Below are positions 1 through 64,000 of a DNA stretch of 64,000 nt, piece after piece. The stretch spans positions 186,001-250,000 of the IMG/VR virus record IMGVR_UViG_3300032287_004484; one strand, given 5' to 3'. Positions within the stretch are counted from its first letter, which is position 1. Each line of letters starts with the position of its first letter. Below the pieces are notes generated by a model. The model had not been told where the DNA came from, did no database searches, and saw nothing but the letters and a program-made list of their open reading frames with translations. Made by a program: the position numbers and the translations under genes.

Positions 1-69
1 GTAAATTCATTTTTTGAAAATTTAAAATATATTAATGATTGGTATTTAAAAGCAGAAGAATTAGGTGTT

Positions 70-573
70 ATGAATGAATCACTTAATGGAGTTTCTCCAC
101 TTTCTAAAGATTGGAAAACACATCTTCTTAAAAATCTTGTTCTTCAAAAAAGAAAAGGATTAGAAGTCAATATTAGTGAAGTTTTAACTGATCTTGAAAA
201 ATTTGCATTAGAAATAATTTCTGAATCTGATATGACGATGAATATTGGATTAGATTCAAGTAAAATCCCTGGTTCACATAATGGAGAAAATCAAATTAAT
301 TTCTTAAAAATGGGCGGAGTCTTTACTTATACCGATTTAGAAAAACTAATTTCTGATTTTACTAGAGCTATGTCAACTTATCAAGCATCTGGAATGGAAA
401 GAGACACTCTCGGAAAAATCTCTAATTATAAAGATATTGCTGATAAAATGTATCGTACTAATATGATTGACGATGAAACAGTAACTAATATAATTACTGA
501 TTTTAACACTACTTATGGTCCAGTTAAAGATAACATGTATGCTCCTTTAACTACATTTAAAGCAGGTGTGTAA
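70..573 (+). CDS. hypothetical protein in the position of T4 prohead core proteins (upstream of prohead protease)
   Basis: Clean ORF, TAATG-coupled to gp21; function inferred from position only. Confidence 0.55.
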   Translation: MNESLNGVSPLSKDWKTHLLKNLVLQKRKGLEVNISEVLTDLEKFALEIISESDMTMNIGLDSSKIPGSHNGENQINFLKMGGVFTYTDLEKLISDFTRAMSTYQASGMERDTLGKISNYKDIADKMYRTNMIDDETVTNIITDFNTTYGPVKDNMYAPLTTFKAGV

Positions 574-1226
574 TGGAATCAATCTACTTATCAGAAGCGG
601 TAGTAATTAAAGATCACGAACTCAAAGAAATTATTATCGAAAGTAATGGTAGAGAAAGAAGAGTCCTTCAATTAGAAGGGCTCTTTCAAAGAGCTAATGA
701 GAAAAATCGTAATGGAAGAATTTATCCTCTTCCTATCTTAGAAAGAGAAGCTTCTCGTCTTGTATCTTCTAAAATTAAAATAGAAGGCGGACTTATTGGA
801 GAAATGGAACACCCTATCATTGAAGCTAATGATCCTAATGCAGTTTCTAGAGCAACTAAAATTCTCTATGAAAGAGCCTGTATCATGATCAAAGATCTTA
901 GAGTTTCTGGAGATGATATTATCGGTAAATGTGAAATCTTAGATGATGCTAATCAATACGGTGCTACTCTAGCATCTATGGCTCGTCGAGGACATATGGC
1001 TGGTATCTCATCAAGAGCAGTTGGATCTAAACCTAAATTAGATTCTAATGGCGGACTTATGGTTAACGAAGATATTCAATTTGTTACTTGGGATATCGTT
1101 AGTGATCCTAGCGTTCATAATGCTAGATTAAAAGCTTTTATCAGCGAAGAAGTTCAGCGAATTCAACACTTACAAAAATCTGGAAGAAAAACTAATCTGT
1201 GGCAAGTTTTAGAAAAATTTAATTAA
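573..1226 (+). CDS. gp21: prohead core protease (T4 gp21-like, peptidase U9)
   Basis: LEGLFQRANEKNRNGRIYP, GEMEHP (catalytic His), GISSRAVG (catalytic Ser), WDIVSDPS; upstream of scaffold and capsid. Confidence 0.92.
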   Translation: MESIYLSEAVVIKDHELKEIIIESNGRERRVLQLEGLFQRANEKNRNGRIYPLPILEREASRLVSSKIKIEGGLIGEMEHPIIEANDPNAVSRATKILYERACIMIKDLRVSGDDIIGKCEILDDANQYGATLASMARRGHMAGISSRAVGSKPKLDSNGGLMVNEDIQFVTWDIVSDPSVHNARLKAFISEEVQRIQHLQKSGRKTNLWQVLEKFN

Positions 1227-1232
1227 ATAAAA

Positions 1233-1260
1233 AAAAATCAGTCTTTTAAGACTGATTTTT
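1233..1260. terminator. bidirectional intrinsic terminator
   Basis: aaaaatcagtct-ttta-agactgattttt hairpin between convergent genes. Confidence 0.75.
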
Positions 1261-2059
1261 AAATATCATATTTATCTATTACAGATAAACTCTTATCTTC
1301 AATATTATATTTACGCATAATCTTATTAATACTGTCTTCATTTTTATTAGAATAAATCTTTTCTTTAGAATCTATCAATAATTTACCAATCAATTTTAGA
1401 TTATTTTGATTTGATAAAAAATCAAATAATTTTTGATGATTAATTTTTTGATGCTCCATAAGATTTATTTCACTTAAAATAGAATTTAAAATTTTAATAA
1501 AATTATCTTTATTTTTTGTTAATAAATTATAAAAAGATTTACTTACGTTTTTAATGTTTTTACTTGTAATTAAATCTTGAATTAAATTTTTATTATTTTT
1601 ATTAATAACTAATTGTAATAATTCTTTTAATCTTTCTTTAAATATACTAATAAAGAAATTTTCTGGTTCTTTTTCTTGTAAATAATTAATTATATTTATC
1701 AAATTAAAAGTAAAAAATAAAAATTTAAAAAGATCAGCTTTTTCATTATCATTTAAATCAGGTAAAAAATCTTTTGAAAGAGAATCAAATGGAAATTCTT
1801 GACTTATATATTTAAAAACGTTTAAATCAACATTAGAGTCTCTTAATAATTTATCATTTTTAAGATAATTTAATATGTAATTAATATTAATCGTCTTATC
1901 TTCAGTCAATTCTTTTATCTTTTTAATAAGAGATTTTTTTTCTTTATCTTTTAAACTTTCAATTTTCTTTATTAATTTTAAACGATATATTTTATTATTA
2001 AAATCATTTTCTAATGATTCACATATAAACAAAAGTTGTTCAAATAAATTTATTTTCAT
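1259..2059 (-). CDS. hypothetical protein
   Basis: 266-aa ORF, K/N/L-rich, no recognisable motif. Confidence 0.6.
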   Translation of the reverse strand: MKINLFEQLLFICESLENDFNNKIYRLKLIKKIESLKDKEKKSLIKKIKELTEDKTININYILNYLKNDKLLRDSNVDLNVFKYISQEFPFDSLSKDFLPDLNDNEKADLFKFLFFTFNLINIINYLQEKEPENFFISIFKERLKELLQLVINKNNKNLIQDLITSKNIKNVSKSFYNLLTKNKDNFIKILNSILSEINLMEHQKINHQKLFDFLSNQNNLKLIGKLLIDSKEKIYSNKNEDSINKIMRKYNIEDKSLSVIDKYDI

Positions 2060-2137
2060 ATTAAAAATATTTTTAAAAATATTTTTTAATTCTAATTAAA
2101 AATATTTTAATATATCATATTTTTTTTAGAGGAAAAA

Positions 2138-4108
2138 ATGAAAGATAATAAACAATTAGAAATTATATTAGAAAATATTTTAATATCTGATCCTTATTTT
2201 TACGATGAAAACATAGTAACTGATTTTATTAAAAATAAAGTTTTTGATAAAATTAAAAGTTATATAGATAAAAATAAAGATGAAATCACTAAACTTAATA
2301 CAGAATTAAAATCAGAAAAAAGTCTTGGAACTTCTAAAAAAGGTCAAGAAGCAATTAATAAAGCAATCGATAAAAACTGGAATTCTTTAACCGGTGATTC
2401 ATTACAGATTAGTCAATCTAAAATTTCTACATTAAAAGGTAAAAGTTTTGCTGAAGTAATGATAAATATTTATGATAATTTAATAAAAAGTCAACAAAGA
2501 AAAAATTTAAAATTTGATCCTAAAAGTCCTGAGTTTTCTTCTTTTGATCTTAATGAAATTAATGGTAAATATGTATACGATGAAAAAGTAAGTAATGTTT
2601 TTGGCGCTATTGGAACAAAAGCAAAAGTAGCAATTAGTGCTTTTTTAATATCTTTAGTCGTTTGGACTGTATTAGGTAATCCAGTTGGAGCAACAGAAAA
2701 ATTTCTACCAAAAGTATCAGAAACAATATCTGGATTAGTAAGTTCAGTAAAAGGAAATGATATTTCTGCTCAACAAGAAAAACTTTTAGTTGATTCTGGT
2801 GAAGAAGCAAAAGTAGAGGCTGGTAAATTAGAAAAAGAATTACCAAGTCTTAAAGGTGTCCCAGAAGAAGATACTAAGATAAAAGTATTAAAATCTGGTA
2901 AAACAGGACTTACTCCAGACCAAGAAAAAGTAATTGATGAAGAAATTTCTAAACATGAAGCAATAAAAGATAATCTTCAAAAAGAAACAAAGTTAAAAAT
3001 AAAAAGTTACAAAACTCGAGGAAAAATATACGATTCTATTAAGAAAATTTCAAAATTAGATAAAAAAGAAGTTGCAAAAGTAATTGAAAAAGATATGGCG
3101 CAAAAAATATTTAACGTTGTATCTGAAAAAATAAATAAGGGTTTTGAAGAAAATGAAAAAAATATCCTTGAACTAGAAACTGGAAAAAGAGCCTCTAATT
3201 TAAAAGATCCACTAAGAGACATAAAAGCTGATCCAGCAAAAGCAAAACAAGTAATAAAAAAATTACAAAAATCAAATAAAATAATGGCTGAATATTCTAA
3301 AGCAATAGAAAATTTTGATTCTGATGATTCTGACACTTATATTGGTTTAGGCCTAACCCATCGTCAATTACAATTATGTGCTGTAATTAATTCTTTTGAT
3401 AAATTTGAACTAGATGGAGAAACAGTTGAGATGTTTCCAATTGATTGCACTAATTTAGTTGATTCAAATGGAAATCTCCTAAAACTTGATTCACTAGAAA
3501 AATCAATTGAAGTAAATCCGCAATTAGAAGCGATGTTTCTTAAAAAAATTAATGATTTTGAAGCTATAGGTCTTATTAATTTAAGTAAAACATTAAAAAA
3601 AGCTTTTAGCGGAAAAGAATTAACAGATGCAGAATATAAAAGTGTAAAAGAACAAATTAATAAAGAAATAACAGCTAAATCAGATATGCTATCTAAAAAA
3701 TACTCTCCTGAAGAAATTGATAATCTTCTTGATTTTTGGAATACTGTTTATGCTGTAGCATCTGATTCTATAGATTCTTTTAAAAATCAACCAAGTAAAA
3801 CAAAAGATAAAAAATACGAAGATAAATTAAGTGATAGTGAATTTAGACTTAAAGAAATACATAATTATTTTGCTAGTAGTACAGATTTATGGAAGAGTTA
3901 TAATTCAAATAAAAATGATGAAGAACTTGCTAAGTTTTTTAATTTAGGTAAAGGTGTAAATTCAAGTCAAAATAAAATTCTACCAAATGAAATCCCTAGG
4001 GCAAAAACTAAATATTTAAATAAAGGACAAGTCCAAATAGCAGAAAATTCTGTTAGAAAATGGGATTCTCTTTTATCAGTTATTGAAGAAAATTATTTTA
4101 AATCTTAA
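2138..4108 (+). CDS. hypothetical protein with one hydrophobic segment, possible internal head protein
   Basis: 656-aa ORF with SD GAGG; hydrophobic AISAFLISLVVWTVLG; ILE-N, IAE-N, IEE-N candidate gp21 sites. Confidence 0.65.
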   Translation: MKDNKQLEIILENILISDPYFYDENIVTDFIKNKVFDKIKSYIDKNKDEITKLNTELKSEKSLGTSKKGQEAINKAIDKNWNSLTGDSLQISQSKISTLKGKSFAEVMINIYDNLIKSQQRKNLKFDPKSPEFSSFDLNEINGKYVYDEKVSNVFGAIGTKAKVAISAFLISLVVWTVLGNPVGATEKFLPKVSETISGLVSSVKGNDISAQQEKLLVDSGEEAKVEAGKLEKELPSLKGVPEEDTKIKVLKSGKTGLTPDQEKVIDEEISKHEAIKDNLQKETKLKIKSYKTRGKIYDSIKKISKLDKKEVAKVIEKDMAQKIFNVVSEKINKGFEENEKNILELETGKRASNLKDPLRDIKADPAKAKQVIKKLQKSNKIMAEYSKAIENFDSDDSDTYIGLGLTHRQLQLCAVINSFDKFELDGETVEMFPIDCTNLVDSNGNLLKLDSLEKSIEVNPQLEAMFLKKINDFEAIGLINLSKTLKKAFSGKELTDAEYKSVKEQINKEITAKSDMLSKKYSPEEIDNLLDFWNTVYAVASDSIDSFKNQPSKTKDKKYEDKLSDSEFRLKEIHNYFASSTDLWKSYNSNKNDEELAKFFNLGKGVNSSQNKILPNEIPRAKTKYLNKGQVQIAENSVRKWDSLLSVIEENYFKS

Positions 4109-4176
4109 TTAATTTTATCCAACTATAATCACAAAAAAATTATAGTTGGATAAAAAAAAATAATATTTTAAATTTT

Positions 4177-4455
4177 ATGGATAAATATATATTTAATATG
4201 GATAACGAAATAGATAAATCAATTAAAATAATATTAGAGAATCCTAATGAAAACGTTATTTATGATGAAGCGTTTACTGATTTTTTAGGTATGTTAAATC
4301 CTACAGAAAAAATTGATAAATTCTCTGAAGGAGTTTTAGTTAAAGTATCTGAAGTCGTATCTAAAATGATTATAAATAATCCAGATTTATTACAAAAAAT
4401 AACAAATAGCGTATTAGAAAATATTGATATATATGTTAGTAAGAAAAAAAAGTAA
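4177..4455 (+). CDS. hypothetical protein
   Basis: 92-aa ORF in head cluster. Confidence 0.55.
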   Translation: MDKYIFNMDNEIDKSIKIILENPNENVIYDEAFTDFLGMLNPTEKIDKFSEGVLVKVSEVVSKMIINNPDLLQKITNSVLENIDIYVSKKKK

Positions 4456-4503
4456 GCGAAAAATGAAAAAAGGTTTTATAGTAAAAAATATGAGGAGGGC
4501 ATT

Positions 4504-5631
4504 TTGAAATCACTCGAAAAATTAAAAAAAGTTTTAAGTGATGTTGAAATCAATGAGGAACAAAAGTCCGCTTTAGATGAATTTTTTGCTGAGCTCTACG
4601 AAAACTTACAAGAAAAAGCTCGTGAAGAGGTTCAAGAAGAACTTGAATTTATGAATGAAGCTTTAGATGGTACAGGATCCAAAGAAGGTTGGATCAAAGT
4701 AGAAGAAGCAGAAGAAGCGTTTAATAGAGGAATGTTAGATGCAGAACGAGCTTTTAACGCCCTTAGTCAAGAATATGATGTAGCAATGGAAAAAGCAGAA
4801 AAAGCTTTCAATTTGTTAAGTAATGATTATGATTTGGCTATGGAAAACGCAGAAAAGGCTTTTGACTTAGCAATGGAAGACGCTGAACAAGCATTTAATC
4901 TTTTTGCAGAAGATTCTGAACAAGCTTTCACTTTAGTTCAAGAAGATCTTATCAAAGAACATTCTGAGACTATGGGCAAAGCAATGGATCATTTATATGA
5001 AACATTGTTAGAAAAAGCAAAAGAAGAAATCTATGAATCTCAAGATTTTAGCATGATTAAACAAATAAAAGACATTCTAACACCTATAATTTTAGAAGAA
5101 AGCAACTCAACAGCTTTAATGACTAAAGTTAGAGAATTAGAAAAACAATTATCTTTAGCAAAACAAGAAAAAATTAATAGTGAAAAAGATCAGATTATTG
5201 AATCTTTAGTTGATGAATTGCCAATTAAAGAAGCGAAAATTGTACGTAATTATATTTCTGAAGCAAATTCTATACAAGAAGTTTATGAAAGATATAATCT
5301 CGCAATTTCTTTACTTGAAGCAAAAGAAGATAGAGAAGAATCTAACGAAGATACAATAAACAATAAAAAGTCTTTAAAAGAAGAAAACTCATCTGAATCA
5401 GTTCGTAAACCATCAAGAAATTTTAAAGATTTCTTTGAAGCTAGCGAAGAAGTTGATGAAGAAGATGATTTTGAAGAAATAGACGAATTAGAAGATGAAG
5501 AAATCAATGAAGCGGAATTTGAATTCCAAACAGAAGAAACTGTATTCTCATCTAATTCAAAAGAAAAACCGAAAACAGATAAATTCAATTCTTTTGAAGA
5601 AGCAATTATATCTTCAGTTTTCAAAAAATAA
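4504..5631 (+). CDS. gp22: prohead core scaffold protein (T4 gp22-like)
   Basis: Acidic coiled-coil protein directly upstream of the capsid gene; TTG start with GAGGAGG SD; internal AE.AF repeats. Confidence 0.75.
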   Translation: MKSLEKLKKVLSDVEINEEQKSALDEFFAELYENLQEKAREEVQEELEFMNEALDGTGSKEGWIKVEEAEEAFNRGMLDAERAFNALSQEYDVAMEKAEKAFNLLSNDYDLAMENAEKAFDLAMEDAEQAFNLFAEDSEQAFTLVQEDLIKEHSETMGKAMDHLYETLLEKAKEEIYESQDFSMIKQIKDILTPIILEESNSTALMTKVRELEKQLSLAKQEKINSEKDQIIESLVDELPIKEAKIVRNYISEANSIQEVYERYNLAISLLEAKEDREESNEDTINNKKSLKEENSSESVRKPSRNFKDFFEASEEVDEEDDFEEIDELEDEEINEAEFEFQTEETVFSSNSKEKPKTDKFNSFEEAIISSVFKK

Positions 5632-5650
5632 ATGGAGGAATTTTAATATA

Positions 5651-7249
5651 ATGGAAATTTTTAGTGAATCTTATAAAGCACAAAAAGAAGTAGAAGATAA
5701 ATTATTATCTAAATGGGAACCTGCTCTAGAAGCAGACGGAGGAATAGCAGATGCACACATGGCAAGAACAACCGCTATTCTATTAGAAAACTACATGGGA
5801 CACCTTAAAGCATCTAACCAACTAATAAGTGAATCTGTTACAAGTGGTGACTTTAAAGGGGTTAATCTTGCACTTCTTGGTCTTATCCGAAGAGCAATTC
5901 CCGCACTAGTTGGAGCAGAACTCGTAGGCATCCAAGCAATGCCAACACCTACCTCTCCAATTTTCTACATGAGCTGGAGAAAAGACACTGGTGGAACAGG
6001 AACAACTAAAGGTGGTTCTTCGTACAACGATGAATACTTTGGATATCCTAATGGTGGAGCAGGTCCACTTGGTCAAGCTGATCCATATTACACTTCTCAA
6101 CAACTAAGAAGCGTATTAGTAAAAGAAACACTAGCTACTGGAACAGCTTATGGTATCGTTCTTAATTGGACACCCGTTATTGGATACACAATAAGATTTA
6201 GATTATTAGATGCAAACGGTAGAGTCGTTGGTACATCTTGGATTAACCAAGCAACTCCTACTTCTGGAACAGCTACTGGAGCAAACTCTAGTGGAGTAAC
6301 AGCTTATTCTGGCGGATTAGTAGCAGCTTCTATCACTGTATCTGGAACTTCTGCATCTTACACTAACGCAGCTGGAACTACAGGTACTTCTACAGCTTCT
6401 GTACTATCACCCGTAGTTATCGTTACTACAGCAAGTTCACTAGCTGATGGAGTAAAAATCGTTGTTGATTGGGAATATAACCAAGAATCTAACACTAAAG
6501 CTCCTGATGTTGGTGTTCAAATCGATCAGTTCAACGTGTCTCTCGTAAGAAGAATGTTAAGAGGAAAATTCTCTCTCGATTCTATCACAGATGCACAAGC
6601 ATATCATGGTATTTCTCTCGAAAACGAACTCATGGAAATTATGAAATATGAATTAACCAATGAAATCAACAGAGAAATCATTTCCGACCTTAGATCCATG
6701 GCAGGTATCGCTAACACTTTAGACTACAACTCAAACACTACCTTTAACACTTCTGGAAACTATGATGATTCCTTCAAATTAGTTCTCGATTCCATCAATG
6801 GTCTCGGTGCTGAAATCTTGAATCAGTCTCGTTTAGGAAGAGGTAACTTCGTCGTAGGTAACCCTGTAACTCTAGCATTCTTAGACAGAGTACCTGGTTT
6901 CGTTGGTGCGGGCGTATCTTATGATGGAAAAGGATTAACTTATTCTGGACAAATGGGCAATAGAATTAAATTCTACGCTGATCCACAATACGTTAAAAAT
7001 GAACTACTTGTTGGATATAAAGGACCATCTGCTATCGACACTGGATACATTCATGCTCCATATCTTCCAATTACCGCAACACCTACTCTACTTAACCCAG
7101 AAACTGGTGACCCAAGTAAAATATTTTATACTAGATACGGGAAGACTTACCGTGATTTTGATAAAGACGCTGGTAAATCAACTAACGCTATCTATCGTGG
7201 AGAATATGTATACGGAAGACTCTTTATGCAGAACTTCCCAACAATCTAA
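5651..7249 (+). CDS. gp23: major capsid protein (T4 gp23-like)
   Basis: KWEPALE, TAILLEN, LIRRAIPALVGAELVGIQAMPTPTSPIF, ELTNEINREII, GYIHAPYLP, TRYG; start set at ATG 5651 behind GGAGG rather than 5495. Confidence 0.95.
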   Translation: MEIFSESYKAQKEVEDKLLSKWEPALEADGGIADAHMARTTAILLENYMGHLKASNQLISESVTSGDFKGVNLALLGLIRRAIPALVGAELVGIQAMPTPTSPIFYMSWRKDTGGTGTTKGGSSYNDEYFGYPNGGAGPLGQADPYYTSQQLRSVLVKETLATGTAYGIVLNWTPVIGYTIRFRLLDANGRVVGTSWINQATPTSGTATGANSSGVTAYSGGLVAASITVSGTSASYTNAAGTTGTSTASVLSPVVIVTTASSLADGVKIVVDWEYNQESNTKAPDVGVQIDQFNVSLVRRMLRGKFSLDSITDAQAYHGISLENELMEIMKYELTNEINREIISDLRSMAGIANTLDYNSNTTFNTSGNYDDSFKLVLDSINGLGAEILNQSRLGRGNFVVGNPVTLAFLDRVPGFVGAGVSYDGKGLTYSGQMGNRIKFYADPQYVKNELLVGYKGPSAIDTGYIHAPYLPITATPTLLNPETGDPSKIFYTRYGKTYRDFDKDAGKSTNAIYRGEYVYGRLFMQNFPTI

Positions 7250-7276
7250 TCTAAAAATTATTTTGTTGAAAAATAG

Positions 7277-7307
7277 AAAAAGAAGGCTCAAAAAGCCTTC
7301 TTTTTTT
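7277..7307 (+). terminator. intrinsic terminator after capsid gene
   Basis: agaaggct-caaaa-agccttct followed by T-run. Confidence 0.85.
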
Positions 7308-7341
7308 ATGTTTAGACATCTTTTGAAATAAAAAATAAAAT
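7303..7341 (+). promoter_or_regulatory. sigma70-like promoter for homing endonuclease
   Basis: TTTTATGTT-TAGACA-17 bp-TAAAAT, variant of the repeated motif. Confidence 0.55.
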
Positions 7342-7346
7342 ATATT

Positions 7347-8555
7347 ATGAATAAATACTATGTATATGCTTTATTAGATGAAAGAAAACCAGGATATTAT
7401 GAATATGAAATAGATGACATAATTATTGAATTTAATTATGAACCTTTTTATATTGGCAAAGGAACTGGTAATCGTATTGCTATTCACGAAAAAAGCGCTA
7501 CTTTTGAATCTAACACTACTATTAAAGATAATAAAATAAGAAAGATTTGGCGTGAAGGCAAAAAAGTGGTAAGAACTAAAGTTTTAGATCATCTTGAAGA
7601 TAATCTTGCTTTTGATTTGGAAATAAAACTAATTAAAATAATAGGTCGAAGAGAATTAGGAGGACCATTAATTAATCTTACAGATGGTGGAGATGGACTT
7701 AAGAATCCTTCTCTAGAAGTAAGAGCAAAAATAAGCGAAGGTTCAAAAAATCGTATAATTTCAGAAGAAACAAGAGAAAAGTTAAGGAATAGTTGGTATA
7801 ATAAACTTTCAAGATTAGAAAAAATTAAATTTTCTAGAGGTATAACTTTAGAAGAAGCACAAGTTATTAATCATGAAATATCTATGAAAGTTGGATCTTA
7901 TAGAAAAGGCACTAAACATTCAGAAGAAACTAAAAGGGCTATGTCACTTCGTCAAAAAGGAGTTCCTAAACCTCCTCGAACTGATGAGCATAAGAAAAAC
8001 TTATCTGCTTCTATGATTGGTAAGTTTGCTGGTGAATTTAATCCAATGTATCAAAAGAATTTTAGGGATAATCGTGTTAATAAATTTGGTGAAATTAAAG
8101 AACAAGAATTAGAGAATGAAAGGATAGATAAGATTAATAAGACGACTAATCAGAAAAAGTTAGATGCTGAGGCTCTTTTTCCAGGTACTCCTTATAATGT
8201 TTATATGCAAGCTTATAATTTATATAATAAAGGTACTTCTTTAGAAGAGTCATTGCGAATCGCAACAGAAAATAATGAAAAGAATAATTGTATTGCTAAA
8301 GAAAATAAGATTAAAAAAGATGTGACTAATTTTTATTCTAAATTAAAGAATGGTACTTTAAATCCTTATAAAAAAGAATTATACGATATATCACTTTTTT
8401 TATTAGGATTAAGAAAGCAAAAAGGGATTAGAGATCCATTAGACGAAGTTAAAGATTTAAATGTTTCTTTAGGTAAAAAATTTCGTAAAGATAAAATTTC
8501 TGAATTACAGCAAATTATTAATTTTTATGGAGTATCTATTGAAGAAAGTTGTTGA
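7347..8555 (+). CDS. free-standing GIY-YIG (Seg-like) homing endonuclease with NUMOD3 DNA-binding repeats
   Basis: YYVYALLD...PFYIGKGTGNRI, LEIKLI, LINLTDGGDG; NUMOD3-like SEETREKLR, HSEETKRAMS, TDEHKKNLS. Confidence 0.85.
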   Translation: MNKYYVYALLDERKPGYYEYEIDDIIIEFNYEPFYIGKGTGNRIAIHEKSATFESNTTIKDNKIRKIWREGKKVVRTKVLDHLEDNLAFDLEIKLIKIIGRRELGGPLINLTDGGDGLKNPSLEVRAKISEGSKNRIISEETREKLRNSWYNKLSRLEKIKFSRGITLEEAQVINHEISMKVGSYRKGTKHSEETKRAMSLRQKGVPKPPRTDEHKKNLSASMIGKFAGEFNPMYQKNFRDNRVNKFGEIKEQELENERIDKINKTTNQKKLDAEALFPGTPYNVYMQAYNLYNKGTSLEESLRIATENNEKNNCIAKENKIKKDVTNFYSKLKNGTLNPYKKELYDISLFLLGLRKQKGIRDPLDEVKDLNVSLGKKFRKDKISELQQIINFYGVSIEESC

Positions 8556-9519
8556 GTTTTTAAATAACAGAGGAATTAAACATCGAATTTCTCGAGGTTG
8601 TTATATTACTATTGATAATAAATTTATTTTAACTTTTGATGGAAAAGATTTAAATTCTAATTTAGAAGTAGTTAAGATTGATTTATCTAATGATAGATGG
8701 ATGAGTGTCATTAGTAGATTATGTAAACTCCATATTTCTAAAGATATGATTTCACTTTATCATCAAGTTAAAAAAGAGCCATTTTATTATTATGATCAAT
8801 CTACTTTAATGGATTCTTGGCATAGTATTAATCGAGGTATTCATAATCGTAGTTTTAAGATAATTAAACATTTTCATAAATCTTTAATGGATAGTAGAAA
8901 AAACAAATGTTCTTCACCTAATGAATTTCTTCAAGATAAAAAAAATCTATTCTTTTTAATTAAAAATCGTTTTATTTATTCTAAGACTCTAAATAAAGAA
9001 GTTATTTTAAATTCTTTATCTATTAGTCGTCGATGTCCTATCGTTTCTATTTTTTCACCTCTTTTAGTCAAAGATATTATTAATAAATATGCTCCAGATG
9101 TAAAAACTGTAATTGATCCATTTTCAGGATTTAGTGGTAGAATGTTAGGTTCATTAGCTTTAAATAAAACCTATTTTGGAGGAGATATTAGAGGAGATGT
9201 TATTAATGAAAGTAAAAATATTTTATCTTTTATTAATAAAGATTGTCACTTAGAAGTTTCTGATTTTAAAGATTTTTCTGTTAAAAGTGGTGATTTATTA
9301 TTGACTTGTCCACCTTATAGTGTAACAGAACTATGGAAAGGAGTTACAAGTTATTTTGATGAAGATTATTATATAGATTGGATTTTAAATAATTATAGGT
9401 GTAATAAATATATTTTTATTGTTAAGAATACAAGATATAAAGACAATATAGTAGATACTATTAAAAATGGTTCTTGGACTAAAAGTAATGATCACGAGAA
9501 AATTTTAATTTTTAACTAA
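8527..9519 (+). CDS. amino (N4-C/N6-A) DNA methyltransferase
   Basis: SAM-binding VIDPFSGFSGR and catalytic TCPPY; overlaps endonuclease gene by 29 nt. Confidence 0.7.
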   Translation: MEYLLKKVVEFLNNRGIKHRISRGCYITIDNKFILTFDGKDLNSNLEVVKIDLSNDRWMSVISRLCKLHISKDMISLYHQVKKEPFYYYDQSTLMDSWHSINRGIHNRSFKIIKHFHKSLMDSRKNKCSSPNEFLQDKKNLFFLIKNRFIYSKTLNKEVILNSLSISRRCPIVSIFSPLLVKDIINKYAPDVKTVIDPFSGFSGRMLGSLALNKTYFGGDIRGDVINESKNILSFINKDCHLEVSDFKDFSVKSGDLLLTCPPYSVTELWKGVTSYFDEDYYIDWILNNYRCNKYIFIVKNTRYKDNIVDTIKNGSWTKSNDHEKILIFN

Positions 9520-9560
9520 ATTGCTTCTAAAATAATAAAATATATTTTAGGAGTGTAAAA

Positions 9561-10460
9561 GTGATTAAATACATATTGATTCTACTTTTATTGTTTTGTA
9601 AGAACGATCAAAAAGAACAAAGATTAAAGGCACAAAAGATTTTTGGTAATATTAAAGTTGAGAATCCAGTTGACCAAAAGAGTATTGATTTAGGTAAGAA
9701 ATTATTTTTTGAAAAAGCTTTATCTATTAATAATACTTTTAGTTGTAATAGTTGTCATGTTATTGATAATTATGGTGTTAGTAATGGAAATGTTAATGTA
9801 GAAATTAGTTCTATTCTTATTAAAAGGAATATACCAACAGTTTATAATTCTAGTTTACAAAATAAACAGGGATGGGATGGTAGATTTAATTCTGTTAAAG
9901 ACATATCTATTAATTCAATATTTGATAAAAATAAATTAGGTATACCAAATCAAAAACATCTAGTTAGTAAATTAAAAAAATTAAGATATGATAATGATTT
10001 TAAAGAAGTTGATTTACCTTTAAATTCTGATAGTGTTGGATTAGTTTTATCTCGTTATATTGATACTTTAGTTGTTAGAACTCGATATGATCAGTGGGTA
10101 GATGGTGAGATCGATTTTAATGATGATGAAATTAGTGGATTTAAATTATTTTATTCTTCTAATTGTCAAAGCTGTCATAGTTCATCTACTTTTGGTGGTA
10201 AGAATCTTGCTAAGGTTGGCATTTTAAAACACTTTGATGTAAAAGATGAAGGTAGATATTATATAACAATGAATGAATCTGATCGTCAAGTTTTTAAAGT
10301 TCCAATGTTAAGAGGAATCACAAAAACTCATCCTTATTTCAGTGATGGATCTGTTAATACATTAGAGGAAGTCATTAAAATAATGGGTGAATATCAGCTA
10401 GGTAAGAATTTTAACGAAAAGCAGATTGATCAGATAAAAACTTTTTTATTGACTTTATAA
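9561..10460 (+). CDS. di-heme cytochrome c peroxidase/MauG family protein, predicted lipoprotein
   Basis: Two CxxCH motifs (CNSCH, CQSCH), LGKKLFFE, RNIPTVYN, WDGR, FKVPMLR, PYFSDGS; N-terminal hydrophobic stretch ending LLLFC. Confidence 0.88.
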   Translation: MIKYILILLLLFCKNDQKEQRLKAQKIFGNIKVENPVDQKSIDLGKKLFFEKALSINNTFSCNSCHVIDNYGVSNGNVNVEISSILIKRNIPTVYNSSLQNKQGWDGRFNSVKDISINSIFDKNKLGIPNQKHLVSKLKKLRYDNDFKEVDLPLNSDSVGLVLSRYIDTLVVRTRYDQWVDGEIDFNDDEISGFKLFYSSNCQSCHSSSTFGGKNLAKVGILKHFDVKDEGRYYITMNESDRQVFKVPMLRGITKTHPYFSDGSVNTLEEVIKIMGEYQLGKNFNEKQIDQIKTFLLTL

Positions 10461-10501
10461 TTTTAAGATAAAAAGTTATAAAATAGTTAAGAGGCAGATG
10501 G

Positions 10502-10813
10502 ATGGTAAAAATTAATACAAGTTATTCTAATCTTTTTAAGTTACAAGAAAAGAAGTTGAGTACTGATGAAGCTGTTAAGATTTATGAAGATATTTTTAGT
10601 TCTATGGAAAAAAACAATAGAATTGATATTAACAATAATAACTGTGATCAATTTGATGGAGAAGATTTTTTTTATATTTCTTTAAATGAATTAAAGGAAG
10701 TTTTAAAAATATCAGTTGCTGTTCAAAATATAGATGAAGAGATTGCTGAATACATTATTGGTCATGGAGAATTTTTATCTCATTTAAGTGATTTAGATAG
10801 AAAATTAATTTAA
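10502..10813 (+). CDS. hypothetical protein
   Basis: 103-aa ORF with GAGG SD. Confidence 0.6.
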   Translation: MVKINTSYSNLFKLQEKKLSTDEAVKIYEDIFSSMEKNNRIDINNNNCDQFDGEDFFYISLNELKEVLKISVAVQNIDEEIAEYIIGHGEFLSHLSDLDRKLI

Positions 10814-10859
10814 TTTTAAAATAAACATTCATACAATTTTACTTATACAATAAAGTTGT

Positions 10860-12068
10860 ATGAAAAACATAGAATCAATCAATCGAATTTTTTTATTACC
10901 AAAATTTAAACTTCAAAGGTCTGATAGTTGGTATGAGTTATCAATTATTGATTTAGATTTAGGAAAAGAAGTTTATAATTTTGATTGGAAGAGGCCATTA
11001 TCAGCACTTTTTAATGTTTTTGAAAAAAGATTAGATGAAAAAATAAACGCTATATTAGATTATAAAAATTATGAGGAAGAAGATTTAACAGAAATGGAAA
11101 ATGAAAATAATAGTATTGTTGTTAAAAAAGGTGATATTTTTATTAGCGATATAAATAATGAAACGCTTAATGAAGATTTTTTAAAGAAAGATCCACCTAA
11201 ATTTTATAGAGGTTTTTATTTTCCAGAGTTTACTCCTAATTTTATAAATCGTGTTCGTGCTAAAAGAAATATATTTTTAGCAGGTGAATCAGGTACTGGT
11301 AAAAGTGAAATGGTTCAAAAATTAGCTGATTTTTATGGGCAAACTTTAATTAGAATTAATTTTCATCAAGGAGTCACTGAAAGTTCTTTAATTGGTAAAT
11401 ATATCGTTAAGAATAATGAAACTCAGTTTGCTTATGGATTAGTTCCACTTGCGATGAAAAAAGGTTATTGGTTATTATTAGATGAGATTGATTACGCTGA
11501 ACCAGAACATACGAGTGTTTTACAAGCTGTTTTAGAAGGTAAAGAATTAATAATTACTTCTAATGAAGGTGAAATGGTTTCTCCTCATCAATTTTTTAGA
11601 ATTTTTGCTACAGGTAATACTACTGGGCGAGGTGATTCTTCTGATTCATATCATGGCACTAATTTTATGAATTCTGCTTTTTTAGATAGATGGACTATTT
11701 TTCAAATGGAATATTCTAAAAGAGAAAATAAGATTCTTAACAGTATTATTAATGATTTAGAATTATCTAAAAAGATAGTTAGAATTTTTGAGTTATTTAG
11801 ATCACTTAAGAAAAATGGTGATATTACTAATTCTGTTTTTAGTACGAGAAGAATGATGAATATTGCGGAAGCACTTAAGATGGGTGATTCTATTGGTGAA
11901 GCTTTTAAGTATGAATTATATAGTCGATTTAATGAAGATGAAGCGATGATTTTAACAGAGTGTATTCGGGATATTTTAGATCACGAATGGTATTTCGTTA
12001 AAGATTGGAAGTTAGGTGATCCTCATCACTCTCCACAAGAAACACTTCAAGAGGTTAGTGTTAATTAG
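10860..12068 (+). CDS. MoxR/CobS-like AAA+ ATPase
   Basis: Walker A GESGTGKS, Walker B LLLDEIDY, sensor ATGNT, AFLDRW, STRR. Confidence 0.88.
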   Translation: MKNIESINRIFLLPKFKLQRSDSWYELSIIDLDLGKEVYNFDWKRPLSALFNVFEKRLDEKINAILDYKNYEEEDLTEMENENNSIVVKKGDIFISDINNETLNEDFLKKDPPKFYRGFYFPEFTPNFINRVRAKRNIFLAGESGTGKSEMVQKLADFYGQTLIRINFHQGVTESSLIGKYIVKNNETQFAYGLVPLAMKKGYWLLLDEIDYAEPEHTSVLQAVLEGKELIITSNEGEMVSPHQFFRIFATGNTTGRGDSSDSYHGTNFMNSAFLDRWTIFQMEYSKRENKILNSIINDLELSKKIVRIFELFRSLKKNGDITNSVFSTRRMMNIAEALKMGDSIGEAFKYELYSRFNEDEAMILTECIRDILDHEWYFVKDWKLGDPHHSPQETLQEVSVN

Positions 12069-12076
12069 TGTTATAT

Positions 12077-12114
12077 TTTTAGGTTTATACATCTATTTTT
12101 AGTTAGTATATACT
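12077..12114 (+). promoter_or_regulatory. conserved phage promoter
   Basis: TTTTAGGTT-TATACA-17 bp-TATACT. Confidence 0.7.
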
Positions 12115-12144
12115 ATTTATAGTAAATTTAACGGAGAATATAGT

Positions 12145-12555
12145 TTGGATAATTTTAATATAGAAGTAAATAAGGTTTACAAAATTAATGACCAAGAGTT
12201 CTTATCTAAAGAGGAAGCAGTTAAAAATATAGCAATAAATCATCTGAAAGAAATTGTTGATTTAGGTGTAAATGAAGCAATTAAAAAATCAGAAGATTTT
12301 ATTAAAAATTTAAAACAGATTGTTACAATTAAAAGACATGGACATACTGGTAAAAATTTAAAAGCTCTTAATTTACTTCTCTATAAAGAGGAAGGACATA
12401 TAATATTTAGGGATAATATAGATTATTTTAAATATTACATTTCTAATGATTCTAATTTAACTTACCAAATTAGGTTTAAAGGTACAGTTAGTAAGATGAT
12501 TTCTATTTATGAAGAGGATGGTTTACAAGGTTTATTAAAATTTGAAATTAAATAA
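12145..12555 (+). CDS. hypothetical protein
   Basis: TTG start with GGAG SD downstream of promoter. Confidence 0.6.
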   Translation: MDNFNIEVNKVYKINDQEFLSKEEAVKNIAINHLKEIVDLGVNEAIKKSEDFIKNLKQIVTIKRHGHTGKNLKALNLLLYKEEGHIIFRDNIDYFKYYISNDSNLTYQIRFKGTVSKMISIYEEDGLQGLLKFEIK

Positions 12556-12601
12556 GATCGTTAAATTAAAATCTCAAGATTTTAATTTATAAGTGATATT
12601 C

Positions 12602-12639
12602 TTTTGGGTTTAAACAACAAATAGAAAAAATAGTATTAT
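12602..12639 (+). promoter_or_regulatory. conserved phage promoter
   Basis: TTTTGGGTT-TAAACA-17 bp-TATTAT; helicase ATG only 8 nt downstream (near-leaderless). Confidence 0.65.
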
Positions 12640-12647
12640 TATATATT

Positions 12648-14345
12648 ATGGAACAGCTATCTAATAATTTACAATTCAAACTAAGAAAAGAGCAGCAAGA
12701 AGCGATAGATTTAATTATTGATAACATTGAAAACAATGGAATTGAAAATATCATTCTTGATGCTCCAACTGGTAGTGGAAAAAGTATTATCGCTATGTAT
12801 CTTTCAAATTATTTTTATGAAAAATACAATAAAACTGGATATATACTTACTTCTAACTTGGCTCTTCAAGATCAATATGAAAGTGATTTTTACAGATTCA
12901 ATCAACCTAATTTTATATCTTTAAAAGGTTATCAAAATTATACTTGTTCTGTAAGTAACACTTCTGTAAAAGATGGATTTTGTCGAAGTTATAATTTACC
13001 AATGCCTCAAGTAAAGAAACTTGACTGTTATGATTCTTGTTCTTATTATAAAAGAAGGACTGGAGCAATTAATTCCGCAACTGCTTTACTTAATTATCAG
13101 TATTGGTTAGTTCAAAAAAATTACGTGCAAATTAAACTTGGATTTTCTTCTTTTAAAAAGCGAGATTTTATATTTTTTGATGAGGCTCATAATATAGATA
13201 TGATTCTTCATGGTCACTTTATTTCTTATCTTAATAAAAATTTAGATATTGATTTAAGAAAATTATATTCTATATTTACAAAACACAAGATTAATTATAA
13301 TCCGCATTTTTTTACTTCTGATTACAACTATTTAAGATTCAATAATACTGTTGCTGATCACATTAAAAAATTAAATGAAATTTATCTTAAATTTAAAGAT
13401 ATTAGGGTTAATTGTAATTGTGTAAAAGATGAATATCAAAAAACAGTTAATTTAAAAATTCCATCTATGTCTCCTACTATGATAGAAGAAATAGCTTTAA
13501 TAAATTCTGTATATGATTGTATTTGTAAAATAGAAGATTTTTTACATTATATTGTAGATGTAAATCAATTACAAAATATAGTGATTACTAAAAATGAAGA
13601 TAGTATTCATTATAATTCTGTTGATTCTCGAAAATATTTTGCACTTTTCTTTCATAGACATTGTCCTCCAATTAAAATATTTATGAGTGCTACTTGGGGT
13701 TCTAATTTTGGATTTATTATGAAAAATTATTCTTTAGATCCAAATGTAACTAAAGTGATTAAAGTAGATCCGCAATGGAATTTTGATAAATCACCTATTT
13801 TCTTTTTAAAGAACAGTGGAGAGATGACTTACAACAAAAAACAAACTTCGATTGGAAGAAATCTTTCAATACTTGAAAAAATTATCGAAGAACATAAAGA
13901 AGATAATGGAATAATTCATACTGTTAATTATGAAATCTCAAGTTTTATAAAACAGCGAATTAAAAATCCAAAATTAATTTTTTACAATGGTTCTAAAGAA
14001 AAAGAAGTTGCTATTGAAAAGTTTTTAAAAGAAGGTGGAATACTTGTAGGTCCTAGTCACTTTGAAGGAATGAATTTTGAGAATGATACATCTAGATTTC
14101 AAGTGTTAATGAAAGTACCATACATGACTCTTGCCGATTCTTTTGTTTCAGAAAAAAGCAAAAGAAATCCTACTTGGTATAATTGGAAAACTTTTCTTAC
14201 TTTATTACAGAGTTTAGGAAGAAGTATTAGAAATGATTCAGATTGGTGTAAAACTTATATTATAGATGGATCTTTTGAAAGATTTTTTGATGGAAATTAT
14301 ACTTTCTTTAGTAAGGAGTTTCAAGATCGTTTAAAAACTAAATAA
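12648..14345 (+). CDS. DinG/YoaA/Rad3-like SF2 DNA helicase
   Basis: DAPTGSGKS, FFDEAH, MSAT, EGMNF, QSLGRSIR; Cys residues compatible with an Fe-S cluster. Confidence 0.85.
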   Translation: MEQLSNNLQFKLRKEQQEAIDLIIDNIENNGIENIILDAPTGSGKSIIAMYLSNYFYEKYNKTGYILTSNLALQDQYESDFYRFNQPNFISLKGYQNYTCSVSNTSVKDGFCRSYNLPMPQVKKLDCYDSCSYYKRRTGAINSATALLNYQYWLVQKNYVQIKLGFSSFKKRDFIFFDEAHNIDMILHGHFISYLNKNLDIDLRKLYSIFTKHKINYNPHFFTSDYNYLRFNNTVADHIKKLNEIYLKFKDIRVNCNCVKDEYQKTVNLKIPSMSPTMIEEIALINSVYDCICKIEDFLHYIVDVNQLQNIVITKNEDSIHYNSVDSRKYFALFFHRHCPPIKIFMSATWGSNFGFIMKNYSLDPNVTKVIKVDPQWNFDKSPIFFLKNSGEMTYNKKQTSIGRNLSILEKIIEEHKEDNGIIHTVNYEISSFIKQRIKNPKLIFYNGSKEKEVAIEKFLKEGGILVGPSHFEGMNFENDTSRFQVLMKVPYMTLADSFVSEKSKRNPTWYNWKTFLTLLQSLGRSIRNDSDWCKTYIIDGSFERFFDGNYTFFSKEFQDRLKTK

Positions 14346-14443
14346 TAAAATAAAATAATCATATAAAGTAATTATGTTTATAAAATATAATAGTAAGTAA
14401 TTTTTTAATAAGAAAGCTTTACTATCGTTAAAAATAATTATAT

Positions 14444-14947
14444 ATGAAACCACTATTTGAAGCTATTAATAACATTTTTGTTGAAGATCAAGAGGTTGAA
14501 AAACTTTCTAAACACCCTTATTATAAGGGAGTTGCAAAAGATCAAATTTTAGATAGGCAAAAATGGTTTCAAGAGAAGAAAAAAAAATACGAAAAAGACG
14601 ATTATTCTGTTTATAAAGAAAAAGGTCCTGGTCAAGATGTAGAAACTAAACCTAGTCCTTACACTAAAAAAGTTAGAAAAAAAGTTAAAAAGAAAACTAA
14701 AAAAGTTAAAACTGGGCTTTCTTTATCAGAAAAAGCAGAATTATTTAATGTTCCAGAAAAAATTCTAAAAAAAGTTTATCGTAGAGGAATTGGTGCTTGG
14801 ACAAGTGGACATCGACCTGGTGTTGGTCCTCAACAGTGGGGACATGCTAGAGTTAATTCTTTTCTTACAAAAGGAACAACTTATTATACTGCTGATGTTG
14901 ATTTAGCAAAACAGTGGAAACTTTATAAAAAGAATCAAAAAAAATAA
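14444..14947 (+). CDS. conserved viral protein (DUF5824-like)
   Basis: KKVYRRGIGAWTSGHRPGVGPQQWGHARVNSF, a motif I recall from large viruses; family name from memory. Confidence 0.6.
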   Translation: MKPLFEAINNIFVEDQEVEKLSKHPYYKGVAKDQILDRQKWFQEKKKKYEKDDYSVYKEKGPGQDVETKPSPYTKKVRKKVKKKTKKVKTGLSLSEKAELFNVPEKILKKVYRRGIGAWTSGHRPGVGPQQWGHARVNSFLTKGTTYYTADVDLAKQWKLYKKNQKK

Positions 14948-14959
14948 AGGATATTTTTA

Positions 14960-15142
14960 ATGGAACCAACAACTCCTTATGAAAGAAGCATGGATTTTTT
15001 AATGTCAAATGGCGATAATTTAACAAAATTAAAAACTTTACTTTTTATAAGAAGTGAATTAAATAGAGTGCAAGAAACACCAGAAACAATTTATATTAAA
15101 GAAATTATTTCTGGTTTAGTTGATGTTATGTGTGCAGATTAA
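14960..15142 (+). CDS. hypothetical protein
   Basis: 60-aa ORF with AAGGA SD. Confidence 0.5.
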   Translation: MEPTTPYERSMDFLMSNGDNLTKLKTLLFIRSELNRVQETPETIYIKEIISGLVDVMCAD

Positions 15143-15399
15143 AAAACTCTTTTTTGATTTGGATCTCTAGGTAAATATTTTTTCATTCCATCGTCAGCTT
15201 TTCGATAGTCATTAACATAAAATCCAGTTCCTTTAAAATGAATTGGTGTATTAGAAAATACCTTGCATATTTTAGTTTCTTTTCCGCAATCTTCACATTT
15301 AACATGTTCTATTTTTTCATTAATATCGTGAAAAACCTCTATATTAATCTTACAATTTGGTTCAGTGCAATCTAGTTTTTTATAATCATATGATGGCAT
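15139..15399 (-). CDS. FmdB-family zinc-ribbon protein
   Basis: MPSYDY..C...C..CEDC...FKGTGFYVNDY. Confidence 0.8.
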   Translation of the reverse strand: MPSYDYKKLDCTEPNCKINIEVFHDINEKIEHVKCEDCGKETKICKVFSNTPIHFKGTGFYVNDYRKADDGMKKYLPRDPNQKRVF

Positions 15400-15524
15400 A
15401 TAATAAATCTCCTTTTATTTATTTTATTATTTTAATCTTTTTTTTTAATAAAAAAAAAGATAAACGTATAAAAATAATATAACCAGTCCCATAAAATGGA
15501 GACAAAAAAAAGGAGAGCAAGGAA

Positions 15525-15950
15525 TTGAAGAATTATATTATAAAAGGTAAAGATGTTATATTTGCTGTAGAGATTCAAAATACTACTACTGATCAAGTAT
15601 CTGGAACTTGGAGTGGTGGTGCTTATGGAACAATTGTATATCCAAAAGCTTCTGCAACTAATCCAATGTATAAATTCGAACCATTTAGTGTTGGTATTCA
15701 ATTAGCAGGAACAGGTGTTGTTGATAACAGTGCTAACTATACTGTTGTACAAAATAATACTACTGGATTTGTTGGTGTACTATCAACTGGAAGATCATGG
15801 CAAGTTGGATCTAAAATTTTATTTCATGGTGTATTCGTAGAAGATCCTACATCTGTAAATGCTGTAACCAATGGAATTGATAATAGTTATGATGATCAAG
15901 GAAATACTACAGTTACAAGATCTAAAGCAGCAGGAATTAGCATAACTTAA
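15525..15950 (+). CDS. putative virion (head decoration/fibre) protein
   Basis: TTG start; G/T/S/V-rich beta-type composition like capsid and sheath; own terminator. Confidence 0.5.
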   Translation: MKNYIIKGKDVIFAVEIQNTTTDQVSGTWSGGAYGTIVYPKASATNPMYKFEPFSVGIQLAGTGVVDNSANYTVVQNNTTGFVGVLSTGRSWQVGSKILFHGVFVEDPTSVNAVTNGIDNSYDDQGNTTVTRSKAAGISIT

Positions 15951-15960
15951 AAATATACTA

Positions 15961-15989
15961 AAGAGGGAAAACATTTTCCCTCTTTTTTT
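15961..15989 (+). terminator. intrinsic terminator
   Basis: aagagggaaa-acat-tttccctctt plus T-run. Confidence 0.85.
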
Positions 15990-15999
15990 AGGAGAAATA

Positions 16000-18900
16000 A
16001 TGAATAATTTTACATATTATATAGAAAGAACAGTAAATTTAGCTGGATTTAAATCTGGAGGATTAATTTACAATTTAGCTCTCGCTATTTTACATGAAAT
16101 TCAAAATAAATCAACATCTGAACAAAAAGAACAATTAAGAGACGCAAATATACCTAATTTACAATCATTAATGAGCATAGTTGATAAAACAAAAAATCAA
16201 GTATCTAACATTGCTAGAAATTTAAACGAAACAGAATTACCACCATTACCTGGAAAAAAGAAAAGATCAATTAATTTTCATAATTATTCTAGATCAAAAA
16301 TCATTCAATCTTTTTATGTTAAAGTTTTACCTACTCATTATATTTTCTTAAACTTTTTAATAGAAAATGGTTATATTTCTGAAACTTTTAGTTCTAGTTT
16401 AAAACAAATTTATAACGCTCTTAATCAAATATACGCCAATCCTGATTTACTAGATAAAGAAAATCCCGTATTTGAAAAACTTATTTCGTTAGATGCTGAT
16501 GAAAAAGAAGTTCTTTATACTAGTGTTGAACAATATATAAATAAAGATAAAGTCATATCTAATCCAGTTGAAGTTGCTAAAATGATTCAATTATTATTTG
16601 ATAGAAAGGTAACAAGTGAATCTAATCAAAAAGTAAAAATAACTTATAATGAAGCGATAAGAGTTTATACTAAATTATCTCGCATGTTTCAAAAAATAAA
16701 AGATCTTTATTCTCAGCAAGGTGAAAGTTATGGTTTTTCTAATAAAGAAATAGAACTTTTAGCTTCTGCTATGGAATATAATTTAAGAAATCCAGACGAT
16801 ATTGAGAAAACATCAAAATTCTTTTCTGATAAAAAAGAAGAATTAACAAAAGCTTTTTCAACATCAATTGGCGATTTTTTATCTGACTATAAAACAAAAC
16901 AAAAAACTAATCCTGAATTTAGTAGTAAAAATTATAATGATTTGACTAAATATGGGGTTAATACTCCAGAAAAAGCAGCTGAGTTAATTGACCTTATTGC
17001 TACTAGGAAAAAAAGTGCTGATATAAAAAGATTTAATCAAATTATAAGTTTATTAATAGAAATATATGCTCCTAAAGAAAATATTTCTAAAGACGATGAT
17101 GATATAGAGGCTGAAAGAGCAGGTTTAAATGAATTACCAACTCAAATACCTTTTGAAAGAATACCTCATAAAGTAAAAGATGGTAACTTTAAAATACCAG
17201 ATGCTTTTGATAGATTTATAAATATTACTGGTAATAAAAAATTATATCTTCAGGGTAAAGAAGATATAACTGAATTAGTTAAAGAGTATGCTGAAGCATA
17301 TGGTGATGAAATTAAAAACGTAACTAAACAAGTAACTACTTTTGGAGATACTAGAACTCTTAATATATTAATGAATACAATTATTGATGAAAAAGATTCT
17401 AGCATGGGTCCATCTGCTTTATCTCAATATGGTGATCCGTATGCTGCAGAGGTAAGTAAATTAAAAAAAATTAATTTAGATATATACCGATATCTTGAGG
17501 ATTTTCAAAAAGGTATAGTTAAAAAGAATGAGTTAATTACTTTTATTAAAGATATTCAAGAAGAAACAATTACGCAAATACTTTATCTTTATAAAAAAGA
17601 TGCTAAATCAATTAGGGACATTAAAAAATCAGATATAATCCCTATTTTTAAAATAATATATGATAGTAAAGAAGATAAAACTATTGCTAAGGGAGTTAAA
17701 GAAGTCCTTAAATTAATTAATAGAATATTAGAAAGTTATAGAGAAGAAGTTGATTTATCTCAATATTTTAAAATTAACCCAGAAACTAAAGCCCCTAGAA
17801 AACCATTTATGTATTTAGATGATTATAAAGATAAAGCAACTGGAAAAATGGTTAAAGAACTTTTACCATTTTGGTTTAATCCAGAAGATCCATTTAATAA
17901 AAAAGTATGGTTTTTTACACAAAATGAAATAAAATTAATTCAAACGATATTAAAGACTAGAAACCTTTTAGCTGGTGGTGCTTCTAATAGCGATATGGAT
18001 GAAATATATTTAGATTTTATTACTATAATGAGATTAGCACTTAATGGACACTTAAAGAAAAAAACTGGCGAAGATAGTTATGAATCTCTTAATATAGAAG
18101 ATTTAAATGAAGAATCACTTAAAAAAATATTAGTTCAATATCGCGCAGATTCAAAAAAAGAATTTGAACAACATCGAATTGATAGAAAGAAAGAAGCAAG
18201 AATGGTCGGAACTGTTAAATCATCAGAAAAATTAAAAGAACAAAAAGAGTTAGGAATAAAAACTTATAGTAAAGCAGATGTTGCTACTTTTAAAAGAGAA
18301 TTAAAAAAATTAAATAAAATCATTGAAATTACTAAGAGTGAAGATTTAGATGAATTATTAAGTGATTATTTTAGGATTGATTATATAAAGAAAAATTCTA
18401 TAACTAAAGAAGTTGAGTATGATGAATTAAAAAAATTCTATGAAACTTATAATAAAATAATTAAAATTAAAACAAGTTTTAGTAATATTAGTCAACATAT
18501 TCGTCAAAAACCTTCTGGAGATGCCGAAATAAAGGATTTTTTAATAAAAACATTTAAAAGTAGATTTATTGTTAGTGATAGTGATATTAAACTTGCTAAA
18601 TCTATTTTCAAAGAAAATGAATCTGTAAGTTTTTTTAATATTAAATTTTTTGTTAAAGATTTTTTAGCTGCTAAAAATAAACAAATTGAAGATATAGCTG
18701 GTAGACTTAAAACAGATATTAATATTATAAACTTACCAGAATTAGATGATAAAAACATTGCAATTTTTTTGAAAAAAATATTTAAAGGTATGGAAAAACC
18801 TACACCTGAAGATATTCAAATTGCTAGAATAGTATTTGATAGAAATGATCCAGAAACTGTAAAATTAGAAGGAAAAATTAACGTAACTTTTTTTAAATTA

Positions 18901-20340
18901 ACTTTTGAATATTTTTCTCAGTTAAAAGAAGCTGATAGAAAAATAGCTGATATTGATAGAATTAAACAGATTGTTGGTAAAGAAACTGTTGCTGATATCA
19001 TTTCTCCAAATTCAACTTCTAAATATTCTAATATACTTTATTTAGAATTAACAGATTTATCTAAAGAAATTAAATTTTCAAGATCTTCTACTCCAATTAC
19101 AATGATTCTTTCTCCTGATACAAAAGATGGTGATTCTGGATCTTATAAAATTTATGTATCAAAACATTACTTAGATGATTTTTTAATTAAAAACGATTAT
19201 CTTTCTTCAGAAGATTCTAATAAAAAACTAAACGATAAAGAAATAACAGTTGAAGGTGTTGATATTAATCAAGACGAAAAAGTTTTAGTTATTAATGGAA
19301 AATATGAAACTATTTTTACTCCTTATAAAGGAGAATTAACAGTTGATGATATTTATAATATTTATTATGGACAAGATGATTTAACTAACCCAATTGAAGA
19401 TCTTAAAAATGCAAAAACGGCAGAAGAAGTAATGGGTGCTATTAAAAAGAATAGAAAAAAGGTTCTTGAATTAGAAAGAACAGGAATGAAACTTCAACAA
19501 AAAGCATCTGGACAAAAAGTTGATAAAATGAGATATATTGAAGATGAATTATTTTCTAATTCTAAAGAACTTTTAGACTTATTTCAAAAAAATTCAGATT
19601 TAATGATATCATCTTTACCAACAGTTTCTTCTAAACAAGTTTCTAAAACTAAAAGTAATATTGAAAAATTCAAAGAAAAAATTGATTCTGAAATAGATGC
19701 ATATAGAAAATTAATTTATTTTTATAGAGATAGTATTAATGATGTGGCTGGATCTAAAAAAATTGAAAATATAGTTGAGAAAATTAAAGAAAAAGCAAAT
19801 CAAGTTGTTAAATTTTTCTTTAAATTTTATGATAATTATATTAATCAATTTTTTAAATTATTAATTGATTTAATTAAAGAAAAAAATCGTTACTTTTTAT
19901 CTATTGAACAAACAAATAGTGGAAGTAAAATGGTTACAAAAATAATTTTTAATAAATCTTTATATAGTAGAGGAATGTATTCTACATCATATGAAAGCAG
20001 AATTAAAGATATAAACGATTTTATTGAACATTATGCTAATTTTAATGTTTCATCTGATAAATTTATTTTACTAGATATTAAAGATTTACAAGAAAAATTT
20101 CTTTTTATTCAAGAAGAAATGGAAGGATTTTTAAGTCTTGTTGAAAATGATTCATCTAATACAGAAAGCGTAGCATCTAGTGCTGTAGATATTGAATTAG
20201 AATCTAATCAAAAATCAATAATTACAAATAGAGCGGTTTTAGTTGAAAACTTTGAAACAGGATATAAAAAAGTACAAATATTAAAACCAAATAAATTAAT
20301 TATTTTACATGATATAAAATCTAAATATGAAATTAAATAG
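16000..20340 (+). CDS. large hypothetical protein (1446 aa)
   Basis: Long ORF with AGGAG SD; no recognisable domain. Confidence 0.7.
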   Translation: MNNFTYYIERTVNLAGFKSGGLIYNLALAILHEIQNKSTSEQKEQLRDANIPNLQSLMSIVDKTKNQVSNIARNLNETELPPLPGKKKRSINFHNYSRSKIIQSFYVKVLPTHYIFLNFLIENGYISETFSSSLKQIYNALNQIYANPDLLDKENPVFEKLISLDADEKEVLYTSVEQYINKDKVISNPVEVAKMIQLLFDRKVTSESNQKVKITYNEAIRVYTKLSRMFQKIKDLYSQQGESYGFSNKEIELLASAMEYNLRNPDDIEKTSKFFSDKKEELTKAFSTSIGDFLSDYKTKQKTNPEFSSKNYNDLTKYGVNTPEKAAELIDLIATRKKSADIKRFNQIISLLIEIYAPKENISKDDDDIEAERAGLNELPTQIPFERIPHKVKDGNFKIPDAFDRFINITGNKKLYLQGKEDITELVKEYAEAYGDEIKNVTKQVTTFGDTRTLNILMNTIIDEKDSSMGPSALSQYGDPYAAEVSKLKKINLDIYRYLEDFQKGIVKKNELITFIKDIQEETITQILYLYKKDAKSIRDIKKSDIIPIFKIIYDSKEDKTIAKGVKEVLKLINRILESYREEVDLSQYFKINPETKAPRKPFMYLDDYKDKATGKMVKELLPFWFNPEDPFNKKVWFFTQNEIKLIQTILKTRNLLAGGASNSDMDEIYLDFITIMRLALNGHLKKKTGEDSYESLNIEDLNEESLKKILVQYRADSKKEFEQHRIDRKKEARMVGTVKSSEKLKEQKELGIKTYSKADVATFKRELKKLNKIIEITKSEDLDELLSDYFRIDYIKKNSITKEVEYDELKKFYETYNKIIKIKTSFSNISQHIRQKPSGDAEIKDFLIKTFKSRFIVSDSDIKLAKSIFKENESVSFFNIKFFVKDFLAAKNKQIEDIAGRLKTDINIINLPELDDKNIAIFLKKIFKGMEKPTPEDIQIARIVFDRNDPETVKLEGKINVTFFKLTFEYFSQLKEADRKIADIDRIKQIVGKETVADIISPNSTSKYSNILYLELTDLSKEIKFSRSSTPITMILSPDTKDGDSGSYKIYVSKHYLDDFLIKNDYLSSEDSNKKLNDKEITVEGVDINQDEKVLVINGKYETIFTPYKGELTVDDIYNIYYGQDDLTNPIEDLKNAKTAEEVMGAIKKNRKKVLELERTGMKLQQKASGQKVDKMRYIEDELFSNSKELLDLFQKNSDLMISSLPTVSSKQVSKTKSNIEKFKEKIDSEIDAYRKLIYFYRDSINDVAGSKKIENIVEKIKEKANQVVKFFFKFYDNYINQFFKLLIDLIKEKNRYFLSIEQTNSGSKMVTKIIFNKSLYSRGMYSTSYESRIKDINDFIEHYANFNVSSDKFILLDIKDLQEKFLFIQEEMEGFLSLVENDSSNTESVASSAVDIELESNQKSIITNRAVLVENFETGYKKVQILKPNKLIILHDIKSKYEIK

Positions 20341-21103
20341 TGTATCTTTTCCATTAGATTATACTCACTCTTATTGGAAGGAAAATTTTTCCTTCCTTAA
20401 GGGATATATCATGCAATCCTTAGGACACCCGATAATTCGTATAGAATTATCAGAATCTATGCTTATTCAGGGTATTCATGATTCTATAGCACAATATTTT
20501 AAATATGCTAACGATATTACATCAATTGAATTTGAGTTACTTAATGTTGGAAATGATAATGAAGTAATTTTACCAAGTCATATTGAGATAAATCTAGTGA
20601 AAGATATAGTATTTAGTGAAAATAGTAATGCTTTTGGATTCGTTAATCCAATAGACGAAGGTATATACGCAGCACTACCTATGAGTTCTTTTATTAACAT
20701 TAATGGTGGAACTTTAGATTTAGGTCAGTATTATATGGCTCGTCAGCAATTAGAAGATGCTAATGTAATTACTGGTAGAAAAAAATATTGGGAATTTATA
20801 AGTGGAAAGATAAAATTATTTCCTACTAAAGTTAATGAGAATGTTGGACAAGTTGGAATCTTATACGGTAAAATACCAACACCTCAAGAAATTGAAAGTG
20901 ATGATTGGATTAGAAGATATTCTGTTTCTAGTTCTAAAATAATGTTAGGAACTATCAGAAGAAAATTCAGTGGATTCGCAGCTGCTGGTGGACAAGGTAC
21001 TAGTGATGGTAGTGATCTTATTAATGAAGGAAAACAAGAACAAACTGATCTTATTCAAGAATTAAAAGACGCTAGAGCATCGTTAAGAATGTTCCAAGAT
21101 TAA
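20327..21103 (+). CDS. gp13: neck protein (T4 gp13-like)
   Basis: YIMQSLGHPIIRIELSESML..GIHDSIAQYF; WIRRYS...KIMLGTIRRKFSG...G.DLINEG.QE. Confidence 0.8.
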   Translation: MKLNSVSFPLDYTHSYWKENFSFLKGYIMQSLGHPIIRIELSESMLIQGIHDSIAQYFKYANDITSIEFELLNVGNDNEVILPSHIEINLVKDIVFSENSNAFGFVNPIDEGIYAALPMSSFININGGTLDLGQYYMARQQLEDANVITGRKKYWEFISGKIKLFPTKVNENVGQVGILYGKIPTPQEIESDDWIRRYSVSSSKIMLGTIRRKFSGFAAAGGQGTSDGSDLINEGKQEQTDLIQELKDARASLRMFQD

Positions 21104-21178
21104 AAAAAATTAAAAAAAATATAGAAGTTTAGTTAAATATAATATTAGAACATATCTATGCTATCACAGGATAATTGA

Positions 21179-24100
21179 ATGAAAGAAGAAAAAGAAATCA
21201 TATCAGAATATTTTACTAAACACTATCCAGAAAAAAGAAAAATTGTAATCAATGAAGTTGATGTTGGAGTAGCGGGTGATATAGCAGCTACTGCATCAGC
21301 TGGAGCAACTGGTCTTGGAACTGTAATTGGTTTTGGCGGATTAGCAATTATAGCTCTTATAGTTTATTTTCTTTTCTTTAATAAAAAACCAAATTATGGA
21401 TATTATTCTAATAGCATAAGTGATGACAAATTTTTTAGAGAAACAAATGATTCATTAGAAAAATTAATGAAAAATGAAATGTCTGATGAGGATAAAGAAT
21501 CGTTAAGTCAATATTTAAAAGATATTAAAAGCGTAAAAAAAGAAGATAATAATATCTTAAAATTCTTAAAAAAATTATCAGAAGTAAATACTGATGGCCT
21601 TAATAAAGAAACAATAAAAGGAATAGTTGACTTAACAGCAATATTAACAGACTTACAAAATAAAAAAAATATTGCTGATAATGAAATAAAATTAAGAGAA
21701 ATAGTTCTTAAAATACAAAAATCAAATCCTGAAAATAAAGACATTAAAAATACATCTGGTTCTATCTTAAATTCATTAGAAAATAAACAAGAAATAATTA
21801 ATAGATCAACTAAATATCAAAAATTAATTGCTAAATTATCAGCAACTAATTGGGGTAAAAAACTACCAACAGGTTTCTTTTCTGCTTTAATGATTTCTAC
21901 TCCTAAAAATGAAGCAGAAGATCTTATTAAAAAATCTAGAGAAATATCTAGTGATGATAAAAACGCAGAGAAATATCTAAAAGATAAATTATTTTTTGTA
22001 AAAGAAGATACTGGTGATGGTGTTATAATTAAAAAAACTGATAATGAAGAAACTAATGACGGAAAAATTGAAAGTTCTGGGGGTGTTTTAAAAATTTTAT
22101 TTAATGATGACAAGTTAAAAGATAAATTTTTAGAAGAAAATCTTTCTCTTGATGAGAAAAAATTAGAAGAATTTTTACAAGATTCAGAAATTAAAATTGA
22201 ATATAAAAAAGATTCTGAAGAAACAAAAGAAGAAAATATTAGCTTATCAAACGATTTAAAAAGTAATAAAAATAGAGAATTAAATATTACATTAAATAAT
22301 GATGGAACTTTTAAAGAATCAAAAGAAAAAACTAATTATAAAATAATATTTAATGCAGAATATAAAACTTTTGAAATAAGATCAAAACAAAAAGAAAAAG
22401 ATGCAGATAAATTTTCTAAAATTGAAAGTTCAATATTTGAGGCAGAAGAAGAAGAGTATCCTTATATTATCTTTACTGGAAAATATGAAATATCAGAAAA
22501 TAAAGTTATAATAAAAAATAGTAAAAAAGTTGACGATGGATTTTCTAAAAAAGAGCCACAAGAAGAAGTAGAATCTGAAATAGTAGAACCAAAACAACAA
22601 ACAACAAATAAACCTGAAGAACCCCAAGATAACGAACAAAAAAACGCGGAGAAAAAACCCGTTAAAGAAACTCTTGAAGATAATTCTAAAAAACCAAAAA
22701 CAAATTTAAACGATTTTATTGAAAAGAATTTTTTTATTTTTACAAATAAAAAATTAGAGCCAGTTAAAGATAAACCAAGTAATAAAAGTTATATTAGTTT
22801 TAAATTAGAAGAAGGTAACAGAGAAAAAGGAACTAATCGTAGATATGAAATTACAACTATAATTGTTCCAGAAGATTCAAAAGAAGCATTATCTTTAATT
22901 TATAATGAAAATGATTTAATTATAAAAACTAAAGGTTTAATAGCTGAAAGATCAAGAAGCAGTTTATTCTCAAATTTAATTAAAATTTTTGAAGCAGATG
23001 AAAAAGCACCAGAAGATTTTTTAAGTTCTGAAATGTCTACATTAAATTTTAAATATGAAACAAAAGACAGTATAGATTTAGATAAAATAAATACAGGTGA
23101 TGGTCAATTTATAATTACAAATCTATTTAAAAATAATCTTAGAAGCGATATTGCTGAAAAGATTTTTGATAAAAAACTTGAATTTTTTAAAGATCAAATT
23201 AAATCTAAAAAAACATACAAAGACCTTAGTGATTTTCAACAAGAAATAATAAGTTATAGTGAAAATTTTAGAAAATTAACGAATAATTTTAAAGAAAAAA
23301 TCTTTGATCCGTCAGAAAGATTTATACAGGATAATCTTTCAGATGAAATTAAAAAAATGAGCGATCAAAGTTTTCAAAATTTAGTTAAACTCAAAAAATA
23401 TAAAAATATATTAGAAAATTTATATAAAAAAGATAAAAAATATAACAATTTAAATAAAGGCCAGCAAAGATTAGTTAATTTAATTCAAGTAAGAATAAAT
23501 CAACTTCACGATCTAGAATTAGATTATGATAATACAAAAGGTGAACACTCTGATATTAATGATCTTATAAAAAATAATGGTGAATTTAAAGAATTAAAAA
23601 ATATTCCAAATAAAGATTTTTTTGAAAAATTAGATAACGATATTCAAAAATTAAATGTAACAAATATAAAAGAAGAAGCTTATCCTGAAGGAGCGGGTAT
23701 AGAAGATACAGAAGATGCCGTAGAACCCGTGGATTCAGATGAAGAAAATCTAGAAAATGATGAAGATCAACAACCGGCTTCATCTGCAAGTAAAGATAGT
23801 ATTATAAAAGAATTAACTGATTTAAAAGGTATTAGTGCTATTTCTTTTTTTGACGCTGATATTAAAGATGATAATAAAATATCACTTAAACAATTTGATA
23901 AAGAATCTAAAAAACCTTATTGGATAGCAATTTCACTAGAAAAAGAAGAAGAAGATAAAACTAGAATTTTTAAATTTATAATTTTTACAAGAAATAAAAA
24001 TGAAGAAATAAAAAAAATAGACAAGCAATTTGAAGTTATTTATGAGAATTTTTTACAAAAAATAAATGCAAAAGTCAATGCATTATTTTCTGGAGATGTT

Positions 24101-26209
24101 TCTGTTATGGATTCTGAAGTTTATAATGGAAAAATAAAATTAGTTGGTGATGTTTTAAGTTTTATTGAAATAAATAAAATTGAAGATAAAAAAACAAAGA
24201 AAAAAGAATCACAGTCTACATCTAATCAAGAAGCAGAACCAGAAGGAGAGGAAGAAAAAACACCACGAAAAACTCTATCTCCAAAAGAAATAATAGCAAA
24301 ATTATTTAAGTTTCTAAGTCCTAAAACAAGTAAAGAAGAAAAAAATAAAATAAAAAATGAAATTCCCAAAGTAATAGAGGATGGTAAGATTAATGCTATT
24401 GAGGTGCAAGAAATAGCAAATACAGCAAATTTCCAAGATCCATCTGAAATACTAATAAACGCTACACCAAATCCAATAAAACTAGAAGAATCTAGTGATT
24501 TTAAGTCTTTTAAAGGTAAAAAATTAAATCATTTTTTTGAACAAATTTTTTCAAAAGAAGTAAAAAAACAATTTTTCTATAATGAGCAAGACGATAAATC
24601 TTCAATAGAAAAAGAAAAAGCTCCTCCAAGTAAAATTACAACTGTAGATGATTTAATGGACACTTTATTTCCATCTAATGTATTTGTAATAAATTTAAAT
24701 GATGGTGAAAATAAAATAAAACAAGTTAATGATTTTAGTGAGAATGTTTTTAATGAATTACAAAATGGTATAATATTTTATAAAAAGAAAGATAAAGATT
24801 TTTATATAGGTCAATTAAAAATTAAAGATTTATCTATTTTTACTGAAAATAAAGTTTTATTAGAAACTTATTTTGATTTTAATAATGAAAATGAAGATCT
24901 TAAAAAGACTCTTAATGAAGCTGAAGAAGTGAAACACACTGATATTTTATCTGGATCACCTTGTGAAGTTAATATTGAATCTATAACTTCTATTGATTCT
25001 AAAAATAATATTATAACTAATTTTAAAATAACTGTTATTAAAAGAGGAATTGTAAGTTCTAATAAGTTTTTAAATAAATATACTAAAATAGATAAAGAAG
25101 AAGATAAAAAACTTATTAAAGATACTGCTAAAAAAGATTTAGAAGAAAAACCAATACAAGATCAAAAAAGTATAGAGCAAAAAGAAGTTACTAAAACAGC
25201 TGAAGTTACTTCTACAGATCAATATTTTATATCTTTAGATGATATTAAGAATAAAAAGAAAACAGTAACTGATACGGTTTCTGGAGAAGCAGGTATTATT
25301 TTTACTAAAACCAAGAATAATTTTATTGGTTATTTATGGTTAAAAGAACTTAATAAAGTAGATGAGTTAATTGGATTTAATGAAATTATTGCTTTACAAG
25401 ATTATTTTAATTTTTCATTACAAGATTTTATAATTACAGAAGAGATACAAATTAAAGATTATAGGAATAATTTTATTTCTAGTGGATCTTTAATTGTTGA
25501 AATTGTAAATAATGAAATTACTAAAATAATTTCTAAAGGTAATATTAAAGATTTCTATTATACAAAATTAGAAAAATCTAAACAAGATTTATTAAAATCA
25601 GAAATTGAAAAAACAAGTAAAGAAGCTGCTTATAAAAAATTTGGTTTAACTGATTTATTAACAATCGGAACTGAAACTGAGGAGCAGGCTGTAGAGTCTC
25701 CTACTGGATTTATTTCTTTAAAAGAATCTTCTAAAATAGGCAATTTAATTCCAAAAAATTATAGAAATATAGATCTTGTATTATCTAAAAAAGATTTTAA
25801 AGTTTATTATTTTATAAAATCAAGTGAAGATTATTATTATATTGAAATAGATAAACATATTTTTTATATTTTAAGTTTTATAATTAAAAATTTTAAATTT
25901 ACATTTGGAACTTCTAATTCTATTATAAATTTAGATAAAGATCTTGTTAATGGTGATATAAAATTAAAAGATTTAAAAATGATTTTAAAAACTCAAGTTC
26001 CAATAGATAAAAACATAAAAAAATTAAAATTTAAATTTGGTAAATTAGAAGAAAAAATTGTTGATGGTAATAAAATATCTTTTAAATTTCCAATCAATAC
26101 TTCTCTTCAACCAAAAATTGGTGAACCAAAAAAGATTCCACAAGAAAATAAAAAGCCAACTGTTGAATCAATTGAAAAATATATTATTGAAAGCATATGG
26201 AAAAAATAA
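21179..26209 (+). CDS. very large hypothetical protein with N-terminal TM segment, candidate ejected virion protein
   Basis: 1676 aa; leader ending VINE, then Gly/Ala-rich and hydrophobic segment. Confidence 0.7.
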   Translation: MKEEKEIISEYFTKHYPEKRKIVINEVDVGVAGDIAATASAGATGLGTVIGFGGLAIIALIVYFLFFNKKPNYGYYSNSISDDKFFRETNDSLEKLMKNEMSDEDKESLSQYLKDIKSVKKEDNNILKFLKKLSEVNTDGLNKETIKGIVDLTAILTDLQNKKNIADNEIKLREIVLKIQKSNPENKDIKNTSGSILNSLENKQEIINRSTKYQKLIAKLSATNWGKKLPTGFFSALMISTPKNEAEDLIKKSREISSDDKNAEKYLKDKLFFVKEDTGDGVIIKKTDNEETNDGKIESSGGVLKILFNDDKLKDKFLEENLSLDEKKLEEFLQDSEIKIEYKKDSEETKEENISLSNDLKSNKNRELNITLNNDGTFKESKEKTNYKIIFNAEYKTFEIRSKQKEKDADKFSKIESSIFEAEEEEYPYIIFTGKYEISENKVIIKNSKKVDDGFSKKEPQEEVESEIVEPKQQTTNKPEEPQDNEQKNAEKKPVKETLEDNSKKPKTNLNDFIEKNFFIFTNKKLEPVKDKPSNKSYISFKLEEGNREKGTNRRYEITTIIVPEDSKEALSLIYNENDLIIKTKGLIAERSRSSLFSNLIKIFEADEKAPEDFLSSEMSTLNFKYETKDSIDLDKINTGDGQFIITNLFKNNLRSDIAEKIFDKKLEFFKDQIKSKKTYKDLSDFQQEIISYSENFRKLTNNFKEKIFDPSERFIQDNLSDEIKKMSDQSFQNLVKLKKYKNILENLYKKDKKYNNLNKGQQRLVNLIQVRINQLHDLELDYDNTKGEHSDINDLIKNNGEFKELKNIPNKDFFEKLDNDIQKLNVTNIKEEAYPEGAGIEDTEDAVEPVDSDEENLENDEDQQPASSASKDSIIKELTDLKGISAISFFDADIKDDNKISLKQFDKESKKPYWIAISLEKEEEDKTRIFKFIIFTRNKNEEIKKIDKQFEVIYENFLQKINAKVNALFSGDVSVMDSEVYNGKIKLVGDVLSFIEINKIEDKKTKKKESQSTSNQEAEPEGEEEKTPRKTLSPKEIIAKLFKFLSPKTSKEEKNKIKNEIPKVIEDGKINAIEVQEIANTANFQDPSEILINATPNPIKLEESSDFKSFKGKKLNHFFEQIFSKEVKKQFFYNEQDDKSSIEKEKAPPSKITTVDDLMDTLFPSNVFVINLNDGENKIKQVNDFSENVFNELQNGIIFYKKKDKDFYIGQLKIKDLSIFTENKVLLETYFDFNNENEDLKKTLNEAEEVKHTDILSGSPCEVNIESITSIDSKNNIITNFKITVIKRGIVSSNKFLNKYTKIDKEEDKKLIKDTAKKDLEEKPIQDQKSIEQKEVTKTAEVTSTDQYFISLDDIKNKKKTVTDTVSGEAGIIFTKTKNNFIGYLWLKELNKVDELIGFNEIIALQDYFNFSLQDFIITEEIQIKDYRNNFISSGSLIVEIVNNEITKIISKGNIKDFYYTKLEKSKQDLLKSEIEKTSKEAAYKKFGLTDLLTIGTETEEQAVESPTGFISLKESSKIGNLIPKNYRNIDLVLSKKDFKVYYFIKSSEDYYYIEIDKHIFYILSFIIKNFKFTFGTSNSIINLDKDLVNGDIKLKDLKMILKTQVPIDKNIKKLKFKFGKLEEKIVDGNKISFKFPINTSLQPKIGEPKKIPQENKKPTVESIEKYIIESIWKK

Positions 26210-28245
26210 TGAATGAAAAAAAAATAATAGAACAGTATTTTAATAATTATTTTTCAAGAAAAAATAAAAGAGTTTATAATGAAGATTTAATTACTATTTT
26301 TGCTGTCGGATCTTTTTTATATTTTTTAATGTATGTTTTACTTAGAGTTTTTACTGTTAATAAATTTGAAAAAGAAAATATAACTTATAGATTAGAAAAA
26401 AATCCTCAACAAGTTAACCAAATAATAAAATTTTTAGATGAAATAAAAAGAACTATTAAAAATGATATTAGTGATAAAAAACCAGATAAAGCTTTTGATA
26501 TAATAGATATATTAGATAAATATTTATTATCTTTTAAAAAATCGGGTAGTCACGAAGAAAGCAAATTAATATTAGATAAAATAACATCTAACATTAAATC
26601 ACTGTTAGAAGAAATTTTAAATTTATATCTTAATAAAGATCAAATTAAAAAACAAAATATTTTTAATAAATTAAGATTTATTTTAAATCAATTTGGTTTA
26701 ATGGATAAATTTGAATTGATATTACAACAAGTTTTAGAAAAAAGTAATAATGTTATAAAAAACGATAATAAAGAAGAAGTAAAAGTAGAACCAAAAGTGG
26801 TGATTGATACAGTAGTTACAAGTCCGGGTGTATCCGAACCGTCCGAAGAAAAAGAGGTCCCAGAACCTAAATCACCTTCAATCAAAGAAATACCAAAAAT
26901 TGAACCAATAAATTTAAAAGATGAAGAAATATTAAATTTTTCAGATATTGATGTTCAAGAAGATGAAGAGGTTCAAGAAGATGAAGAAGAGAGTGATGAA
27001 GATAGAATAGAAAGAGAAAGACAAGAACAAGAATTAGAAAATGAAAAAAGAATTGCTAAAATTGATGATATAAGAAATAATTATAATAAATATTTAAAAA
27101 AGTTTCCTAATGATTTAGTTATTGGAGTTGTTTTAAGAACTTTAGATGATCTTGAAAACGAAGATGAAGAATTATTGGCTGAATTATATGATATTTTAAA
27201 TTTAAATAAAACTATTGAAGAAATAAAAAAAGAATTTTCTCAATCTGAAGTAGGTGCGTGGGGTTTAAAGAAAATAGAATCAATAAAAATAATTAATAGT
27301 TATAATGAATTGAATGAATTTTTAATAGATAAAAACATTAAAAATAATGGTTTAATTATAAATACACAGATGCAAATTAAAAATGATTCTTATTTTTTAG
27401 AAATTAAAATTTATAAAAATAAATATCAAGATGGAATTATAATGCCATTAAATTCACAGGATTTTGATAATACTGCTTTTAATGATTTTTATATTTTAAG
27501 ATTTATTAGGGAACCTGGAAACGATGAAAGAATTTTTTCTATTTTTATAACGCCAGAACAAAAAGAACAATACGGTTTATATAAATTTAACTCAAATAAA
27601 ACATTTAATTTTATCATTAATGAATCATCAACTAAAACATATTCAAATTTTAACATTAAAGCATGTACTGGTAATTGGAATATCTATGAAGAAAGAATAA
27701 GCTTTACTAAAGTTAAATTTGAACAAGGATTTGAATTTAAAGAGATTACTGAAGATGATAATAACAGAGTTTTTATTTTAGCAGGAGATAATTTTTTAAT
27801 TGAAAGAATTAATCGAATAAATCCAACTAGTAAAGATGTAGTATCAGAAACTCCAAAATATCATTATTGTATTTCTATGTTAATTGATAAACAAGATCCT
27901 AAAAAAATACAAAAATTATATCTAATAAAACCAATTACAACTAATTTTATTAATGTTTTACAACAAGTTTATCAATCTAATAAAATTATATATATTAATA
28001 AAAATAAACAAAAAGAAATTTTAAATTTAGATCCTAGCATACAAGAACATAAAGTAATTTTAGATTCAATAAAAAGAACTACTACATCTGGAGATATTAA
28101 CCACCTGTTGCAGGCTTTTGAAGATCCACAATCAGAAGAATTTCCAGATATTCAGTTTCATCAAGTAAATGATGATGCTATTAGTTATCAAAAAACATTA
28201 GTTAAAATAGATACAAGTAAAAATAATTGGATGTATATTAAATAA
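26209..28245 (+). CDS. hypothetical protein with N-terminal TM segment
   Basis: TAATG-coupled start; leader ending VYNE then LITIFAVGSFLYFLMYVLL; 18-nt tandem duplication (VQEDEE x2) at 26953-26987. Confidence 0.7.
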   Translation: MNEKKIIEQYFNNYFSRKNKRVYNEDLITIFAVGSFLYFLMYVLLRVFTVNKFEKENITYRLEKNPQQVNQIIKFLDEIKRTIKNDISDKKPDKAFDIIDILDKYLLSFKKSGSHEESKLILDKITSNIKSLLEEILNLYLNKDQIKKQNIFNKLRFILNQFGLMDKFELILQQVLEKSNNVIKNDNKEEVKVEPKVVIDTVVTSPGVSEPSEEKEVPEPKSPSIKEIPKIEPINLKDEEILNFSDIDVQEDEEVQEDEEESDEDRIERERQEQELENEKRIAKIDDIRNNYNKYLKKFPNDLVIGVVLRTLDDLENEDEELLAELYDILNLNKTIEEIKKEFSQSEVGAWGLKKIESIKIINSYNELNEFLIDKNIKNNGLIINTQMQIKNDSYFLEIKIYKNKYQDGIIMPLNSQDFDNTAFNDFYILRFIREPGNDERIFSIFITPEQKEQYGLYKFNSNKTFNFIINESSTKTYSNFNIKACTGNWNIYEERISFTKVKFEQGFEFKEITEDDNNRVFILAGDNFLIERINRINPTSKDVVSETPKYHYCISMLIDKQDPKKIQKLYLIKPITTNFINVLQQVYQSNKIIYINKNKQKEILNLDPSIQEHKVILDSIKRTTTSGDINHLLQAFEDPQSEEFPDIQFHQVNDDAISYQKTLVKIDTSKNNWMYIK

Positions 28246-29306
28246 TGTTATTAACTATTTATTTTGAGAAAAAAGCATCTGAATCGGTAACAAAAGATCT
28301 TGATAAGATGTCAAAAAAATATAAACTTCCTATTAAAACAATTAATAATTTAGTGTCTGGATTAGAAGGTGTAGATCCGCTAAAAGGAAAATTAAAAGTA
28401 TTTTATTCTTTAATTAGTAGAAGATATATCTCTGTAATTTATACTTATTTAAATCGTAACGCTAACATTGATTTAACCGAAAGATCACAAGCAAAAATTT
28501 TGTTAATAAGAATAAAAGCATTAGCGTATAACATAAAAAAACAAATCTTACAGTATATAGAAACATCTAACGCTACAGATAAAGAAGGAATAGAAAAACA
28601 AAAAATGATAACAGAAGACATTATTTTAAAAATATATTTGCTTTTTAAATTAATAGAAAAAATTAATAGTTTTTTTGAACAAAATGAAATTCAATATAAA
28701 AAATTTATTAATTATGTTTATTCAAAAATATTTGATTTATTTGAAAGAGAGAATGAAGCGAAAAAAATATATAAAAATGATGAAAAATATTTTAAAAGTT
28801 TTCCAGATTTAATTTCTGGATTAAGACCGCATAAAGCTTTAGAAAATATTATTACATTTAATAAAAAAGCAGAAAAAAAAGATAAGCAGTTAAATCAAAT
28901 CAAGACCTATTATTTAAATTATAAAGGCAATTTTAATTTTTTAATTATTCCAATAGTAACATCTCAGTTTTATATAGATAAAACAACACCATTTGATTTT
29001 TTAATAGGACAAAATGAAAATAAATTTGAAATTTTTTCGTTAGAATTATATGATCTTAATAATACTGAATTTAATATTCTAAAAAAAGATATTAAATCTA
29101 AAAAATCAGTTTTATCAACCATGTTTAATATAGTTGATAAAAATAATAAAAAAGTAAATTTAAAAGATATAAAAGATATAAAAAATATTAACGTTATAAA
29201 ATTAGGAAGTTTTTATATAAATAATATCGAAAGACATAAGAATAAACAAATAAACCTAGAAGAGAATTTTAAAAACTCTAAAATTGGAGAAATACAAATT
29301 GAATAA
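28245..29306 (+). CDS. hypothetical protein
   Basis: TAATG-coupled 353-aa ORF. Confidence 0.65.
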   Translation: MLLTIYFEKKASESVTKDLDKMSKKYKLPIKTINNLVSGLEGVDPLKGKLKVFYSLISRRYISVIYTYLNRNANIDLTERSQAKILLIRIKALAYNIKKQILQYIETSNATDKEGIEKQKMITEDIILKIYLLFKLIEKINSFFEQNEIQYKKFINYVYSKIFDLFERENEAKKIYKNDEKYFKSFPDLISGLRPHKALENIITFNKKAEKKDKQLNQIKTYYLNYKGNFNFLIIPIVTSQFYIDKTTPFDFLIGQNENKFEIFSLELYDLNNTEFNILKKDIKSKKSVLSTMFNIVDKNNKKVNLKDIKDIKNINVIKLGSFYINNIERHKNKQINLEENFKNSKIGEIQIE

Positions 29307-30027
29307 TAAAGATATTTATAATTATTATATGAAAAGAGTTTATAACGAAGATGCAGCAATAACAGCAGCAAGTAGTTTAATTGATGGAGCTAACGCTGCT
29401 ACGAGTGGAATTGCTCCTGAATTATTAGGATTAACAGCACTTAAATATTTAACTCATCAAGCTTTTAAATATACTGATGGTTTAATTGATTCTAAAAATT
29501 CTGATAAAGTAATTAATAAAAAAGGATTAAGCGATATAAGAATACCTGAAAAAGATTTAAAAAACAAGAAAGATCTTGGAAAAAAGTTTTCTTATTTTTC
29601 AAATTCAATAACAACTAATCCAGAAACATATTTTAAATATATAATATTAGAATACATGTTAATTAAATTAGGTTATATAGAAAAAGAAAAAATATCAGCA
29701 GATGATGCGGTTTTAGATTATTTTGATTATGATAATAATAAAATGTTTGATTTACATAAAGATTTATCTACAAATAATTTAAACATTTTAATTAAAAAAG
29801 AATCTTCTAATGATCCTAATTATCCTAAAACAAAAATAATAAGTTCTAAATATAATAACGATAAAATATCAAACATATTACTTTTTGTAAAAAATAATAA
29901 AAATGTTTTTAATAATGCAATTGAATCTGTATTTGTTTTTGGTGAAAACATTCAATCTAAAGGAGTTTTTACGAGTGAGATCACTAAATTATATGATAAA
30001 ATTCCTTCATCATCAAATGTTTTTTAG
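29299..30027 (+). CDS. hypothetical protein with VYNE leader and Ala/Gly-rich segment
   Basis: TTG start 9 nt after GGAG; leader shared with 21179 and 26209. Confidence 0.65.
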   Translation: MNNKDIYNYYMKRVYNEDAAITAASSLIDGANAATSGIAPELLGLTALKYLTHQAFKYTDGLIDSKNSDKVINKKGLSDIRIPEKDLKNKKDLGKKFSYFSNSITTNPETYFKYIILEYMLIKLGYIEKEKISADDAVLDYFDYDNNKMFDLHKDLSTNNLNILIKKESSNDPNYPKTKIISSKYNNDKISNILLFVKNNKNVFNNAIESVFVFGENIQSKGVFTSEITKLYDKIPSSSNVF

Positions 30028-30036
30028 GTATTAATT

Positions 30037-30585
30037 ATGTCACAATGGTATCATCCAACTAATATAGACTTAGATATATGGGATCCATTAAACCATGAAC
30101 ACTGGTTAGTTGATCAAGAATCTATCGATCATATAAAAATAAATTCTCCATATGTTTTATATTGGAAGATTGATCAAGAAAAGACGGAAATGAACAATGA
30201 TGAAATTTCTAATCTTTATCAAGAAAGTGATCAATTAGTTTTTTATAATTCTGAACCAATTAGAGTTTATGTATATGTAGAAATATCACCTATTGTTCAA
30301 GAATTAAGCAGGATAGGGGTTTCAGAATTAAGAGAAATAAATTTTATAACTAATAAAACAGATTTAATTGAAAAGATTGGAAGATTTCCGCTACCAGGTG
30401 ATTTATTAAGTATTTCTTATTTTGAAAAAGATAAAAAGAAAACTCAAAGTTTTTATAATTTAGTTTCAACTAGTGATGCCGATTTACATCTTTATCGTTA
30501 CGTTCATTTTATTTTAAATTGTGAACAAAGCAATCTTAGTAATATACCTAAACACATATTTGATTATCAATTTAAAGAATACTAA
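30037..30585 (+). CDS. gp14: neck/head-completion protein (T4 gp14-like)
   Basis: LVDQESI...VLYWKID...LYQES...F; PLPGDLL; position before gp15. Confidence 0.7.
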   Translation: MSQWYHPTNIDLDIWDPLNHEHWLVDQESIDHIKINSPYVLYWKIDQEKTEMNNDEISNLYQESDQLVFYNSEPIRVYVYVEISPIVQELSRIGVSELREINFITNKTDLIEKIGRFPLPGDLLSISYFEKDKKKTQSFYNLVSTSDADLHLYRYVHFILNCEQSNLSNIPKHIFDYQFKEY

Positions 30586-30641
30586 AAAAATAGTATTTTT
30601 TAAAGTTCAATCGTAAAAATAAATTATAGGAGAAATAATAA

Positions 30642-31013
30642 ATGGAATTAGATGCTATTTTAAACGATTATTTACACAAAGACGATAAAAATTTATCAGT
30701 AAAAAAAGAAGTAATTAAAGAAAGTTCAGAAGAGATGGAAGATATTGATATAGAAAAGATTACTGATGTTGAAAAAATAAAAATAGCGTTAGATATTCTT
30801 TATAATGTTAGTAAAGATTATTATGGTTTATCTAAATCAATCATGTTATTGACAGATATTGTACATGAAAATAATGCTGTTTGTCCTTATTGTGGAGAAG
30901 AAGATTGTGTTTGTGATGATGAAGAGGAAGATGAAGACGAATACGATGAAGATGAGGACGAAGAAGATTATGAAGAAGATGAAGACGAGGATGAAGAGGA
31001 AGAAAAATATTAA
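30642..31013 (+). CDS. small protein with Cys cluster and poly-acidic tail
   Basis: CPYCGEEDCVC followed by about 30 residues, mostly D/E. Confidence 0.65.
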   Translation: MELDAILNDYLHKDDKNLSVKKEVIKESSEEMEDIDIEKITDVEKIKIALDILYNVSKDYYGLSKSIMLLTDIVHENNAVCPYCGEEDCVCDDEEEDEDEYDEDEDEEDYEEDEDEDEEEEKY

Positions 31014-31372
31014 TGAAAGATATCATTAATAAATTATCTCAAAGAGTTAATAACGCTGATGAATTATTAGCTTCTCTTGTTTTTAATAAAATTTCTAATT
31101 CTGATTCTTTTAAAGAATTACAATCTAAAGATCTTGAAAAAGGTTTAGTAACTAATAAACCTATTAATATTGATTTAACAATTAAAAAGAAATCTATTGG
31201 TAATTATGATACTGTTATAACTGGTGATGTTAACGATATAAAAAAGAAAGATATAGGTACTACTGGTGCTACAGGTTCTGTAGTTCAACCTAGCGGTATA
31301 ATACTTAAACTAAAAAAAGATTTAAAAAGTGATTTAAAAAACATTTTTAAAAGTGGAATTAATTTTAGTTAA
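31013..31372 (+). CDS. hypothetical protein
   Basis: TAATG-coupled ORF. Confidence 0.6.
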   Translation: MKDIINKLSQRVNNADELLASLVFNKISNSDSFKELQSKDLEKGLVTNKPINIDLTIKKKSIGNYDTVITGDVNDIKKKDIGTTGATGSVVQPSGIILKLKKDLKSDLKNIFKSGINFS

Positions 31373-31374
31373 TT

Positions 31375-32136
31375 ATGAATGAAAATAAAATTTATAATTA
31401 TCGTCCATTATTTGGACATTACTTTTTAGAAATACAAAAATTCTTTGCTCTTTTTGCTATATCAGGAGTTGATCAATATAATAATCAGATAAAACCGATT
31501 GTAATAATGGGAACTCCTCAAGCAGCTTTTAGAAAAATTAATACACCAATATCTAATATTTCAGGAACTAATCCAGCAAGCATAAATAGTTCAGCTAATT
31601 TACCAGCAATAAATTTTATTGCTATGGATTTTAGAAGAAATTATTCTATGGAAAATCCATATGTTCATGTAAATAGAGGTAAAGCTCCTAACGATTATTT
31701 AGGAAGAGAAAAAGTTTTAATATCTTATTCTCCACAGTCTTGGGAAATAACTTTTCAAGTATCTATTTGGACTGATAGTTATAAACAGCGAGACGATATT
31801 ATAAGTAAAATTTTAATAATGTTTCGACAAGATTTAACTATACCTTATTATCCTGATCCAGTTAATTATCCAAACGAAAAACTTTGGATTGAAGTTAGAA
31901 TGGATGAATCTTTTAGCGATGAAACAAATTTAGAAGATTTACAAGAAAAAGAATCTAGAAAATTTGTTAGGACTTCTTTTACAATGATCTCTAGGGCAAT
32001 ATTACCATACGATATGAATTATGTTTCTACAATTTTAAGAATACAAATTGAAAATGAAATTCTTGCTAATCAAGGTAACTATCTAACTTTTAGTTTAGAA
32101 ACTATCGAAGGCGAAGAAATAGTTGTTTTATCTTAA
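31375..32136 (+). CDS. gp15: tail terminator / sheath stabiliser (T4 gp15-like)
   Basis: LPAINF..MDFRRNY, PQSWEITFQVSIWT...DDIISKIL; position before sheath. Confidence 0.7.
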   Translation: MNENKIYNYRPLFGHYFLEIQKFFALFAISGVDQYNNQIKPIVIMGTPQAAFRKINTPISNISGTNPASINSSANLPAINFIAMDFRRNYSMENPYVHVNRGKAPNDYLGREKVLISYSPQSWEITFQVSIWTDSYKQRDDIISKILIMFRQDLTIPYYPDPVNYPNEKLWIEVRMDESFSDETNLEDLQEKESRKFVRTSFTMISRAILPYDMNYVSTILRIQIENEILANQGNYLTFSLETIEGEEIVVLS

Positions 32137-32221
32137 AAATAATTATTTTTTAATCACAACTTAATTTTATTATTGTTTTTTTTATTTTAACCTAAATATA
32201 TTTTAAATAGGAGAAATAAAG

Positions 32222-32398
32222 ATGATTTGTAATATTACGAATAAAAAATACCAAAAAGTTAAAGTTTTTTTAAATGTTGATGAAACTCTAATTTTAGAAG
32301 CGAAGGAAACAAAGAAAGTAATTCTATCTGATTTTTCCCAACATTTAAAAGATCTAGAAAAAGAAGGATCAGTTTCTATTAAAACAATAGAAAAGTAA
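32222..32398 (+). CDS. small hypothetical protein (58 aa, absent from ORF track)
   Basis: AGGAG SD, ATG 32222, MICNITNKKYQKVKVF...IKTIEK; fills the gap before the sheath gene. Confidence 0.6.
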   Translation: MICNITNKKYQKVKVFLNVDETLILEAKETKKVILSDFSQHLKDLEKEGSVSIKTIEK

Positions 32399-32407
32399 GG
32401 AGAATTT

Positions 32408-34792
32408 ATGGCAACTTTTACAGTCAATGATATTTTAGGTGTTGGTTTTAAATACGAACAAACAGCAGAAGACCAAATATCGCCAACACCAACGGGTACC
32501 TCTGCTGCTATATTTGGTACAGCAACTTGGGGTCCAATAAACACACCAACTCAAATAACTGGTGGAAGAAGAGAATTTAGAAATCGTTTTGGCAGTGCTG
32601 GTACTACAGCAGATGATGGTTGGGATGCTGCTTACTATCATTTTGGTAATTCTAGTTTAGGTTATTTCACTCGAATTGCTTCTTCTGCTAATCCGCCTAC
32701 AAGATCATATAAAGAAGCATCTAATAATGCTACTAGAGCTTATGTAACAGGTACAAATGTTTTAGGAACTGAATTAAGGGTTTATCCGTCAGCTAGTGCT
32801 AATGCTAATCATTTATTTCCATTTACAGTTACTCATAAGAATTCAAACCCTTTAATGACTACTTTTGAAAATATATCTACTGAGATTAATTTTCAAACAG
32901 AAGGATTAGTTTCTTTAGGAGCAACTATTAGTGGTGATTATTCAACTAGTGGAACTTTAAGTGCTGGTAATTATATTAGTTTTAAAGTTTATAATCAAAC
33001 CGGAGCGTTAGTAAATACTTATACTTTTACAGCAACTGGTGGAGAAAAAGTTACTGGAGCTCAATCTTTTGTAAACTTATTATTAACTAATGGTACAATT
33101 AATTCAGCTAATAGAACACATTTTAATTTATCAGCAAGCGGAACAACTGTAACTTTAACGACAGAACCATATTATTATGGACCAAATGCTAAAATTGAAA
33201 TCACACGTAATGATTTATCAATTCTTAGTACTGGAACTGATACTGGATTAGATGTAAGTAGATCAGCTATAATTAATAAAATAAACACTAAATTTAGAGC
33301 CTTAAGTTCACCTTTATTAGGAGATACTCTTGGCGTTATTTATGGAGATTCTTATTCTTTTGCAGCATTAAACTCTACGAACAATGTCGTATTAACTGCA
33401 CCAACATCTGGTACAACATCTAAAATTACAGTTAGTTTAAACACTCTTTTTGGTTTTACTAATACGATTATAACTGGTGTTAACAATAAAATAGTTGGAT
33501 CTTTTAGAGCAAAAAGAAGAGGAACTGAAGGTAACTTAATAAGATTAGTTTTTTCTAATACATCGTCTACTACTGAACCTAGATGTGATATTTATTTTAG
33601 AAGCACTCTTGTTGCTTCAATTATAGGATATAACTTTATTACTGGAGATGTTAATAATCTTTCTGAGATTATGAAAGCTTCTTCTGCATTATCTTCTATT
33701 CTTGAATATAATCACGGAAGATCTTATGAAGATTTTGATGAAAATGATGATACTTTAAGTACTGGATTAGCAATTTCTGGAATAACTTCTAGTGACGTAA
33801 TTGGTGATGGAGAGTATATATTAACTGGCGGAACTAATGGTGAAACTGGAATTAATGTTGTAAATGATGTTATTCCTCAAATTAAAATTTTAAGTAATGA
33901 TGATATTTATGATTTCGATGTTATTACAGCTCCAGGATATTCTGAGCAATCTGTTCAAAAAAGTTTAATTGAAGATGTTTGTGAATATCGTAAAGATTGT
34001 TTTACAATATTAGATATGCCAGACTTTGGAAATCCAACAACAGCAATCGATAATGCAATTAACTGGACAAATGGTAAATATATATCTAGATCAGAAAAAT
34101 TAGATTCTATTTATGGAGCAGTTTATTTTCCATGGATTAAAATTAGAAAATTAAGTTATAACACAGACATGACAACTAATTCTGATCTTACAGATTCTTC
34201 TCCAGTTAGTAGAGTTCTTGGAATGATTTCAAGATGTGATTATGTTGCTGGTAATAAATTTTCTGCTCCGGCTGGTGTTACTAGAGGTAATCTTGAAGGA
34301 GTTGAGGGATTAAAACAAATACTTAGTGCTGAAGAACGCGATAGAATTTATGCAGATGTATATGATAATTGTATTAACCCAATTGTTTATACTTTATCTA
34401 ATGGATTCTTTGTTAATGGACAAAAAACAGCTCTTAGAAAAAATGCAAGAGGTAATTTAACTTCTCTTAGTAGAATCAATGTAATGAGAGTTGGATTATA
34501 TATTAAAAAAGAAGTTTCTAGGATCGTACCTTTTTTCTTCCATGAACCAAACGATACAAGATCTCAAAAAGATTTCACAGCGATTCTAAAAAATATTTTA
34601 TCTAGTCTAGTAAATCAAAGAGCAATTGAAGATAATTATACAGTTATTTGTGATGAATCAACGAATCCACCAGAAGTAACTAACAATAATGGTTTAATTG
34701 CATCAATAGAATTTACACCAATTAAAACAATAGAGAGAATCAAGTTAGTAGCAAATTTAAAAGAAAAGAAAGCTTCTGTAACTATAGCTTAA
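32408..34792 (+). CDS. gp18: tail sheath protein (T4 gp18-like)
   Basis: AAIFGTATWGP, LTGGTNG, YGAVYFPWI, FSAPAGVTRG, INPIV, RINVMR, FFFHEPND, EFTPIKTIERI. Confidence 0.95.
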   Translation: MATFTVNDILGVGFKYEQTAEDQISPTPTGTSAAIFGTATWGPINTPTQITGGRREFRNRFGSAGTTADDGWDAAYYHFGNSSLGYFTRIASSANPPTRSYKEASNNATRAYVTGTNVLGTELRVYPSASANANHLFPFTVTHKNSNPLMTTFENISTEINFQTEGLVSLGATISGDYSTSGTLSAGNYISFKVYNQTGALVNTYTFTATGGEKVTGAQSFVNLLLTNGTINSANRTHFNLSASGTTVTLTTEPYYYGPNAKIEITRNDLSILSTGTDTGLDVSRSAIINKINTKFRALSSPLLGDTLGVIYGDSYSFAALNSTNNVVLTAPTSGTTSKITVSLNTLFGFTNTIITGVNNKIVGSFRAKRRGTEGNLIRLVFSNTSSTTEPRCDIYFRSTLVASIIGYNFITGDVNNLSEIMKASSALSSILEYNHGRSYEDFDENDDTLSTGLAISGITSSDVIGDGEYILTGGTNGETGINVVNDVIPQIKILSNDDIYDFDVITAPGYSEQSVQKSLIEDVCEYRKDCFTILDMPDFGNPTTAIDNAINWTNGKYISRSEKLDSIYGAVYFPWIKIRKLSYNTDMTTNSDLTDSSPVSRVLGMISRCDYVAGNKFSAPAGVTRGNLEGVEGLKQILSAEERDRIYADVYDNCINPIVYTLSNGFFVNGQKTALRKNARGNLTSLSRINVMRVGLYIKKEVSRIVPFFFHEPNDTRSQKDFTAILKNILSSLVNQRAIEDNYTVICDESTNPPEVTNNNGLIASIEFTPIKTIERIKLVANLKEKKASVTIA

Positions 34793-34813
34793 TTTTTAAA
34801 AATATTTTTATTG

Positions 34814-34846
34814 AAAAAAGTGGATCATATTGGTCCACTTTTTTTT
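34814..34846 (+). terminator. intrinsic terminator after sheath
   Basis: aagtggatca-tat-tggtccactt plus T-run. Confidence 0.8.
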
Positions 34847-34869
34847 ATGTTTTATATATAATATAATTA

Positions 34870-35205
34870 GTGAAACAAAGAGTCAAAAAAATTTTAGGCG
34901 ATAGAAAAAAATTTACTGGTGTTTTTGAAAAAACTTTTAACGATAGAGATATGTTTGGAAATAAAATTTCTAAGATTCTTCTAAAAGACATTAAAGATGA
35001 GAACAATAATGTTATAACTAATGAAATCATTTTTAATTATTCTAATTCTTTTGAAAAAATGGATTTAATTAAAGGTGATAAATTAGAGTTTGTTGCTAGA
35101 GTAACTTTTAGCACAGGTGGTTATATAGGTAATCGTGAAAAAGTAGGAGAAAGAAGAGATCCTGAATTGAAATTAGTAAGACCAACAAAAATTTTAAAAA
35201 ATTAA
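34870..35205 (+). CDS. hypothetical protein (possible OB-like fold)
   Basis: GTG start; beta-rich; KGDKLEFVARV. Confidence 0.55.
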   Translation: MKQRVKKILGDRKKFTGVFEKTFNDRDMFGNKISKILLKDIKDENNNVITNEIIFNYSNSFEKMDLIKGDKLEFVARVTFSTGGYIGNREKVGERRDPELKLVRPTKILKN

Positions 35206-35231
35206 TATAATAGATATAGAGGTGAAGGATT

Positions 35232-36212
35232 ATGATTCATAGAATTGGTGCTGTTATAAGTATTCCACAAGGAGCTTGTTCGTACTATCGTAGTATAGGA
35301 GCTTTTTCTAAAATTAAAGATATTAAATTTGAATTGTTAGAAAAAGGAAATTGGGTTAATTATAGTTCGATAGATGTACTATACCTAGAAAGACCAGTAT
35401 TACCTTCTTTTATAGAAGGAATGAAGATGGCTAAAAACTTTAATATTCCTGTTTGGGTTGATTTTGATGATGATCTTTTTAACGTTCCAAAATATAATCC
35501 AGCTCACTCTTTTTATTCTAAAAAAGAAACTCTTGATACTATAATTATGGCTTGTAAAATAGCTGATGTTATTACTGTTACAAGTGAAAAATTAAAAAAT
35601 GTTTACTCTAAATATAATAATAATGTTGAAGTTATTCCCAATGCTTGGAATGACACTAATTTTCCTCTTGATATGAATGCTTTTTCTAATAAAAAAATAA
35701 TTAATTGGCGTGGAAGTGCTACTCATAGAAATGATCTTTTAGAATATAAAGATTCAATTTTAAAAGCAGTTGAAACTAAAAAAGATTGGCAATGGAGTTG
35801 GATCGGTAAGGAACATTGGATGATTAGTGATTTTATAGAAGATAAACAAAAGATTTCTTTAGATGAAATGGACATTATTCAATTCTTTAATGTTATGAGA
35901 CAATTAAATCCATCAATTCAGTTAGTTCCATTAAAAATTAATGAATTTAATGAAGCAAAAAGTAATATAGCTTGGTTAGAAGCGACTTATGCTGGTGCTT
36001 GTACTATTGCTCCTCCTTTAGAACAATGGAATCGTCCAGGAATTATCCAATATCAAGATATGGATCATATATATGATGAAATTATTGACACGATGGGTAA
36101 TGATAAAAAAAGAAAAGCAAAATGGAAAGATTCTTTAGAGTTTATTGAAAGTGAATTAGTTTTATCTAAAATTAATAAAAAAAGAAGTGATATAGTACAT
36201 AAATTAATTTAA
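35232..36212 (+). CDS. glycosyltransferase (GT-B, family 4-like)
   Basis: WVDFDDDL, ADVITVTSEKL, VEVIPNA, INWRGSATH, FNEAKSNIAWLEA. Confidence 0.8.
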   Translation: MIHRIGAVISIPQGACSYYRSIGAFSKIKDIKFELLEKGNWVNYSSIDVLYLERPVLPSFIEGMKMAKNFNIPVWVDFDDDLFNVPKYNPAHSFYSKKETLDTIIMACKIADVITVTSEKLKNVYSKYNNNVEVIPNAWNDTNFPLDMNAFSNKKIINWRGSATHRNDLLEYKDSILKAVETKKDWQWSWIGKEHWMISDFIEDKQKISLDEMDIIQFFNVMRQLNPSIQLVPLKINEFNEAKSNIAWLEATYAGACTIAPPLEQWNRPGIIQYQDMDHIYDEIIDTMGNDKKRKAKWKDSLEFIESELVLSKINKKRSDIVHKLI

Positions 36213-36434
36213 ATTACGATACTTTTTCCAATCTATCCAATTTATACCTTTTGATTTTAAAAAGTTTCTTATTCTATTAGGGGAAATCTTATTTTTGTAT
36301 GAAATGTTTATTCTTACAGAAATAATATAAGGACTTAATCCTAATAAGAAACTTGTTATTATTAACGGTTCTATTTCAAAAGGAATTCCCTTCCACCTCC
36401 CATTTTTATCAGCATGTCTAGCTTTATTACTCAT
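36204..36434 (-). CDS. hypothetical protein
   Basis: 76-aa basic ORF. Confidence 0.45.
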   Translation of the reverse strand: MSNKARHADKNGRWKGIPFEIEPLIITSFLLGLSPYIISVRINISYKNKISPNRIRNFLKSKGINWIDWKKYRNLN

Positions 36435-36521
36435 ACAATATATTTATGTTTTGCGACGAACATTTTTTTTTAAAAAAAAATAAATAAAGATTTTAAATAT
36501 ATTTGTATAAGGAGAAAAATA

Positions 36522-37199
36522 ATGGGACAATTATTTCAAATTTCTAGAGTAAATTATAAAACACCTAGAATGAGTCATAGATATTCCTTAAGATTTGAAG
36601 GATTAAATGAAGTTATAGCAAGAGCTAGTGCAAGTAATTTAACTGACATCTTAACTGGAGTTCCTAATCCAGGAAATATTTATACAAGATTAAGTCCAGC
36701 AGCTGGTGCTGACGGGGCTAGAATGAGAGAAAATTTAGAATTAAGTTTATTATCTGTTAGTGTTCCTTCAATTGAAATGGAAACTGTTGAAGTGGCTCGT
36801 TTTCATGATACAGCAAAACATATTTCTAAATTTAGTACAATGGGAGATATGAACGTTACATTCTATGATTATGTAGATGGAAGTGCAAGTGCTATTTTAT
36901 TTATTTGGCAAAGTTTAGTTGGAGATAAAAGAACAGGAGCAATCTCTTATAAAGGAGAATATGTTTTAGGCAGTGCTAAATTAATTGAATATGGACCAAA
37001 AGCACCGGGGCAACCAGAAGAGCAAGAATATGTTTTAGCTGAACACGAAATGGTTAACATTTATCCAAAAAGCATTGAATTAGGTGAACATTCTTATGAT
37101 TCTGCTGAAGTAAGAAAGATTCAGGTTAATTTTTCAATAGATAACATCTATCCTCTTTATTATCGTGGATCTGGAAACGATAATACTTCTCAAAGATAA
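36522..37199 (+). CDS. gp19: tail tube protein (T4 gp19-like)
   Basis: HRYSLRF, SVSVPSIEMETVEV, MNVTFYD, NIYPKSIELGEHSYD..E...IQVNFSID. Confidence 0.8.
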   Translation: MGQLFQISRVNYKTPRMSHRYSLRFEGLNEVIARASASNLTDILTGVPNPGNIYTRLSPAAGADGARMRENLELSLLSVSVPSIEMETVEVARFHDTAKHISKFSTMGDMNVTFYDYVDGSASAILFIWQSLVGDKRTGAISYKGEYVLGSAKLIEYGPKAPGQPEEQEYVLAEHEMVNIYPKSIELGEHSYDSAEVRKIQVNFSIDNIYPLYYRGSGNDNTSQR

Positions 37200-37214
37200 T
37201 CAAACATTTAAAAT

Positions 37215-37250
37215 CTTTCGTTATATAATAATATAAATATATAACGAAAG
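37215..37250. repeat. 13-bp perfect inverted repeat overlapping a promoter -10
   Basis: ctttcgttatata-10 nt-tatataacgaaag; CAAACA-17-TATAAT at 37201-37229. Confidence 0.7.
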
Positions 37251-37262
37251 AAGTTTTTAATT

Positions 37263-38528
37263 ATGATAAAAAAAATCTATTTATTTTTCCTTTTAATTGT
37301 TGGTGTTGGAATATCCGTAATTGCTGGATTATTTTCCATTTCTGGTTTAACGACAATTTTTAAAGGATCATATTTTTCTGTTTTATTAATGGGGTCATTT
37401 TTAGAAGTTGCGAAAGTTTCCATATCAATTTATTTACATTTATTTTGGAAAGATATAAGAAAATTATTAGCTGCTTATCTATTATTTGCTTTATTAATTT
37501 TAATGGCAATTACATCGTTAGGTATTTATGGATATTTAAGTAAATCGTTTTTTAATTCTACTGATACAAGTTCGATGTATACTAAAGTTGAATCTATGAA
37601 TATTAGTTTAGAATTAGAAAAATCAAAAGTAAAAACGGCTCGTGATGAAATTGAATATCTTAATAATTTGCCAAGGGATGAAAAAAAATCATGGCATATT
37701 TATAGGATTCAAAAACTATCTAAAGATATTGATGGATATTCAACAAAACTTGATTCTATCAACGAAAAATATATAACAGAGAAAGTTAAATTAAATTCAC
37801 TAGAAAGTGAGGTTGGACCTCTTAAATATTTGGCTATGATTATCTATAACGATAAAAGTCAAGATTCTATTGCTAAATCAGTACAAATTTTTATTATTTT
37901 TATAGTTCTTGTATTTGATCCATTAGCAATTTTAATAATATTATCATCAATAAATGGTTATGAAATAATTAAAAAAGAAGAAGAAAAAAGTTTAATCGTT
38001 CAAAATAAAAATAAAATAATAGAAGAAATTAAACATATCGTTAAAGAAGAAGAGGAAGAAGAAGAGATTATTAAAGAAATAGAAAAAGAAGAAATTATTG
38101 AAAAAAACGAGCGCTTTTTTCTTAAAGATGAAAATGAAATAGAAGATAACGAACAAGTATTAGAATTATATTCTTCTATTACAGATAATAAACAGGAAAT
38201 AGAAAAAGAAATTATTAATGATTTTAATAAAAAAAGAAGATACAAAAAAAAGAAAATAGAAAATATTATTGAAGAAAAAACAAAAGATGATATTAAAAAT
38301 AATTCAATAGAAGAATATGAGCAAGAAATAGAATTTGAAATGGAAGAAGAAAAAGAAGATATAATTATAGAGCAAAAAGAAGAACTAAAGATAGAAGAAG
38401 ATAAGAACGAAATTGATCTTGATGTTTTCAATGCTATTTTAGAAGAAGTTGTTGAAAGCAATAAAAGTGAAGAAGATATAGATAAAATGTATAAAAATAT
38501 TCCAATGATAAAAGGTAGATTTCAATGA
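37263..38528 (+). CDS. membrane protein with coiled-coil and acidic C-terminus
   Basis: Three N-terminal TM segments and one later TM (VLVFDPLAIL). Confidence 0.7.
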   Translation: MIKKIYLFFLLIVGVGISVIAGLFSISGLTTIFKGSYFSVLLMGSFLEVAKVSISIYLHLFWKDIRKLLAAYLLFALLILMAITSLGIYGYLSKSFFNSTDTSSMYTKVESMNISLELEKSKVKTARDEIEYLNNLPRDEKKSWHIYRIQKLSKDIDGYSTKLDSINEKYITEKVKLNSLESEVGPLKYLAMIIYNDKSQDSIAKSVQIFIIFIVLVFDPLAILIILSSINGYEIIKKEEEKSLIVQNKNKIIEEIKHIVKEEEEEEEIIKEIEKEEIIEKNERFFLKDENEIEDNEQVLELYSSITDNKQEIEKEIINDFNKKRRYKKKKIENIIEEKTKDDIKNNSIEEYEQEIEFEMEEEKEDIIIEQKEELKIEEDKNEIDLDVFNAILEEVVESNKSEEDIDKMYKNIPMIKGRFQ

Positions 38529-38842
38529 TAAGTTCAGGTAACTTTGCACCTACACAAAATACTAATGGATTCATAATAGGAAGTAATCCGAAATTAAATA
38601 AGTGGAGTACAGTTTTAGGAGGATTAGTCTTTAGACAGTATCCTTTAATATTAAATGTAGTTCCAGATGTTGCTAAACAAATTAAGGATACTACTGATTA
38701 TGAGTTAAAAAAGAAAGGAAAAGACATGTCTTATATTTTAACTCGAAAAGAACCAGTATATAGAGGAATAAAAACTCCAGAAGAAGCACAAAAAGTATAT
38801 GGTGGAAGTGGAAATTATATTATAGGACAAGATTTAGTTTAG
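38525..38842 (+). CDS. hypothetical protein
   Basis: ATGA-coupled ORF. Confidence 0.6.
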   Translation: MISSGNFAPTQNTNGFIIGSNPKLNKWSTVLGGLVFRQYPLILNVVPDVAKQIKDTTDYELKKKGKDMSYILTRKEPVYRGIKTPEEAQKVYGGSGNYIIGQDLV

Positions 38843-38852
38843 GAGAAATTTT

Positions 38853-39137
38853 ATGGAAAGAAAAAAATTAAACGATTATATTAAAAAAGTCAGAAACGAT
38901 GTATTATCTGAAGGATTATCTACCGATTATGTTGATCATGAAGAATTATATATGATCATGGGAGATTTAAGAAAACTTAATGATTTATCATCTAAATTAT
39001 TCTTAATGTTAAAAAAGAATCCTTCTGACGTGGAAGAATGGAATCAAATTAAAATATCTAAAGCGTGTGATTATCTTTCATCAGTATACGATTATTTAAT
39101 GTATACTAATGTAGAAGATAATTTTAATAAAGATTAA
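38853..39137 (+). CDS. conserved phage hypothetical protein
   Basis: DHE..M...L...EEWNQIKISKACDYLSSVYDY, a motif I recall from large phages. Confidence 0.65.
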   Translation: MERKKLNDYIKKVRNDVLSEGLSTDYVDHEELYMIMGDLRKLNDLSSKLFLMLKKNPSDVEEWNQIKISKACDYLSSVYDYLMYTNVEDNFNKD

Positions 39138-39146
39138 AAAATAAAA

Positions 39147-39172
39147 TAATGTGAGTTTAAAAGCTCACATTA
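39147..39172. terminator. hairpin between convergent genes
   Basis: taatgtgag...ctcacatta. Confidence 0.6.
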
Positions 39173-39452
39173 AAGATTTTTGTAAATTCAATAAAAAAAA
39201 CATTATGTTTCTCATAGAATCCTCACTACTATGATTAGGTCTAATAGAAAAACCATTTTCATTAATTTTATCATTAATAATTAACATCCAAGTTGTAATT
39301 GAAAGACTTAAAAAAATATCTATTTTCTTTTTTCCCTCAAAAAATTTATGTTTATTTTTAGGTACATAATCGTAAGCATCTAAAAATAAATTTTTATCAC
39401 ACCAATTTAATACTTCTTTTCTGAGTTTTTGTTCGTTAAAAAAATCTTCCAT
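39165..39452 (-). CDS. hypothetical protein
   Basis: 95-aa ORF downstream of a conserved promoter. Confidence 0.6.
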   Translation of the reverse strand: MEDFFNEQKLRKEVLNWCDKNLFLDAYDYVPKNKHKFFEGKKKIDIFLSLSITTWMLIINDKINENGFSIRPNHSSEDSMRNIMFFLLNLQKSLM

Positions 39453-39487
39453 TCAATCTATTTTCCTTCTTTATAAAATATACTTAT

Positions 39488-39527
39488 AATATATAATTTC
39501 TTATTTTCAATGTCTTAACCTAAAAAA
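39488..39527 (-). promoter_or_regulatory. conserved phage promoter
   Basis: TTTTTAGGTT-AAGACA-17 bp-TATATT on minus strand. Confidence 0.6.
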
Positions 39528-39640
39528 TAAACAATGATTTGTTTAAAAAAATAATAACAATATATAATATCAGATTTTGTTATATCGTTAGTATGAATTC
39601 CTATGATTATCCATAAAATAATTATTAATATATATATCAT

Positions 39641-41536
39641 TTAATTATAATAAATCCTCGACTCTTTATTTTTCTTAATTACTTTTATAAGTCCATCTGG
39701 AACAAAATTCTTAATTCCTGATTCATGTGATATAATAAAAATACTCATTTTTTCTTTTACAAAAGAACTTCTAAAAATCTCTATAAACTTTTCAATTGAA
39801 TCTTCATCCATAGAACTAAAAATTTCATCTAAAAATAAAATATTTGTTCCACCAATATTAATTCTTAATATAGAAAATAAACTTAAAGATATAGATAAAT
39901 TAACTTGAGCTTTTTCACCCATAGATAATTGAGAGTAATCAAATTCTTCACCTTCGTAAATTATCGTTTCGTTCCAAGAGTTATCAAAAATAATTTCTAT
40001 CTTACCTTCAAAAATTATATCCACAATACTTTTCAGTATAGCATTAAATATAGGAACTATCTTAGACATGATATAACTTTTTAGTGAACCTTCATTTCTA
40101 AAATCAAGTGCTGAATCCCAGAATTCACCAATCATAATAAGATGATTAATTTTTTCTAACTTAGATTCGTTATCTTCTATTATTTTTTTATGATCTCTAA
40201 TATTCTTGATGTTATCCCATATATCAGATATTATAATTTTTTTAGATTTTAATTCTTTTATTTTATCATTTAATTTATTAGCACCTTCTAAATGAAGGTG
40301 TGGATCTTTATTGTTCATGATATCATTAATTATAATTTCTTTAAAAGGTTTATCAATAGTTGAAAAAGAATTTTTATCAAAAGATAATAATTTTTGGTCC
40401 AAAACTTCTTTTTCTTGATCCTTTTTATTTTTTATAAAAATATTACTTTTAACGTTTTTTCTTATTAAAACTAAATTTTCACGACTCTTATTTAATGAAT
40501 AATTAAAAGAATCTAAAACATCTTTTCTGATTTTAATTTCTATATTTTTATCACAGTGAGAACACTTTTCAGTTTTAATTTTACACGACTCATTAATTTT
40601 TTCAAGTATAGAAAAAATATCTTTTTTATTTCTTTTATACTGATCTAAATTATTATTTAATTCCATTTTATTTTTTTTATTAGAGGACTCGTGTTCTGAA
40701 ATAAACTTATTGAGTTTAACATATTCAATAAAATTATTGATAATTTCAATGTTACTATTTTTGAGCAGTAATTCTAATTCAGATTCTGTTTTAGAAATCT
40801 CTAATTGATTATTTTTTATACTGTTTCTTTTATTTATAATTAAATTTTTAATTATCCCATTTAAGGATTTAATAGTAGTATTATGAGCATATTTTTCTTT
40901 TTCTAAAAAATCTCTTTCTTTACGATTAGCTGATAATTTTTCTTTAACAATCTTTCCATAATCTCTTAATTTATCTAATCGTACAATATTTTCTAAAAAT
41001 ACTGATCTTTGATTCCAAGGCAATTCTATAAAATTAGAATTGGTTTCTTTAGTTAGTGTAACACTATGAAGAAGAGTTTCGTGATTAAGAGATATTAAGT
41101 TATTAATTTTTTCTTGTGTTAATTTAATATCAGCAAAAGATTCATCAATCCAAACACCATTATCTAATCTAAAAAGGTCTAATCCATTTCCTTTAGAACT
41201 TAATTTACGATATCTTTCAATTTTCCATTCATCGTTACCTAATTTAAAATTGACTTTAACTAAAAGATTTTTCTTATTCTTTTTATTGATTAATCCATCT
41301 GCTTTAATTTTCTTATCTGGATTTTCGCCAAATATAACCCAATTAAGAGCTTTAATAATAGAACTTTTACCACAACCATTCATTTTTTTAATGTCATCGC
41401 TAAAAACATTCATTTGAAAATCATGGTTTTCACCTCTAATTAAAAAAAGTCCACTTTCTGGAAATTTAAAAATTTGATTATCAGTAAAAGAAAAGAAGTT
41501 TTGTATTTCGAGTGTTTTAAATTCTATCTTATTCAT
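39641..41536 (-). CDS. gp46: recombination endonuclease ATPase subunit (T4 gp46/SbcC/Rad50-like)
   Basis: Walker A NGCGKSS, zinc hook CSHC, signature LSMGE, Walker B LFLDE, H-loop ISH. Confidence 0.92.
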   Translation of the reverse strand: MNKIEFKTLEIQNFFSFTDNQIFKFPESGLFLIRGENHDFQMNVFSDDIKKMNGCGKSSIIKALNWVIFGENPDKKIKADGLINKKNKKNLLVKVNFKLGNDEWKIERYRKLSSKGNGLDLFRLDNGVWIDESFADIKLTQEKINNLISLNHETLLHSVTLTKETNSNFIELPWNQRSVFLENIVRLDKLRDYGKIVKEKLSANRKERDFLEKEKYAHNTTIKSLNGIIKNLIINKRNSIKNNQLEISKTESELELLLKNSNIEIINNFIEYVKLNKFISEHESSNKKNKMELNNNLDQYKRNKKDIFSILEKINESCKIKTEKCSHCDKNIEIKIRKDVLDSFNYSLNKSRENLVLIRKNVKSNIFIKNKKDQEKEVLDQKLLSFDKNSFSTIDKPFKEIIINDIMNNKDPHLHLEGANKLNDKIKELKSKKIIISDIWDNIKNIRDHKKIIEDNESKLEKINHLIMIGEFWDSALDFRNEGSLKSYIMSKIVPIFNAILKSIVDIIFEGKIEIIFDNSWNETIIYEGEEFDYSQLSMGEKAQVNLSISLSLFSILRINIGGTNILFLDEIFSSMDEDSIEKFIEIFRSSFVKEKMSIFIISHESGIKNFVPDGLIKVIKKNKESRIYYN

Positions 41537-41604
41537 TTCTATATTATTATATTAAAACATTTAATATATGTTTATAAATATACTATAGAGGGAGAAAATA
41601 AAAT

Positions 41605-41760
41605 ATGTGGAGATTATGGTGTAAAGCATTAGGTGAAAAAGCAATTCCTAACGATAAAGAAGCTGATAAAGTTGCTTTTATCAGAACGATTTTAATTCTT
41701 CAAGCAATAATCACTAATTTTTTTATAATTTTAAATTTTTTTCTAACACATTTTAAGTGA
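41605..41760 (+). CDS. small conserved phage membrane protein (51 aa, absent from ORF track)
   Basis: MWRLWCKALGEKAIPNDKEADKVAFIRT..., a family I recall from T4-like aquatic phages; GAGGGAG SD; TATAAATA at 41573-41580. Confidence 0.7.
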   Translation: MWRLWCKALGEKAIPNDKEADKVAFIRTILILQAIITNFFIILNFFLTHFK

Positions 41761-42424
41761 CATTTAAAAAGTATTTTTTAAATCCATTACATATTTTACT
41801 AACGTGTTTTTTATTATTTATCCAATTTCTTTTTAAATTTAATTCTTTATGACTATCAAAAGTATCAGATATTGAACATATAAAATCATCACGTTGTATT
41901 TGTTTTATAGATCCATCCTTTACTTCACAAGTATAAATAGGATAATAATCTTCTTCTGAATGTATCTCTTGACTTAGTAATTGTAAAGTGAAGTTTAAAA
42001 ATGAAAATTCAAATGCTATTAATTTTAAATCTTCTTCAACCTCTTCAATTTTTGGCCATTTTCCAATGTTATAATTATTACAAAAAATCTTTCCATCCCA
42101 ATTACACCATCCATGTAATCCACCAACCCAAGACGAAGAAATTCTATCATTATGTAGATAACTTAATTCTAATCGTTGTATTTTATCTTCTATAATATCA
42201 TAGTCTATAGGTATATGTGATATCCTATCTTCTATTGGAAATGAAGAAACATATATTTTATGTAATTCATCATACAAGAGACTATTTTTTGATATATCAT
42301 ATTCTAATAAATACCAACGCTGTGTCCTTATTAAAATTTCAGATGCTTGTTCTTCTGAAATGCTTTCTCCAGTAACTAATAGTCCTGGCCATTTTGGCCA
42401 TCCTTCATTTTTTTGTTGAATCAT
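41753..42424 (-). CDS. hypothetical protein
   Basis: 223-aa ORF; WPKWPGLLVTG, SSWVGGLHGWCNWDG, NIGKWP. Confidence 0.65.
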   Translation of the reverse strand: MIQQKNEGWPKWPGLLVTGESISEEQASEILIRTQRWYLLEYDISKNSLLYDELHKIYVSSFPIEDRISHIPIDYDIIEDKIQRLELSYLHNDRISSSWVGGLHGWCNWDGKIFCNNYNIGKWPKIEEVEEDLKLIAFEFSFLNFTLQLLSQEIHSEEDYYPIYTCEVKDGSIKQIQRDDFICSISDTFDSHKELNLKRNWINNKKHVSKICNGFKKYFLNVT

Positions 42425-42668
42425 ATTTTTTTTCTTTTATTTTTTGAGAAATTTTTTTAAGAAATTTAAACCATCTAAAAAAAAGATAACCAATAAGAAA
42501 AAATGGATAAAATAGTATAAAAAGCGGTATTTCATCTTCATGATATATTATGTTATATTTATTATCGTTTATATTTTCATAAATATAAATTAAAGATGCA
42601 AATAAAAAACCAATAATTAGATATATGCCTAATCCTAATAAAAAACTTATTAAACTTTCTGAATTCAT
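42405..42668 (-). CDS. small two-TM membrane protein
   Basis: Start reset to MNSES (GGGAG SD, TAATG overlap); IYLIIG...LFYP. Confidence 0.6.
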   Translation of the reverse strand: MNSESLISFLLGLGIYLIIGFLFASLIYIYENINDNKYNIIYHEDEIPLFILFYPFFLIGYLFFRWFKFLKKISQKIKEKKYDSTKK

Positions 42669-43120
42669 TAAAAAATTCTCCCTATTAATTTGATAAAGAT
42701 TATTCCTGAACTTGTTCCAATACCAGCACCTAAACAATAAGAAATTCTTTCTCCCCAAGATGCTATTGTAATTCTTCTAATATTAAAAGTCCAAACTAAA
42801 GATAATAAAAAGCCACATACTCCAGCTTGAATCACCATTTCTTTAGAAATAAGAATTGTATTTACAGAAACAAAAAATATTTGTAATAATGATGATAAAA
42901 AAATACTAACTAAATGTTGTTTGTTTTTAATAAATCTAAATAATGCTATTAAAAAAAATAAAGGGTAAAGAAAAACAATAATAAAAAAAAACATTACTTC
43001 AACAAATTTAAATTCATTTACTAAAGAATCATATTGTTGATTTTCTTTAGGTTTAAATATTAACCAAATGAAATAAAATATTGCTCCTAGTGTAATGTAA
43101 TAAATAAGGTATTCTTTCAT
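42668..43120 (-). CDS. multi-pass membrane protein
   Basis: Several hydrophobic segments; YITLG...FLYP. Confidence 0.6.
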   Translation of the reverse strand: MKEYLIYYITLGAIFYFIWLIFKPKENQQYDSLVNEFKFVEVMFFFIIVFLYPLFFLIALFRFIKNKQHLVSIFLSSLLQIFFVSVNTILISKEMVIQAGVCGFLLSLVWTFNIRRITIASWGERISYCLGAGIGTSSGIIFIKLIGRIF

Positions 43121-44130
43121 AATTCTAAATATCCTAATAGTTCTTTTTTATCAATTTCAAAATTATTATCATTAACATATGATTTTAATATATCTTCTGG
43201 ATTAGAAGAAACTATTGTTTCCCAATCTTTTGCAACAGCTATTTTTTGATTACTTTTTGAAAGATCCCATTCAAAAAATACATCAAAATTATTTTTTAAT
43301 AATTTCTCTCTATATTGTATTAATAATGAACTGTCTAGATTTTTTCTTATTATCAATTTTATAAAACTATTACTTAGTGAATTAATATATGTCATGTTAG
43401 AGTTTTTTAGTTCGACTGATATAAATTTAGGTGAATTAAGATTAGGTACAAATTCAATCTCATCTTTATCAGTATTATAAAAAGTCCATCCATGATCTCC
43501 TTCGTCGCCAAAATGAGATTCATAAGGTGATGAAACATAAGTCATAGATCCTTTATTTTGAAAACTATGATAGTGTCCACTAAATACTTTATAAAAATCG
43601 TTCCCAAGACAATTAATATCTAACTCAGAATAAACATCTTCATGGCCATTATCTAAATTAAAGCCTTTTAAACCTAAATGAGTACAAAGAATATTCTTTT
43701 TATCTTTATCATAATTTACTTCCTTTAATTTATTAATAATTACTTCATCATTAAAGTAGGGTAAAAAATGAAATCTAAAATCACTAGAATCAAAAAACCC
43801 GTAATCGTCAAAAAAATTACAGGAACTACTAAATATCGAAAGTCCATTAATCTTTGCATCTCCTTTGGAAAGTATATCATGATTACCTGGAATCATATAA
43901 GTTGGAAACTTATTCATGATTTTTCTTAAAGAAAGAAGCGCTTCGTGTTGTGCCTCTATAGCAACGATATCTTTTAAATGAAATACATCACCTAAAATAA
44001 AAACATAATCAACTTTTCTTTCTATACAAATATCATAAAAATCATCTATAGATTTTATAATATGTTTTAAAAAATTATTATTTTTTTTGTAAATCTTAAT
44101 ATGAAGATCACTAATAAATCCAATTACCAT
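43117..44130 (-). CDS. gp47: recombination endonuclease nuclease subunit (T4 gp47/SbcD/Mre11-like)
   Basis: Metallophosphoesterase motifs SDLH, GDVFH, GNHD, SGHYH. Confidence 0.92.
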   Translation of the reverse strand: MVIGFISDLHIKIYKKNNNFLKHIIKSIDDFYDICIERKVDYVFILGDVFHLKDIVAIEAQHEALLSLRKIMNKFPTYMIPGNHDILSKGDAKINGLSIFSSSCNFFDDYGFFDSSDFRFHFLPYFNDEVIINKLKEVNYDKDKKNILCTHLGLKGFNLDNGHEDVYSELDINCLGNDFYKVFSGHYHSFQNKGSMTYVSSPYESHFGDEGDHGWTFYNTDKDEIEFVPNLNSPKFISVELKNSNMTYINSLSNSFIKLIIRKNLDSSLLIQYREKLLKNNFDVFFEWDLSKSNQKIAVAKDWETIVSSNPEDILKSYVNDNNFEIDKKELLGYLEL

Positions 44131-44188
44131 ATATAAATTATATAATATGAATTTATTAATGTTTAAAAATTAATTAATTTCAGTGTTA

Positions 44189-45307
44189 TTACTTATTTAT
44201 TTTATTTATATAAACTTCATTTTTACCACTGCTCTTAATAAATGGAGCAACATATCTTAGGATTATTCTTTGTACTGACTCAAATTTATTTATTTTATCA
44301 TCATATTTAGGATACATTTTAGAAAGGTCTAATTGATTTTTTCTAGAAAATCCTGGTAAATTTTGCTGATCAGAATACTTATAAAAGAAATCTTTTGAAT
44401 TTTCATAAGCATCTTCGATTAATTCATCAATCATCCCTGGAAAATCAACATCTTTATTATCTGGAAAATTCTTCTTTGGAAATAATTTTAAAAAAGTATC
44501 GTATCCTTTAAAAGTATCTCTAAATTGTTTCCAAGTTATATCAGGATCTTTTTTTGTCCAATCATCTTTTTTTAATCCATAAATAGATTTTTTTATATTA
44601 TTTAAAATAACAGTTATATTTTTTTTATCACTATAACTTTTTGGTGTAGAAATAAAATTAGTTTGTATTGCTTGTAATTCTTTAAACATTTCAATTGGAT
44701 CATATCCATAAGAATAATCAAAATCACCAAAAGTATCTTCATTGTCAAATTTATTAACTGAATTAATTTCAGACATAGCATGAAAAATATAATCGTGAAA
44801 TAAACTATTAAATAAACCTTCTACGTTTTTATATGAATTTTGATATGTACTATATTTTTCAATAGTAAATTTTTCACTAATTTCAAAAGATAATTTTTCA
44901 AAACTCATTTTTTTTAAAATATCATTATCTTTAATAAAAGCAACAATTTTATTTTTTATTTCATCCCTAAATGAATAATTTGGTTTTTTTAAAATATCAT
45001 CTAAATTTATATTTAAATCTGATTTTAAAAAATGTTCAAATATAATTTGTAATTTTTGATATATTTTATACATTTCTTCATCTTTAGAAAAAACAAAAGC
45101 TTGCAATTGTAGATCATATATATTTTGATCAGAAATATTATTTTTTTTAAAAAACTCTTTAGCAATAGAAGTTACATATTTAATTATACAAAAAAGATCA
45201 ATATAATCAAATAAATTTTGTTTAATATCTAATTGTAAATCAAAATCATATAATTCTTTTATTTTTTCATCTATTACTGCTTCAAAATAATTTATTAGTT
45301 TCATCAT
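44189..45307 (-). CDS. hypothetical protein
   Basis: 372-aa ORF; N-terminus MKLINYFE-A. Confidence 0.65.
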   Translation of the reverse strand: MMKLINYFEAVIDEKIKELYDFDLQLDIKQNLFDYIDLFCIIKYVTSIAKEFFKKNNISDQNIYDLQLQAFVFSKDEEMYKIYQKLQIIFEHFLKSDLNINLDDILKKPNYSFRDEIKNKIVAFIKDNDILKKMSFEKLSFEISEKFTIEKYSTYQNSYKNVEGLFNSLFHDYIFHAMSEINSVNKFDNEDTFGDFDYSYGYDPIEMFKELQAIQTNFISTPKSYSDKKNITVILNNIKKSIYGLKKDDWTKKDPDITWKQFRDTFKGYDTFLKLFPKKNFPDNKDVDFPGMIDELIEDAYENSKDFFYKYSDQQNLPGFSRKNQLDLSKMYPKYDDKINKFESVQRIILRYVAPFIKSSGKNEVYINKINK

Positions 45308-45453
45308 TATATCCTAATAATATTTTTATGATCTTTTTTTATTACTATTTAAAAAAATCATAAACATTGTATAAACATCTTGTATAAAATTACACTGAAG
45401 GTGAAGAAGAAAATTAGTACTGATTAGTTATATAAACCAAAAAATAAATTGAT

Positions 45454-45855
45454 ATGGAAAAAAAAGAAAAACAAAAAAAATTAAATATCTTAATCTTAAG
45501 TTTTTATAAAATTTTAAAACTTTCTTCTGATGATCAATTATTTTTACCATTAGAAGATGTTAAAGAAATTAATGATGAAATGCGTGATAATTTAATGATG
45601 AAATTTTTAAATAATTATAACATAAATAAAAATTATTTATCAGATGATTTTTTTAAATATTTTATGAATAAAAATTTATTAGATAATATTGATGATATGA
45701 ATTATTTAGATTTTAATATTAAGGATAAAAGAATAGAAAAACTTTATAATAATTTTATACAGGATTTTAGTTTTTTTAAATATAAAAATAATGTTAAAGT
45801 ATCAAATGATAAAAAGTTTTTAGCAGAATTAGAAAGAATAAGAAATTTACCTTAG
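45454..45855 (+). CDS. hypothetical protein
   Basis: 133-aa ORF. Confidence 0.55.
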   Translation: MEKKEKQKKLNILILSFYKILKLSSDDQLFLPLEDVKEINDEMRDNLMMKFLNNYNINKNYLSDDFFKYFMNKNLLDNIDDMNYLDFNIKDKRIEKLYNNFIQDFSFFKYKNNVKVSNDKKFLAELERIRNLP

Positions 45856-45857
45856 AA

Positions 45858-45886
45858 TAGACACTTTTTTATTTTTCTAATACAAT
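45858..45886 (+). promoter_or_regulatory. promoter (no upstream box)
   Basis: TAGACA-17 bp-TACAAT, 5 nt before the GTG start. Confidence 0.55.
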
Positions 45887-45891
45887 AAAAA

Positions 45892-46686
45892 GTGGAAAAA
45901 ATAAAATTCTCTAAGTCTAGGTATGGTTCTCAAAAAAATTGTTTAGGACAGTACTTTTATCAATATATTGAAAAGAGGTCTGTCCCTACTATTTTATGGC
46001 CAGGAACTTTAATAGGAACAGCTACTCACTTATTTATTGAGGAAAATTTAAATTCAATAGTTAAAGAAAAAGATATTAAAAAATTACCATTATTTGAAGA
46101 AACATTTTTTAAATGTAAAAAACAAGAAACATCTAATATCAAAGTTACTTACAGAACTCCAAAAAACTTTAATGAAAAAGAAGTTTTATCTAATAACAAT
46201 AATTGGATAAAAGATATAATTAGATTTCTATTTTTATATTTACCTCCTGGTACAAAGATATTTGAAGAGGAAGTTGAGCAAGATATAGTAATAGATGATT
46301 TAATAATAAATGTTAAAGGTATTATTGATCTTCAAGTTAAAGATGAAGATAAATTATGGGTTTTTGATTTTAAAACAACTAAAAATCCAAATTCTTGGAT
46401 GTTTGTAAATTGGGAAAAAGACGCTCAAAGTCTTTCTTATTTGTGGTTAAAAAGAGAACAAAACCCATTAGGATTTAATTATCTGATTTTTGATGCAGAA
46501 AATAAAATGATTTTTTCTAATAATATTGGATTTCAAGAAAATAGTAATGTAGAAAATAACTTAACTAATTTATTAAAAGATTTTATTAAAAATCATAAAG
46601 AATCTTTTGATAATAAAAATTGGAATCCAAGTCCAGATAATTGTAAATGGTGTCCATTTAAAGTTTTATGCCCAAGAAAACTTTAA
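45892..46686 (+). CDS. PD-(D/E)XK nuclease (RecB/AddB/Cas4-like)
   Basis: GTATH, GIIDL, FDFKT, Q.LSY, C-terminal CKWCPFKVLC. Confidence 0.85.
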   Translation: MEKIKFSKSRYGSQKNCLGQYFYQYIEKRSVPTILWPGTLIGTATHLFIEENLNSIVKEKDIKKLPLFEETFFKCKKQETSNIKVTYRTPKNFNEKEVLSNNNNWIKDIIRFLFLYLPPGTKIFEEEVEQDIVIDDLIINVKGIIDLQVKDEDKLWVFDFKTTKNPNSWMFVNWEKDAQSLSYLWLKREQNPLGFNYLIFDAENKMIFSNNIGFQENSNVENNLTNLLKDFIKNHKESFDNKNWNPSPDNCKWCPFKVLCPRKL

Positions 46687-47267
46687 AATCCTTCAATATC
46701 AAGTATTTGATATTTTTTATTTTTTTTAATTCGTTCTATTTCTGTTTTTAAATCATCAACAAAAATTATTTCATATCCTTGACTTTCCATAAATTTTATA
46801 GGATCATTTATTATTTCTTGACTTTTCCATTCAATTTTTTCTTTATCGTTTTTAAAATAAAAAAATTGATTAGATTGTGTTAATTCTATAAATTTTTCTT
46901 TATCAAATTTAGTTAAATATGTTTCATGATTATTAATTTTTTTTTCATCTTCTTTATTAAAAACAATATAATCTTTTGTTTTTAAACGATATTTTAAAAA
47001 TTGTAATCCCCTAGGTGCAGCATAAGGCGCTACCATTTTTTTTGTACCGACGAATAGACCTGTCGCCTTAGAATAATCTTTTTCTGATTTTGATTTTGCT
47101 GAAATTGCATAAGAGTTAGTCCAATTACTATTATGGTAATATGTTTTCATTTTTTTATTAAAATCTATTATTCTTTTATCGTCTAATCTATAAACATATT
47201 TATTATCTTCATTCGATTCATTTATACATATTAAATCTTTTAATTCTTTTAAAAATTTCAAAATCAA
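46683..47267 (-). CDS. hypothetical protein, paralogue of 47319-47888 (possible ART-like fold)
   Basis: Shared VYR.DD, TGLF.G, APYA.PRG, KYIIF/VF, I.PI.FM..QGY. Confidence 0.7.
   Translation of the reverse strand: MILKFLKELKDLICINESNEDNKYVYRLDDKRIIDFNKKMKTYYHNSNWTNSYAISAKSKSEKDYSKATGLFVGTKKMVAPYAAPRGLQFLKYRLKTKDYIVFNKEDEKKINNHETYLTKFDKEKFIELTQSNQFFYFKNDKEKIEWKSQEIINDPIKFMESQGYEIIFVDDLKTEIERIKKNKKYQILDIEGF
47185..47264. repeat. 80-bp direct repeat, copy 1 (copy 2 at 47812-47891)
   Basis: 5' ends of the two paralogues; 4 mismatches in 80 bp by manual alignment. Confidence 0.85.
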
Positions 47268-47318
47268 TTACCTATATTCTTTATTTTTATTAATAAATAA
47301 AAATCATATTTACAAAAA

Positions 47319-47888
47319 TTAAGGTTCCTCTTCCTCAACATTAATTCCACTTTCTTCAAGTCTATCTTTTTCAGTTTTTAAATCATCAACAAATTTAATT
47401 ATATAACCTTGATTTTTCATAAATTCTATTGGATTAATTATTTTTTTTTGTTTCTCAAATTCTATTTTATTATTATTTTTGTATGCAAAATATTCATTAG
47501 AAGTTTCTAATTTTTGAAAATTTTTTTTATTGAAAGCAGTTAAAAATGGTTGATGTGATTCAATCTTAGATTTATCTTTTTTTCTAAAGATAATATAGTC
47601 TTTTTTATTATGATTATATTTAAGAAATGGAGTGCCTCTTGGAGAAGCATAAGGAGCAATGTCAAATAAATTTCCAGAAAATAAACCAGTGGATGTTTTA
47701 AAACCTTCTTTTGGTTTTGTATTATCTTGAAGAATTCCTGATTCTGTCCAATCATCTGTATGTTGATACGTATTTAAATTTAAATTGAAATTTTCTATTT
47801 TTTTATCATCAAATCTATAAACATATTTATTATCTTTATTTGATTCATTTATATATATTAAATCTTTTAATTTTTTTAAAAATTTCAA
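47319..47888 (-). CDS. hypothetical protein, paralogue of 46683-47267 (possible ART-like fold)
   Basis: TTG start; same shared motifs; SNEY in place of SNQF. Confidence 0.7.
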   Translation of the reverse strand: MKFLKKLKDLIYINESNKDNKYVYRFDDKKIENFNLNLNTYQHTDDWTESGILQDNTKPKEGFKTSTGLFSGNLFDIAPYASPRGTPFLKYNHNKKDYIIFRKKDKSKIESHQPFLTAFNKKNFQKLETSNEYFAYKNNNKIEFEKQKKIINPIEFMKNQGYIIKFVDDLKTEKDRLEESGINVEEEEP

Positions 47889-48016
47889 AATTAATCCCTT
47901 ATGTTAATATAATATTTTTACGGGTTTATTATAAAAAATACTTAAAAATAAACATCTTATTATAGAATAATATTAATTGAAAAAATTAATCAAGCTAAAA
48001 ATTAAATATTAGTACA

Positions 48017-48098
48017 GGATCTATGGTGAAATTGGTAGACACAAGAGACTTAAAATCTCTCGCATAAAAGCGTGCAAGTTCGATTCTTGCTAGATCCA
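48017..48098 (+). tRNA. trnL: tRNA-Leu (UAA)
   Basis: Acceptor GGATCTA/TAGATCC, anticodon arm AGAGA-CTTAAAA-TCTCT, long variable arm, GTTCGATTC T-loop; no encoded CCA. Confidence 0.93.
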
Positions 48099-48113
48099 TT
48101 ATAAGGAGAAAAC

Positions 48114-48635
48114 ATGAGTCTTATAAAGTATGCTGAAGAAGAGATTAAGGCGGCTGGATTAAACGATCCAGACAGTGATTATAATGGCGATATTGGAAAA
48201 GCAGTATTAGAGTTAATACAAGTTTTTTCTAATCAAGGGCACTCTGGAATGAGTGCTTCTATTGTGAGAAATGTATTTAATAAACTTGTAAAATACGAAC
48301 CTTTGATTCCAATTACAGGTAATACAGAAGAGTGGATGGAAGTATCAGAAGGATTATTTCAAAATAAAAGACTAGGTGGTCTTTTTAAAGAAAATGGTAG
48401 AGTTTATTATTTAGATGCTATAATTTTTGTAGATGAGAATGGTAGTAGATTTTCTGGTATCTCTTATACTAAGAAAAAGAAAAAACAAATTACAAGTCGT
48501 CAGTTAGTTAAGACTTTTCCATTTATACCACAAACTTTTGAAATAGAAGTTTTTGATAAGAATGATGAGCGTTATATAAAAAATAAAAAAGAACTAAAAA
48601 AAGTTTTTAAATACTATAACTACTATGAAACCTGA
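48114..48635 (+). CDS. conserved phage hypothetical protein
   Basis: YAEEEIKAAG...VLELIQVFSNQGHSGMSA...PLIPITG..EEW. Confidence 0.75.
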   Translation: MSLIKYAEEEIKAAGLNDPDSDYNGDIGKAVLELIQVFSNQGHSGMSASIVRNVFNKLVKYEPLIPITGNTEEWMEVSEGLFQNKRLGGLFKENGRVYYLDAIIFVDENGSRFSGISYTKKKKKQITSRQLVKTFPFIPQTFEIEVFDKNDERYIKNKKELKKVFKYYNYYET

Positions 48636-48849
48636 TTATCAAAGATTATTTCTTACTGAGTTTGTTGCTCTAATACAACAGAAATATAAAATTGAATTTA
48701 CTAAATTTTTCTATGAGGGAAAAAGAGAATATACGATTATGAAGCCTGAGTTTTTAATTCAAACTTACTCTGACCAAGAGGCAGAGAAATATAATTGCGT
48801 TTTTGTTATCAACTTTTTCTATTTTAAAATTATTAGAAAACTCTATTAA
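48625..48849 (+). CDS. hypothetical protein
   Basis: Overlapping co-directional small ORF. Confidence 0.5.
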   Translation: MKPDYQRLFLTEFVALIQQKYKIEFTKFFYEGKREYTIMKPEFLIQTYSDQEAEKYNCVFVINFFYFKIIRKLY

Positions 48850-49049
48850 TGAAAGTTTTAAAACTAAATGAATTAGACGATTCTTATTCTTTAGTAAAAG
48901 AAATATGTGATTATTGTAATGATGATATATTAACTGACAATATAAAAATTAATCATGTATTTACTCATAAGTCTATTATTTCTCCAGGACAAAAAATAGA
49001 ATTAGATATTTGTGAAAACTGCTTTCTCCAAAAATTTTTAAATTTCTAA
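48849..49049 (+). CDS. small zinc-finger-like protein
   Basis: CDYC and CENC pairs. Confidence 0.6.
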   Translation: MKVLKLNELDDSYSLVKEICDYCNDDILTDNIKINHVFTHKSIISPGQKIELDICENCFLQKFLNF

Positions 49050-49053
49050 AAAA

Positions 49054-49082
49054 TAGACACTTAAAAAACTATTTAATATAAT
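49054..49082 (+). promoter_or_regulatory. tRNA-Asn promoter
   Basis: TAGACA-17 bp-TATAAT; predicted start a few nt before the tRNA 5' end. Confidence 0.7.
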
Positions 49083-49090
49083 AAATAAAA

Positions 49091-49164
49091 TGGCAAGTAG
49101 CTCAGTAGGTAGTAGCAAAGCACTGTTAATGCTTGGGTCGTAGGTTCGAATCCTACCTTGCCAG
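49091..49164 (+). tRNA. trnN: tRNA-Asn (GUU)
   Basis: Acceptor TGGCAAG/CTTGCCA, anticodon arm AAGCA-CTGTTAA-TGCTT, T-arm GTAGG-TTCGAAT-CCTAC, discriminator G. Confidence 0.93.
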
Positions 49165-49228
49165 ATATTTAAAAAAAAATAAAACATATTAGAGATAAAA
49201 AAAACTTAAGTAATTATTTTATAAAAGC

Positions 49229-49432
49229 ATGAATAATTATACTTATAAAATTGAATATAATCGTTATAATTTAGGTGATTTTTTAGTAGAATTTATAGAT
49301 GGTAAAAAAAATAATGTTTGGATATTAGAAGATTTATTTAATTCAAGTGAAGTACTTGGTACAAAGCGTTATGATGCAACTTTAAGAGCAAAGGAATATA
49401 TAAGAAAAAATCATCCTGAATTATTACTATGA
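49229..49432 (+). CDS. small protein with C-terminal tag (NHPELLL)
   Basis: 67-aa ORF. Confidence 0.65.
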   Translation: MNNYTYKIEYNRYNLGDFLVEFIDGKKNNVWILEDLFNSSEVLGTKRYDATLRAKEYIRKNHPELLL

Positions 49433-49634
49433 AATATATATATAAAATTGAAAGTGATGCTATTATTGAAATTGGGGAGATACAAATTCGTTGGCTTTTT
49501 AAAGAATTACAAAACAAATCATCATTAATAAAATTTAGAAAATTTTATTCTATTACAACAATAGAATCTTTTAATAGAACACAGGATTTTTTTTAAATCA
49601 TGTTATTAAAAATAATCCAGAATTAATCATATAA
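49429..49634 (+). pseudogene. frameshifted small gene (T8 tract), paralogue of 49229
   Basis: ATGA-coupled; stops at 49596 in frame 0, while the -1 frame continues to NNPELII-stop at 49634. Confidence 0.6.
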
Positions 49635-49678
49635 TATTTTTTATATACTGATTACTTTTTAGGTTTAATCGTTAGTTT
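49634..49678 (+). repeat. 45-bp promoter-containing direct repeat, copy 1
   Basis: atattttttatatactgattactttttaggtttaatcgttagttt; -35 TAATCG, -10 TATTAT at 49689-49694. Confidence 0.9.
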
Positions 49679-49727
49679 GTATTTATTATATTATTAACTA
49701 AAATAGTAACAAATAAAGGAGACAACT

Positions 49728-50366
49728 ATGAATAAATTACAAATACTTACAATTAAAGATTTAAATAAACAAGATCTAAAGAATAAAGATTTTGATCTTT
49801 TAGATATTAAAAAATCCATTAATTATGCAGCAGCTAGAAAAATAAGAATTAAAGAATTAGAACAAGAGGTTATTAAAGATGCAGACTTAGCGTTAAAATA
49901 TGCTAGTTCAGTTATACGTGGAGAATGGTTAGAGGGCGAAGATATTATTAGTTCAAACATTAATGCTTCAACACGTTACGCTAAACTTGTAATAAGTAAA
50001 AGATTTACAAAAGCTGAACCTTTAATTTTACAAGAATGTTATCCTACGTTATATTATGTAAGAACGATAATAAAACAAAGATTTCCAGAAGGTGAACAAA
50101 TAATAGCATCTAAACCAGATAGTGCTTATATATATGCTAAAGAATATATTTTTAGCAGATGGCCAGAAGCAGAAAAAACTATTAGTACAAATGCAGAGTA
50201 TTCCTTTCTTTATGCTGAGTTTATTAATGATAAATTTCCAATGGCTCATAAGACAATTTTTACATCTTCTAATTCTGAATGGAGAAATAAATATCTTAAT
50301 CTTCTTGAAAAGCTACGAATTAATACTCAAGAAATTAAAGATGAATATATTGAATTTTTATTATGA
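49728..50366 (+). CDS. alpha-helical repeat protein with C-terminal tag (YIEFLL)
   Basis: About 5 repeats of the type A..YA..VI.GRW.E.E..I. Confidence 0.75.
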   Translation: MNKLQILTIKDLNKQDLKNKDFDLLDIKKSINYAAARKIRIKELEQEVIKDADLALKYASSVIRGEWLEGEDIISSNINASTRYAKLVISKRFTKAEPLILQECYPTLYYVRTIIKQRFPEGEQIIASKPDSAYIYAKEYIFSRWPEAEKTISTNAEYSFLYAEFINDKFPMAHKTIFTSSNSEWRNKYLNLLEKLRINTQEIKDEYIEFLL

Positions 50367-50422
50367 ATTAAAAGAATTATTAGTAGGGATAATTATTCAA
50401 TTATCCCTAAATTTTTAATATG

Positions 50423-50467
50423 ATATTTTTTATATACTGATTACTTTTTAGGTTTAGTCGTTAGTTT
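50423..50467 (+). repeat. 45-bp promoter-containing direct repeat, copy 2
   Basis: One mismatch to copy 1; -35 TAGTCG, -10 TACAAT at 50478-50483. Confidence 0.9.
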
Positions 50468-50506
50468 CTAATTATTATACAATTTAACTATAAGGAGAAA
50501 AAGTAT

Positions 50507-50737
50507 ATGATAAAACCAAAAGAAATTAGAAAAGAAGAAATAGACCTCAAGGGTTCTCAAGGTAATGCTTTTTATATTATTGGAGCAGGAAAGAATCTTC
50601 ATAGAGATCTTACAAGAGGAGGAATAGAGTTGCCTCCTTGGGAAGAAATAAGAAAAGACATGACGAGTTCAGATTATAATCACTTAACACGAGTTTTTGA
50701 TAAGTATTTTGGCGATTATGTTGATTTAGTTTATTAA
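50507..50737 (+). CDS. conserved phage hypothetical protein
   Basis: IDLKGSQGNAFYIIG...MTSSDYNHL..VFDKYFG. Confidence 0.75.
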   Translation: MIKPKEIRKEEIDLKGSQGNAFYIIGAGKNLHRDLTRGGIELPPWEEIRKDMTSSDYNHLTRVFDKYFGDYVDLVY

Positions 50738-50747
50738 AAAATATAAA

Positions 50748-50791
50748 GTTTTAATGTTTGAGTAATTGAATTTTTACTTAAACATTAAAAC
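50748..50791. repeat. 18-bp inverted repeat (terminator and/or operator over a -35)
   Basis: gttttaatgtttgagtaa-8 nt-ttacttaaacattaaaac, one G-T mismatch. Confidence 0.75.
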
Positions 50792-50812
50792 AACTTGGTA
50801 TATAATAATAAT

Positions 50813-51796
50813 ATGGGTGGAAAAGCTATTATTCCTATAATAGGGAAAGAAGCAAAAAGGTTTGATATAAATATTAGAAATAATATAATATCAAACCTTT
50901 CAATTATTGACGATTTAGTTCCTGTAAGAGAAATTAAAGAGAAAAAAGATTTTGGAGACATAGATTTTTTATGTTATTCTGAATTAAAAAGAGAAGAAAA
51001 AAATAATCAAATAATCGTTGAAATTGAAAAAAATAATTATTCATTTCAAGGTAAAATTACTAACGATAATGTTTTTTCTTTAGCTTTTAGTGACTATCAA
51101 ATAGATATTATTTTTATTTCAAAACAACATCTTAATACGAGTTATTATTATTTTGCTGATAACGATAGAGGAAACCTAATAGGATCTATTTACCATGCTC
51201 TTAATTTTAATTATGGACATCAGGGTTTATATCTAAAATTAGATAATACTAAAATCCTTTTATCGAATGATACTGAATCTATTCTTAATTTCTTAGGTTG
51301 TGGTAATGTTTTTATTAAAAAGATTTTAAGTGACGGTTTTGATACTTTTGAAGAGATGTATAAACATATAACTGAAATACCCTATTTTAGTTCTCAATAT
51401 TTTCAATTTGAAAACCTTAATAATAAGAATAGGTCACGTAATTCTAAAAGAAATACTTATAATAATTTTTTACATTATTTAAAAGATAAAACTTTTAGTG
51501 ATCCTACTCCTAATATTGAATACATGAAATATAAATCTTTATCATACTTTAATAAAGAAAAAGAGTATGTTTCTTTGTTAAAAGAACAAGAGAAAAATAA
51601 GATTATACGAAAAATGATTTCTGGTGATTTATTTTTTAATATCACTGGATTAAAAGAAAAAAAATTAGGTGAATTTATTATTTTCTTTAAAGAGAGAAAT
51701 AAATCAATAATTGAAAATATAGAAACTTATAATATAGAATATTTTGAGGAAAAAATAAAAAATGAATACGATATTTTTATCAATAATCAAAGGTAA
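50813..51796 (+). CDS. putative Pol beta-superfamily nucleotidyltransferase
   Basis: KKDFGDIDFL motif, later QIDII; start reset to MGGKAII. Confidence 0.55.
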   Translation: MGGKAIIPIIGKEAKRFDINIRNNIISNLSIIDDLVPVREIKEKKDFGDIDFLCYSELKREEKNNQIIVEIEKNNYSFQGKITNDNVFSLAFSDYQIDIIFISKQHLNTSYYYFADNDRGNLIGSIYHALNFNYGHQGLYLKLDNTKILLSNDTESILNFLGCGNVFIKKILSDGFDTFEEMYKHITEIPYFSSQYFQFENLNNKNRSRNSKRNTYNNFLHYLKDKTFSDPTPNIEYMKYKSLSYFNKEKEYVSLLKEQEKNKIIRKMISGDLFFNITGLKEKKLGEFIIFFKERNKSIIENIETYNIEYFEEKIKNEYDIFINNQR

Positions 51797-51800
51797 ATTA

Positions 51801-51905
51801 ATGCTAAGCGATTTGTTTTCTTTTGTAACCTTTGCTTTAACAGCAACTTTACTTTTAACTTTTTTTTATTATGCTTTTATAAATAAAAACATTGAAGACG
51901 AATAG
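51801..51905 (+). CDS. 34-aa single-TM peptide (absent from ORF track)
   Basis: MLSDLFSFVTFALTATLLLTFFYYAFINKNIEDE; fills the intergenic gap exactly. Confidence 0.45.
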   Translation: MLSDLFSFVTFALTATLLLTFFYYAFINKNIEDE

Positions 51906-52259
51906 ATGAACTTATATGTTCAAAAACCATGTGAAGCAATTCAATTAAATAAAGAAACCGTTCAAAAAATCATAGAAATATTTCCAGAAGAAAAATTTGT
52001 GTTTTTTGGTATTGAAATAATTAATGGGATTCAACAAAAAGTGTTTGATGATAATTTATCTAAGTTTAATCACGTAGGTGGATTTTTTTATCATAAAAAA
52101 GAAGTTAAGGTAATTTTTGAAAGTGAATGGATAATTAAAAGAAAAGATATATTTGAAATAGTCAATGATAATTATTTTAAAAGTAATTTTGTTCAAATAC
52201 CATTTATTGATTTACCAGATAAGCTAAAGGAGGAAGTTAATAATGTCACTATTAGATAA
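51906..52259 (+). CDS. hypothetical protein
   Basis: KPCEAIQL N-terminus common in phage ORFs. Confidence 0.6.
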   Translation: MNLYVQKPCEAIQLNKETVQKIIEIFPEEKFVFFGIEIINGIQQKVFDDNLSKFNHVGGFFYHKKEVKVIFESEWIIKRKDIFEIVNDNYFKSNFVQIPFIDLPDKLKEEVNNVTIR

Positions 52260-52956
52260 AGAATACGAAGATAATATTAATGATTTTAATAACAATGGTC
52301 TTTTTTTAAACGATGATTATTTAGATAAGTCGTTTAATTTCAAATCTGTTTTAGATGAGTTTTTACTTCTCAATAAAATAACTGATTCGTTTTTTAATGA
52401 AGTATATAAAAATGGTTTTTCTGACATTTTATATTTTGAAACAGAAAATAATTTTAATTATTCTATTGATGAAATAAACGATTTAGAAGAAAATTTAAAA
52501 GATATCGCAGAATTTAATTTTAATAAATATAATAAAATTTTAGATTACATGATTTTAAAAAGCACAGATGTAGAATCTGAATTTTATGGTTCTATAATAC
52601 ATTTTACTTTTAATATTTTTGATCAAATAAAAAGAAGTTTATTATTATTTAAAAAAGTAAAAGAAAAATGGAAAAATGAATATAAGGCAACTTATAAAAC
52701 TTTTAAAGATTTTAAAAATAGCAATGAATTTGAAAATATATTAATAAACATAGCAACAGAAGAACAGTTAAAAACAAAAGAAGAAGATTTTCATAGTTTT
52801 TTAATATTTACATCAATTAATAGTGATTTCTTATTGAAAGAATTATATAATCGTGATGCAAATAAATTTTTATTTGACGATAACAAAGTTTTTTTTAAGA
52901 ATAATGGTATTTCTTTATTGAAAGATATATCTAGTAGAATTATATCTTATAATTAA
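52243..52956 (+). CDS. hypothetical protein
   Basis: 237-aa ORF, GAGG SD. Confidence 0.6.
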   Translation: MSLLDKEYEDNINDFNNNGLFLNDDYLDKSFNFKSVLDEFLLLNKITDSFFNEVYKNGFSDILYFETENNFNYSIDEINDLEENLKDIAEFNFNKYNKILDYMILKSTDVESEFYGSIIHFTFNIFDQIKRSLLLFKKVKEKWKNEYKATYKTFKDFKNSNEFENILINIATEEQLKTKEEDFHSFLIFTSINSDFLLKELYNRDANKFLFDDNKVFFKNNGISLLKDISSRIISYN

Positions 52957-52959
52957 ATT

Positions 52960-53292
52960 ATGGAAAATAATTACAATGATAAAGCAAATTTTTTAATTGA
53001 AAAATTTGATGATTACCAAAAAAAATCAAATATTAATGAAATAAAAGACCAAAAAGTTAAATTAAGTTATTATAGTTTGTTTTTTGATTTATATCCAGAA
53101 TTATTTAATCAAAATTTTAATTTTACATATTTAGATGAAATTAAAGTTTTAATAAATAAGGAAATAAATACTTTTATGGTTTATTTTTCTGACAAAGGAA
53201 TAATTAAGAAGATTATTTTTGATACTCCACATTACAGTATTATCAATCATAATTTCCCGATTAATAACTGGGAACTTCTAAAAATTAGATAA
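52960..53292 (+). CDS. hypothetical protein
   Basis: 110-aa ORF. Confidence 0.55.
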   Translation: MENNYNDKANFLIEKFDDYQKKSNINEIKDQKVKLSYYSLFFDLYPELFNQNFNFTYLDEIKVLINKEINTFMVYFSDKGIIKKIIFDTPHYSIINHNFPINNWELLKIR

Positions 53293-53300
53293 AAAAATAT

Positions 53301-53792
53301 ATGGAAAGAATTTTAATCATATTGATACCCCTATTGCTAAATGTTTTTGCATTTTGTTATCACCCAGAAAAAATAGAAAAAAGACAAGATAATATTTATC
53401 CAGTTCGTGATGTAAGAATATCTTCTGGTTTTGGAAAAAGAAAAGGTAATTTTCATTGGGGAATAGATTTTTCTGCTCCTTATGGAACACCAATAATTTC
53501 ACCTATAGATATGAAAATATTTAAAGTAGGAAGAAATGAAAATCATGGTCTTTATATAATTGGAAAAGATTATGATAATTTTTATTATCTTTTTGCTCAC
53601 CTTAGTAAAGTTGATTTTAATGAATCTAAAGAAATTAAACAAGGTGAAATTATAGGTTACATTGGAAATACTGGACTTTCTTTTGGACCTCATTTACATT
53701 ATGAAATATCTTTTAATGGAGTTAATTTTAATCCTACTAATTTTACTAAAAAAAATTTTAAAATTAGACATTTAGAAGATGAATTTTATTAA
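53301..53792 (+). CDS. M23-family peptidoglycan endopeptidase with signal/anchor peptide
   Basis: HWGID (HxxxD), FAHL, GNTGLSFGPHLHYEI (HxH). Confidence 0.92.
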   Translation: MERILIILIPLLLNVFAFCYHPEKIEKRQDNIYPVRDVRISSGFGKRKGNFHWGIDFSAPYGTPIISPIDMKIFKVGRNENHGLYIIGKDYDNFYYLFAHLSKVDFNESKEIKQGEIIGYIGNTGLSFGPHLHYEISFNGVNFNPTNFTKKNFKIRHLEDEFY

Positions 53793-53832
53793 TATTTCTT
53801 AAATATATTTTATATAAATTAAGGAATATAAG

Positions 53833-54171
53833 ATGACTAGAGATCACTCGTTTCAATCACAAATTGATTTAATTTTTGATTCTATGGATTGGAACAATAT
53901 AGAAAAAATCTTTCATGTTTGTGATTATAAATATATGAAAAATTTACATGAAGAATATAATCCTGAAATAGAAGATTTAAAAGAAATGAGTTATCATCTT
54001 TTAAAGGATTGCTATAATCTAGGTAAAAAGAAAAATATTAATATGATTATAGCAAGTGGAAGATTTGAAGCATCTTGGAATAATACAGATGAAACGTTGT
54101 GTTTGAAATTTATACCCGAAGAAAAAGAAATAATGTTAGATGAAAAAAATGAATCTATATATGTAACTTAA
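53833..54171 (+). CDS. hypothetical protein
   Basis: 112-aa ORF with AAGGA SD. Confidence 0.65.
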   Translation: MTRDHSFQSQIDLIFDSMDWNNIEKIFHVCDYKYMKNLHEEYNPEIEDLKEMSYHLLKDCYNLGKKKNINMIIASGRFEASWNNTDETLCLKFIPEEKEIMLDEKNESIYVT

Positions 54172-54482
54172 ATTAAAGATTCTGATTTTATATTAATTGT
54201 AGGATATTTTAATTTAGAATTTATTTTAGATTCTAAAACAGATTTTTCTAAACACGTTCTTAAAGATAAAAGATATGTTATTTTATGGACTTCTAATTCA
54301 ACGTATTCATCGTCGTGATTATAAAGATATTCTTCTATATCCATTTCAAGTTTTTCACAATAATTGATAGCATTTTTATGAATAAAATTAACTAACTGAT
54401 CTTTATTAAGATCAGTTTTAATTTTATAAAAAATAACATCGTTTGAATTATCAAGTGAATCTATATAGTAGAAGTTTTTCAT
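54168..54482 (-). CDS. hypothetical protein, tandem paralogue of 54479-54805
   Basis: FYY.D....FYKI.TDL...YL.SL.T.L.K....SKL. Confidence 0.65.
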   Translation of the reverse strand: MKNFYYIDSLDNSNDVIFYKIKTDLNKDQLVNFIHKNAINYCEKLEMDIEEYLYNHDDEYVELEVHKITYLLSLRTCLEKSVLESKINSKLKYPTINIKSESLI

Positions 54483-54805
54483 TCTAAATCCTCTTTGTTT
54501 ATTTCCATATTTATAAAATCAAGTTTAGAAGTTAAACGTTCTTCAGATCTAAATTTACTTAGAAAAGTTTGAAGTGAAAAAACATAATTAAAATTTCCAG
54601 CATCAACATCAAAAGTAAAATAATCTGGATTTTCACATTGACCTTCACTGAAATAAGATTCTTTAATTCCTAATCTATTGGCTTCTATTTTTGCTTGCTT
54701 TTTTAAAAGTGATCTTAAACTTTTCAAAGATAAATCTGTTTCTATTTTATAAAAAACAGGTAACTCTCTTATTACGTCTAAATAGTAAAAAGTATTTTTT
54801 TTCAT
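54479..54805 (-). CDS. hypothetical protein, tandem paralogue of 54168-54482
   Basis: Start reset to MKKNTFY behind GAGG. Confidence 0.65.
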   Translation of the reverse strand: MKKNTFYYLDVIRELPVFYKIETDLSLKSLRSLLKKQAKIEANRLGIKESYFSEGQCENPDYFTFDVDAGNFNYVFSLQTFLSKFRSEERLTSKLDFINMEINKEDLE

Positions 54806-54822
54806 AGTTTTATCCTCTTTTT

Positions 54823-55140
54823 TTAAATCATCCATTGTAATAATTTTTTTTCATCATACTTATTATTCTTTTTTAAAAATTCTATATAATCATCTTTATA
54901 TTGAGATTTAAAAATAGTATGATGACCTTTTTCAAAAATATCTTCTAATATATTAATAGCATAAAAATAAGATACGTATGCATCTTTAGAAATAACTTCT
55001 TCTCCTTCATCCCAAGCTCCTTTAATCATATACATAGCATAATAAAAAGATTGCTCAGCATCAGTAGCAATAATTTTTTCTAGTTCTGTTATTCTTTTAT
55101 CCATAGATAAACTTTTATGTAAAGCTTCAATAGGTGTCAT
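54823..55140 (-). CDS. alpha-helical repeat protein with C-terminal tag (LLQWMI)
   Basis: SFYYAMYMIKGAWDEGEEVI, SYFYAINIL. Confidence 0.7.
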   Translation of the reverse strand: MTPIEALHKSLSMDKRITELEKIIATDAEQSFYYAMYMIKGAWDEGEEVISKDAYVSYFYAINILEDIFEKGHHTIFKSQYKDDYIEFLKKNNKYDEKKLLQWMI

Positions 55141-55421
55141 ATTAGGTGTTCTATTAATTTTAATTGATTTAAAACACTTTTTAATCTTCTAAAGACAAGA
55201 TTATTTTCTTTTATTATAAAATATTGTTCTTGATTGATTAATAATTTAAAATCCCAATTAATATCATTTAATAATTTATGATTATTAGAAATGATATTTT
55301 GTCCATTCTCAAAATAAATTTCTGTTTCAGTATTTTCCTGATTTACAAGAACATAATTTTTTATTAAGCAATCTGAATCTAAATAACTTTTTGATGTTTT
55401 TATACAAAGAAAATAATTCAT
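55137..55421 (-). CDS. small protein with C-terminal tag (LIEHLI)
   Basis: ATGA-coupled. Confidence 0.65.
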   Translation of the reverse strand: MNYFLCIKTSKSYLDSDCLIKNYVLVNQENTETEIYFENGQNIISNNHKLLNDINWDFKLLINQEQYFIIKENNLVFRRLKSVLNQLKLIEHLI

Positions 55422-55741
55422 ATCACCCATTCATGTAGATTAAATTTACCTAAAAAATCAACTTTATTTTTATTTAAAACATCTTCTTTAAAATTTAGTT
55501 TTAAAAGTTCTTCAAAAAGATCTTTATTATTTATCTTTATAGAAAGATTAAATTTAATTTTCAATTCATATTTAAAATCATTTTGGTTCTTGGTTTTCTC
55601 TTGTTTAGAATCTGAAAAATAAGAATATCCATTATAAACTAGATAATTTTCTTTATCAACATAATGATATAAAACGCAGGTAATAATTTTATCGTTAAAT
55701 AAATTAAGACACAAATAAGCGTTTATTTTATTTTTATTCAT
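55418..55741 (-). CDS. small protein with C-terminal tag (LHEWVI)
   Basis: First gene after promoter 55748-55788. Confidence 0.65.
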   Translation of the reverse strand: MNKNKINAYLCLNLFNDKIITCVLYHYVDKENYLVYNGYSYFSDSKQEKTKNQNDFKYELKIKFNLSIKINNKDLFEELLKLNFKEDVLNKNKVDFLGKFNLHEWVI

Positions 55742-55747
55742 ATTACA

Positions 55748-55788
55748 ATTATATATAAGAATAGTAATAGTGACTAAACCTAAAAAAA
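55748..55788 (-). promoter_or_regulatory. conserved phage promoter (divergent pair, left)
   Basis: TTTTAGGTT-TAGTCA-17 bp-TATAAT. Confidence 0.75.
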
Positions 55789-55820
55789 AGACATTTATAA
55801 ACTACCCGTACTGGATATTT

Positions 55821-55858
55821 TTTTAGGTTTAAACACTAATAGAGTAAATAAGTATAGT
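55821..55858 (+). promoter_or_regulatory. conserved phage promoter (divergent pair, right)
   Basis: TTTTAGGTT-TAAACA-17 bp-TATAGT. Confidence 0.75.
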
Positions 55859-55916
55859 ATTATATTAGAAATTTTTATTTATTAAGTAGAAATTTAATTT
55901 TAACAAGGAGAAAAAA

Positions 55917-57074
55917 ATGAGGAATTTAGAAAAAATATTAGACCTTTGTCAAAAATCCGACAATTCAGTCTTATTAAAGGGACCTCACGGAATAGGGAAG
56001 AGTGAAAGAGTAGAAGCATTCGCAAAAGAAAAAGGTTATCATTGCGAAATTTTATTTCTTTCTCACCAAGAAACTGGAGATTTAATTGGTATTCCATATT
56101 TAGAAAATGGAAATACCGTATGGAGTACACCAATCTGGTTACAAAGAATTTATGATGCTTCTAAGAATGGAAAAACGTGTGTATTATTCTTAGATGAATT
56201 AAACAGAGCAAGATTAGATGTTAGACAATCTGCTTTACAGTTAGTATTATCTAAGCAAATTCACCAGCACGTACTTCCAAAAGATTCTTTAGTAGTAGCA
56301 GCAGTTAATCCAGAAGATGATTACCAAGTGTCTGAATTAGATCCAGCACTTTTAGATAGATTTGAAGCTATTGAATTGAAAGCAAACACTGAAGAGTGGA
56401 TTGAATGGGCTAGAAAAAAGTCAGTCAATGAAACAGTAGTTTCTTTTGTAGCAGATAATCCAGATAAATTGTGGTTCAAAACTAACAATGAAAATGAAAT
56501 CAACCATCCTACTCCAAGAAGCTGGGTAAAAGTATCTAATTTTCTAAAAGTTTTAGAACTTGAAAAAGAAGCAGATGAGGAAAAATTCTTTTTACTTCAA
56601 ACTTTTGTAAATGGAAAGATTGGTAGAAGCGTTGGTAATCAATTTTCTATTTATTGGAAAGAAAAACAAGCACTTTCTATGGAAAGTATTGAAAAAGCAA
56701 TTAAGAAAATTAAGAATAGGAAGAAAGAAAACATGGACGAAGCTATGGAGATACTAAAACCAGTTCTCTCTACTATCGAAGTCATAAAACTTTCTCTTAT
56801 TGGAGAGGACTTACTTAAAAAGTATATTCCAAAAACAGCTACTATTGCAACAATAGATAAAGCATTTGAAACCGCTTTTCCAGTTATGGCTTTTTTCTAT
56901 TCTTTAGAATTAGAAGTTTCACATTCTATTCTAAAAGGTCTTAAAGAAAAAGACGATGAAAATATGAAAGAATTATACGCTGGTTTAGCTCGTTGTGATT
57001 CAGCAGCTGCTGGAAAATTTAGAGAAAAAGAAATTTTCCGAAGGATTATAGATAAATTCGACAACAAGAAATAA
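55917..57074 (+). CDS. AAA+ ATPase (MoxR/dynein-related)
   Basis: GPHGIGKS, LFLDELNR, ALLDRF, PTPRSW. Confidence 0.9.
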   Translation: MRNLEKILDLCQKSDNSVLLKGPHGIGKSERVEAFAKEKGYHCEILFLSHQETGDLIGIPYLENGNTVWSTPIWLQRIYDASKNGKTCVLFLDELNRARLDVRQSALQLVLSKQIHQHVLPKDSLVVAAVNPEDDYQVSELDPALLDRFEAIELKANTEEWIEWARKKSVNETVVSFVADNPDKLWFKTNNENEINHPTPRSWVKVSNFLKVLELEKEADEEKFFLLQTFVNGKIGRSVGNQFSIYWKEKQALSMESIEKAIKKIKNRKKENMDEAMEILKPVLSTIEVIKLSLIGEDLLKKYIPKTATIATIDKAFETAFPVMAFFYSLELEVSHSILKGLKEKDDENMKELYAGLARCDSAAAGKFREKEIFRRIIDKFDNKK

Positions 57075-57150
57075 CTAATCCTTATTTCAATCTTCTTGGA
57101 AGCCACTACTTTTTTAGTGGCTCCTATTTTTTTTATTTTAAATGTTATTT

Positions 57151-57188
57151 TTTTAGGTTTAATCACTTGTAATTATTATTAGTATAAT
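57151..57188 (+). promoter_or_regulatory. conserved phage promoter
   Basis: TTTTAGGTT-TAATCA-17 bp-TATAAT. Confidence 0.75.
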
Positions 57189-57244
57189 TTATATTATGGA
57201 ACAAAAAATAATTGAAAATAGAAAATATTTAATAGGAGGATACT

Positions 57245-58504
57245 ATGGATAAAATCAACAAAGAAGTCTATGAAGAAACAATGGCTAATACTCTTTGGGG
57301 ACAAGAAAATCAATATGTATTTTATGGTCACATAATTGCAGCCACAAAAGTACATTTTGATAATACACTACCTGCACCTGCTGGGGTATATTTCGCAAAA
57401 AGTCAATTTAATTTAGTGATTAATTTAGAAAAGTTTTCTGAATACTCTCTAAAAGAAAGAAGATCAATATTAGTTCACGAAGCTTTACATATAATTCTTA
57501 ATCATATAGGTAGAGCAAAGAATAAAAGAAGATTTTGCTGGAATATATCAACAGATACTGCTTTAAATCAATTTATCAAGGATTTACCGCCAGACTGTAT
57601 GTTACCAGAAAAATTTGGATTAGAACCAAAATTATCTGCGGAGAATTATTATTCTTTTCTTAGAAAGAAAATTGACGATAAAGAAATTTCTTTCAAAGTA
57701 ATTTATGAAGACGGTTCTTCTGACGATAACAACAATGGAAATCCGCAGCAAGGCAATGGAAAGAAAATATCGAAAGTTATTATGAGGGTTAAATCTAAAA
57801 GTGGTGTCAAAGAATATGAAATTGACCCTCACGTAGCAGACGATCGTAACGAAGGTGAAGTAAATGAAGAATTAGTAAATCTTATGAGGGAGAAATTAAT
57901 TCAACATGCTGAGAATAAAAGTAGGGGATTGATACCATCTGATATTGCAGATGAAATTGAAAAACTTCGTTCTAAGAAAATTGATTGGAAAAAGCATATT
58001 CGTAATCAAGCTTCTAATTCTTCCATAGATGTAGAAGAGTCTATAAAAAGAAGAAATCGTAGATTTATGAATCGAGTAGAAATTAAAGGATTTATAAAAA
58101 CTTATTCTTCTAAAGGAGTAGTAATATTAGATACTTCTGGATCAGTTAGTAATGAATTTATTTCTAAAACTTTAGGAGAAATTGATAACTTATGTAAATC
58201 AACTAATTCTGAAGTCGAACTAATTCAGGTAGATGCTCAAGTACATAGTATTAAAAAATATACTCCTTCTAATAAGAAAGTAGGTATTGTTGGTAGAGGT
58301 GGTACTTATCTTTATCCAGCAATTGAACATATTAAAAATAAAAAAATTCGTTGTGACTATATAATAGTATTAACGGATGGAGAAATTGAAAATTCTTGGA
58401 AAGAAGTACCTCAACAAAATATATTCTTTCTTTTACCCAAAGATGGAAAATTAGCGTTAGATATTTCTAATTTCAAAAAAGCAAAAGTTTTTAATATAGA
58501 TTAA
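57245..58504 (+). CDS. putative metallopeptidase plus vWA domain protein (DUF2201-like)
   Basis: HEALH (HExxH), MIDAS DTSGS, GRGGT, LTDG; adjacent to its AAA+ partner. Confidence 0.88.
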   Translation: MDKINKEVYEETMANTLWGQENQYVFYGHIIAATKVHFDNTLPAPAGVYFAKSQFNLVINLEKFSEYSLKERRSILVHEALHIILNHIGRAKNKRRFCWNISTDTALNQFIKDLPPDCMLPEKFGLEPKLSAENYYSFLRKKIDDKEISFKVIYEDGSSDDNNNGNPQQGNGKKISKVIMRVKSKSGVKEYEIDPHVADDRNEGEVNEELVNLMREKLIQHAENKSRGLIPSDIADEIEKLRSKKIDWKKHIRNQASNSSIDVEESIKRRNRRFMNRVEIKGFIKTYSSKGVVILDTSGSVSNEFISKTLGEIDNLCKSTNSEVELIQVDAQVHSIKKYTPSNKKVGIVGRGGTYLYPAIEHIKNKKIRCDYIIVLTDGEIENSWKEVPQQNIFFLLPKDGKLALDISNFKKAKVFNID

Positions 58505-58514
58505 AAAAATAATT

Positions 58515-58548
58515 AATCTCTTTCTTTTTTAAGAAAGAGATTTTTTTT
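58515..58548 (+). terminator. intrinsic terminator
   Basis: aatctctttctt-tttt-aagaaagagatt plus T-run. Confidence 0.7.
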
Positions 58549-58591
58549 AATTATTTTTGATGATTTATTAAAAACAAAAAAGGATATAATA

Positions 58592-58882
58592 ATGAATCAA
58601 AAAGAATATACATTATCAATTAAAATAAATGATAATCAAAAAATAATAGGATTATCTGTATTTGACGCTAAAAACAATTTAAAATATACAGGTGAAAAAA
58701 TAATTAAAGATTATAGTTCAGACTTATCGTTTTATTTAGCAAATTTTCAAAGTGACCCACATCTAATTAATATAGATGAAAAAACTTTTAATCAATTTTT
58801 AAAAGCTGATTTTAGAGATATTAAAGATATGTTTTTAATTGATTTTTATAAAAAATATAATTTTGAAGAATTTATTTTATAA
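58592..58882 (+). CDS. small protein with C-terminal tag (FEEFIL)
   Basis: AAGGA SD. Confidence 0.65.
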   Translation: MNQKEYTLSIKINDNQKIIGLSVFDAKNNLKYTGEKIIKDYSSDLSFYLANFQSDPHLINIDEKTFNQFLKADFRDIKDMFLIDFYKKYNFEEFIL

Positions 58883-59155
58883 ACACCACTCCTCTAATCC
58901 ATTATAAATTAAAAACGTTTTTAAATCTATTTTTCTATAATCTTTTCTTTTTAAATTTAGAACTTTAAAAAATAAAACTTTATTTATTGGAACAAAAAAA
59001 TCTAAATTTAATTTAAAAAAAAGTAAATTTCCTTTCATTGAAAATTCGTTTGGATTATCTAAAAAAAAAATATCTCCTTTGTTTTTATCGTACACTCTAA
59101 TGGATGATATTTTTTCATTTTTTAAAGTAAAACCAAGGTAATAATTTTCTTTCAT
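58877..59155 (-). CDS. small protein with C-terminal tag (LEEWCL)
   Basis: Start reset to MKENYY; track start 59197 lies inside a promoter. Confidence 0.6.
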   Translation of the reverse strand: MKENYYLGFTLKNEKISSIRVYDKNKGDIFFLDNPNEFSMKGNLLFFKLNLDFFVPINKVLFFKVLNLKRKDYRKIDLKTFLIYNGLEEWCL

Positions 59156-59180
59156 GTGTTTTAATATATTAAGTGTTTTA

Positions 59181-59219
59181 TTTTTAGGTTTAAACACTTA
59201 TTATATATTATAGTATATT
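59181..59219 (+). promoter_or_regulatory. conserved phage promoter
   Basis: TTTTTAGGTT-TAAACA-17 bp-TATATT. Confidence 0.75.
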
Positions 59220-59255
59220 ATATTATTACAAATAATAAAATAAGGAGAAAGTAAT

Positions 59256-59687
59256 ATGGAAAGAAAAAAATTATTAAAAACATCCGTTGAATTTTCAAAT
59301 CTGCTTGGTATTGAACCGTTTAACTGTTCATGGGCTCAAAGATCAATAAACTTGATAAGTGAAAACTTTGATGATTTTAAAGAATTAAAATTAAATTATG
59401 GCGTAGTTGACGTTGAAAATGATAAAGAAGTATTTTTTAAAATCTCAAATATTTCTTTTGAAGAAGAAATAAACATGGTCAGTTTCGTATATGGTAGCGA
59501 AGGTCACGATAGTTTAACTTTAAAAGATTTAATTGGTTTTATTGAGCACCTAAGAAAAGAAAAACCTAATAGTTGGGGTTCTATTATTCTTAATTGTGAA
59601 AACTTATTTGTTATCAATAATTGTGTTATTATTGGTGATAAACTTTGTTTTTCTTTTAAACCAAATAGTACAGGAGTTTCAGTTTGA
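59256..59687 (+). CDS. hypothetical protein
   Basis: AAGGAG SD. Confidence 0.65.
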   Translation: MERKKLLKTSVEFSNLLGIEPFNCSWAQRSINLISENFDDFKELKLNYGVVDVENDKEVFFKISNISFEEEINMVSFVYGSEGHDSLTLKDLIGFIEHLRKEKPNSWGSIILNCENLFVINNCVIIGDKLCFSFKPNSTGVSV

Positions 59688-59872
59688 AGATAAGAATAAA
59701 TTTTGATTTTTTAAATGAAATGCTAAACAACGTAAAAAGTGTTTGGCATGAATTTAAAAAACTTGAAAAAGAAAATAGCCCGTCTTCTTGGATTAAAGAA
59801 GTAAACTTTGAGGAGGGAGCAGATGGTAAAAAATCTAATAGTTCTAGCAGCAGTTCTAGTGTTACTGAATAA
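59684..59872 (+). CDS. hypothetical protein
   Basis: TTG start with AGGAG SD. Confidence 0.45.
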   Translation: MKIRINFDFLNEMLNNVKSVWHEFKKLEKENSPSSWIKEVNFEEGADGKKSNSSSSSSSVTE

Positions 59873-59990
59873 TTTCATTAGTGATTCAGATGTTGCAATG
59901 ACAGAATATAAAATAATTGAAAAAAATGCTAAAACAGAAATCAGATTTTACGATTCAGGTGAAAAATATCGTTGTACTCTAACAAAATAA
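59823..59990 (+). CDS. small exported/membrane protein
   Basis: MVKNLIVLAAVLVLL; GAGGAGG SD. Confidence 0.55.
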   Translation: MVKNLIVLAAVLVLLNNFISDSDVAMTEYKIIEKNAKTEIRFYDSGEKYRCTLTK

Positions 59991-60020
59991 AAAAATAAAA
60001 CCTAAAAGGGAAAGAAAACT

Positions 60021-60545
60021 ATGAAAACAGAACCATGGATTCAAAAACAATACTTCTCACAAGAAGAAGCATTTAAAATTGGGGAATCTGAATTTTTTAA
60101 TTTTTTTGAAAGCAAAAAATTAAAATTTGGAGTAGCATTAACATCTGGAGTTGTTGGTACAATTAGTAATTATCACGCAGTTAGACACCAAATATCTGAA
60201 TCAAGGTTCGATATGATAGGCTCTCATTATGCTGATATATACGCTATTGGATTAACTGCTTTTTTAGATATGATGATTATAGTTTTTTATCTTATGAGGG
60301 ATAAAAAATTAATTAACATATCTACTTTTTCAACATTCACTATTTCTGTATATGCTAACTTGATGTTATCTCTTCACAGTGCTGGTGGATCAACTTTTAA
60401 AAATTTACTTCTTAGTTTTTTAGATCCTGGACAATTTTTTCATTTATTCGTATCTTTAACTATGGCGACACTTCCAATCTTTGTATTAAAACACTGTATG
60501 GGATTATTAGTTCAACAATTAGAAAGTGAAAAAACTAACGCTTAA
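60021..60545 (+). CDS. multi-pass membrane protein
   Basis: About 4 hydrophobic segments. Confidence 0.7.
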   Translation: MKTEPWIQKQYFSQEEAFKIGESEFFNFFESKKLKFGVALTSGVVGTISNYHAVRHQISESRFDMIGSHYADIYAIGLTAFLDMMIIVFYLMRDKKLINISTFSTFTISVYANLMLSLHSAGGSTFKNLLLSFLDPGQFFHLFVSLTMATLPIFVLKHCMGLLVQQLESEKTNA

Positions 60546-60557
60546 GCGTTAGTTTTT
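60530..60557 (+). terminator. intrinsic terminator
   Basis: aaaactaacgc-ttaa-gcgttagtttt. Confidence 0.8.
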
Positions 60558-60573
60558 TGTTTAGATGTTAATA

Positions 60574-60611
60574 TTTTAGGATTAATCATTGTATTAAAAT
60601 GTAAGTATAAT
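60574..60611 (+). promoter_or_regulatory. conserved phage promoter
   Basis: TTTTAGGAT-TAATCA-17 bp-TATAAT. Confidence 0.72.
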
Positions 60612-60630
60612 TATCTAGTAGGTAATAAAA

Positions 60631-60966
60631 TTGAAAGAAAATTCTATTGTTAGACAATTAGTAAAAGTTTTAGAAGAAAAAACTCTAAAAAGAAAACAAA
60701 TGATTGAAGAAATTTGGAGAATCTCTGGAAGAAAAGATCCAATTAATTATTCATCTTGGTCAACAAACATTACTAAATTATATCAACTTGGTATTTTAAG
60801 AAAGCATAAGAAAATAGGATATTGGTGTGTACCTGGAACTTCTAAATTAAAATATTTTTATACTGGACCTTTTAATTATATAAAAGAAGGTATTATAAAT
60901 GAAGATGATCTTACACACCTTATGGTTAAAAAATTTGTAGAACAAAATGCTGATCAATTTATTTAA
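60631..60966 (+). CDS. hypothetical protein, possible winged-helix DNA-binding protein
   Basis: Basic; ITKLYQLGILRK..GYW pattern. Confidence 0.55.
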   Translation: MKENSIVRQLVKVLEEKTLKRKQMIEEIWRISGRKDPINYSSWSTNITKLYQLGILRKHKKIGYWCVPGTSKLKYFYTGPFNYIKEGIINEDDLTHLMVKKFVEQNADQFI

Positions 60967-61004
60967 AAATAAACATTCATTTTATTAATAAATAAAATGA
61001 GTTA

Positions 61005-61301
61005 ATGAATGATTATATTAGTGTCTCAAAATTTAACGATTCTGTTATTATTTACATTTATAGAAAAAATTATGTTTATTCAAATCTTATTATTACTTTT
61101 ATGAATCCAACTAAATATTTAACTCTTAGAAGGAAATTAAAAAATAATTGGTTTGTATATTACACGACTATGCCTTTTACAAAAAATAAAAATCAACTTA
61201 TAAATAAAGATAAACTTAGGTATTTATTATCTATTTCTTTTAATAAAGAAAACAATAGTAATTTTCATGTAGAACATGGCTTTGAGGAGTATTTTATATA
61301 A
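61005..61301 (+). CDS. small protein with C-terminal tag (FEEYFI)
   Basis: 98-aa ORF. Confidence 0.6.
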   Translation: MNDYISVSKFNDSVIIYIYRKNYVYSNLIITFMNPTKYLTLRRKLKNNWFVYYTTMPFTKNKNQLINKDKLRYLLSISFNKENNSNFHVEHGFEEYFI

Positions 61302-61398
61302 TGATATTTTCAAAATTTGAGATCAATTAATTGAAAAATATTTTAAATATTTAAAAACATTAAAAATAAGTGATCAAAATTTAATCAGTTTTCAAGTT

Positions 61399-61427
61399 TA
61401 AACATTCAAATATATTTACTATATAAT
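61399..61427 (+). promoter_or_regulatory. promoter (variant upstream box TTTTCAAGTT)
   Basis: TAAACA-17 bp-TATAAT. Confidence 0.65.
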
Positions 61428-61540
61428 AATAATAGGGAATATTTTTATTATAAACACATAATAGAGGAAAATATTTTTGAATAGCGATATAATAACACTT
61501 AAAGATATTTATGAAATTACTAAAAACACTGGAAAACTGA

Positions 61541-62047
61541 ATGGCTTTTATGAACATGATTTATCAAACTTCTTATGCTGAAGCAAAAAAAATTCTTAAA
61601 GATTGTAAAAAGAGTAAAAAAAGGGATCTTGAGAACGAAAAAAGATTATTAAGATATAAAGAGTATGCAATTTATTATGCTAGTAATATTATTAAAGGTA
61701 GATGGGAAGATTTAGAAAAAAATTTTTTAAGATCAAATGGAAGAGTTAATTCTAAAGAAATCGTTCTTTATTGTCGTAGAGTAATAAAAAAAAGATGGAT
61801 AAAAAGTGAAAAAAAGATTTTATTATATTCTGATGCTTCTTATTATTATTCTCTTTATATAATAAAAGGTAGATGGGAAAAAGGAGAAAAAAAAATATCT
61901 AATAGTCCATATTATTCTTTTTTATATGCTAAGCATGTTTTAAAAGATTATTTTGAATTAGGAAATGAAATTATTTTAGATTCTGACTATGCTAACGATT
62001 ATAGACAATTTTTAATTGATATAAATAAGGTAGAATATTTATTGTGA
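61541..62047 (+). CDS. alpha-helical repeat protein with C-terminal tag (KVEYLL)
   Basis: YYASNIIKGRWEDLE, YCRRVIKKRWIKSE, YYSLYIIKGRWEKGE, LYAKHVL. Confidence 0.72.
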   Translation: MAFMNMIYQTSYAEAKKILKDCKKSKKRDLENEKRLLRYKEYAIYYASNIIKGRWEDLEKNFLRSNGRVNSKEIVLYCRRVIKKRWIKSEKKILLYSDASYYYSLYIIKGRWEKGEKKISNSPYYSFLYAKHVLKDYFELGNEIILDSDYANDYRQFLIDINKVEYLL

Positions 62048-62322
62048 ATTGTTATTTAGTGTATAGTTTATATATAAATAAAATTGATGTATTTTACTTA
62101 TATTTTAAAAAAGAAGAAAAAATAAAAATGTTTTCTTTTGCTGGGACTATATGTAACATTGATCCATTATCAACAGAAGGTTTTAACGAAGTGTTTCCAA
62201 CTAATAGCTGGAAAAGAATACCATTTAATGAGGATAATATATATGAGATAAAAAATGAAATAACAGCGTTATCTGAAAAACAATTTTTAGAAAAATTAAA
62301 ACTACAAGAGTGGCAAATTTAA
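62044..62322 (+). CDS. small protein with C-terminal tag (LQEWQI)
   Basis: GTGA-coupled. Confidence 0.62.
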   Translation: MNCYLVYSLYINKIDVFYLYFKKEEKIKMFSFAGTICNIDPLSTEGFNEVFPTNSWKRIPFNEDNIYEIKNEITALSEKQFLEKLKLQEWQI

Positions 62323-62600
62323 TGAAAAATAAAAAAAGATTATATATAGAAGATTCAAAGATAACAAATAAAATACTTAATATTTTAGTTATAGATACCG
62401 ATAAAGATATAGTTATACATCAAAAAAAAGAATTTAAAATAAAAAAAATAGAAACATATTATAAAAATATTATTAAAGATTCAATACCAATATCAGATAA
62501 ATATTATGAACTGTTTAGTAAAATAAATTTAATTCATTTTTGTTGTTTAAATAGACAAGAATTTTTACAAGCATGTTTATTGGAGGAATGGACATTATGA
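62322..62600 (+). CDS. small protein with C-terminal tag (LEEWTL)
   Basis: TAATG-coupled start MKNKK. Confidence 0.62.
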   Translation: MKNKKRLYIEDSKITNKILNILVIDTDKDIVIHQKKEFKIKKIETYYKNIIKDSIPISDKYYELFSKINLIHFCCLNRQEFLQACLLEEWTL

Positions 62601-62770
62601 ATAATACTTTTTATCAAGGATTAAAAGGTAAAAATATATATCAAATAATAGATCAATATCTTGATAATCGTAATGAATTTAAAATTCTTTATAAGCAAAA
62701 AGATAAAGATAAATTTTTTGTTAAAAATGAAAAAGATTTTTTCAAAATCTTTAAAAAGACTTTTTTATGA
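62597..62770 (+). CDS. hypothetical protein
   Basis: ATGA-coupled, GGAGG SD. Confidence 0.55.
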   Translation: MNNTFYQGLKGKNIYQIIDQYLDNRNEFKILYKQKDKDKFFVKNEKDFFKIFKKTFL

Positions 62771-62946
62771 AAATAAAAATTCTTTTTTGTTATATAACGA
62801 TAGGAACTATTTTAGGTTTAATTTTTTATTTCTTAGACGATTCTTATATTGAAGAACAAGATAAAATAAAGATGTTTGCTTTGTTTTCTCTTTTTTATCC
62901 AATAATGATAATTATAAGAATATTGTTATTTTTTAAGAAAAGATAA
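62767..62946 (+). CDS. small two-TM membrane protein (59 aa, absent from ORF track)
   Basis: MKIKILFCYITIGTILGLIFYFL...FSLFYPIMIIIRILLFFKKR; ATGA-coupled. Confidence 0.6.
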   Translation: MKIKILFCYITIGTILGLIFYFLDDSYIEEQDKIKMFALFSLFYPIMIIIRILLFFKKR

Positions 62947-63077
62947 AAAGTAATTAGTTTTTAATTTATCATCTATATAATACTCATTTCTTTTATTAGA
63001 AGAAACATCCTCACAATGATGCTTCTTTCCATCTTTAATAACTTGCTTACATGTTCCACAAATTAAAACTTCTTTCT

Positions 63078-63362
63078 TCATTTTATCCATCCTTTATACC
63101 ATTGTAAAATTACTATTTTTGCTTCACTTGATTTACGATTCATTTTTTTATATCTAGGTGCTAGAACTGGACAATCTATTTTTTCTAAAGCTTTTTGAAG
63201 ATCTTGAAATTCTTCAATATCAAACTGTTCAAAAATATTATTATCTCCAAAATTACACTTTTTATTAAAAATACTAAAAGCTTCAAACTTTGAAAACTCG
63301 CCGCCAATTATTGCTCCAGAATAATCTTCAGAACCTTTTTTACTTATTTTATATATACTCAC
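63078..63362 (-). CDS. hypothetical protein
   Basis: GTG start with AGGAG SD after promoter. Confidence 0.6.
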   Translation of the reverse strand: MSIYKISKKGSEDYSGAIIGGEFSKFEAFSIFNKKCNFGDNNIFEQFDIEEFQDLQKALEKIDCPVLAPRYKKMNRKSSEAKIVILQWYKGWIK

Positions 63363-63384
63363 GCTATTTCTCCTTCTAGTATAT

Positions 63385-63422
63385 AGAATACTAGAATTTT
63401 GAGTAGATGCATAAACCTAAAA
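63385..63422 (-). promoter_or_regulatory. conserved phage promoter
   Basis: TTTTAGGTT-TATGCA-17 bp-TATTCT on minus strand. Confidence 0.7.
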
Positions 63423-63432
63423 GTATATCATA

Positions 63433-63768
63433 TTAAATTAGATATTCCTCTAATTTAAGAGTTGTAAAAAGATCCTCTAAACTTTGACTAAAAATTTGAT
63501 TAGGATGAAGTCCTAATATATAATTTAATTGTTGAGGTGTCAAAACAAATACTTCATCCTCAGGATAACTAACTAAATACTCTTCATATAATTCATCGTT
63601 TAAAATAAAATCAACATAGTTATCACCTATTAAATCATTTTTTTTATCAAACTCATTAACGATTGATGGATCATATATTTTTTTATTTTCTAAATCAAAT
63701 AAAACGCATTCAATTATTTGATGATTAATTTGATGGCAATTAAGATAAATATAATAACTGTTTTTCAT
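63433..63768 (-). CDS. small protein with C-terminal tag (LEEYLI)
   Basis: ATGA-coupled. Confidence 0.65.
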   Translation of the reverse strand: MKNSYYIYLNCHQINHQIIECVLFDLENKKIYDPSIVNEFDKKNDLIGDNYVDFILNDELYEEYLVSYPEDEVFVLTPQQLNYILGLHPNQIFSQSLEDLFTTLKLEEYLI

Positions 63769-63998
63769 ATCACTAGCTCATATAATTTATTTTCAATAAA
63801 ATATTCATTAATATATTCTGATTTCATAGATTTTGGTCTATTCCTTTTTAAGTTAAAAAAAGTTTTTAAATTTAAAGGATACATTTTTTTTATATTAACA
63901 TCATATATATGATCATATTTAACATCCTTTAAAAGTAATCTTTCTAAATTAAAAGTTTTTTTGATATCATAACGTTTATCAAAATAACGAAATTCCAT
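63765..63998 (-). CDS. small protein with C-terminal tag (LYELVI)
   Basis: TAATG start at the window edge. Confidence 0.6.
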   Translation of the reverse strand: MEFRYFDKRYDIKKTFNLERLLLKDVKYDHIYDVNIKKMYPLNLKTFFNLKRNRPKSMKSEYINEYFIENKLYELVI

Positions 63999-64000
63999 TA

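What the first reader, a model, noticed from the sequence alone, without database searches (positions are those of the whole stretch)
9561..10460. Phage di-heme cytochrome c peroxidase that appears to have lost its peroxidatic residues
SEEN: both CxxCH motifs, WDGR and the C-terminal M..YQLG ligand region are intact, and there is a lipoprotein-like N-terminus (LLLLFC-K). By manual alignment to the bacterial CCP consensus as I recall it (WDGRAxxLxEQAxGPxxxPxEM), this copy reads WDGRFNSVKDISINSIFDKNKL. The catalytic Gln and Glu positions are Ile and Lys, the flexible-loop His after heme 1 is absent, and PYFHDG is PYFSDG. KNOWN: those Gln/Glu residues are required for H2O2 reduction in bacterial CCPs. 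INFERENCE: an unusual phage gene repurposed as a non-catalytic periplasmic redox protein, heme sink, dominant-negative or superinfection-exclusion factor, or else a decaying capture. It implies a diderm host with cytochrome c maturation.
Basis: partly seen in the sequence, partly recalled or inferred. Interest (0 to 1): 0.7.

Follow-up and report, generated by a model that had tools for sequence, protein, structure and literature searches.

The report
Phage di-haem cytochrome, peroxidase pocket rebuilt
A 290-kb freshwater T4-like phage carries an intact, selectively maintained copy of a bacterial di-haem cytochrome c peroxidase that keeps both haems and the electron-entry half. Every residue that normally reduces hydrogen peroxide has been replaced, so it is probably a repurposed periplasmic redox protein, neither a working classical peroxidase nor a dead gene.

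Summary
Window 9561-10460 (+) has a GTG start behind an AGGAG ribosome-binding site and encodes a 299-aa CCP_MauG protein (Pfam E 2e-32). The best solved relative is the Nitrosomonas europaea peroxidase (E 1.6e-47). Both CxxCH motifs, the bridging Trp105, the Ca2+ triad (N90/T256/P258) and the His206/Met275 haem are intact. All five conserved cavity residues of the peroxidatic haem are replaced (Phe>Gly104, Gln>Ile115, Pro>Ser119, Glu>Lys125, Met>Leu126). The distal-His loop holds no His, and PYFHDG reads PYFSDG.

It is not decaying. dN/dS is 0.08, like the neighbouring core genes, and lake populations show 26 synonymous against 12 non-synonymous variants. The gene's GC equals the genome's, and the gene sits at the same place in a sister phage group that is 52% identical. 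That sister group keeps Gln and Pro but has Tyr for Glu. Constraint is lowered only on the distal side of the old active-site haem.

The closest bacterial relative is a singleton from a Bacteriovoracales-like contig. It already lacks Glu, the distal His and the Phe.

Best reading: an exported, probably lipid-anchored di-haem cytochrome repurposed away from classical H2O2 reduction. Its exact role is unknown. It is a new variant of a known kind, of moderate interest.

The parts
9535..9546 (+). Conserved upstream motif ATAAAATATATT, a possible phage promoter element
   Evidence: Nearly identical in the window and in sister-group loci L001 and L002, directly before the ribosome-binding site. It is not enriched genome-wide (38 found against about 29 expected), so promoter function is only an inference.
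9549..9553 (+). Ribosome-binding site AGGAG, 7 nt before the start codon
   Evidence: Read directly. The same GGAG is present in L001 and L002.
9561..10460 (+). CDS of the 299-aa di-haem CCP-family cytochrome (P0001), stop included
   Evidence: The AF2 model has mean pLDDT 94.1. Foldseek TM is 0.87 to the active-form N. gonorrhoeae BCCP 7ZS8.
9561..9650 (+). N-terminal 30 residues: short hydrophobic signal sequence, Cys13 (9597-9599, putative lipidation site, box LLFC) and a conserved polar tether
   Evidence: This is the best-conserved segment between the two phage groups (77-80% against 47-49% overall). Cys13 is invariant in 19 phage sequences. A Leptospiraceae CCP has a similar box, LQFC.
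9744..9758 (+). CxxCH motif 1 (C62, C65, H66): attachment and proximal His of the former peroxidatic (P) haem
   Evidence: Invariant in all 19 phage sequences.
9759..9824 (+). Loop that carries the distal His ligand in classical enzymes; no His here (Ile82 at that position)
   Evidence: It is the least conserved region between the phage groups (30% against 52% in canonical pairs).
9870..9938 (+). Rebuilt distal pocket, residues 104-126: Gly104, Trp105 (kept), Ile115, Asn118, Ser119, Lys125, Leu126
   Evidence: Cavity residue list from PMC10094543. These residues are fixed within the window's group.
10164..10178 (+). CxxCH motif 2 (C202, C205, H206): electron-transferring (E) haem
10326..10349 (+). 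THPYFSDG, residues 256-263: Ca2+ ligands Thr256 and Pro258 kept; conserved His replaced by Ser261
   Evidence: Ca2+ ligands as described in PMC10094543. A synonymous variant at codon 261 occurs in lake populations.
10383..10385 (+). Met275, sixth ligand of the E haem
   Evidence: Conserved in 248 of 252 homologues and in all phage copies.

Best explanation
The gene encodes a functional, exported di-haem c-type cytochrome with the bacterial cytochrome c peroxidase fold. It is probably tethered to a membrane by a lipidated Cys13. An ancestor of a freshwater T4-like jumbo-phage lineage captured it long ago from a bacterium.

The host Sec and lipoprotein machinery and the host cytochrome c maturation system would deliver it to the periplasm and attach both haems. 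The electron-entry half still has the sequence features needed to accept and pass electrons: the His206/Met275 haem, the bridging Trp105 and the Ca2+ site.

The former peroxidatic haem has lost its acid-base Glu, its Gln, Pro, Phe and Met, and the regulatory distal His. It is therefore either a permanently open five-coordinate haem in a mostly apolar pocket, or it is ligated by Lys125. Classical fast H2O2 reduction is very unlikely.

The selected function is most likely a different haem-dependent redox role in the infected cell's periplasm. That could be electron relay or sink, or slow or altered-substrate chemistry at the rebuilt haem.

Shown: gene integrity, family and fold, which residues are kept and which lost, purifying selection, synteny, and region-specific loss of constraint. 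Inferred: export, lipidation, haem loading, loss of peroxidase activity, and any physiological role.
For: - **Family and fold.** Pfam CCP_MauG E 2e-32. N. europaea CCP E 1.6e-47. The AF2 model has pLDDT 94 and TM 0.87 to active-form BCCP.
- **Kept features.** Both CxxCH motifs, W105, N90/T256/P258 and H206/M275 are invariant in 19 distinct phage sequences from two groups.
- **Lost features.** All five cavity residues and the distal His are gone. Single-residue variants of Gln and Glu are reported inactive in bCCPs (PMC10094543). E277Q BthA is inactive, and the Gln/Pro/Glu trio is described as conserved across bCCP, MauG and BthA (PMC6405878).
- **Selection.** dN/dS is 0.08 against 0.02-0.22 for five neighbouring genes. 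The split is 19 synonymous to 7 non-synonymous (P = 4e-9), and 26 to 12 in lake populations (P = 6e-11).
- **Old acquisition.** Gene GC is 25.7% and GC3 13%, equal to the genome.
- **Conserved position.** The gene lies between the major capsid gene and a CobS-like ATPase in both phage groups.
- **Region-specific relaxation.** Between the two phage groups, residues 61-100 are 30% identical and residues 101-130 are 43% identical. Among 9,956 canonical pairs of equal overall divergence the means are 52% and 63%, and 0% and 2% of those pairs are as low. All other regions are at or above canonical values.
- **Dependence on the host.** The phage genome has no cytochrome c assembly gene and no cupredoxin.
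Against: - No biochemical data exist. Haem loading, spin state and activity are all inferred from sequence.
- The sister phage group keeps Gln115 and Pro119 and has His118 and Tyr125. That pocket could still be catalytic, so a peroxidase-type function may persist in the lineage and, in altered form, here.
- The pocket residues are fixed within each group, which fits a specific new chemistry as well as it fits a non-catalytic role.
- The lipobox has Phe at position -1, which is atypical, so lipidation is uncertain.
- The host is unknown. No transcript data were found.
- Conservation of Trp105 and the Ca2+ site might be purely structural.
Confidence: 0.5

Rival explanations
1. It is still a hydrogen-peroxide (or organic-peroxide) reductase that protects the infected cell's periplasm. 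It would use substitute residues (Lys125 here; His118/Tyr125 plus Gln115 in the sister group) as acid-base catalysts, and it would be permanently active because no distal His blocks the haem.
For: Five other IMG/VR viral contigs carry CCPs with fully canonical pockets, so peroxide removal seems useful to phages. The electron-delivery half is intact. The model resembles the open, active conformation. The pocket residues are invariant within each group. The samples come from lake water. From my own knowledge, sunlit surface water contains H2O2.
Against: The Glu and Gln single-residue variants of bCCPs and the Glu variant of BthA are inactive. In the window's copy no carboxylate, amide or imidazole remains at the cavity positions. 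The distal side evolves faster than in canonical enzymes.
Confidence: 0.2
2. The redox chemistry is irrelevant. The protein is a membrane-anchored periplasmic binding protein that uses the haem-stabilised fold as a scaffold. Examples would be superinfection exclusion or receptor masking, sequestration of a host partner such as the host peroxidase's electron donor, or a haem or iron sink.
For: The lipoprotein-like N-terminus and the following tether are the most conserved part between the two phage groups (77-80% against about 49% overall). From my own knowledge, phage lipoproteins that block receptors are known (for example T5 Llp). Constraint on the catalytic side is relaxed.
Against: A 33-kDa protein that needs two haems is a costly scaffold. 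Trp105, the Ca2+ triad and the Met ligand, which serve haem-to-haem electron transfer, are all invariant. No partner has been identified, and no experiment or prediction supports binding.
Confidence: 0.15
3. It is a recently captured host gene decaying toward a pseudogene.
For: Catalytic residues are lost. The stem branch of the phage clade is long (about 1.0-1.1 substitutions per site).
Against: The frame is intact in 19 distinct sequences. dN/dS is 0.08 and 0.23 in the two groups. Base composition is fully ameliorated. Synteny holds across phages that are 52% identical. A ribosome-binding site and an upstream motif are conserved.
Confidence: 0.03

Closest known systems
Classical bacterial di-haem cytochrome c peroxidases (N. 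europaea 1IQC; P. aeruginosa, S. oneidensis and others)
   Same: Best sequence matches (E 1.6e-47 to 1e-27). Same two-domain fold. Two CxxCH motifs, a His/Met E haem, the bridging Trp and the Ca2+ site.
   Different: The cavity residues Phe, Gln, Pro, Glu and Met are all replaced. There is no distal His. The PYFHDG His is Ser. The protein is about 20-40 residues shorter than most relatives and is phage-encoded.
N. gonorrhoeae BCCP (7ZS8, 6FU3)
   Same: Best structural match (TM 0.87). [quoted passage not shown] That is a precedent for the predicted tethering here.
   Different: NgBCCP has the complete catalytic pocket, a distal His75, and an Ala-rich linker. The phage tether is short, polar and charged.
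MauG, including its P107S variant (PDB 3SJL)
   Same: Same superfamily and the same Gln/Pro/Glu distal trio in the wild type. From my own memory of Feng et al. 2012 (PMID 22299652; the paper is not held here, and the PDB title appears), Pro-to-Ser lets the residue at the Glu position ligate the haem and abolishes reactivity. The window's protein has Ser at that Pro position and Lys at that Glu position.
   Different: MauG has a Tyr ligand on its six-coordinate haem and lies in a mau operon. The phage protein keeps Met275 and scores 88 bits against a TIGR03791 cut-off of 444.
BthA, MbnH and other non-peroxidase members of the CCP_MauG superfamily
   Same: They show that this fold has been repurposed repeatedly (PMC6405878).
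   Different: BthA keeps the Glu/Gln/Pro pocket. The MbnH model TIGR04039 scores 111 bits against a cut-off of 363.
P0121, a singleton lipoprotein CCP homologue on a bacterial contig whose MutS is 60-65% identical to Halobacteriovoraceae/Bacteriovoracaceae MutS
   Same: Sister to the phage clade (SH-aLRT 96). It has a lipobox and an alignable N-terminal tether. It lacks Glu, the distal His and the cavity Phe (Ser, as in the sister phage group).
   Different: It keeps Gln and the PYxHDG His and has His at the Pro position. It is 40% identical and of unknown function. A long-branch artefact in its placement is not excluded.

Membership tests
CCP_MauG superfamily (Pfam PF03150) | Profile match above the gathering score | tested here: met
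   113.3 bits against a cut-off of 25.6, residues 40-183. The search of the phage's own genome gave 102 bits.
CCP_MauG superfamily (Pfam PF03150) | Two c-type haem attachment motifs CxxCH in two domains | tested here: met
   Residues 62-66 and 202-206. Invariant in 252 homologues.
Classical bacterial cytochrome c peroxidase (bCCP) | His/Met-ligated electron-transferring haem | tested here: met
   H206 and M275 align with the ligands. This is by alignment only; ligation was not measured.
Classical bacterial cytochrome c peroxidase (bCCP) | Bridging Trp between the haem propionates, and a Ca2+ site (Asn side chain, Thr and Pro carbonyls) | tested here: met
   W105, N90, T256 and P258 align to Trp98, Asn83, Thr261 and Pro263 of NgBCCP.
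Classical bacterial cytochrome c peroxidase (bCCP) | Peroxidatic pocket: Gln and Glu (essential), with Pro, Phe and Met | tested here: not met
   I115, K125, S119, G104 and L126. Essentiality is taken from PMC10094543 and PMC6405878.
Classical bacterial cytochrome c peroxidase (bCCP) | Loop His that ligates the P haem in the resting state (activatable class; also present in N. europaea as His59) | tested here: not met
   Ile82 is at that position, and there is no His in residues 67-132.
Classical bacterial cytochrome c peroxidase (bCCP) | H2O2 reduction with a periplasmic electron donor | not testable with these tools
   Needs a matured protein and an enzyme assay.
Classical bacterial cytochrome c peroxidase (bCCP) | Homodimer | tested here: inconclusive
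   The complex-prediction job with two copies returned no answer.
MauG (TIGR03791) | Equivalog score; Tyr ligand on the six-coordinate haem; mau operon context | tested here: not met
   87.8 bits against 443.85. Met275 is kept. The neighbours are phage genes.
MbnH family (TIGR04039) | Family score above the cut-off | tested here: not met
   110.9 bits against 362.85.
Bacterial lipoprotein (signal peptidase II substrate) | Short signal peptide ending in a lipobox with an invariant Cys | tested here: inconclusive
   The N-terminus has one Lys, a 9-residue hydrophobic run and then Cys13, which is invariant in 19 sequences. Phe at position -1 departs from the usual Gly/Ala/Ser (my own knowledge). 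A Leptospiraceae CCP shows LQFC, and P0121 shows a standard LLAC. No lipoprotein predictor was available.
Phage auxiliary (host-derived) gene | Lies inside a complete phage genome between phage genes and has cellular homologues | tested here: met
   The record is a 290,274-bp virus genome with direct terminal repeats. The Gp23 capsid gene lies upstream, and a CobS-like ATPase and a helicase lie downstream. Thousands of cellular homologues exist.

The most novel reading that the evidence does not exclude
In this phage lineage the former peroxidatic haem has been converted into a different kind of haem site. Lys125 (Tyr125 in the sister group) sits at the old catalytic-Glu position, and it would either ligate the iron or line an open apolar pocket. 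This would turn a peroxidase into a lipid-anchored di-haem electron relay or small-ligand binder, which the phage uses to tap or divert the host's periplasmic electron flow during infection. That would be a virus-encoded respiratory-chain accessory cytochrome.
Probability: 0.15. Interest if true: 0.8.

Novelty: new variant of a known kind. Interest (0 to 1): 0.5.

Why it matters
Phage-encoded c-type cytochromes seem to be rare. None of 38,880 PHROG families matched this protein. The 50,697 GenBank phage records gave only four matches: two annotated Salmonella chromosome records and two short, unannotated phage-labelled records. Full-text searches found no paper that treats cytochrome c peroxidase as a phage auxiliary gene.

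This case is a natural experiment on the bCCP fold. The electron-entry half is kept under strong selection while the catalytic pocket is rebuilt in two different ways in two sister phage groups. Characterising it could show what a di-haem peroxidase scaffold can do without its Gln/Glu pair. It could also show a way for phages to interfere with periplasmic redox chemistry, and it would constrain the unknown host to a diderm that matures cytochromes c.

The value is limited for now. The function is unknown, and uncharacterised bacterial relatives with replaced pockets also exist.

Tried and rejected
- **Nucleotide search against phages.** blastn of window 5000-12500 against GenBank phages gave no match.
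- **Protein search against phages.** tblastn of the protein gave only four chromosomal-type Salmonella/E. coli matches at 29%.
- **Viral contig scans.** A single-protein scan of IMG/VR found nothing. An alignment-based scan found five canonical CCPs at 33-38% identity.
- **Family libraries.** PHROGs gave no family. NCBIfam gave only sub-threshold MbnH, MauG and SoxA matches, also for eight other non-canonical relatives.
- **Homodimer prediction.** The tool returned 'no answer', so it counts neither for nor against dimerisation.
- **RNA runs.** None was listed, so there is no expression evidence.
- **Host inference.** The capsid protein is only 23-31% identical to any isolated phage. 'Relatives' are not available for a virus record. 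The genome holds only two tRNAs. MutS of the P0121 contig is 36-39% identical to the Leptospiraceae and other genomes tested, but 60-65% identical to named Halobacteriovoraceae/Bacteriovoracaceae proteins. That dates the donor lineage loosely and does not identify the host.
- **Promoter scan.** Sigma-70 matches were barely above the shuffled background in this AT-rich DNA. The conserved upstream motif is not enriched genome-wide.
- **Papers not held.** The MauG P107S and Q103 papers (PMC3365509, PMC3985960) could not be read. What I say about P107S comes from memory.
- **Between-group dN/dS.** The values of 0.5-0.6 are not interpretable, because synonymous sites are saturated and the composition is extreme.
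- **Model geometry.** No model coordinates were exposed, so the distance from Lys125 to the haem site could not be measured.
Full report
**1. What is at the coordinates**

Window 9561-10460 (+) is a single open frame of 299 codons. It starts with GTG, 7 nt behind an AGGAG at 9549-9553. In the sister phage group the same codon is ATG and the N-terminus is the same, so the start is sound.

The protein matches Pfam CCP_MauG (E 2.1e-32, 113 bits against a cut-off of 25.6) and Cytochrom_C.
- CxxCH at residues 62-66 and 202-206
- WDGR at 105-108
- PYFSDG at 258-263
- MGEYQLG at 275-281
- an N-terminal hydrophobic run ending in Cys13

**2. Setting**

The window is bases 186,001-250,000 of a 290,274-bp IMG/VR virus record with direct terminal repeats. 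GC is 25.6%.

The neighbourhood of the gene, in order:
- a T4-type major capsid gene (Pfam Gp23, E 1e-53), about 2.3 kb upstream
- a GIY-YIG homing endonuclease
- a 330-aa ORF with methyltransferase-like motifs
- the CCP gene
- a 103-aa ORF
- a CobS-like AAA_5 ATPase (phrog_249)
- a helicase

The capsid protein is only 23-31% identical to that of any isolated phage. Runs that hold the sequence are lake or freshwater metagenomes.

The phage genome has no second c-type cytochrome. The only other CxxCH ORF looks like a cytoplasmic aminotransferase. It also has no cytochrome c assembly gene and no cupredoxin. Haem attachment and any electron donor must therefore come from the host. From general knowledge, that implies a host with an extracytoplasmic cytochrome c maturation system.

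**3. Family and fold**

The best solved relatives by sequence are classical di-haem peroxidases. N. europaea 1IQC scores E 1.6e-47, followed by the S. oneidensis, N. gonorrhoeae, E. coli YhjA and P. aeruginosa enzymes. MauG is far weaker, at about 1e-7.

An AlphaFold2 model built on a 148-sequence alignment has mean pLDDT 94.1 and pTM 0.88. Its best Foldseek matches are the mixed-valence (active, open-loop) forms of bCCPs, led by N. gonorrhoeae 7ZS8 with TM 0.87.

NCBIfam models for MbnH, MauG, the His-Xaa-Ser MauG-like protein and SoxA all score far below their cut-offs. By descent, the protein is a classical bCCP.

**4. Residue audit**

The HMMER alignments to 1IQC and 6QKN are ungapped across the N-terminal domain. 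Counting chain positions reproduces the published numbering, which gives these equivalences (N. gonorrhoeae numbering):

| Classical residue | Phage residue |
|---|---|
| His75 (His59 in N. europaea), distal ligand | Ile82 |
| Asn83 | Asn90 |
| Phe97 | Gly104 |
| Trp98 | Trp105 |
| Gln108 (Gln92 in N. europaea) | Ile115 |
| Pro112 | Ser119 |
| Glu118 (Glu102 in N. europaea) | Lys125 |
| Met119 | Leu126 |
| Thr261 / Pro263 | Thr256 / Pro258 |

PMC10094543 names Phe97, Gln108, Pro112, Glu118 and Met119 as the conserved P-haem cavity. It assigns O-O cleavage to Glu118 and states that single-residue variants of Gln and Glu are inactive. PMC6405878 reports that E277Q BthA is inactive. [quoted passage not shown]

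So the window's protein keeps:
- both haem attachment sites
- the His/Met haem
- the bridging Trp
- the Ca2+ triad

It has lost:
- all five cavity residues
- the distal His
- the His of PYFHDG, whose role I do not assert

Among 252 aligned homologues:
- Gln is kept in 225, Glu in 207 and that His in 237.
- All five cavity residues are kept in 174.
- None is kept in 8. Five of those are this phage group and three are distant uncharacterised proteins.

**5. The phage clade and its origin**

Searches of 5.8 billion clustered proteins and of 1.84 billion representatives found only two close groups:
- **Group A** is 94-100% identical to the window and has 8 distinct sequences.
- **Group B** is 51-53% identical to the window and has 11 distinct sequences down to 79% identity with each other.

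Identity then drops to 41% and below.

Both groups lie on phage contigs at the same position, after gp23 and before the CobS-like ATPase and the helicase. They form one clade with full support on a long stem of about 1.0-1.1 substitutions per site.

Group B keeps Gln115 and Pro119 but has Ser104, His118, Tyr125, Phe126, no distal His and Ser261. Group A has Gly104, Ile115, Asn118, Ser119, Lys125 and Leu126. Within each group these residues do not vary.

The sister of the phage clade (SH-aLRT 96, quick tree; a long-branch artefact is not excluded) is P0121. It is a singleton lipoprotein homologue on a 35%-GC bacterial contig. The MutS on that contig is 60-65% identical to proteins named Halobacteriovoraceae or Bacteriovoracaceae.

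P0121 already lacks Glu (Ile), the distal His and the cavity Phe (Ser, as in group B). It keeps Gln and the PYxHDG His. By parsimony, part of the loss may predate capture. Ser261 then arose on the phage stem, and Gln and Pro were lost only in group A.

The best named genome hits are Leptospiraceae, Nitrosomonas, Verrucomicrobiota, Acidobacteriota and others at 31-38% identity, all with canonical pockets where I read them. No named host subfamily shares the substitutions.

**6. It is under purifying selection**

- Window against two group-A contigs: dN/dS is 0.08 (23-26 differences). Between two group-B contigs it is 0.23.
- Five neighbouring genes give 0.02-0.22 in the same comparison, and the group-B helicase gives 0.10.
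- With 173 synonymous and 724 non-synonymous sites, a split of 19 synonymous to 7 non-synonymous has P = 4e-9.
- Contigs from four further lake runs show 38 listed variant sites in the gene, 26 of them synonymous (P = 6e-11). These include synonymous changes in the codons of Asp114, Ser119 and Ser261.
- Gene GC (25.7%) and GC3 (13%) equal those of the genome and its neighbours, so the capture is old.

The 'decaying capture' option is rejected.

**7. Where constraint was lost**

I compared identity by region between groups A and B with 9,956 pairs of canonical bCCPs of the same overall divergence (45-56% identity).
- Residues 61-100 (distal-His loop) are 30% identical, against a canonical mean of 52%. 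No canonical pair is as low.
- Residues 101-130 (distal helix) are 43% identical, against 63%. Only 2% of canonical pairs are as low.
- All other regions, including the E-haem domain, are at or above the canonical mean.
- The first 30 residues (signal sequence, Cys13, polar tether) are the best-conserved part of all, at 77-80%.

Selection therefore still acts on the fold, the electron-entry half and the N-terminal anchor. The canonical constraint on the distal side of the P haem is gone or has changed.

**8. Export and anchoring (inferred)**

The N-terminus has one Lys, nine hydrophobic residues and then Cys13, followed by a charged stretch. This is the layout of a lipoprotein signal peptide. 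Phe at position -1 is unusual (my own knowledge). However, a Leptospiraceae CCP has LQFC, P0121 has a standard box, and their tethers align with the phage one. N. gonorrhoeae BCCP is a documented lipid-anchored bCCP. No lipoprotein predictor was available.

**9. Interpretation**

My best reading (confidence about 0.5) is an exported, probably lipid-anchored di-haem cytochrome with these properties:
- It still accepts electrons at the His/Met haem and can pass them through Trp105.
- Its second haem no longer performs classical peroxide reduction.
- Its selected role is another haem-dependent redox function.

A lead from memory bears on this. In MauG, the Pro107-to-Ser change lets the residue at the Glu position ligate the haem and abolishes reactivity (Feng et al. 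2012, PMID 22299652; the paper is not held here, and the PDB 3SJL title is). The window's protein combines Ser at that Pro position with Lys at that Glu position, so a Lys-ligated or otherwise closed haem is conceivable. This is untested.

The rivals are:
- a non-canonical but working peroxidase (0.2). This is favoured by the five IMG/VR viral contigs with canonical CCPs and by group B's polar pocket.
- a non-redox membrane-anchored binding protein, such as an exclusion factor or a haem sink (0.15).
- decay (0.03).

**10. Novelty**

No PHROG family matched. There is no bona fide CCP in 50,697 GenBank phage records. Full-text searches found no paper that treats CCP as a phage auxiliary gene.

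However, canonical CCPs do occur on other viral contigs, and pocket-less uncharacterised bacterial relatives exist. I rate this a new variant of a known kind and of moderate interest.

**11. What did not work**

- The homodimer prediction returned no answer.
- No RNA run was listed.
- The host could not be identified.
- Promoter scans are uninformative in this AT-rich DNA.
- Two MauG papers were not held.

Noticed in passing
window 7347-8555 (+): A GIY-YIG/NUMOD3 homing-endonuclease gene lies between the capsid gene and the methyltransferase-like ORF, and overlaps the latter by 29 nt. It is present in group-A contigs but absent from the same interval in the sister-group locus L001, so it looks like a mobile insertion.
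   Followed up: partly
window 8527-9519 (+): The 330-aa ORF directly upstream of the CCP gene carries DPFSGFSG and TCPPY motifs, which look like those of an amino-methyltransferase. It has no Pfam hit and only a weak phrog_12517 match.
   Followed up: no
window 5652-7249 (+): The major capsid gene has GC 39% and GC3 49%, against 26% and 13% for the genome and neighbouring genes. Its real start is probably the ATG at 5652, behind GGAGG, not the ATG at 5495 given by the ORF list.
   Followed up: partly
window 10860-12068 (+): A CobS-like AAA_5 ATPase (phrog_249 'porphyrin biosynthesis', E 3e-57) lies 400 bp downstream of a haem protein gene. It is 34-37% identical to cyanophage CobS. I did not examine whether the proximity has functional meaning.
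   Followed up: no
window 48017-48098 and 49091-49164: These are the only two tRNA genes of the 290-kb genome: tRNA-Leu(TAA) and tRNA-Asn(GTT). Coordinates were converted from genome positions 234017-234098 and 235091-235164.
   Followed up: no
window about 40000-48000: GC skew turns negative here, which suggests a block of genes on the minus strand.
   Followed up: no
L004-L008 (IMG/VR contigs of 27-159 kb, GC 36-42%): Five other viral contigs carry CCP genes with fully canonical pockets, several with lipoprotein signal peptides. Most of the neighbouring genes I tested had no Pfam match, and one has DUF932. CCP may be a recurrent, undescribed phage auxiliary gene.
   Followed up: partly
Homologues P0184, P0193, P0201, P0246, P0225, P0181 and others: A recurrent non-canonical bacterial pocket pattern has His at the Pro position and Val at the Glu position, usually without a loop His. 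This may be a distinct uncharacterised subfamily with a helix-borne distal His.
   Followed up: no
P0009 and P0412 (sister phage group; L001 4131-5030): The otherwise nearly invariant Arg of WDGR is Asp (WDGD) in two sister-group sequences.
   Followed up: no

What the first reader, a model, noticed from the sequence alone, without database searches (positions are those of the whole stretch)
21179..30027. About 9 kb of unknown genes inserted between gp13 and gp14, three with the same cleavable-looking leader followed by a membrane segment
SEEN: the leaders MKEEKEIISEYFTKHYPEKRKIVINE, MNEKKIIEQYFNNYFSRKNKRVYNE and MNNKDIYNYYMKRVYNE are each followed directly by a hydrophobic or Gly/Ala-rich stretch (GVAGDIAATASAGATGLG...LAIIALIVYFLFF; LITIFAVGSFLYFLMYVLL; AAITAASSLIDGANAATSG...LLGLTAL). 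The genes are translationally coupled. KNOWN: gp13 and gp14 are adjacent in T4, and T4 gp21 cuts after (I/L)-x-E to remove capsid-targeting propeptides. INFERENCE: these are head-packaged, protease-matured proteins that are ejected and insert in the host membrane, possibly a DNA-entry conduit or early effector set not described for T4 itself.
Basis: partly seen in the sequence, partly recalled or inferred. Interest (0 to 1): 0.62.

Follow-up and report, generated by a model that had tools for sequence, protein, structure and literature searches.

The report
Shared cleavable-looking leader on phage proteins
In an uncultured 290-kb T4-type jumbo phage, three adjacent and otherwise unrelated genes start with the same short leader that ends in an invariant Glu, and two continue straight into a membrane helix. 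They most likely encode capsid-targeted, protease-trimmed proteins that are ejected into the host, a variant of a device known from T4 and phage SPN3US, but only sequence comparison supports this.

Summary
Four translationally coupled genes lie at 21179-30027: p1676, p682, p353 and p247. Three of them begin with one shared 17-26 residue leader ending in [V/I]-[Y/I/L]-[N/K]-E.

A profile of the leader hits only these three genes in the whole genome. p1676 and p682 share nothing else.

In 13 p682 homologues (24-76% identity to the window's protein) the leader is the most conserved 25-residue stretch, and its P3 Tyr and P1 Glu are invariant.

Corrections to the finding:
- Only p1676 and p682 have a true membrane helix. 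p247 has an amphipathic, small-residue-rich stretch.
- p247 starts at TTG 29299 and p682 at ATG 26209.
- The "gp14" flank cannot be confirmed.
- The block is a conserved module of a small metagenomic clade, not a fresh insertion.

The phage encodes a gp21-family (S77) protease. Its capsid maturation site, placed by homology, is hydrophobic-x-Glu, and reads V-N-E in a relative.

Best reading (about 0.5): these are T4-style capsid-targeting propeptides on ejected, membrane-active proteins, as proposed for SPN3US gp47.

Virion location, cleavage and membrane insertion are all untested. Fold, family and complex searches gave no function. I rate it a new variant of a known kind, of moderate interest.

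The parts
573..1226 (+). Prohead protease of the T4 gp21 family (Peptidase_S77). It is the enzyme proposed to cut the leaders.
   Evidence: PF03420 at E 9.1e-20, above the curated cut-off. It is 29% identical to RB49-type gp21, E 5e-20. His80 and Ser146 are invariant in 32 homologues.
5651..5833 (+). Inferred 61-residue propeptide of the major capsid protein (gene 5651-7249). It ends in L-I-S-E and is used here as the reference cleavage site for this phage.
   Evidence: phrog_138 at E 7.5e-60. The alignment to RB49-type gp23 puts I-x-E of both proteins in the same columns. The relative L010 has L-V-N-E at this site. The cleavage itself is inferred by homology.
20411..21103 (+). gp13-like neck protein (head-tail adaptor Ad2), the upstream flank. 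The longest ORF starts at 20327. ATG 20411, behind an AAGGGA site, matches the 230-aa calls in relatives.
   Evidence: phrog_211 at E 2.5e-17. tblastn to annotated T4-gp13-like proteins. PF26809 on orthologues. Start context.
21179..26209 (+). p1676, a 1676-aa Lys/Glu/Ile/Asn-rich protein. The order is leader, Gly/Ala-rich spacer, transmembrane helix, a conserved ~300-aa N-region, a middle of variable length, and a conserved ~560-aa C-region with an internal ~110-aa duplication.
   Evidence: ORF. There are no Pfam or PHROG hits. Orthologues are 1768, 2313, more than 2376 and 1835 aa long. Conservation map. Duplication.
21179..21256 (+). Leader of p1676 (aa 1-26), ending V-I-N-E. Cleavage is proposed after Glu26.
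   Evidence: Orthologues end in V-L-N-E (L006-L008) and I-Y-N-E (L014).
21311..21379 (+). Predicted transmembrane helix of p1676 (aa ~45-67). It is preceded by an ~18-residue Gly/Ala-rich stretch (aa 27-44).
   Evidence: Kyte-Doolittle 19-residue maximum 2.64. The helix is kept in orthologues.
26209..28245 (+). p682 (678 aa from ATG 26209). The order is leader, transmembrane helix, helical bundle (aa ~50-180), acidic disordered linker (~200-260), a second helical region, and an alpha/beta C-domain (380-678).
   Evidence: AlphaFold2 model with mean pLDDT 68. No significant fold match.
26209..26283 (+). Leader of p682 (aa 1-25), ending V-Y-N-E. Cleavage is proposed after Glu25.
   Evidence: M1, I7, Y10, F11, Y23 and E25 are invariant in 13 homologues that are 24-76% identical to the window's protein. 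It is the most conserved 25-residue window, rank 1 of 654.
26287..26352 (+). Predicted transmembrane helix of p682 (aa ~27-48), directly after the leader.
   Evidence: Kyte-Doolittle maximum 2.32, and 2.1-2.35 in the five orthologues measured. A similar hydrophobic stretch is visible in the distant homologues. Modelled as helix 27-49.
28245..29306 (+). p353, the most conserved protein of the block (59-96% identity among relatives), with no leader and no membrane helix. Its role is unknown. A chaperone or partner of its neighbours is a guess only.
   Evidence: AlphaFold2 model unusable, pLDDT 45. No atlas, PDB or Pfam hit.
29299..30027 (+). p247 (242 aa from TTG 29299). A short form of the leader (aa 1-17, nt 29299-29349, ending V-Y-N-E) is followed by an amphipathic Ala/Gly-rich stretch that is not a membrane helix.
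   Evidence: Start and ribosome-binding site. Leader invariant in 4 orthologues while the next ~40 residues vary. Hydropathy maximum 0.5-1.1. In L014 the gene at this position has a 13-residue leader ending I-I-N-E.
30037..30585 (+). 182-aa protein, 90% or more identical among relatives.
   Evidence: Alignment. No PDB, Pfam or PHROG support. hhalign against RB49-type gp14 gives probability 0.7%. PF11649 finds nothing in the genome.

Best explanation
The leader is a capsid-targeting propeptide of the T4 kind.

Proposed mechanism:
- Its N-terminal part, with the invariant Ile7, Tyr10 and Phe11 of p682, docks the protein to the scaffolding core while the prohead is built.
- Its end, [V/I]-[Y/I/L]-[N/K]-Glu, is cut by the phage's gp21-family protease during head maturation.
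- Cutting would leave mature p1676 starting with a Gly/Ala-rich stretch followed by a membrane helix. Mature p682 would start directly with a membrane helix. Mature p247 would start with an amphipathic helix.
- These proteins would travel in the head with the DNA and leave through the tail at infection. Their freed hydrophobic N-termini would insert into the host inner membrane, to help DNA entry or to anchor large effector or scaffold domains there.

What is shown:
- one leader is shared by three otherwise unrelated proteins;
- the leader is extremely conserved and its Glu is invariant;
- two membrane-grade helices are present;
- a gp21-type protease is present, with a matching hydrophobic-x-Glu capsid maturation site;
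- the genes are co-transcribed-looking and translationally coupled, and sit among neck and tail genes.

What is inferred: packaging into the head, cleavage at that Glu, ejection, and membrane insertion.
For: 1. The leader is modular. The profile hits only the three genes in 290 kb. The p682 and p1676 families share only the 24 leader columns.
2. Conservation fits a signal rather than a fold. The leader is the top-ranked 25-residue window in 13 p682 homologues. In p247 the leader is invariant while the following ~40 residues diverge.
3. The site has protease-site logic. P1 Glu occurs in 16 of 16 aligned leaders and never Asp. P3 is Y/I/L and P4 is V/I. P2 (N/K) and P1' (D/E/S/V/F/G) are free. 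In T4, targeting maps to the N-terminal part of the 10-residue signal and processing to P3 and P1, and Asp at P1 blocks cutting (PMC9026906).
4. The enzyme is present: PF03420, homologous to gp21.
5. The capsid protein's homologous maturation site is I-S-E here and V-N-E in relative L010.
6. Leader lengths of 13-27 residues lie within the 7-65 residue range of T4 propeptides.
7. There is a precedent. SPN3US gp47 is a head protein cut by the prohead protease, and its mature part starts with a predicted transmembrane helix. It is proposed to be an ejection protein (PMC5694885; PMC10052503).
8. The genes are coupled and lie in a block of about 19 kb that runs from p1446 to the sheath gene. No terminator-like hairpin with more than 5 pairs was found on that strand, and hairpins flank it at 15960-15985 and just after the sheath gene.
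Against: - There is no proteomic or structural evidence. The phage is known only from metagenomes.
- P3 is Tyr in most leaders, whereas the T4 rule is Leu/Ile.
- Hydrophobic-x-Glu strings are common in this AT-rich proteome, so the motif alone is weak.
- A leader followed at once by a membrane helix also looks like the cytoplasmic tail and signal anchor of an ordinary inner-membrane protein. Such a helix would tend to be inserted co-translationally, which conflicts with packaging a 190-kDa protein in a head.
- The genes sit in the neck and tail block, about 15 kb downstream of the protease, scaffold and capsid genes.
- The protease plus leader complex prediction gave no answer.
- No fold or family match gives the mature parts a function.
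Confidence: 0.5

Rival explanations
1. These are ordinary inner-membrane proteins of the infected cell and are not packaged. The leader is a shared cytoplasmic docking peptide, for example for the portal, neck or prohead. p1676 and p682 are anchored by a signal-anchor helix, and p247 is a soluble partner. One version has them tether the assembling prohead or neck to the membrane. Cutting at the Glu would then release the particle while the membrane proteins stay behind.
For: - The leader is directly followed by a strong membrane helix, and basic residues precede the helix in p682.
- T4 and SPN3US proheads assemble on the inner membrane and are released upon proteolysis (PMC9026906 and PMC10052503).
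- The genes lie next to the neck gene gp13, not the head-core genes.
Against: - p247 carries the same leader without any membrane helix.
- Net charge on the two sides of the helices is nearly balanced, so topology is not predicted.
- In the N-in topology that a signal anchor implies, 630-1600 highly charged residues would have to be exported. No export or periplasmic domain signature was found.
- This reading does not explain why P1 is always Glu and never Asp.
Confidence: 0.25
2. These are virion proteins of the tail or neck channel rather than the head. p1676 would be a tape-measure-like or pilot protein in the tail lumen. The leader would be an assembly signal for neck or tail proteins, not a protease site.
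For: - The genes lie between gp13 and the gp15-like, sheath and tube genes.
- p1676 is long and carries a hydrophobic segment, as many tape-measure proteins do.
Against: - No tape-measure family hit.
- The length varies from 1676 to more than 2376 aa among relatives whose sheath proteins (794-797 aa) and tube proteins (225-227 aa) keep almost the same length.
- A better tape-measure or tail-lysin candidate lies elsewhere, at genome 99046-102174 (phrog_23574 at E 7e-8).
- This reading does not explain the same leader on three unrelated proteins, or the invariant Glu.
Confidence: 0.12
3. The resemblance of the three N-termini is chance or compositional bias in a 25% G+C genome. The ORFs would then be unrelated genes of unknown function with no common mechanism.
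For: - Pairwise BLAST of the leaders alone is not significant (E 0.33).
- Lys/Asn/Ile/Tyr/Glu-rich strings are frequent here.
Against: - Profile-profile E is 5.7e-5.
- No other gene in the genome scores better than E 0.12.
- The leader is kept in all orthologues, down to 24% identity with the window's protein.
- In a distant relative all three genes at these positions still carry it.
Confidence: 0.02

Closest known systems
T4 capsid-targeting sequences (the propeptides of internal proteins IPI, IPII, IPIII and Alt), removed by the gp21 prohead protease
   Same: - Short N-terminal leader on proteins whose mature parts are unrelated.
- Two-part logic: a targeting part, then a processing site with key P3 and P1 residues.
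- P1 is strictly Glu.
- A gp21-family protease is encoded by the phage.
- The leader is more conserved than the cargo (PMC9026906).
   Different: - The leader is longer than the 10-residue minimal T4 IPIII signal: 17-27 residues here and in close relatives, 13 in L014.
- I did not compare it directly with T4 leader sequences.
- P3 is mostly Tyr instead of Leu/Ile.
- The cargo is giant (27-190 kDa, against small basic internal proteins). Two cargoes begin with a membrane helix.
- The genes lie in the neck and tail block.
- Nothing has been tested experimentally.
Salmonella giant phage SPN3US gp47, a head protein cut by prohead protease gp245 and a proposed ejection protein
   Same: An N-terminal propeptide ends in small-or-hydrophobic-x-Glu. 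The mature fragment starts with a predicted transmembrane helix that is proposed to act on the host membrane. The family is poorly conserved among related phages (PMC5694885 and PMC10052503).
   Different: - The gp47 propeptide is 79-111 residues and its motif is A-x-E.
- SPN3US belongs to the phiKZ-like lineage.
- tblastn of p682 and p247 found no match in 50,697 phage records.
- Here three proteins share one leader, and two are several times larger.
Internal core and ejection proteins of podoviruses (T7 gp14/15/16; P22 gp7/16/20)
   Same: These are capsid-carried proteins that leave with the DNA and build or support a channel through the host envelope. Some have hydrophobic segments. This rests on general knowledge and was not tested here.
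   Different: They have no protease-removed targeting leader and a different virion architecture. No homology was detected.

Membership tests
T4-type capsid-targeting propeptide (substrate of a gp21-family protease) | Short N-terminal leader (7-65 residues in T4) carried by otherwise unrelated proteins | tested here: met
   Leaders are 13-27 residues long. Only the leader is shared between the p682 and p1676 families (lengths from PMC9026906).
T4-type capsid-targeting propeptide (substrate of a gp21-family protease) | Leader ends in Leu/Ile-x-Glu, with Glu obligatory at P1 | tested here: inconclusive
   Glu is invariant in 16 of 16 aligned leaders. P3 is Ile or Leu in the p1676 leaders of the window and L006, and Ile in the L014 counterpart of p247. 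It is Tyr in the L014 p1676 leader and in all p682 and p247 leaders seen. The capsid site of this clade tolerates Ile or Val at P3.
T4-type capsid-targeting propeptide (substrate of a gp21-family protease) | The phage encodes a Peptidase_S77 prohead protease | tested here: met
   PF03420 at E 9.1e-20. His80 and Ser146 are invariant.
T4-type capsid-targeting propeptide (substrate of a gp21-family protease) | The protein is incorporated into proheads and the leader is removed in mature heads | not testable with these tools
   No virion proteome exists and the phage is known only from metagenomes. The complex prediction gave no answer.
SPN3US gp47-like ejection protein | Propeptide followed by a transmembrane helix at the mature N-terminus | tested here: met
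   Met by p1676 and p682 (hydropathy 2.64 and 2.32). Not met by p247.
SPN3US gp47-like ejection protein | Sequence or fold homology to gp47 | tested here: not met
   p682 and p247 have no tblastn match in the phage collection. The BFVD fold search found no significant match. p1676 was not searched by tblastn.
Tail tape-measure protein | Match to tape-measure families, and length tied to tail length | tested here: not met
   No Pfam or PHROG hit. Length varies by more than 40% among close relatives. Another candidate exists in the genome.
   PF11649 finds nothing in the genome at E <= 10. hhalign probability is 0.7%. No PHROG, Pfam or PDB hit. Position alone still allows it.

The most novel reading that the evidence does not exclude
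A protease-primed membrane-insertion device in a contractile-tailed phage. Head maturation would cut off the leader and expose, at the new N-terminus of giant ejected proteins, a Gly/Ala-rich hydrophobic peptide, much as priming cleavage exposes the fusion peptide of class I viral fusion proteins. At infection these proteins would insert into the host inner membrane and form or anchor the DNA-entry conduit. This step is still poorly understood for T4-like myoviruses.
Probability: 0.18. Interest if true: 0.8.

Novelty: new variant of a known kind. Interest (0 to 1): 0.5.

Why it matters
How large myoviruses get DNA and proteins across the inner membrane is still unclear. So is which proteins travel in the heads of uncultured jumbo phages.

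If this reading is right, it gives three things:
- A simple sequence rule for finding packaged cargo in a whole clade of uncultured T4-type jumbo phages: a conserved leader ending in [V/I]-[Y/I/L]-x-Glu.
- Evidence that a gp21-type protease can accept Tyr at P3.
- Two very large proteins whose mature N-terminus would be a membrane helix. These are candidates for a phage-made entry conduit or membrane-anchored takeover platform.

The leader could also serve as a portable packaging tag in these phages, as the T4 signal does.

If the membrane-protein rival is right instead, the block would be a phage-encoded membrane assembly platform tied to the neck genes. That would also be new.

Tried and rejected
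FAMILY AND SIMILARITY SEARCHES
- Pfam and PHROG scans of all four proteins found nothing.
- tblastn of p682 and p247 against 50,697 phage records found no match.
- IMG/VR scans with gp13, p247 and the p682 profile found nothing. The JGI metagenome scan also found nothing.
- The word-index search gave only 5 homologues each for p682 and p353.
- The exhaustive profile search over 1.84 billion proteins gave 12 hits for p682. That is useful, but it shows the family is tiny.

STRUCTURE
- ESM Atlas look-alikes: none.
- AlphaFold2 of p353 gave pLDDT 45, which is unusable.
- AlphaFold2 of p682 gave pLDDT 68. Foldseek against PDB and BFVD, VIA-align wide and the atlas shape search returned only generic helical-bundle matches for aa 50-164 (Z <= 9.9, below the level that means anything for helical bundles). 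Nothing matched the C-domain.
- Complex prediction of the protease with the p247 leader gave 'no answer'. That is evidence neither for nor against binding.

PROMOTERS
- The T4 late-promoter motif and sigma-70 scans are at or below chance in this AT-rich DNA. I make no promoter claim.

RELATIVES AND HABITAT
- The leader profile could not be run on the long contigs of relatives, L016 and L017, because those records are not held.
- The sequencing-run search returned only coded 'metagenome' DNA runs, with no habitat and no RNA.

gp14
- The 182-aa protein, p353 and p247 each give only insignificant local alignments to RB49-type gp14.

REJECTED IDEAS
- A Sec signal peptide, because the leader is hydrophilic.
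- A spanin or holin, on size and on the leader-bearing p247 lacking a helix.
- A recent foreign insertion, because synteny is conserved (G+C is 20-25% in this block against 25.6% genome-wide).

Full report
CONTEXT

The window is bases 186001-250000 of a single 290,274-bp virus record with 25.6% G+C. The record has direct terminal repeats and is rated complete.

It is a very divergent member of the T4 superfamily. The capsid protein (5651-7249) hits phrog_138 at E 7.5e-60 but is only about 25-30% identical to any deposited phage.

Recognisable neighbours in the window:
- a gp21-type protease (573-1226; PF03420, E 9.1e-20);
- an acidic scaffold-like protein (4504-5631, assigned from composition and position only);
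- a gp13-like neck protein (20411-21103; phrog_211, E 2.5e-17);
- a weak gp15-like protein (31375-32136; PF16724, E 0.0026, below the curated cut-off);
- the sheath (32408-34792) and tube (36522-37199) genes.

All relatives found come from metagenomes.

THE OBSERVATION

Four same-strand genes fill 21179-30027. True starts and coupling:
- p1676 starts at ATG 21179.
- p682 starts at ATG 26209, sharing one base with the p1676 stop (TAATG).
- p353 starts at ATG 28245, again with a TAATG overlap.
- p247 starts at TTG 29299 behind a GGAG site, overlapping p353 by 8 nt.
- The next gene starts 9 nt after p247.

The three leaders align cleanly. The p247 leader is the same leader with an internal 8-residue deletion.

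This is more than chance:
- A profile of the leader finds only these three genes in all six frames of the genome: E 2e-13, 5e-13 and 1e-5. The next hit is E 0.12.
- Profile-profile comparison of the p682 and p1676 families aligns the 24 leader columns and nothing else (E 5.7e-5).

Hydropathy confirms a membrane-grade helix in p1676 (aa ~45-67, maximum 2.64) and in p682 (aa ~27-48, maximum 2.32). It does not confirm one in p247. There the post-leader stretch reaches only 0.5-1.1, is amphipathic, is rich in small residues, and differs among orthologues.

Only 21 of 320 ORFs of 100 aa or more have such a helix in their first 80 residues. p1676 and p682 are the only ones longer than 500 aa.

RELATIVES

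The word-index search found five p682 homologues at 39-75% identity.

Their contigs show the same order: large protein, gp13, p1676 homologue (1768 to more than 2376 aa), p682, p353, p247, 182-aa, 118-aa, 119-aa, gp15-like, 58-aa, sheath.

The exhaustive profile search over 1.84 billion representatives found only 12 proteins. Eight of them are new and distant, six at 24-28% identity to the window's protein.

All keep the leader and a hydrophobic helix. Across 13 sequences the invariant columns include M1, I7, Y10, F11, Y23 and E25. The leader is the most conserved 25-residue window of the family, rank 1 of 654.

In the most distant contig with context, L014:
- the p1676 orthologue has the leader ending I-Y-N-E plus a helix. 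Orthology is confirmed by 35% identity over 342 C-terminal residues;
- the p682 orthologue has the leader plus a helix;
- the gene in the p247 position has a 13-residue leader ending I-I-N-E, followed by a Gly/Ala-rich stretch.

There the block follows a different large gene, not gp13. So the block is a conserved module of a small clade, not a recent insertion.

WHY A PROTEASE-CUT TARGETING PROPEPTIDE IS THE BEST READING

The end of the leader has the anatomy of a processing site. Position by position:

| Position | Residues seen |
|---|---|
| P4 | Val or Ile |
| P3 | Tyr, Ile or Leu |
| P2 | Asn or Lys |
| P1 | Glu always, never Asp |
| P1' | Asp, Glu, Ser, Val, Phe or Gly |

In T4, gp21 cuts after Leu/Ile-x-Glu. 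In the 10-residue signal of IPIII, targeting maps to the N-terminal part and processing to P3 and P1. Asp at P1 blocks cutting. Identical or similar leaders sit on divergent internal proteins (PMC9026906).

This phage has the enzyme. Its capsid protein aligns with an RB49-type gp23 so that I-x-E of both fall in the same columns. That gives L-I-S-E here and L-V-N-E in relative L010. The clade's protease site therefore already shows variation at P3 and an Asn at P2.

The combination of a propeptide and then a transmembrane helix at the mature N-terminus of an ejected head protein has been described for SPN3US gp47 (PMC5694885; PMC10052503).

The AlphaFold2 model of p682 places the site in a non-helical linker between a leader helix (3-14) and the membrane helix (27-49). 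Confidence there is low, so I give this little weight.

WHAT REMAINS OPEN

Nothing shows that these proteins are in particles, are cut, are ejected or enter a membrane.

Points against the best reading:
- Tyr at P3 departs from the T4 rule.
- A hydrophilic tail followed at once by a strong helix is also what an ordinary signal-anchored inner-membrane protein looks like.
- Charges flanking the helices are balanced, so topology is undecided.
- The genes sit with the neck and tail genes rather than the head-core genes.

These points feed the main rival: membrane proteins of the infected cell that share a cytoplasmic docking peptide, perhaps tethering prohead or neck assembly. That idea is compatible with the membrane-bound proheads of T4 and SPN3US that are released by proteolysis. 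It does not explain the leader on the helix-less p247.

A tape-measure or tail-lumen role for p1676 is less likely:
- It has no family hit.
- Its length varies by more than 40% among close relatives.
- A better candidate lies at genome 99046-102174.

FUNCTION OF THE MATURE PARTS

Function is unknown.
- The p682 model shows a helical bundle (aa ~50-180), an acidic disordered linker, a second helical region and an alpha/beta C-domain. Only generic helical-bundle similarities were found.
- p1676 has conserved ends, a variable low-complexity middle, and an internal ~110-residue duplication.
- p353 is the most conserved member and has no leader. Its model was unusable.

THE gp14 FLANK

The 182-aa protein is 90% or more identical among relatives. 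It has no detectable link to gp14. PF11649 finds nothing anywhere in the genome. In an RB49-type phage a homing endonuclease already separates genes 13 and 14. In phage 121Q the gp13-like gene is followed by a small hypothetical gene, a deoxynucleotide kinase and the sheath gene, with no annotated gp14 nearby. Adjacency of genes 13 and 14 is therefore not a fixed rule.

VERDICT

The signal is real and non-random. It is best explained as a T4-style capsid-targeting and processing leader carried by three unrelated proteins, two of which would mature into proteins that begin with a membrane helix.

It is a new variant of a known kind, found in orphan families of an uncultured jumbo-phage clade. 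Confidence in the full mechanism is about 0.5, and interest is moderate.

Noticed in passing
window 2138-4108 and 4177-4455: Two head-module proteins lie between the protease and the scaffold. One is 656 aa with an internal hydrophobic stretch visible in the translation at about aa 165-190 (not scored). The other is 92 aa. Both carry an I-I-L-E motif near the N-terminus (I-I-V-E in relative L010). These look like further hydrophobic-hydrophobic-x-Glu protease sites, like the T4 gp67/gp68 core proteins.
   Followed up: partly
window 16000-20340: A 1446-aa protein sits just upstream of gp13, the position of fibritin (wac) in T4-like phages. Its family keeps a short N-terminus ending Y-[I/L]-E, followed by a conserved motif. 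This could be another short propeptide.
   Followed up: partly
window 9561-10460: A di-haem cytochrome c peroxidase gene (PF03150, E 2e-32) lies inside the structural region and is conserved in relative L010. It is an unusual auxiliary gene and hints at a diderm host with a periplasm.
   Followed up: no
window 7347-8555: A GIY-YIG/NUMOD3 homing endonuclease lies directly downstream of the major capsid gene, and is also present in relative L010.
   Followed up: no
window 37263-38528: The 421-aa protein right after the tail tube gene has an N-terminal membrane or signal helix (hydropathy 2.63 at residue 5). It has no family hit.
   Followed up: no
genome 91115-93322 and 99046-102174 (outside the window): The portal homologue (phrog_213, E 1e-50) lies about 95 kb from the protease, scaffold and capsid genes, so the T4 head-gene order is broken. 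A nearby 1042-aa protein has a ~90-residue domain that hits tape-measure and endolysin families.
   Followed up: partly
window 24680-25550 (p1676 aa ~1168-1278 and ~1348-1456): There is an internal duplication of a ~110-residue domain in the conserved C-terminal part of p1676. The local alignment score is 95, against 42 +/- 7.5 for shuffles.
   Followed up: partly
L007:17711-19639: In one relative the p682 orthologue is split into 134-aa and 405-aa ORFs with a ~300-nt gap. This is either a disrupted gene or an assembly error.
   Followed up: no
window 15960-15985 and about 34800-34840: Two G+C-rich hairpins followed by T-runs bracket a block of about 19 kb that runs from p1446 to the sheath gene. 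On the coding strand the scan found only one weak 5-pair hairpin in between, at 31403-31417. This suggests one long late transcription unit.
   Followed up: partly
window 29635-29655 (p247 aa 113-119): An invariant K-Y-I-I-L-E-Y motif in the p247 family is another conserved hydrophobic-x-Glu string that could be an internal processing site.
   Followed up: no

What the first reader, a model, noticed from the sequence alone, without database searches (positions are those of the whole stretch)
49229..63998. A shared C-terminal tag (E-aromatic-x-I/L-stop) on 13 small accessory proteins of different architectures
SEEN: the last six residues are HPELLL (49229), YIEFLL (49728), LLQWMI (54823-), LIEHLI (55137-), LHEWVI (55418-), FEEFIL (58592), LEEWCL (58877-), FEEYFI (61005), KVEYLL (61541), LQEWQI (62044), LEEWTL (62322), LEEYLI (63433-) and LYELVI (63765-). 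Position -4 is E in 12/13 (Q once), -3 is W/Y/F/H in 11/13, and -1 is I/L in 13/13. Many also have an F/L-x-x-x helix just upstream (DFLGKFN, QFLEKLK, EFLQACL, TFLIYNG). Codons vary (GAA/GAG, TTA/TTG/CTA, ATA/ATT), so the conservation is at protein level. The tag sits on at least three body types: ~65-aa proteins, ~100-aa beta-rich proteins and helical-repeat proteins. It occurs on both strands, and I saw it on no gene in 1-48 kb. KNOWN: T4 gp43, gp55 and gp33 dock on the gp45 sliding clamp through a C-terminal (S/T)LDFL(F/Y/L) peptide; gp33 ends TLDFLL, strikingly like YIEFLL and KVEYLL. Free-carboxylate motifs are also read by PDZ/tail-specific proteases and AAA+ machines. INFERENCE: this is a modular address label routing many early proteins to one hub (clamp, protease or degron, the AAA+/vWA pair in the middle of the cluster, or a host target). 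I know of no description of such a tag family.
Basis: partly seen in the sequence, partly recalled or inferred. Interest (0 to 1): 0.88.

Follow-up and report, generated by a model that had tools for sequence, protein, structure and literature searches.

The report
Shared C-terminal tag on phage proteins
A large T4-related phage from a metagenome ends more than twenty of its small accessory proteins, built on at least three unrelated folds, with the same six-residue tail, which most resembles the peptide that T4 proteins use to dock on the sliding clamp; the partner here is unknown.

Summary
All 13 C-termini read as reported, and no ORF in 1-48 kb carries the motif. Over about 210 kb of the same 290-kb phage contig, 15 of 267 ORFs end E-[WYFH]-x-[IL] where 0.3 are expected (22 against 0.9 with the looser pattern).

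The 13 are not independent. Nine belong to one paralogous ~100-aa family (A), three to a helical-repeat family (B), and one is a singleton.

The tag is still more than shared ancestry:
- E(-4) is the only invariant column in family A, across 30 sequences from three phages.
- In family B the tag sits on a variable-length extension that distant homologues lack.
- The A and B bodies are unrelated.
- A coiled-coil protein and two further singletons keep the tail in their orthologues.
- Synonymous codon changes, and tagged genes with no gene downstream, rule out a DNA-level or Shine-Dalgarno artefact.

Best reading: a docking peptide for one shared partner. The closest known analogue is the T4 sliding-clamp-binding motif. 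T4 gp33 ends TLDFLL, with the same acid, aromatic and aliphatic positions.

The partner is unproven. I did not find the phage's polymerase, clamp or gp55 in the 210 kb read. AlphaFold2 places the tail as an ordered terminal helix, so a structural role remains possible.

The parts
49229..49432 (+). 67-aa singleton protein ending HPELLL (loose form of the tag)
   Evidence: Orthologues at 91-99% identity end PELLI and PEFLL, so changes stay inside the motif. No match to the family A or B body HMMs.
49728..50366 (+). Family B helical-repeat protein (212 aa) ending YIEFLL. The next gene is 140 nt downstream.
   Evidence: Body-only HMM E = 1e-48. Preceded by a TTTTAGGTTTA promoter-like element at 49657.
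54823..55140 (-). Family B protein (105 aa) ending LLQWMI, with a 16-residue extension after the last repeat
   Evidence: AF2 model is all-alpha, pLDDT 96, with the tail as helix 97-104.
55137..55430 (-). Family A protein (97 aa) ending LIEHLI
   Evidence: Body-only HMM E = 9e-8.
55418..55741 (-). Family A protein (107 aa) ending LHEWVI. First gene of a minus-strand operon.
   Evidence: AF2 model pLDDT 82: five strands plus three short helices, tail pLDDT about 92. Promoter-like element at 55775-55785.
58592..58882 (+). Family A protein (96 aa) ending FEEFIL, convergent with 58877-59197
   Evidence: The orthologue in L004 ends IEELAL.
58877..59197 (-). Family A protein (about 93-106 aa) ending LEEWCL. 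Its stop shares the palindromic TTATAA with the convergent gene.
   Evidence: The L004 orthologue ends LEEWTL with GAA GAA where this gene has GAG GAG.
61005..61301 (+). Family A protein (98 aa) ending FEEYFI. Operon-terminal, and absent from the syntenic L004 fragment.
61541..62047 (+). Family B protein (168 aa) ending KVEYLL
   Evidence: Orthologues at 63-94% identity end VEYLL, VEYLI, IEYLL or IEILI.
62044..62322 (+). Family A protein (92 aa) ending LQEWQI
62310..62600 (+). Family A protein (probable start 62322) ending LEEWTL
   Evidence: (P0025 starts at the later Met).
63433..63768 (-). Family A protein (111 aa) ending LEEYLI. The next gene is 70 nt downstream.
63765..64000 (-). 3' part of a family A gene (130 aa in full) ending LYELVI. 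Its start lies beyond the window end.
55917..57074 (+). MoxR-type AAA+ ATPase (AAA_5) in the middle of the cluster. A candidate partner, untested.
   Evidence: Pfam on record. Promoter-like element at 55821. The L007 relative has a different AAA_5 ATPase next to its tagged genes, 27% identity over 106 residues.
57245..58504 (+). DUF2201_N putative metallopeptidase (HExxH) plus DUF2201 VWA-like domain. A candidate partner, untested.
   Evidence: Pfam E = 9e-13 and 1e-14, both above cut-off. Promoter-like element at 57151.
49657..49667 (+). One of nine exact copies of the promoter-like element TTTTAGGTTTA. Eight of the nine lie in 49-64 kb, most in intergenic DNA and facing the genes downstream. 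The other copies start at 50446, 55775(-), 55821, 57151, 59182, 62810, 63412(-) and 12077.
   Evidence: 23 matches at up to 1 mismatch against 10.6 expected. (50-85 nt repeat families D1, D2, D4, D5).

Best explanation
The tail hydrophobic(-6)-x-E(-4)-[W/Y/F/H](-3)-x-[I/L](-1)-COOH is a short docking motif specific to this phage lineage. It is fused, sometimes through a linker of variable length, to a fast-diverging set of small accessory proteins. These are family A (14 copies found in this phage), family B (5 copies, 4 of them tagged), a coiled-coil protein and a few singletons.

Shown:
- The tail is under purifying selection at the protein level.
- It sits on unrelated bodies.
- It is conserved across three related phages.
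- Several of the operons that hold tagged genes start behind one promoter-like element, which also precedes the AAA+ and VWA genes.

Inferred:
- The variable bodies supply different activities or targets, and the constant tail plugs them into one common partner through a hydrophobic pocket plus a contact with the invariant Glu.
- The leading specific candidate is the phage's own T4-type sliding clamp. On that reading the tag is a diverged sliding-clamp-binding motif. T4 gp33, gp43 and gp55 carry (S/T)LDFL(F/Y/L) at or near the C-terminus, joined to the body by a variable linker and interchangeable between the three proteins.

My probabilities: about 0.6 that it docks on a shared partner of any kind, and about 0.25-0.3 that the partner is the clamp.
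For: Enrichment: 15 strict and 22 loose tags among 267 ORFs over about 210 kb, against 0.31 and 0.91 expected. The distant relative L007 has 12 strict and 15 loose among 40 ORFs.

Selection on the tail:
- E(-4) is the only invariant column in 30 family A sequences whose mean column identity is 21%.
- An exhaustive profile search found only 17 representatives of family A in 1.84 billion proteins. Fifteen end in the tag and two in a shifted variant.
- 26 of 27 proteins that match the body-only family A HMM are tagged.

Modularity:
- Distant family B homologues end right after the last repeat. Tagged members add 10-19 further residues ending E-aromatic-L-[IL].
- hhalign of A against B aligns only the tail.
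- The coiled-coil protein keeps the tail in L007, SEHLL against GEYLI.
- Orthologues of the AELLI protein at 64-96% identity keep AELLI while the residues just upstream vary.

Not a DNA artefact: five of the 13 have no coupled gene downstream, orthologues swap GAG for GAA, and no DNA repeat lies at the 3' ends.

Resemblance to the T4 motif: T4 gp33 ends TLDFLL, gp43 ends SLDFLFG and gp55 ends SLDFLYEAND, read from NC_000866. The literature describes the motif as hydrophobic and acidic, joined by a divergent linker of variable length, and interchangeable (PMC2988020, PMC7892883).

The phage is T4-related: Gp23 capsid protein, S77 prohead protease, Portal_T4, T4_baseplate, gp46/47, and a RecA-like protein that I read as UvsX.
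Against: - No partner was identified. I found no gp45, gp43, gp55 or gp33 homologue in the ~210 kb read, so the phage's own clamp-binding motif is unknown.
- More than twenty small accessory clients would be unprecedented for a clamp.
- Family A has L-E-E at -6 to -4, where T4 has (S/T)-L-D.
- AF2 places the tail as an ordered short helix with pLDDT about 92 (A) and 80-90 (B), which fits packing onto the protein's own body.
- Outside families A and B the statistical support is modest: 5 loose matches against 0.84 expected (P = 0.002), and only one strict match.
Confidence: 0.5

Rival explanations
1. The tail is a structural element. It would be a short amphipathic C-terminal helix that packs on, or caps, the protein's own hydrophobic surface, or swaps between subunits to form oligomers. 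Its recurrence on other bodies would come from recombination among neighbouring genes or from convergence.
For: AF2 gives the tail high confidence as a helix in both families. Positions -6, -3, -2 and -1 are hydrophobic, and D-F-L at -13 to -11 is conserved with the tail in family A. Outside families A and B only one strict match exists.
Against: In family A the single invariant residue is a charged Glu, with no conserved partner residue. Family B folds are complete without the tail in distant homologues, and the linker length varies from 10 to 19 residues. The same pattern recurs on a coiled-coil protein and on a helical 122-aa protein.
Confidence: 0.2
2. The tag is a capsid-targeting and processing signal, analogous to the capsid targeting sequence (CTS) of the T4 internal proteins. 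Diverse anti-defence proteins would be loaded into the prohead and injected. The L-x-E inside the tag would be a site for the T4-type prohead protease.
For: T4 internal proteins are diverse bodies that share only a 10-residue CTS, and gp21 cleaves after L/I-x-E (PMC3012670, PMC9026906). The phage encodes an S77 prohead protease at window 573-1226. L or F occupies -6 and E occupies -4 in most family A tags. The T4 CTS contains Q-E-F-I, close to E-E-F-I (string confirmed present in PMC8442874). A Tad3 anti-Thoeris homologue lies next to the cluster.
Against: The T4 CTS is N-terminal. Cleavage after E(-4) would remove only three residues, yet those three are the conserved ones. Several tagged operons start behind the same promoter-like element that precedes the AAA+ and VWA genes, and that element precedes only one gene in the 1-48 kb structural part. 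No head-module ORF carries the tag.
Confidence: 0.1
3. The tag addresses proteins to an AAA+ or protease machine. It could be a ligand for the MoxR ATPase and metallopeptidase-VWA pair in the cluster, with the invariant Glu binding the VWA metal site. Or it could be a tether or degron for a Clp machine built around the phage's ClpP-like protease, in the way SspB uses its C-terminal ClpX-binding peptide.
For: The AAA_5 ATPase and the DUF2201 metallopeptidase/VWA protein sit in the middle of the cluster and carry the same promoter-like element. A ClpP-like gene with its Ser, His and Asp motifs intact lies in the same genome arm (L010:19521-20105). VWA metal sites bind a ligand carboxylate, and AAA+ machines commonly read C-terminal tails (established knowledge).
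Against: In L007 the neighbouring AAA_5 ATPase is not orthologous, and no VWA gene is on record nearby. The tag does not resemble known ClpX C-motifs (my own knowledge). There is no co-variation or other direct link.
Confidence: 0.15
4. The tag mimics a host C-terminal peptide and aims the proteins at a host hub, for example an SSB-tail or clamp-binding pocket, or a PDZ-type reader of hydrophobic-x-hydrophobic-COOH.
For: The tail fits the class II PDZ ligand form, and like SSB tips it is acidic followed by hydrophobic (my own knowledge). The family is restricted to one phage lineage, as expected for a host-specific interaction.
Against: The host is unknown. No host protein could be examined. 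Bacterial PDZ proteins are mostly periplasmic, and I saw no obvious signal peptide on the tagged proteins, though I ran no predictor.
Confidence: 0.05

Closest known systems
T4 sliding-clamp-binding motif, (S/T)LDFL(F/Y/L), on gp43, gp55 and gp33
   Same: It is a short acidic-plus-hydrophobic peptide at or near the C-terminus of unrelated proteins of a T4-type phage, joined to the body by a divergent linker of variable length. T4 gp33 ends D-F-L-L, which gives acid at -4, aromatic at -3, Leu at -2 and an aliphatic residue at -1, exactly as in IEFLL, VEYLL and PEFLL here (PMC2988020).
   Different: T4 has three clients, all in replication or transcription. Here there are at least 22, all small accessory proteins of unknown function. 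Family A has L-E-E where T4 has S/T-L-D. Here the motif is always at the extreme C-terminus, whereas gp55 carries five more residues after it. Binding to a clamp is untested, and the clamp gene was not found.
T4 internal-protein capsid targeting sequence (CTS)
   Same: Diverse, fast-evolving accessory or anti-defence proteins share only a roughly 10-residue address peptide. The peptide contains an L/I-x-E protease site. The phage has the same protease family, S77.
   Different: The CTS is N-terminal and is removed after targeting. The tag is C-terminal, and several of its operons carry a promoter-like element that is nearly absent from the structural part of the window.
Encapsulin cargo-loading peptides and the SspB C-terminal ClpX-binding peptide
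   Same: These are C-terminal peptides that tether otherwise unrelated proteins to one assembly, an HK97-fold shell in one case and an AAA+ unfoldase in the other.
   Different: There is no sequence resemblance, and neither is known as a multigene phage family. This is a comparison from my own knowledge only.
Poxvirus ankyrin/PRANC (F-box-like) multigene families
   Same: A variable target-binding body is combined with a conserved C-terminal box that plugs into one host machine.
   Different: This is a eukaryotic virus system, the box is a folded domain of about 30 residues, and there is no homology.

Membership tests
T4-type sliding-clamp-binding motif | Short hydrophobic and acidic peptide at or near the C-terminus, joined to the body by a variable linker | tested here: met
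   Tails are listed. Family B linkers run 10-19 residues.
T4-type sliding-clamp-binding motif | Consensus (S/T)-L-D-F-L-(F/Y/L) | tested here: inconclusive
   Positions -4 to -1 match gp33 (D-F-L-L against E-F/Y/W-L-L/I). Position -5 is I/V/L in family B-type tags but E in most family A tags. S/T at -6 is absent.
T4-type sliding-clamp-binding motif | The same motif on the phage's own DNA polymerase, gp55 and gp33 | tested here: inconclusive
   phmmer with T4 gp43, gp44, gp45, gp55, gp33 and gp62 found no homologue in about 210 of 290 kb. The remaining ~80 kb was not read.
T4-type sliding-clamp-binding motif | Binds the hydrophobic patch of the gp45 trimer | not testable with these tools
   No clamp sequence is in hand, and no complex prediction is available.
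T4 capsid targeting sequence | N-terminal propeptide of about 10 residues | tested here: not met
   The conserved element is C-terminal. The N-termini of families A and B are not shared.
T4 capsid targeting sequence | L/I-x-E cleavage site, and an S77 prohead protease in the phage | tested here: met
   At -6, 22 of 29 family A tails have L, 4 have F and 1 has I. E is at -4 in 27 of 29. Peptidase_S77 lies at window 573-1226. This is a sequence match only; cleavage is untested.
T4 capsid targeting sequence | Cargo found in virions | not testable with these tools
   The phage is known only from metagenomes.
Class II PDZ ligand (hydrophobic-x-hydrophobic-COOH) | Hydrophobic residues at P0 and P-2 with a free carboxylate, and a PDZ reader present | tested here: inconclusive
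   The sequence form is met. No PDZ domain appeared in the Pfam annotations of the loci read. The host is unknown.
ClpX C-terminal degron (ssrA LAA type or MuA type) | Terminal L-A-A, or a basic RRKKAI-like tail | tested here: not met
   The tails are E-aromatic-x-I/L. The motif definitions come from my own knowledge.

The most novel reading that the evidence does not exclude
A lineage of large T4-related phages has turned a hub-binding C-terminal peptide, most plausibly its clamp-binding motif, into a general address label. It attaches that label to more than twenty diversifying accessory proteins of several folds, making a tagged arsenal delivered to one phage or host machine. No such multigene tag family has been described for phages.
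Probability: 0.3. Interest if true: 0.85.

Novelty: new variant of a known kind. Interest (0 to 1): 0.62.

Why it matters
If the tail is a docking label, one short peptide gives a handle on about 10% of this phage's unknown genes. A single pull-down would name the hub, and with it the place where a whole hypervariable gene set acts.

If the hub is the clamp, the list of T4-type clamp clients would grow from three core proteins to a large accessory set, and clamp-bound DNA would emerge as an arena for phage accessory functions.

If the label is instead a packaging or proteolysis signal, it would be a C-terminal counterpart of the T4 capsid targeting sequence, or a first phage adaptor family.

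Families A and B are also orphan folds with confident models, so they are tractable structural targets.

Tried and rejected
- **Shine-Dalgarno/ATGA by-product: rejected.** Five of the 13 have no coupled gene downstream. An overlap constrains only the third base of the last codon. Orthologues differ by synonymous GAG/GAA. GAG is mildly over-used at -5/-4 (8 of 30 against a 12% background), which I note but cannot explain.
- **DNA repeat at gene 3' ends: rejected.** Only promoter-like intergenic elements repeat.
- **Composition artefact of an AT-rich genome: rejected.** Shown by the motif's internal frequency, by tail shuffles, and by 0 of 50 ORFs in 1-48 kb.
- **Pfam and PHROGs on the tagged proteins.** Nothing reached a cut-off. 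The only significant hit was a function-unknown PHROG for 54823 (1.3e-7). Sub-threshold hits such as SLT_beta at E = 0.05 for the 67-aa protein are chance level, and I did not pursue them.
- **Fold searches.** Neither AF2 model matched anything in PDB or BFVD at E <= 0.001.
- **TATAAATA as a T4-type late promoter.** It occurs 23 times, fewer than my rough estimate from base composition (about 55), and is rarely upstream of a gene. The sigma-70 scan was no better than shuffles, 133 against 126.
- **Looking for gp55 next to gp46/47.** The 189-aa and 194-aa proteins there match nothing in Pfam, PHROGs or PDB.
- **Scanning metagenome contigs with the ATPase.** It returned only one distant hit.
- **Walking the contig.** Thirteen steps read about 210 kb but did not reach the replication core.
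- **Literature search for DUF2201.** It gave nothing useful.

Full report
**Source and setting**

The window is positions 186,001-250,000 of a 290,274-bp viral contig (IMGVR_UViG_3300032287_004484). A near-identical 290,572-bp ENA scaffold also exists. The DNA is about 24% G+C.

The phage is a distant relative of T4. It has:
- a gp23-type capsid protein at 5495-7249 (Pfam Gp23)
- an S77 prohead protease at 573-1226
- gp46/gp47 homologues at 39641-41536 and 43117-44130
- outside the window, Portal_T4, T4_baseplate, a RecA-like protein that I read as UvsX, an NAD-dependent ligase and a 5'-3' exonuclease

No cultured phage shares DNA similarity with the 49-64 kb region.

**Observation**

In the window, 12 of the 34 called ORFs from 49 kb onward match [EQ][WYFHL]x[IL]-stop, and none of the 50 before it does (Fisher P = 5e-6). 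The 13th ORF, 63765, dropped out of that call set because it overlaps another ORF. The motif's internal frequency in the same proteins predicts 0.2-0.3 terminal matches, and shuffled tails never gave more than 3.

I then walked along the contig and read about 210 of its 290 kb. Among 267 distinct ORFs of at least 45 aa:
- 15 end in the strict form E[WYFH]x[IL], against 0.31 expected
- 22 end in the loose form, against 0.91 expected

Nearly all tagged genes lie in one accessory arm of roughly 65 kb. Two lie in islands far from it (L141:12347-12643 and L143:10654-11286).

**The 13 are not independent**

All-against-all BLAST, alignments, and HMMs built from the bodies with the tails cut off sort the tagged proteins into a few groups.

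- Family A. About 100 aa, with a beta hairpin at the N-terminus and three short helices at the C-terminus. It has 9 of the 13 window proteins and 14 copies in the part of the phage that I read.
- Family B. Helical repeats of the form A-x-x-Y-A-x-x-V-I-K-G-R-W-x-x-G-E. It has 3 of the 13 window proteins and 5 copies in the phage.
- Singletons:
  - the 67-aa protein at 49229
  - a 113-aa coiled-coil protein (L001:18238-18579, ending SEHLL)
  - a helical 122-aa protein (L010:17382-17750, ending AELLI)
  - a 58-aa protein (ending SELII)
  - a 210-aa DUF8361 paralogue (ending YEELIL)

So the count of independent events is far below 13.

**Why the tail is still more than shared ancestry**

1. Within family A the tail is the most conserved part. 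Across 30 sequences from three phages, with mean column identity 21%, the only invariant column is E(-4). The tail logo is D-F-L at -13 to -11, L at -6, E at -5, E at -4, W/Y/F at -3, and I/L at -1.
2. Family A is tiny and lineage-restricted. A profile search of 1.84 billion representative proteins found 17 hits. Fifteen end in the tag and two in a shifted variant.
3. In family B the tail is an add-on. Distant homologues (P0008, P0012) stop two residues after the final D-Y-x-x-[FI]-[LI] of the last repeat. Tagged members carry 10-19 extra residues of variable sequence that end EYLL, EFLL, QWMI, EHLI, EWLI or EYLI.
4. The A and B bodies are unrelated. hhalign aligns only the last ~21 columns.
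5. Relatives keep the tail.
   - A syntenic fragment of a close relative (L004) has EELAL, EEWTL and VEYLI.
   - A distant relative (L007, from a 110-kb contig) has 15 tagged ORFs among 40. These include a family B member (LEYLI) and the coiled-coil orthologue (GEYLI).
   - Orthologues of the 67-aa protein vary only within the motif: PELLL, PELLI, PEFLL.
   - Orthologues of the 122-aa protein at 64-96% identity keep AELLI while the preceding residues change.
6. Outside families A and B the statistics are modest: 5 loose matches against 0.84 expected (P = 0.002), and only one strict match. The ortholog evidence above carries the case for those proteins.

**Artefacts excluded**

- Eight of the 13 overlap the start of the next gene. 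Five do not: two are convergent on a shared TTATAA, one is operon-terminal, and two have gaps of 70 and 140 nt. Those five carry the best motifs.
- Codons vary at every position. The orthologue of 58877 uses GAA GAA where the window has GAG GAG.
- No DNA repeat lies at the gene 3' ends.

**Structure**

The AF2 model of a family A member (pLDDT 82, pTM 0.75) has five strands followed by three short helices. The last eight residues form a short helical turn with pLDDT about 92.

The model of family B member 54823 (pLDDT 96) is an all-alpha repeat. After a loop, the tail forms a final helix (residues 97-104) with pLDDT 80-90.

Neither model matches anything in PDB or BFVD.

So the tail is predicted to be an ordered amphipathic helix. 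That fits a peptide that docks into a groove, but it fits packing against the protein's own body equally well. I could not inspect contacts.

**Context**

The cluster is accessory DNA. Its contents:
- small genes on both strands
- two tRNA genes
- a Tad3 (anti-Thoeris) homologue at 48114-48635, E = 3e-36
- an M23 peptidase
- a MoxR-type AAA_5 ATPase at 55917-57074, followed by a DUF2201 metallopeptidase/VWA protein at 57245-58504
- in the same arm but outside the window: RNA ligases, a polynucleotide kinase/phosphatase (PNKP), and a ClpP-like protease with intact catalytic motifs

A promoter-like element, TTTTAGGTTTA followed by a -10-like TATAAT, has nine exact copies in the window. Eight lie in 49-64 kb. 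Most are intergenic and point at the operons that hold tagged genes, and also at the ATPase and VWA genes.

The structural part of the window has only one exact copy of this element. TATAAATA, the T4 late promoter, is not enriched. I infer that the tagged genes belong to an early or middle class, not a late one, but no expression data exist.

**Comparison with known systems**

I read the T4 clamp-binding tails from the T4 genome record instead of relying on memory. T4 gp33 ends TLDFLL, gp43 ends SLDFLFG, and gp55 ends SLDFLYEAND.

[quoted passage not shown] It is attached to the body through a divergent linker of varying length, and it is freely interchangeable among the three proteins (PMC2988020, PMC7892883).

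The tag here shares:
- the position at the C-terminus
- the acid at -4
- the aromatic residue at -3
- the Leu/aliphatic pair at -2 and -1
- in family B-type tags, the aliphatic residue at -5
- the variable linker

It differs in two ways. Family A has L-E-E in place of S/T-L-D. And it decorates more than twenty small accessory proteins, not three core proteins.

The decisive comparison would be with the tails of this phage's own polymerase, gp55 and gp33. I could not make it. phmmer with the T4 proteins found only gp46 and gp47 in everything I read. About 80 kb remain unread.

[quoted passage not shown] There, diverse anti-defence bodies share only a 10-residue address peptide, which the S77 protease removes after L/I-x-E (PMC3012670, PMC9026906). 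The tag contains L-x-E, and the phage has the protease. But the tag is C-terminal, the three residues after the would-be cut are the conserved ones, and the promoter class argues against late expression.

**Verdict**

Its independence was overstated, but the modular, selected nature of the tail holds.

I put about 0.6 on a docking peptide for one shared partner. Within that, the T4-type clamp is the leading candidate (0.25-0.3). It is followed by an AAA+ or protease machine (the MoxR/VWA pair or Clp), then capsid targeting, then a host hub. I put about 0.2 on a purely structural or oligomerisation role.

I found no description of such a tag family among phage accessory proteins. Since shared terminal address peptides are a known device in T4, I class it as a new variant of a known kind.

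Noticed in passing
window 49657, 50446, 55775(-), 55821, 57151, 59182, 62810, 63412(-), 12077: Nine exact copies of TTTTAGGTTTA, embedded in 50-85-nt repeated intergenic elements and followed by a TATAAT-like -10. Eight lie in the accessory region, most facing operons. The element resembles a T4 MotA-box middle promoter (TGCTTTA at -30) in form. It looks like the phage's early or middle promoter class.
   Followed up: partly
window 48114-48635 (+): A strong match to Pfam Tad3, the Type I Thoeris inhibitor (E = 2.8e-36), lies directly upstream of the tagged cluster and is flanked by tRNA-Leu(TAA) at 48017-48098 and tRNA-Asn(GTT) at 49091-49164.
   Followed up: no
window 55917-57074 and 57245-58504; also window 10860-12068: A MoxR-type AAA_5 ATPase is followed by a protein with a DUF2201_N metallopeptidase domain (HExxH) and a VWA-like domain. 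A second AAA_5/AAA_3 ATPase sits inside the structural block. The role of these pairs in a phage is unknown.
   Followed up: partly
L010:19521-20105 (+), outside the window (about 25 kb past its right end): A ClpP-like protease (Pfam CLP_protease) with Ser, His and Asp motifs intact, in addition to the T4-type S77 prohead protease at window 573-1226. It is therefore probably not the head-maturation protease.
   Followed up: no
window 58877-58882: The convergent family A genes 58592-58882 (+) and 58877-59197 (-) end on the same palindromic hexamer TTATAA. Each reads Leu-stop from the same six bases.
   Followed up: yes
window 7347-8555 and 9561-10460 (+): A GIY-YIG/NUMOD3 homing-endonuclease-like gene lies directly after the major capsid gene. 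A di-haem cytochrome c peroxidase-like gene (CCP_MauG) sits in the structural block, which is an unusual auxiliary gene for a phage.
   Followed up: no
L003:1894-3057 and L003:3045-4238 (+), outside the window: Two adjacent paralogous proteins of about 390 aa have C-terminal halves made of Trp-rich repeats (G-T-W-x-x-G-x-W). Long antisense ORFs arise from the repeat.
   Followed up: no
window 54168-54482 and 54479-54835 (-): Two untagged paralogous genes complete the minus-strand operon behind three tagged genes. One ends ESLI, a near-miss to the tag, and the other ends EDLE.
   Followed up: no
family B homologues P0008-P0012: The roughly 36-residue helical repeat A-x-x-Y-A-x-x-V-I-K-G-R-W-x-x-G-E occurs in untagged proteins from other metagenomic contigs. 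It has no Pfam model, and its confident model has no PDB fold match.
   Followed up: partly
L145:16578-18428 (-), outside the window: The phage's NAD-dependent DNA ligase ends Y-S-D-F-T-F, which has an acid at -4 and an aromatic residue at -3 like the tag and the T4 clamp motif. The tail lies at the end of the BRCT domain, so it may be coincidence.
   Followed up: no
window tags, codons -5 and -4: GAG is used for 8 of 30 Glu codons at -5/-4, against 12% genome-wide. This makes GGAG-like strings just before the stop even where no gene follows. Unexplained, and possibly chance.
   Followed up: partly
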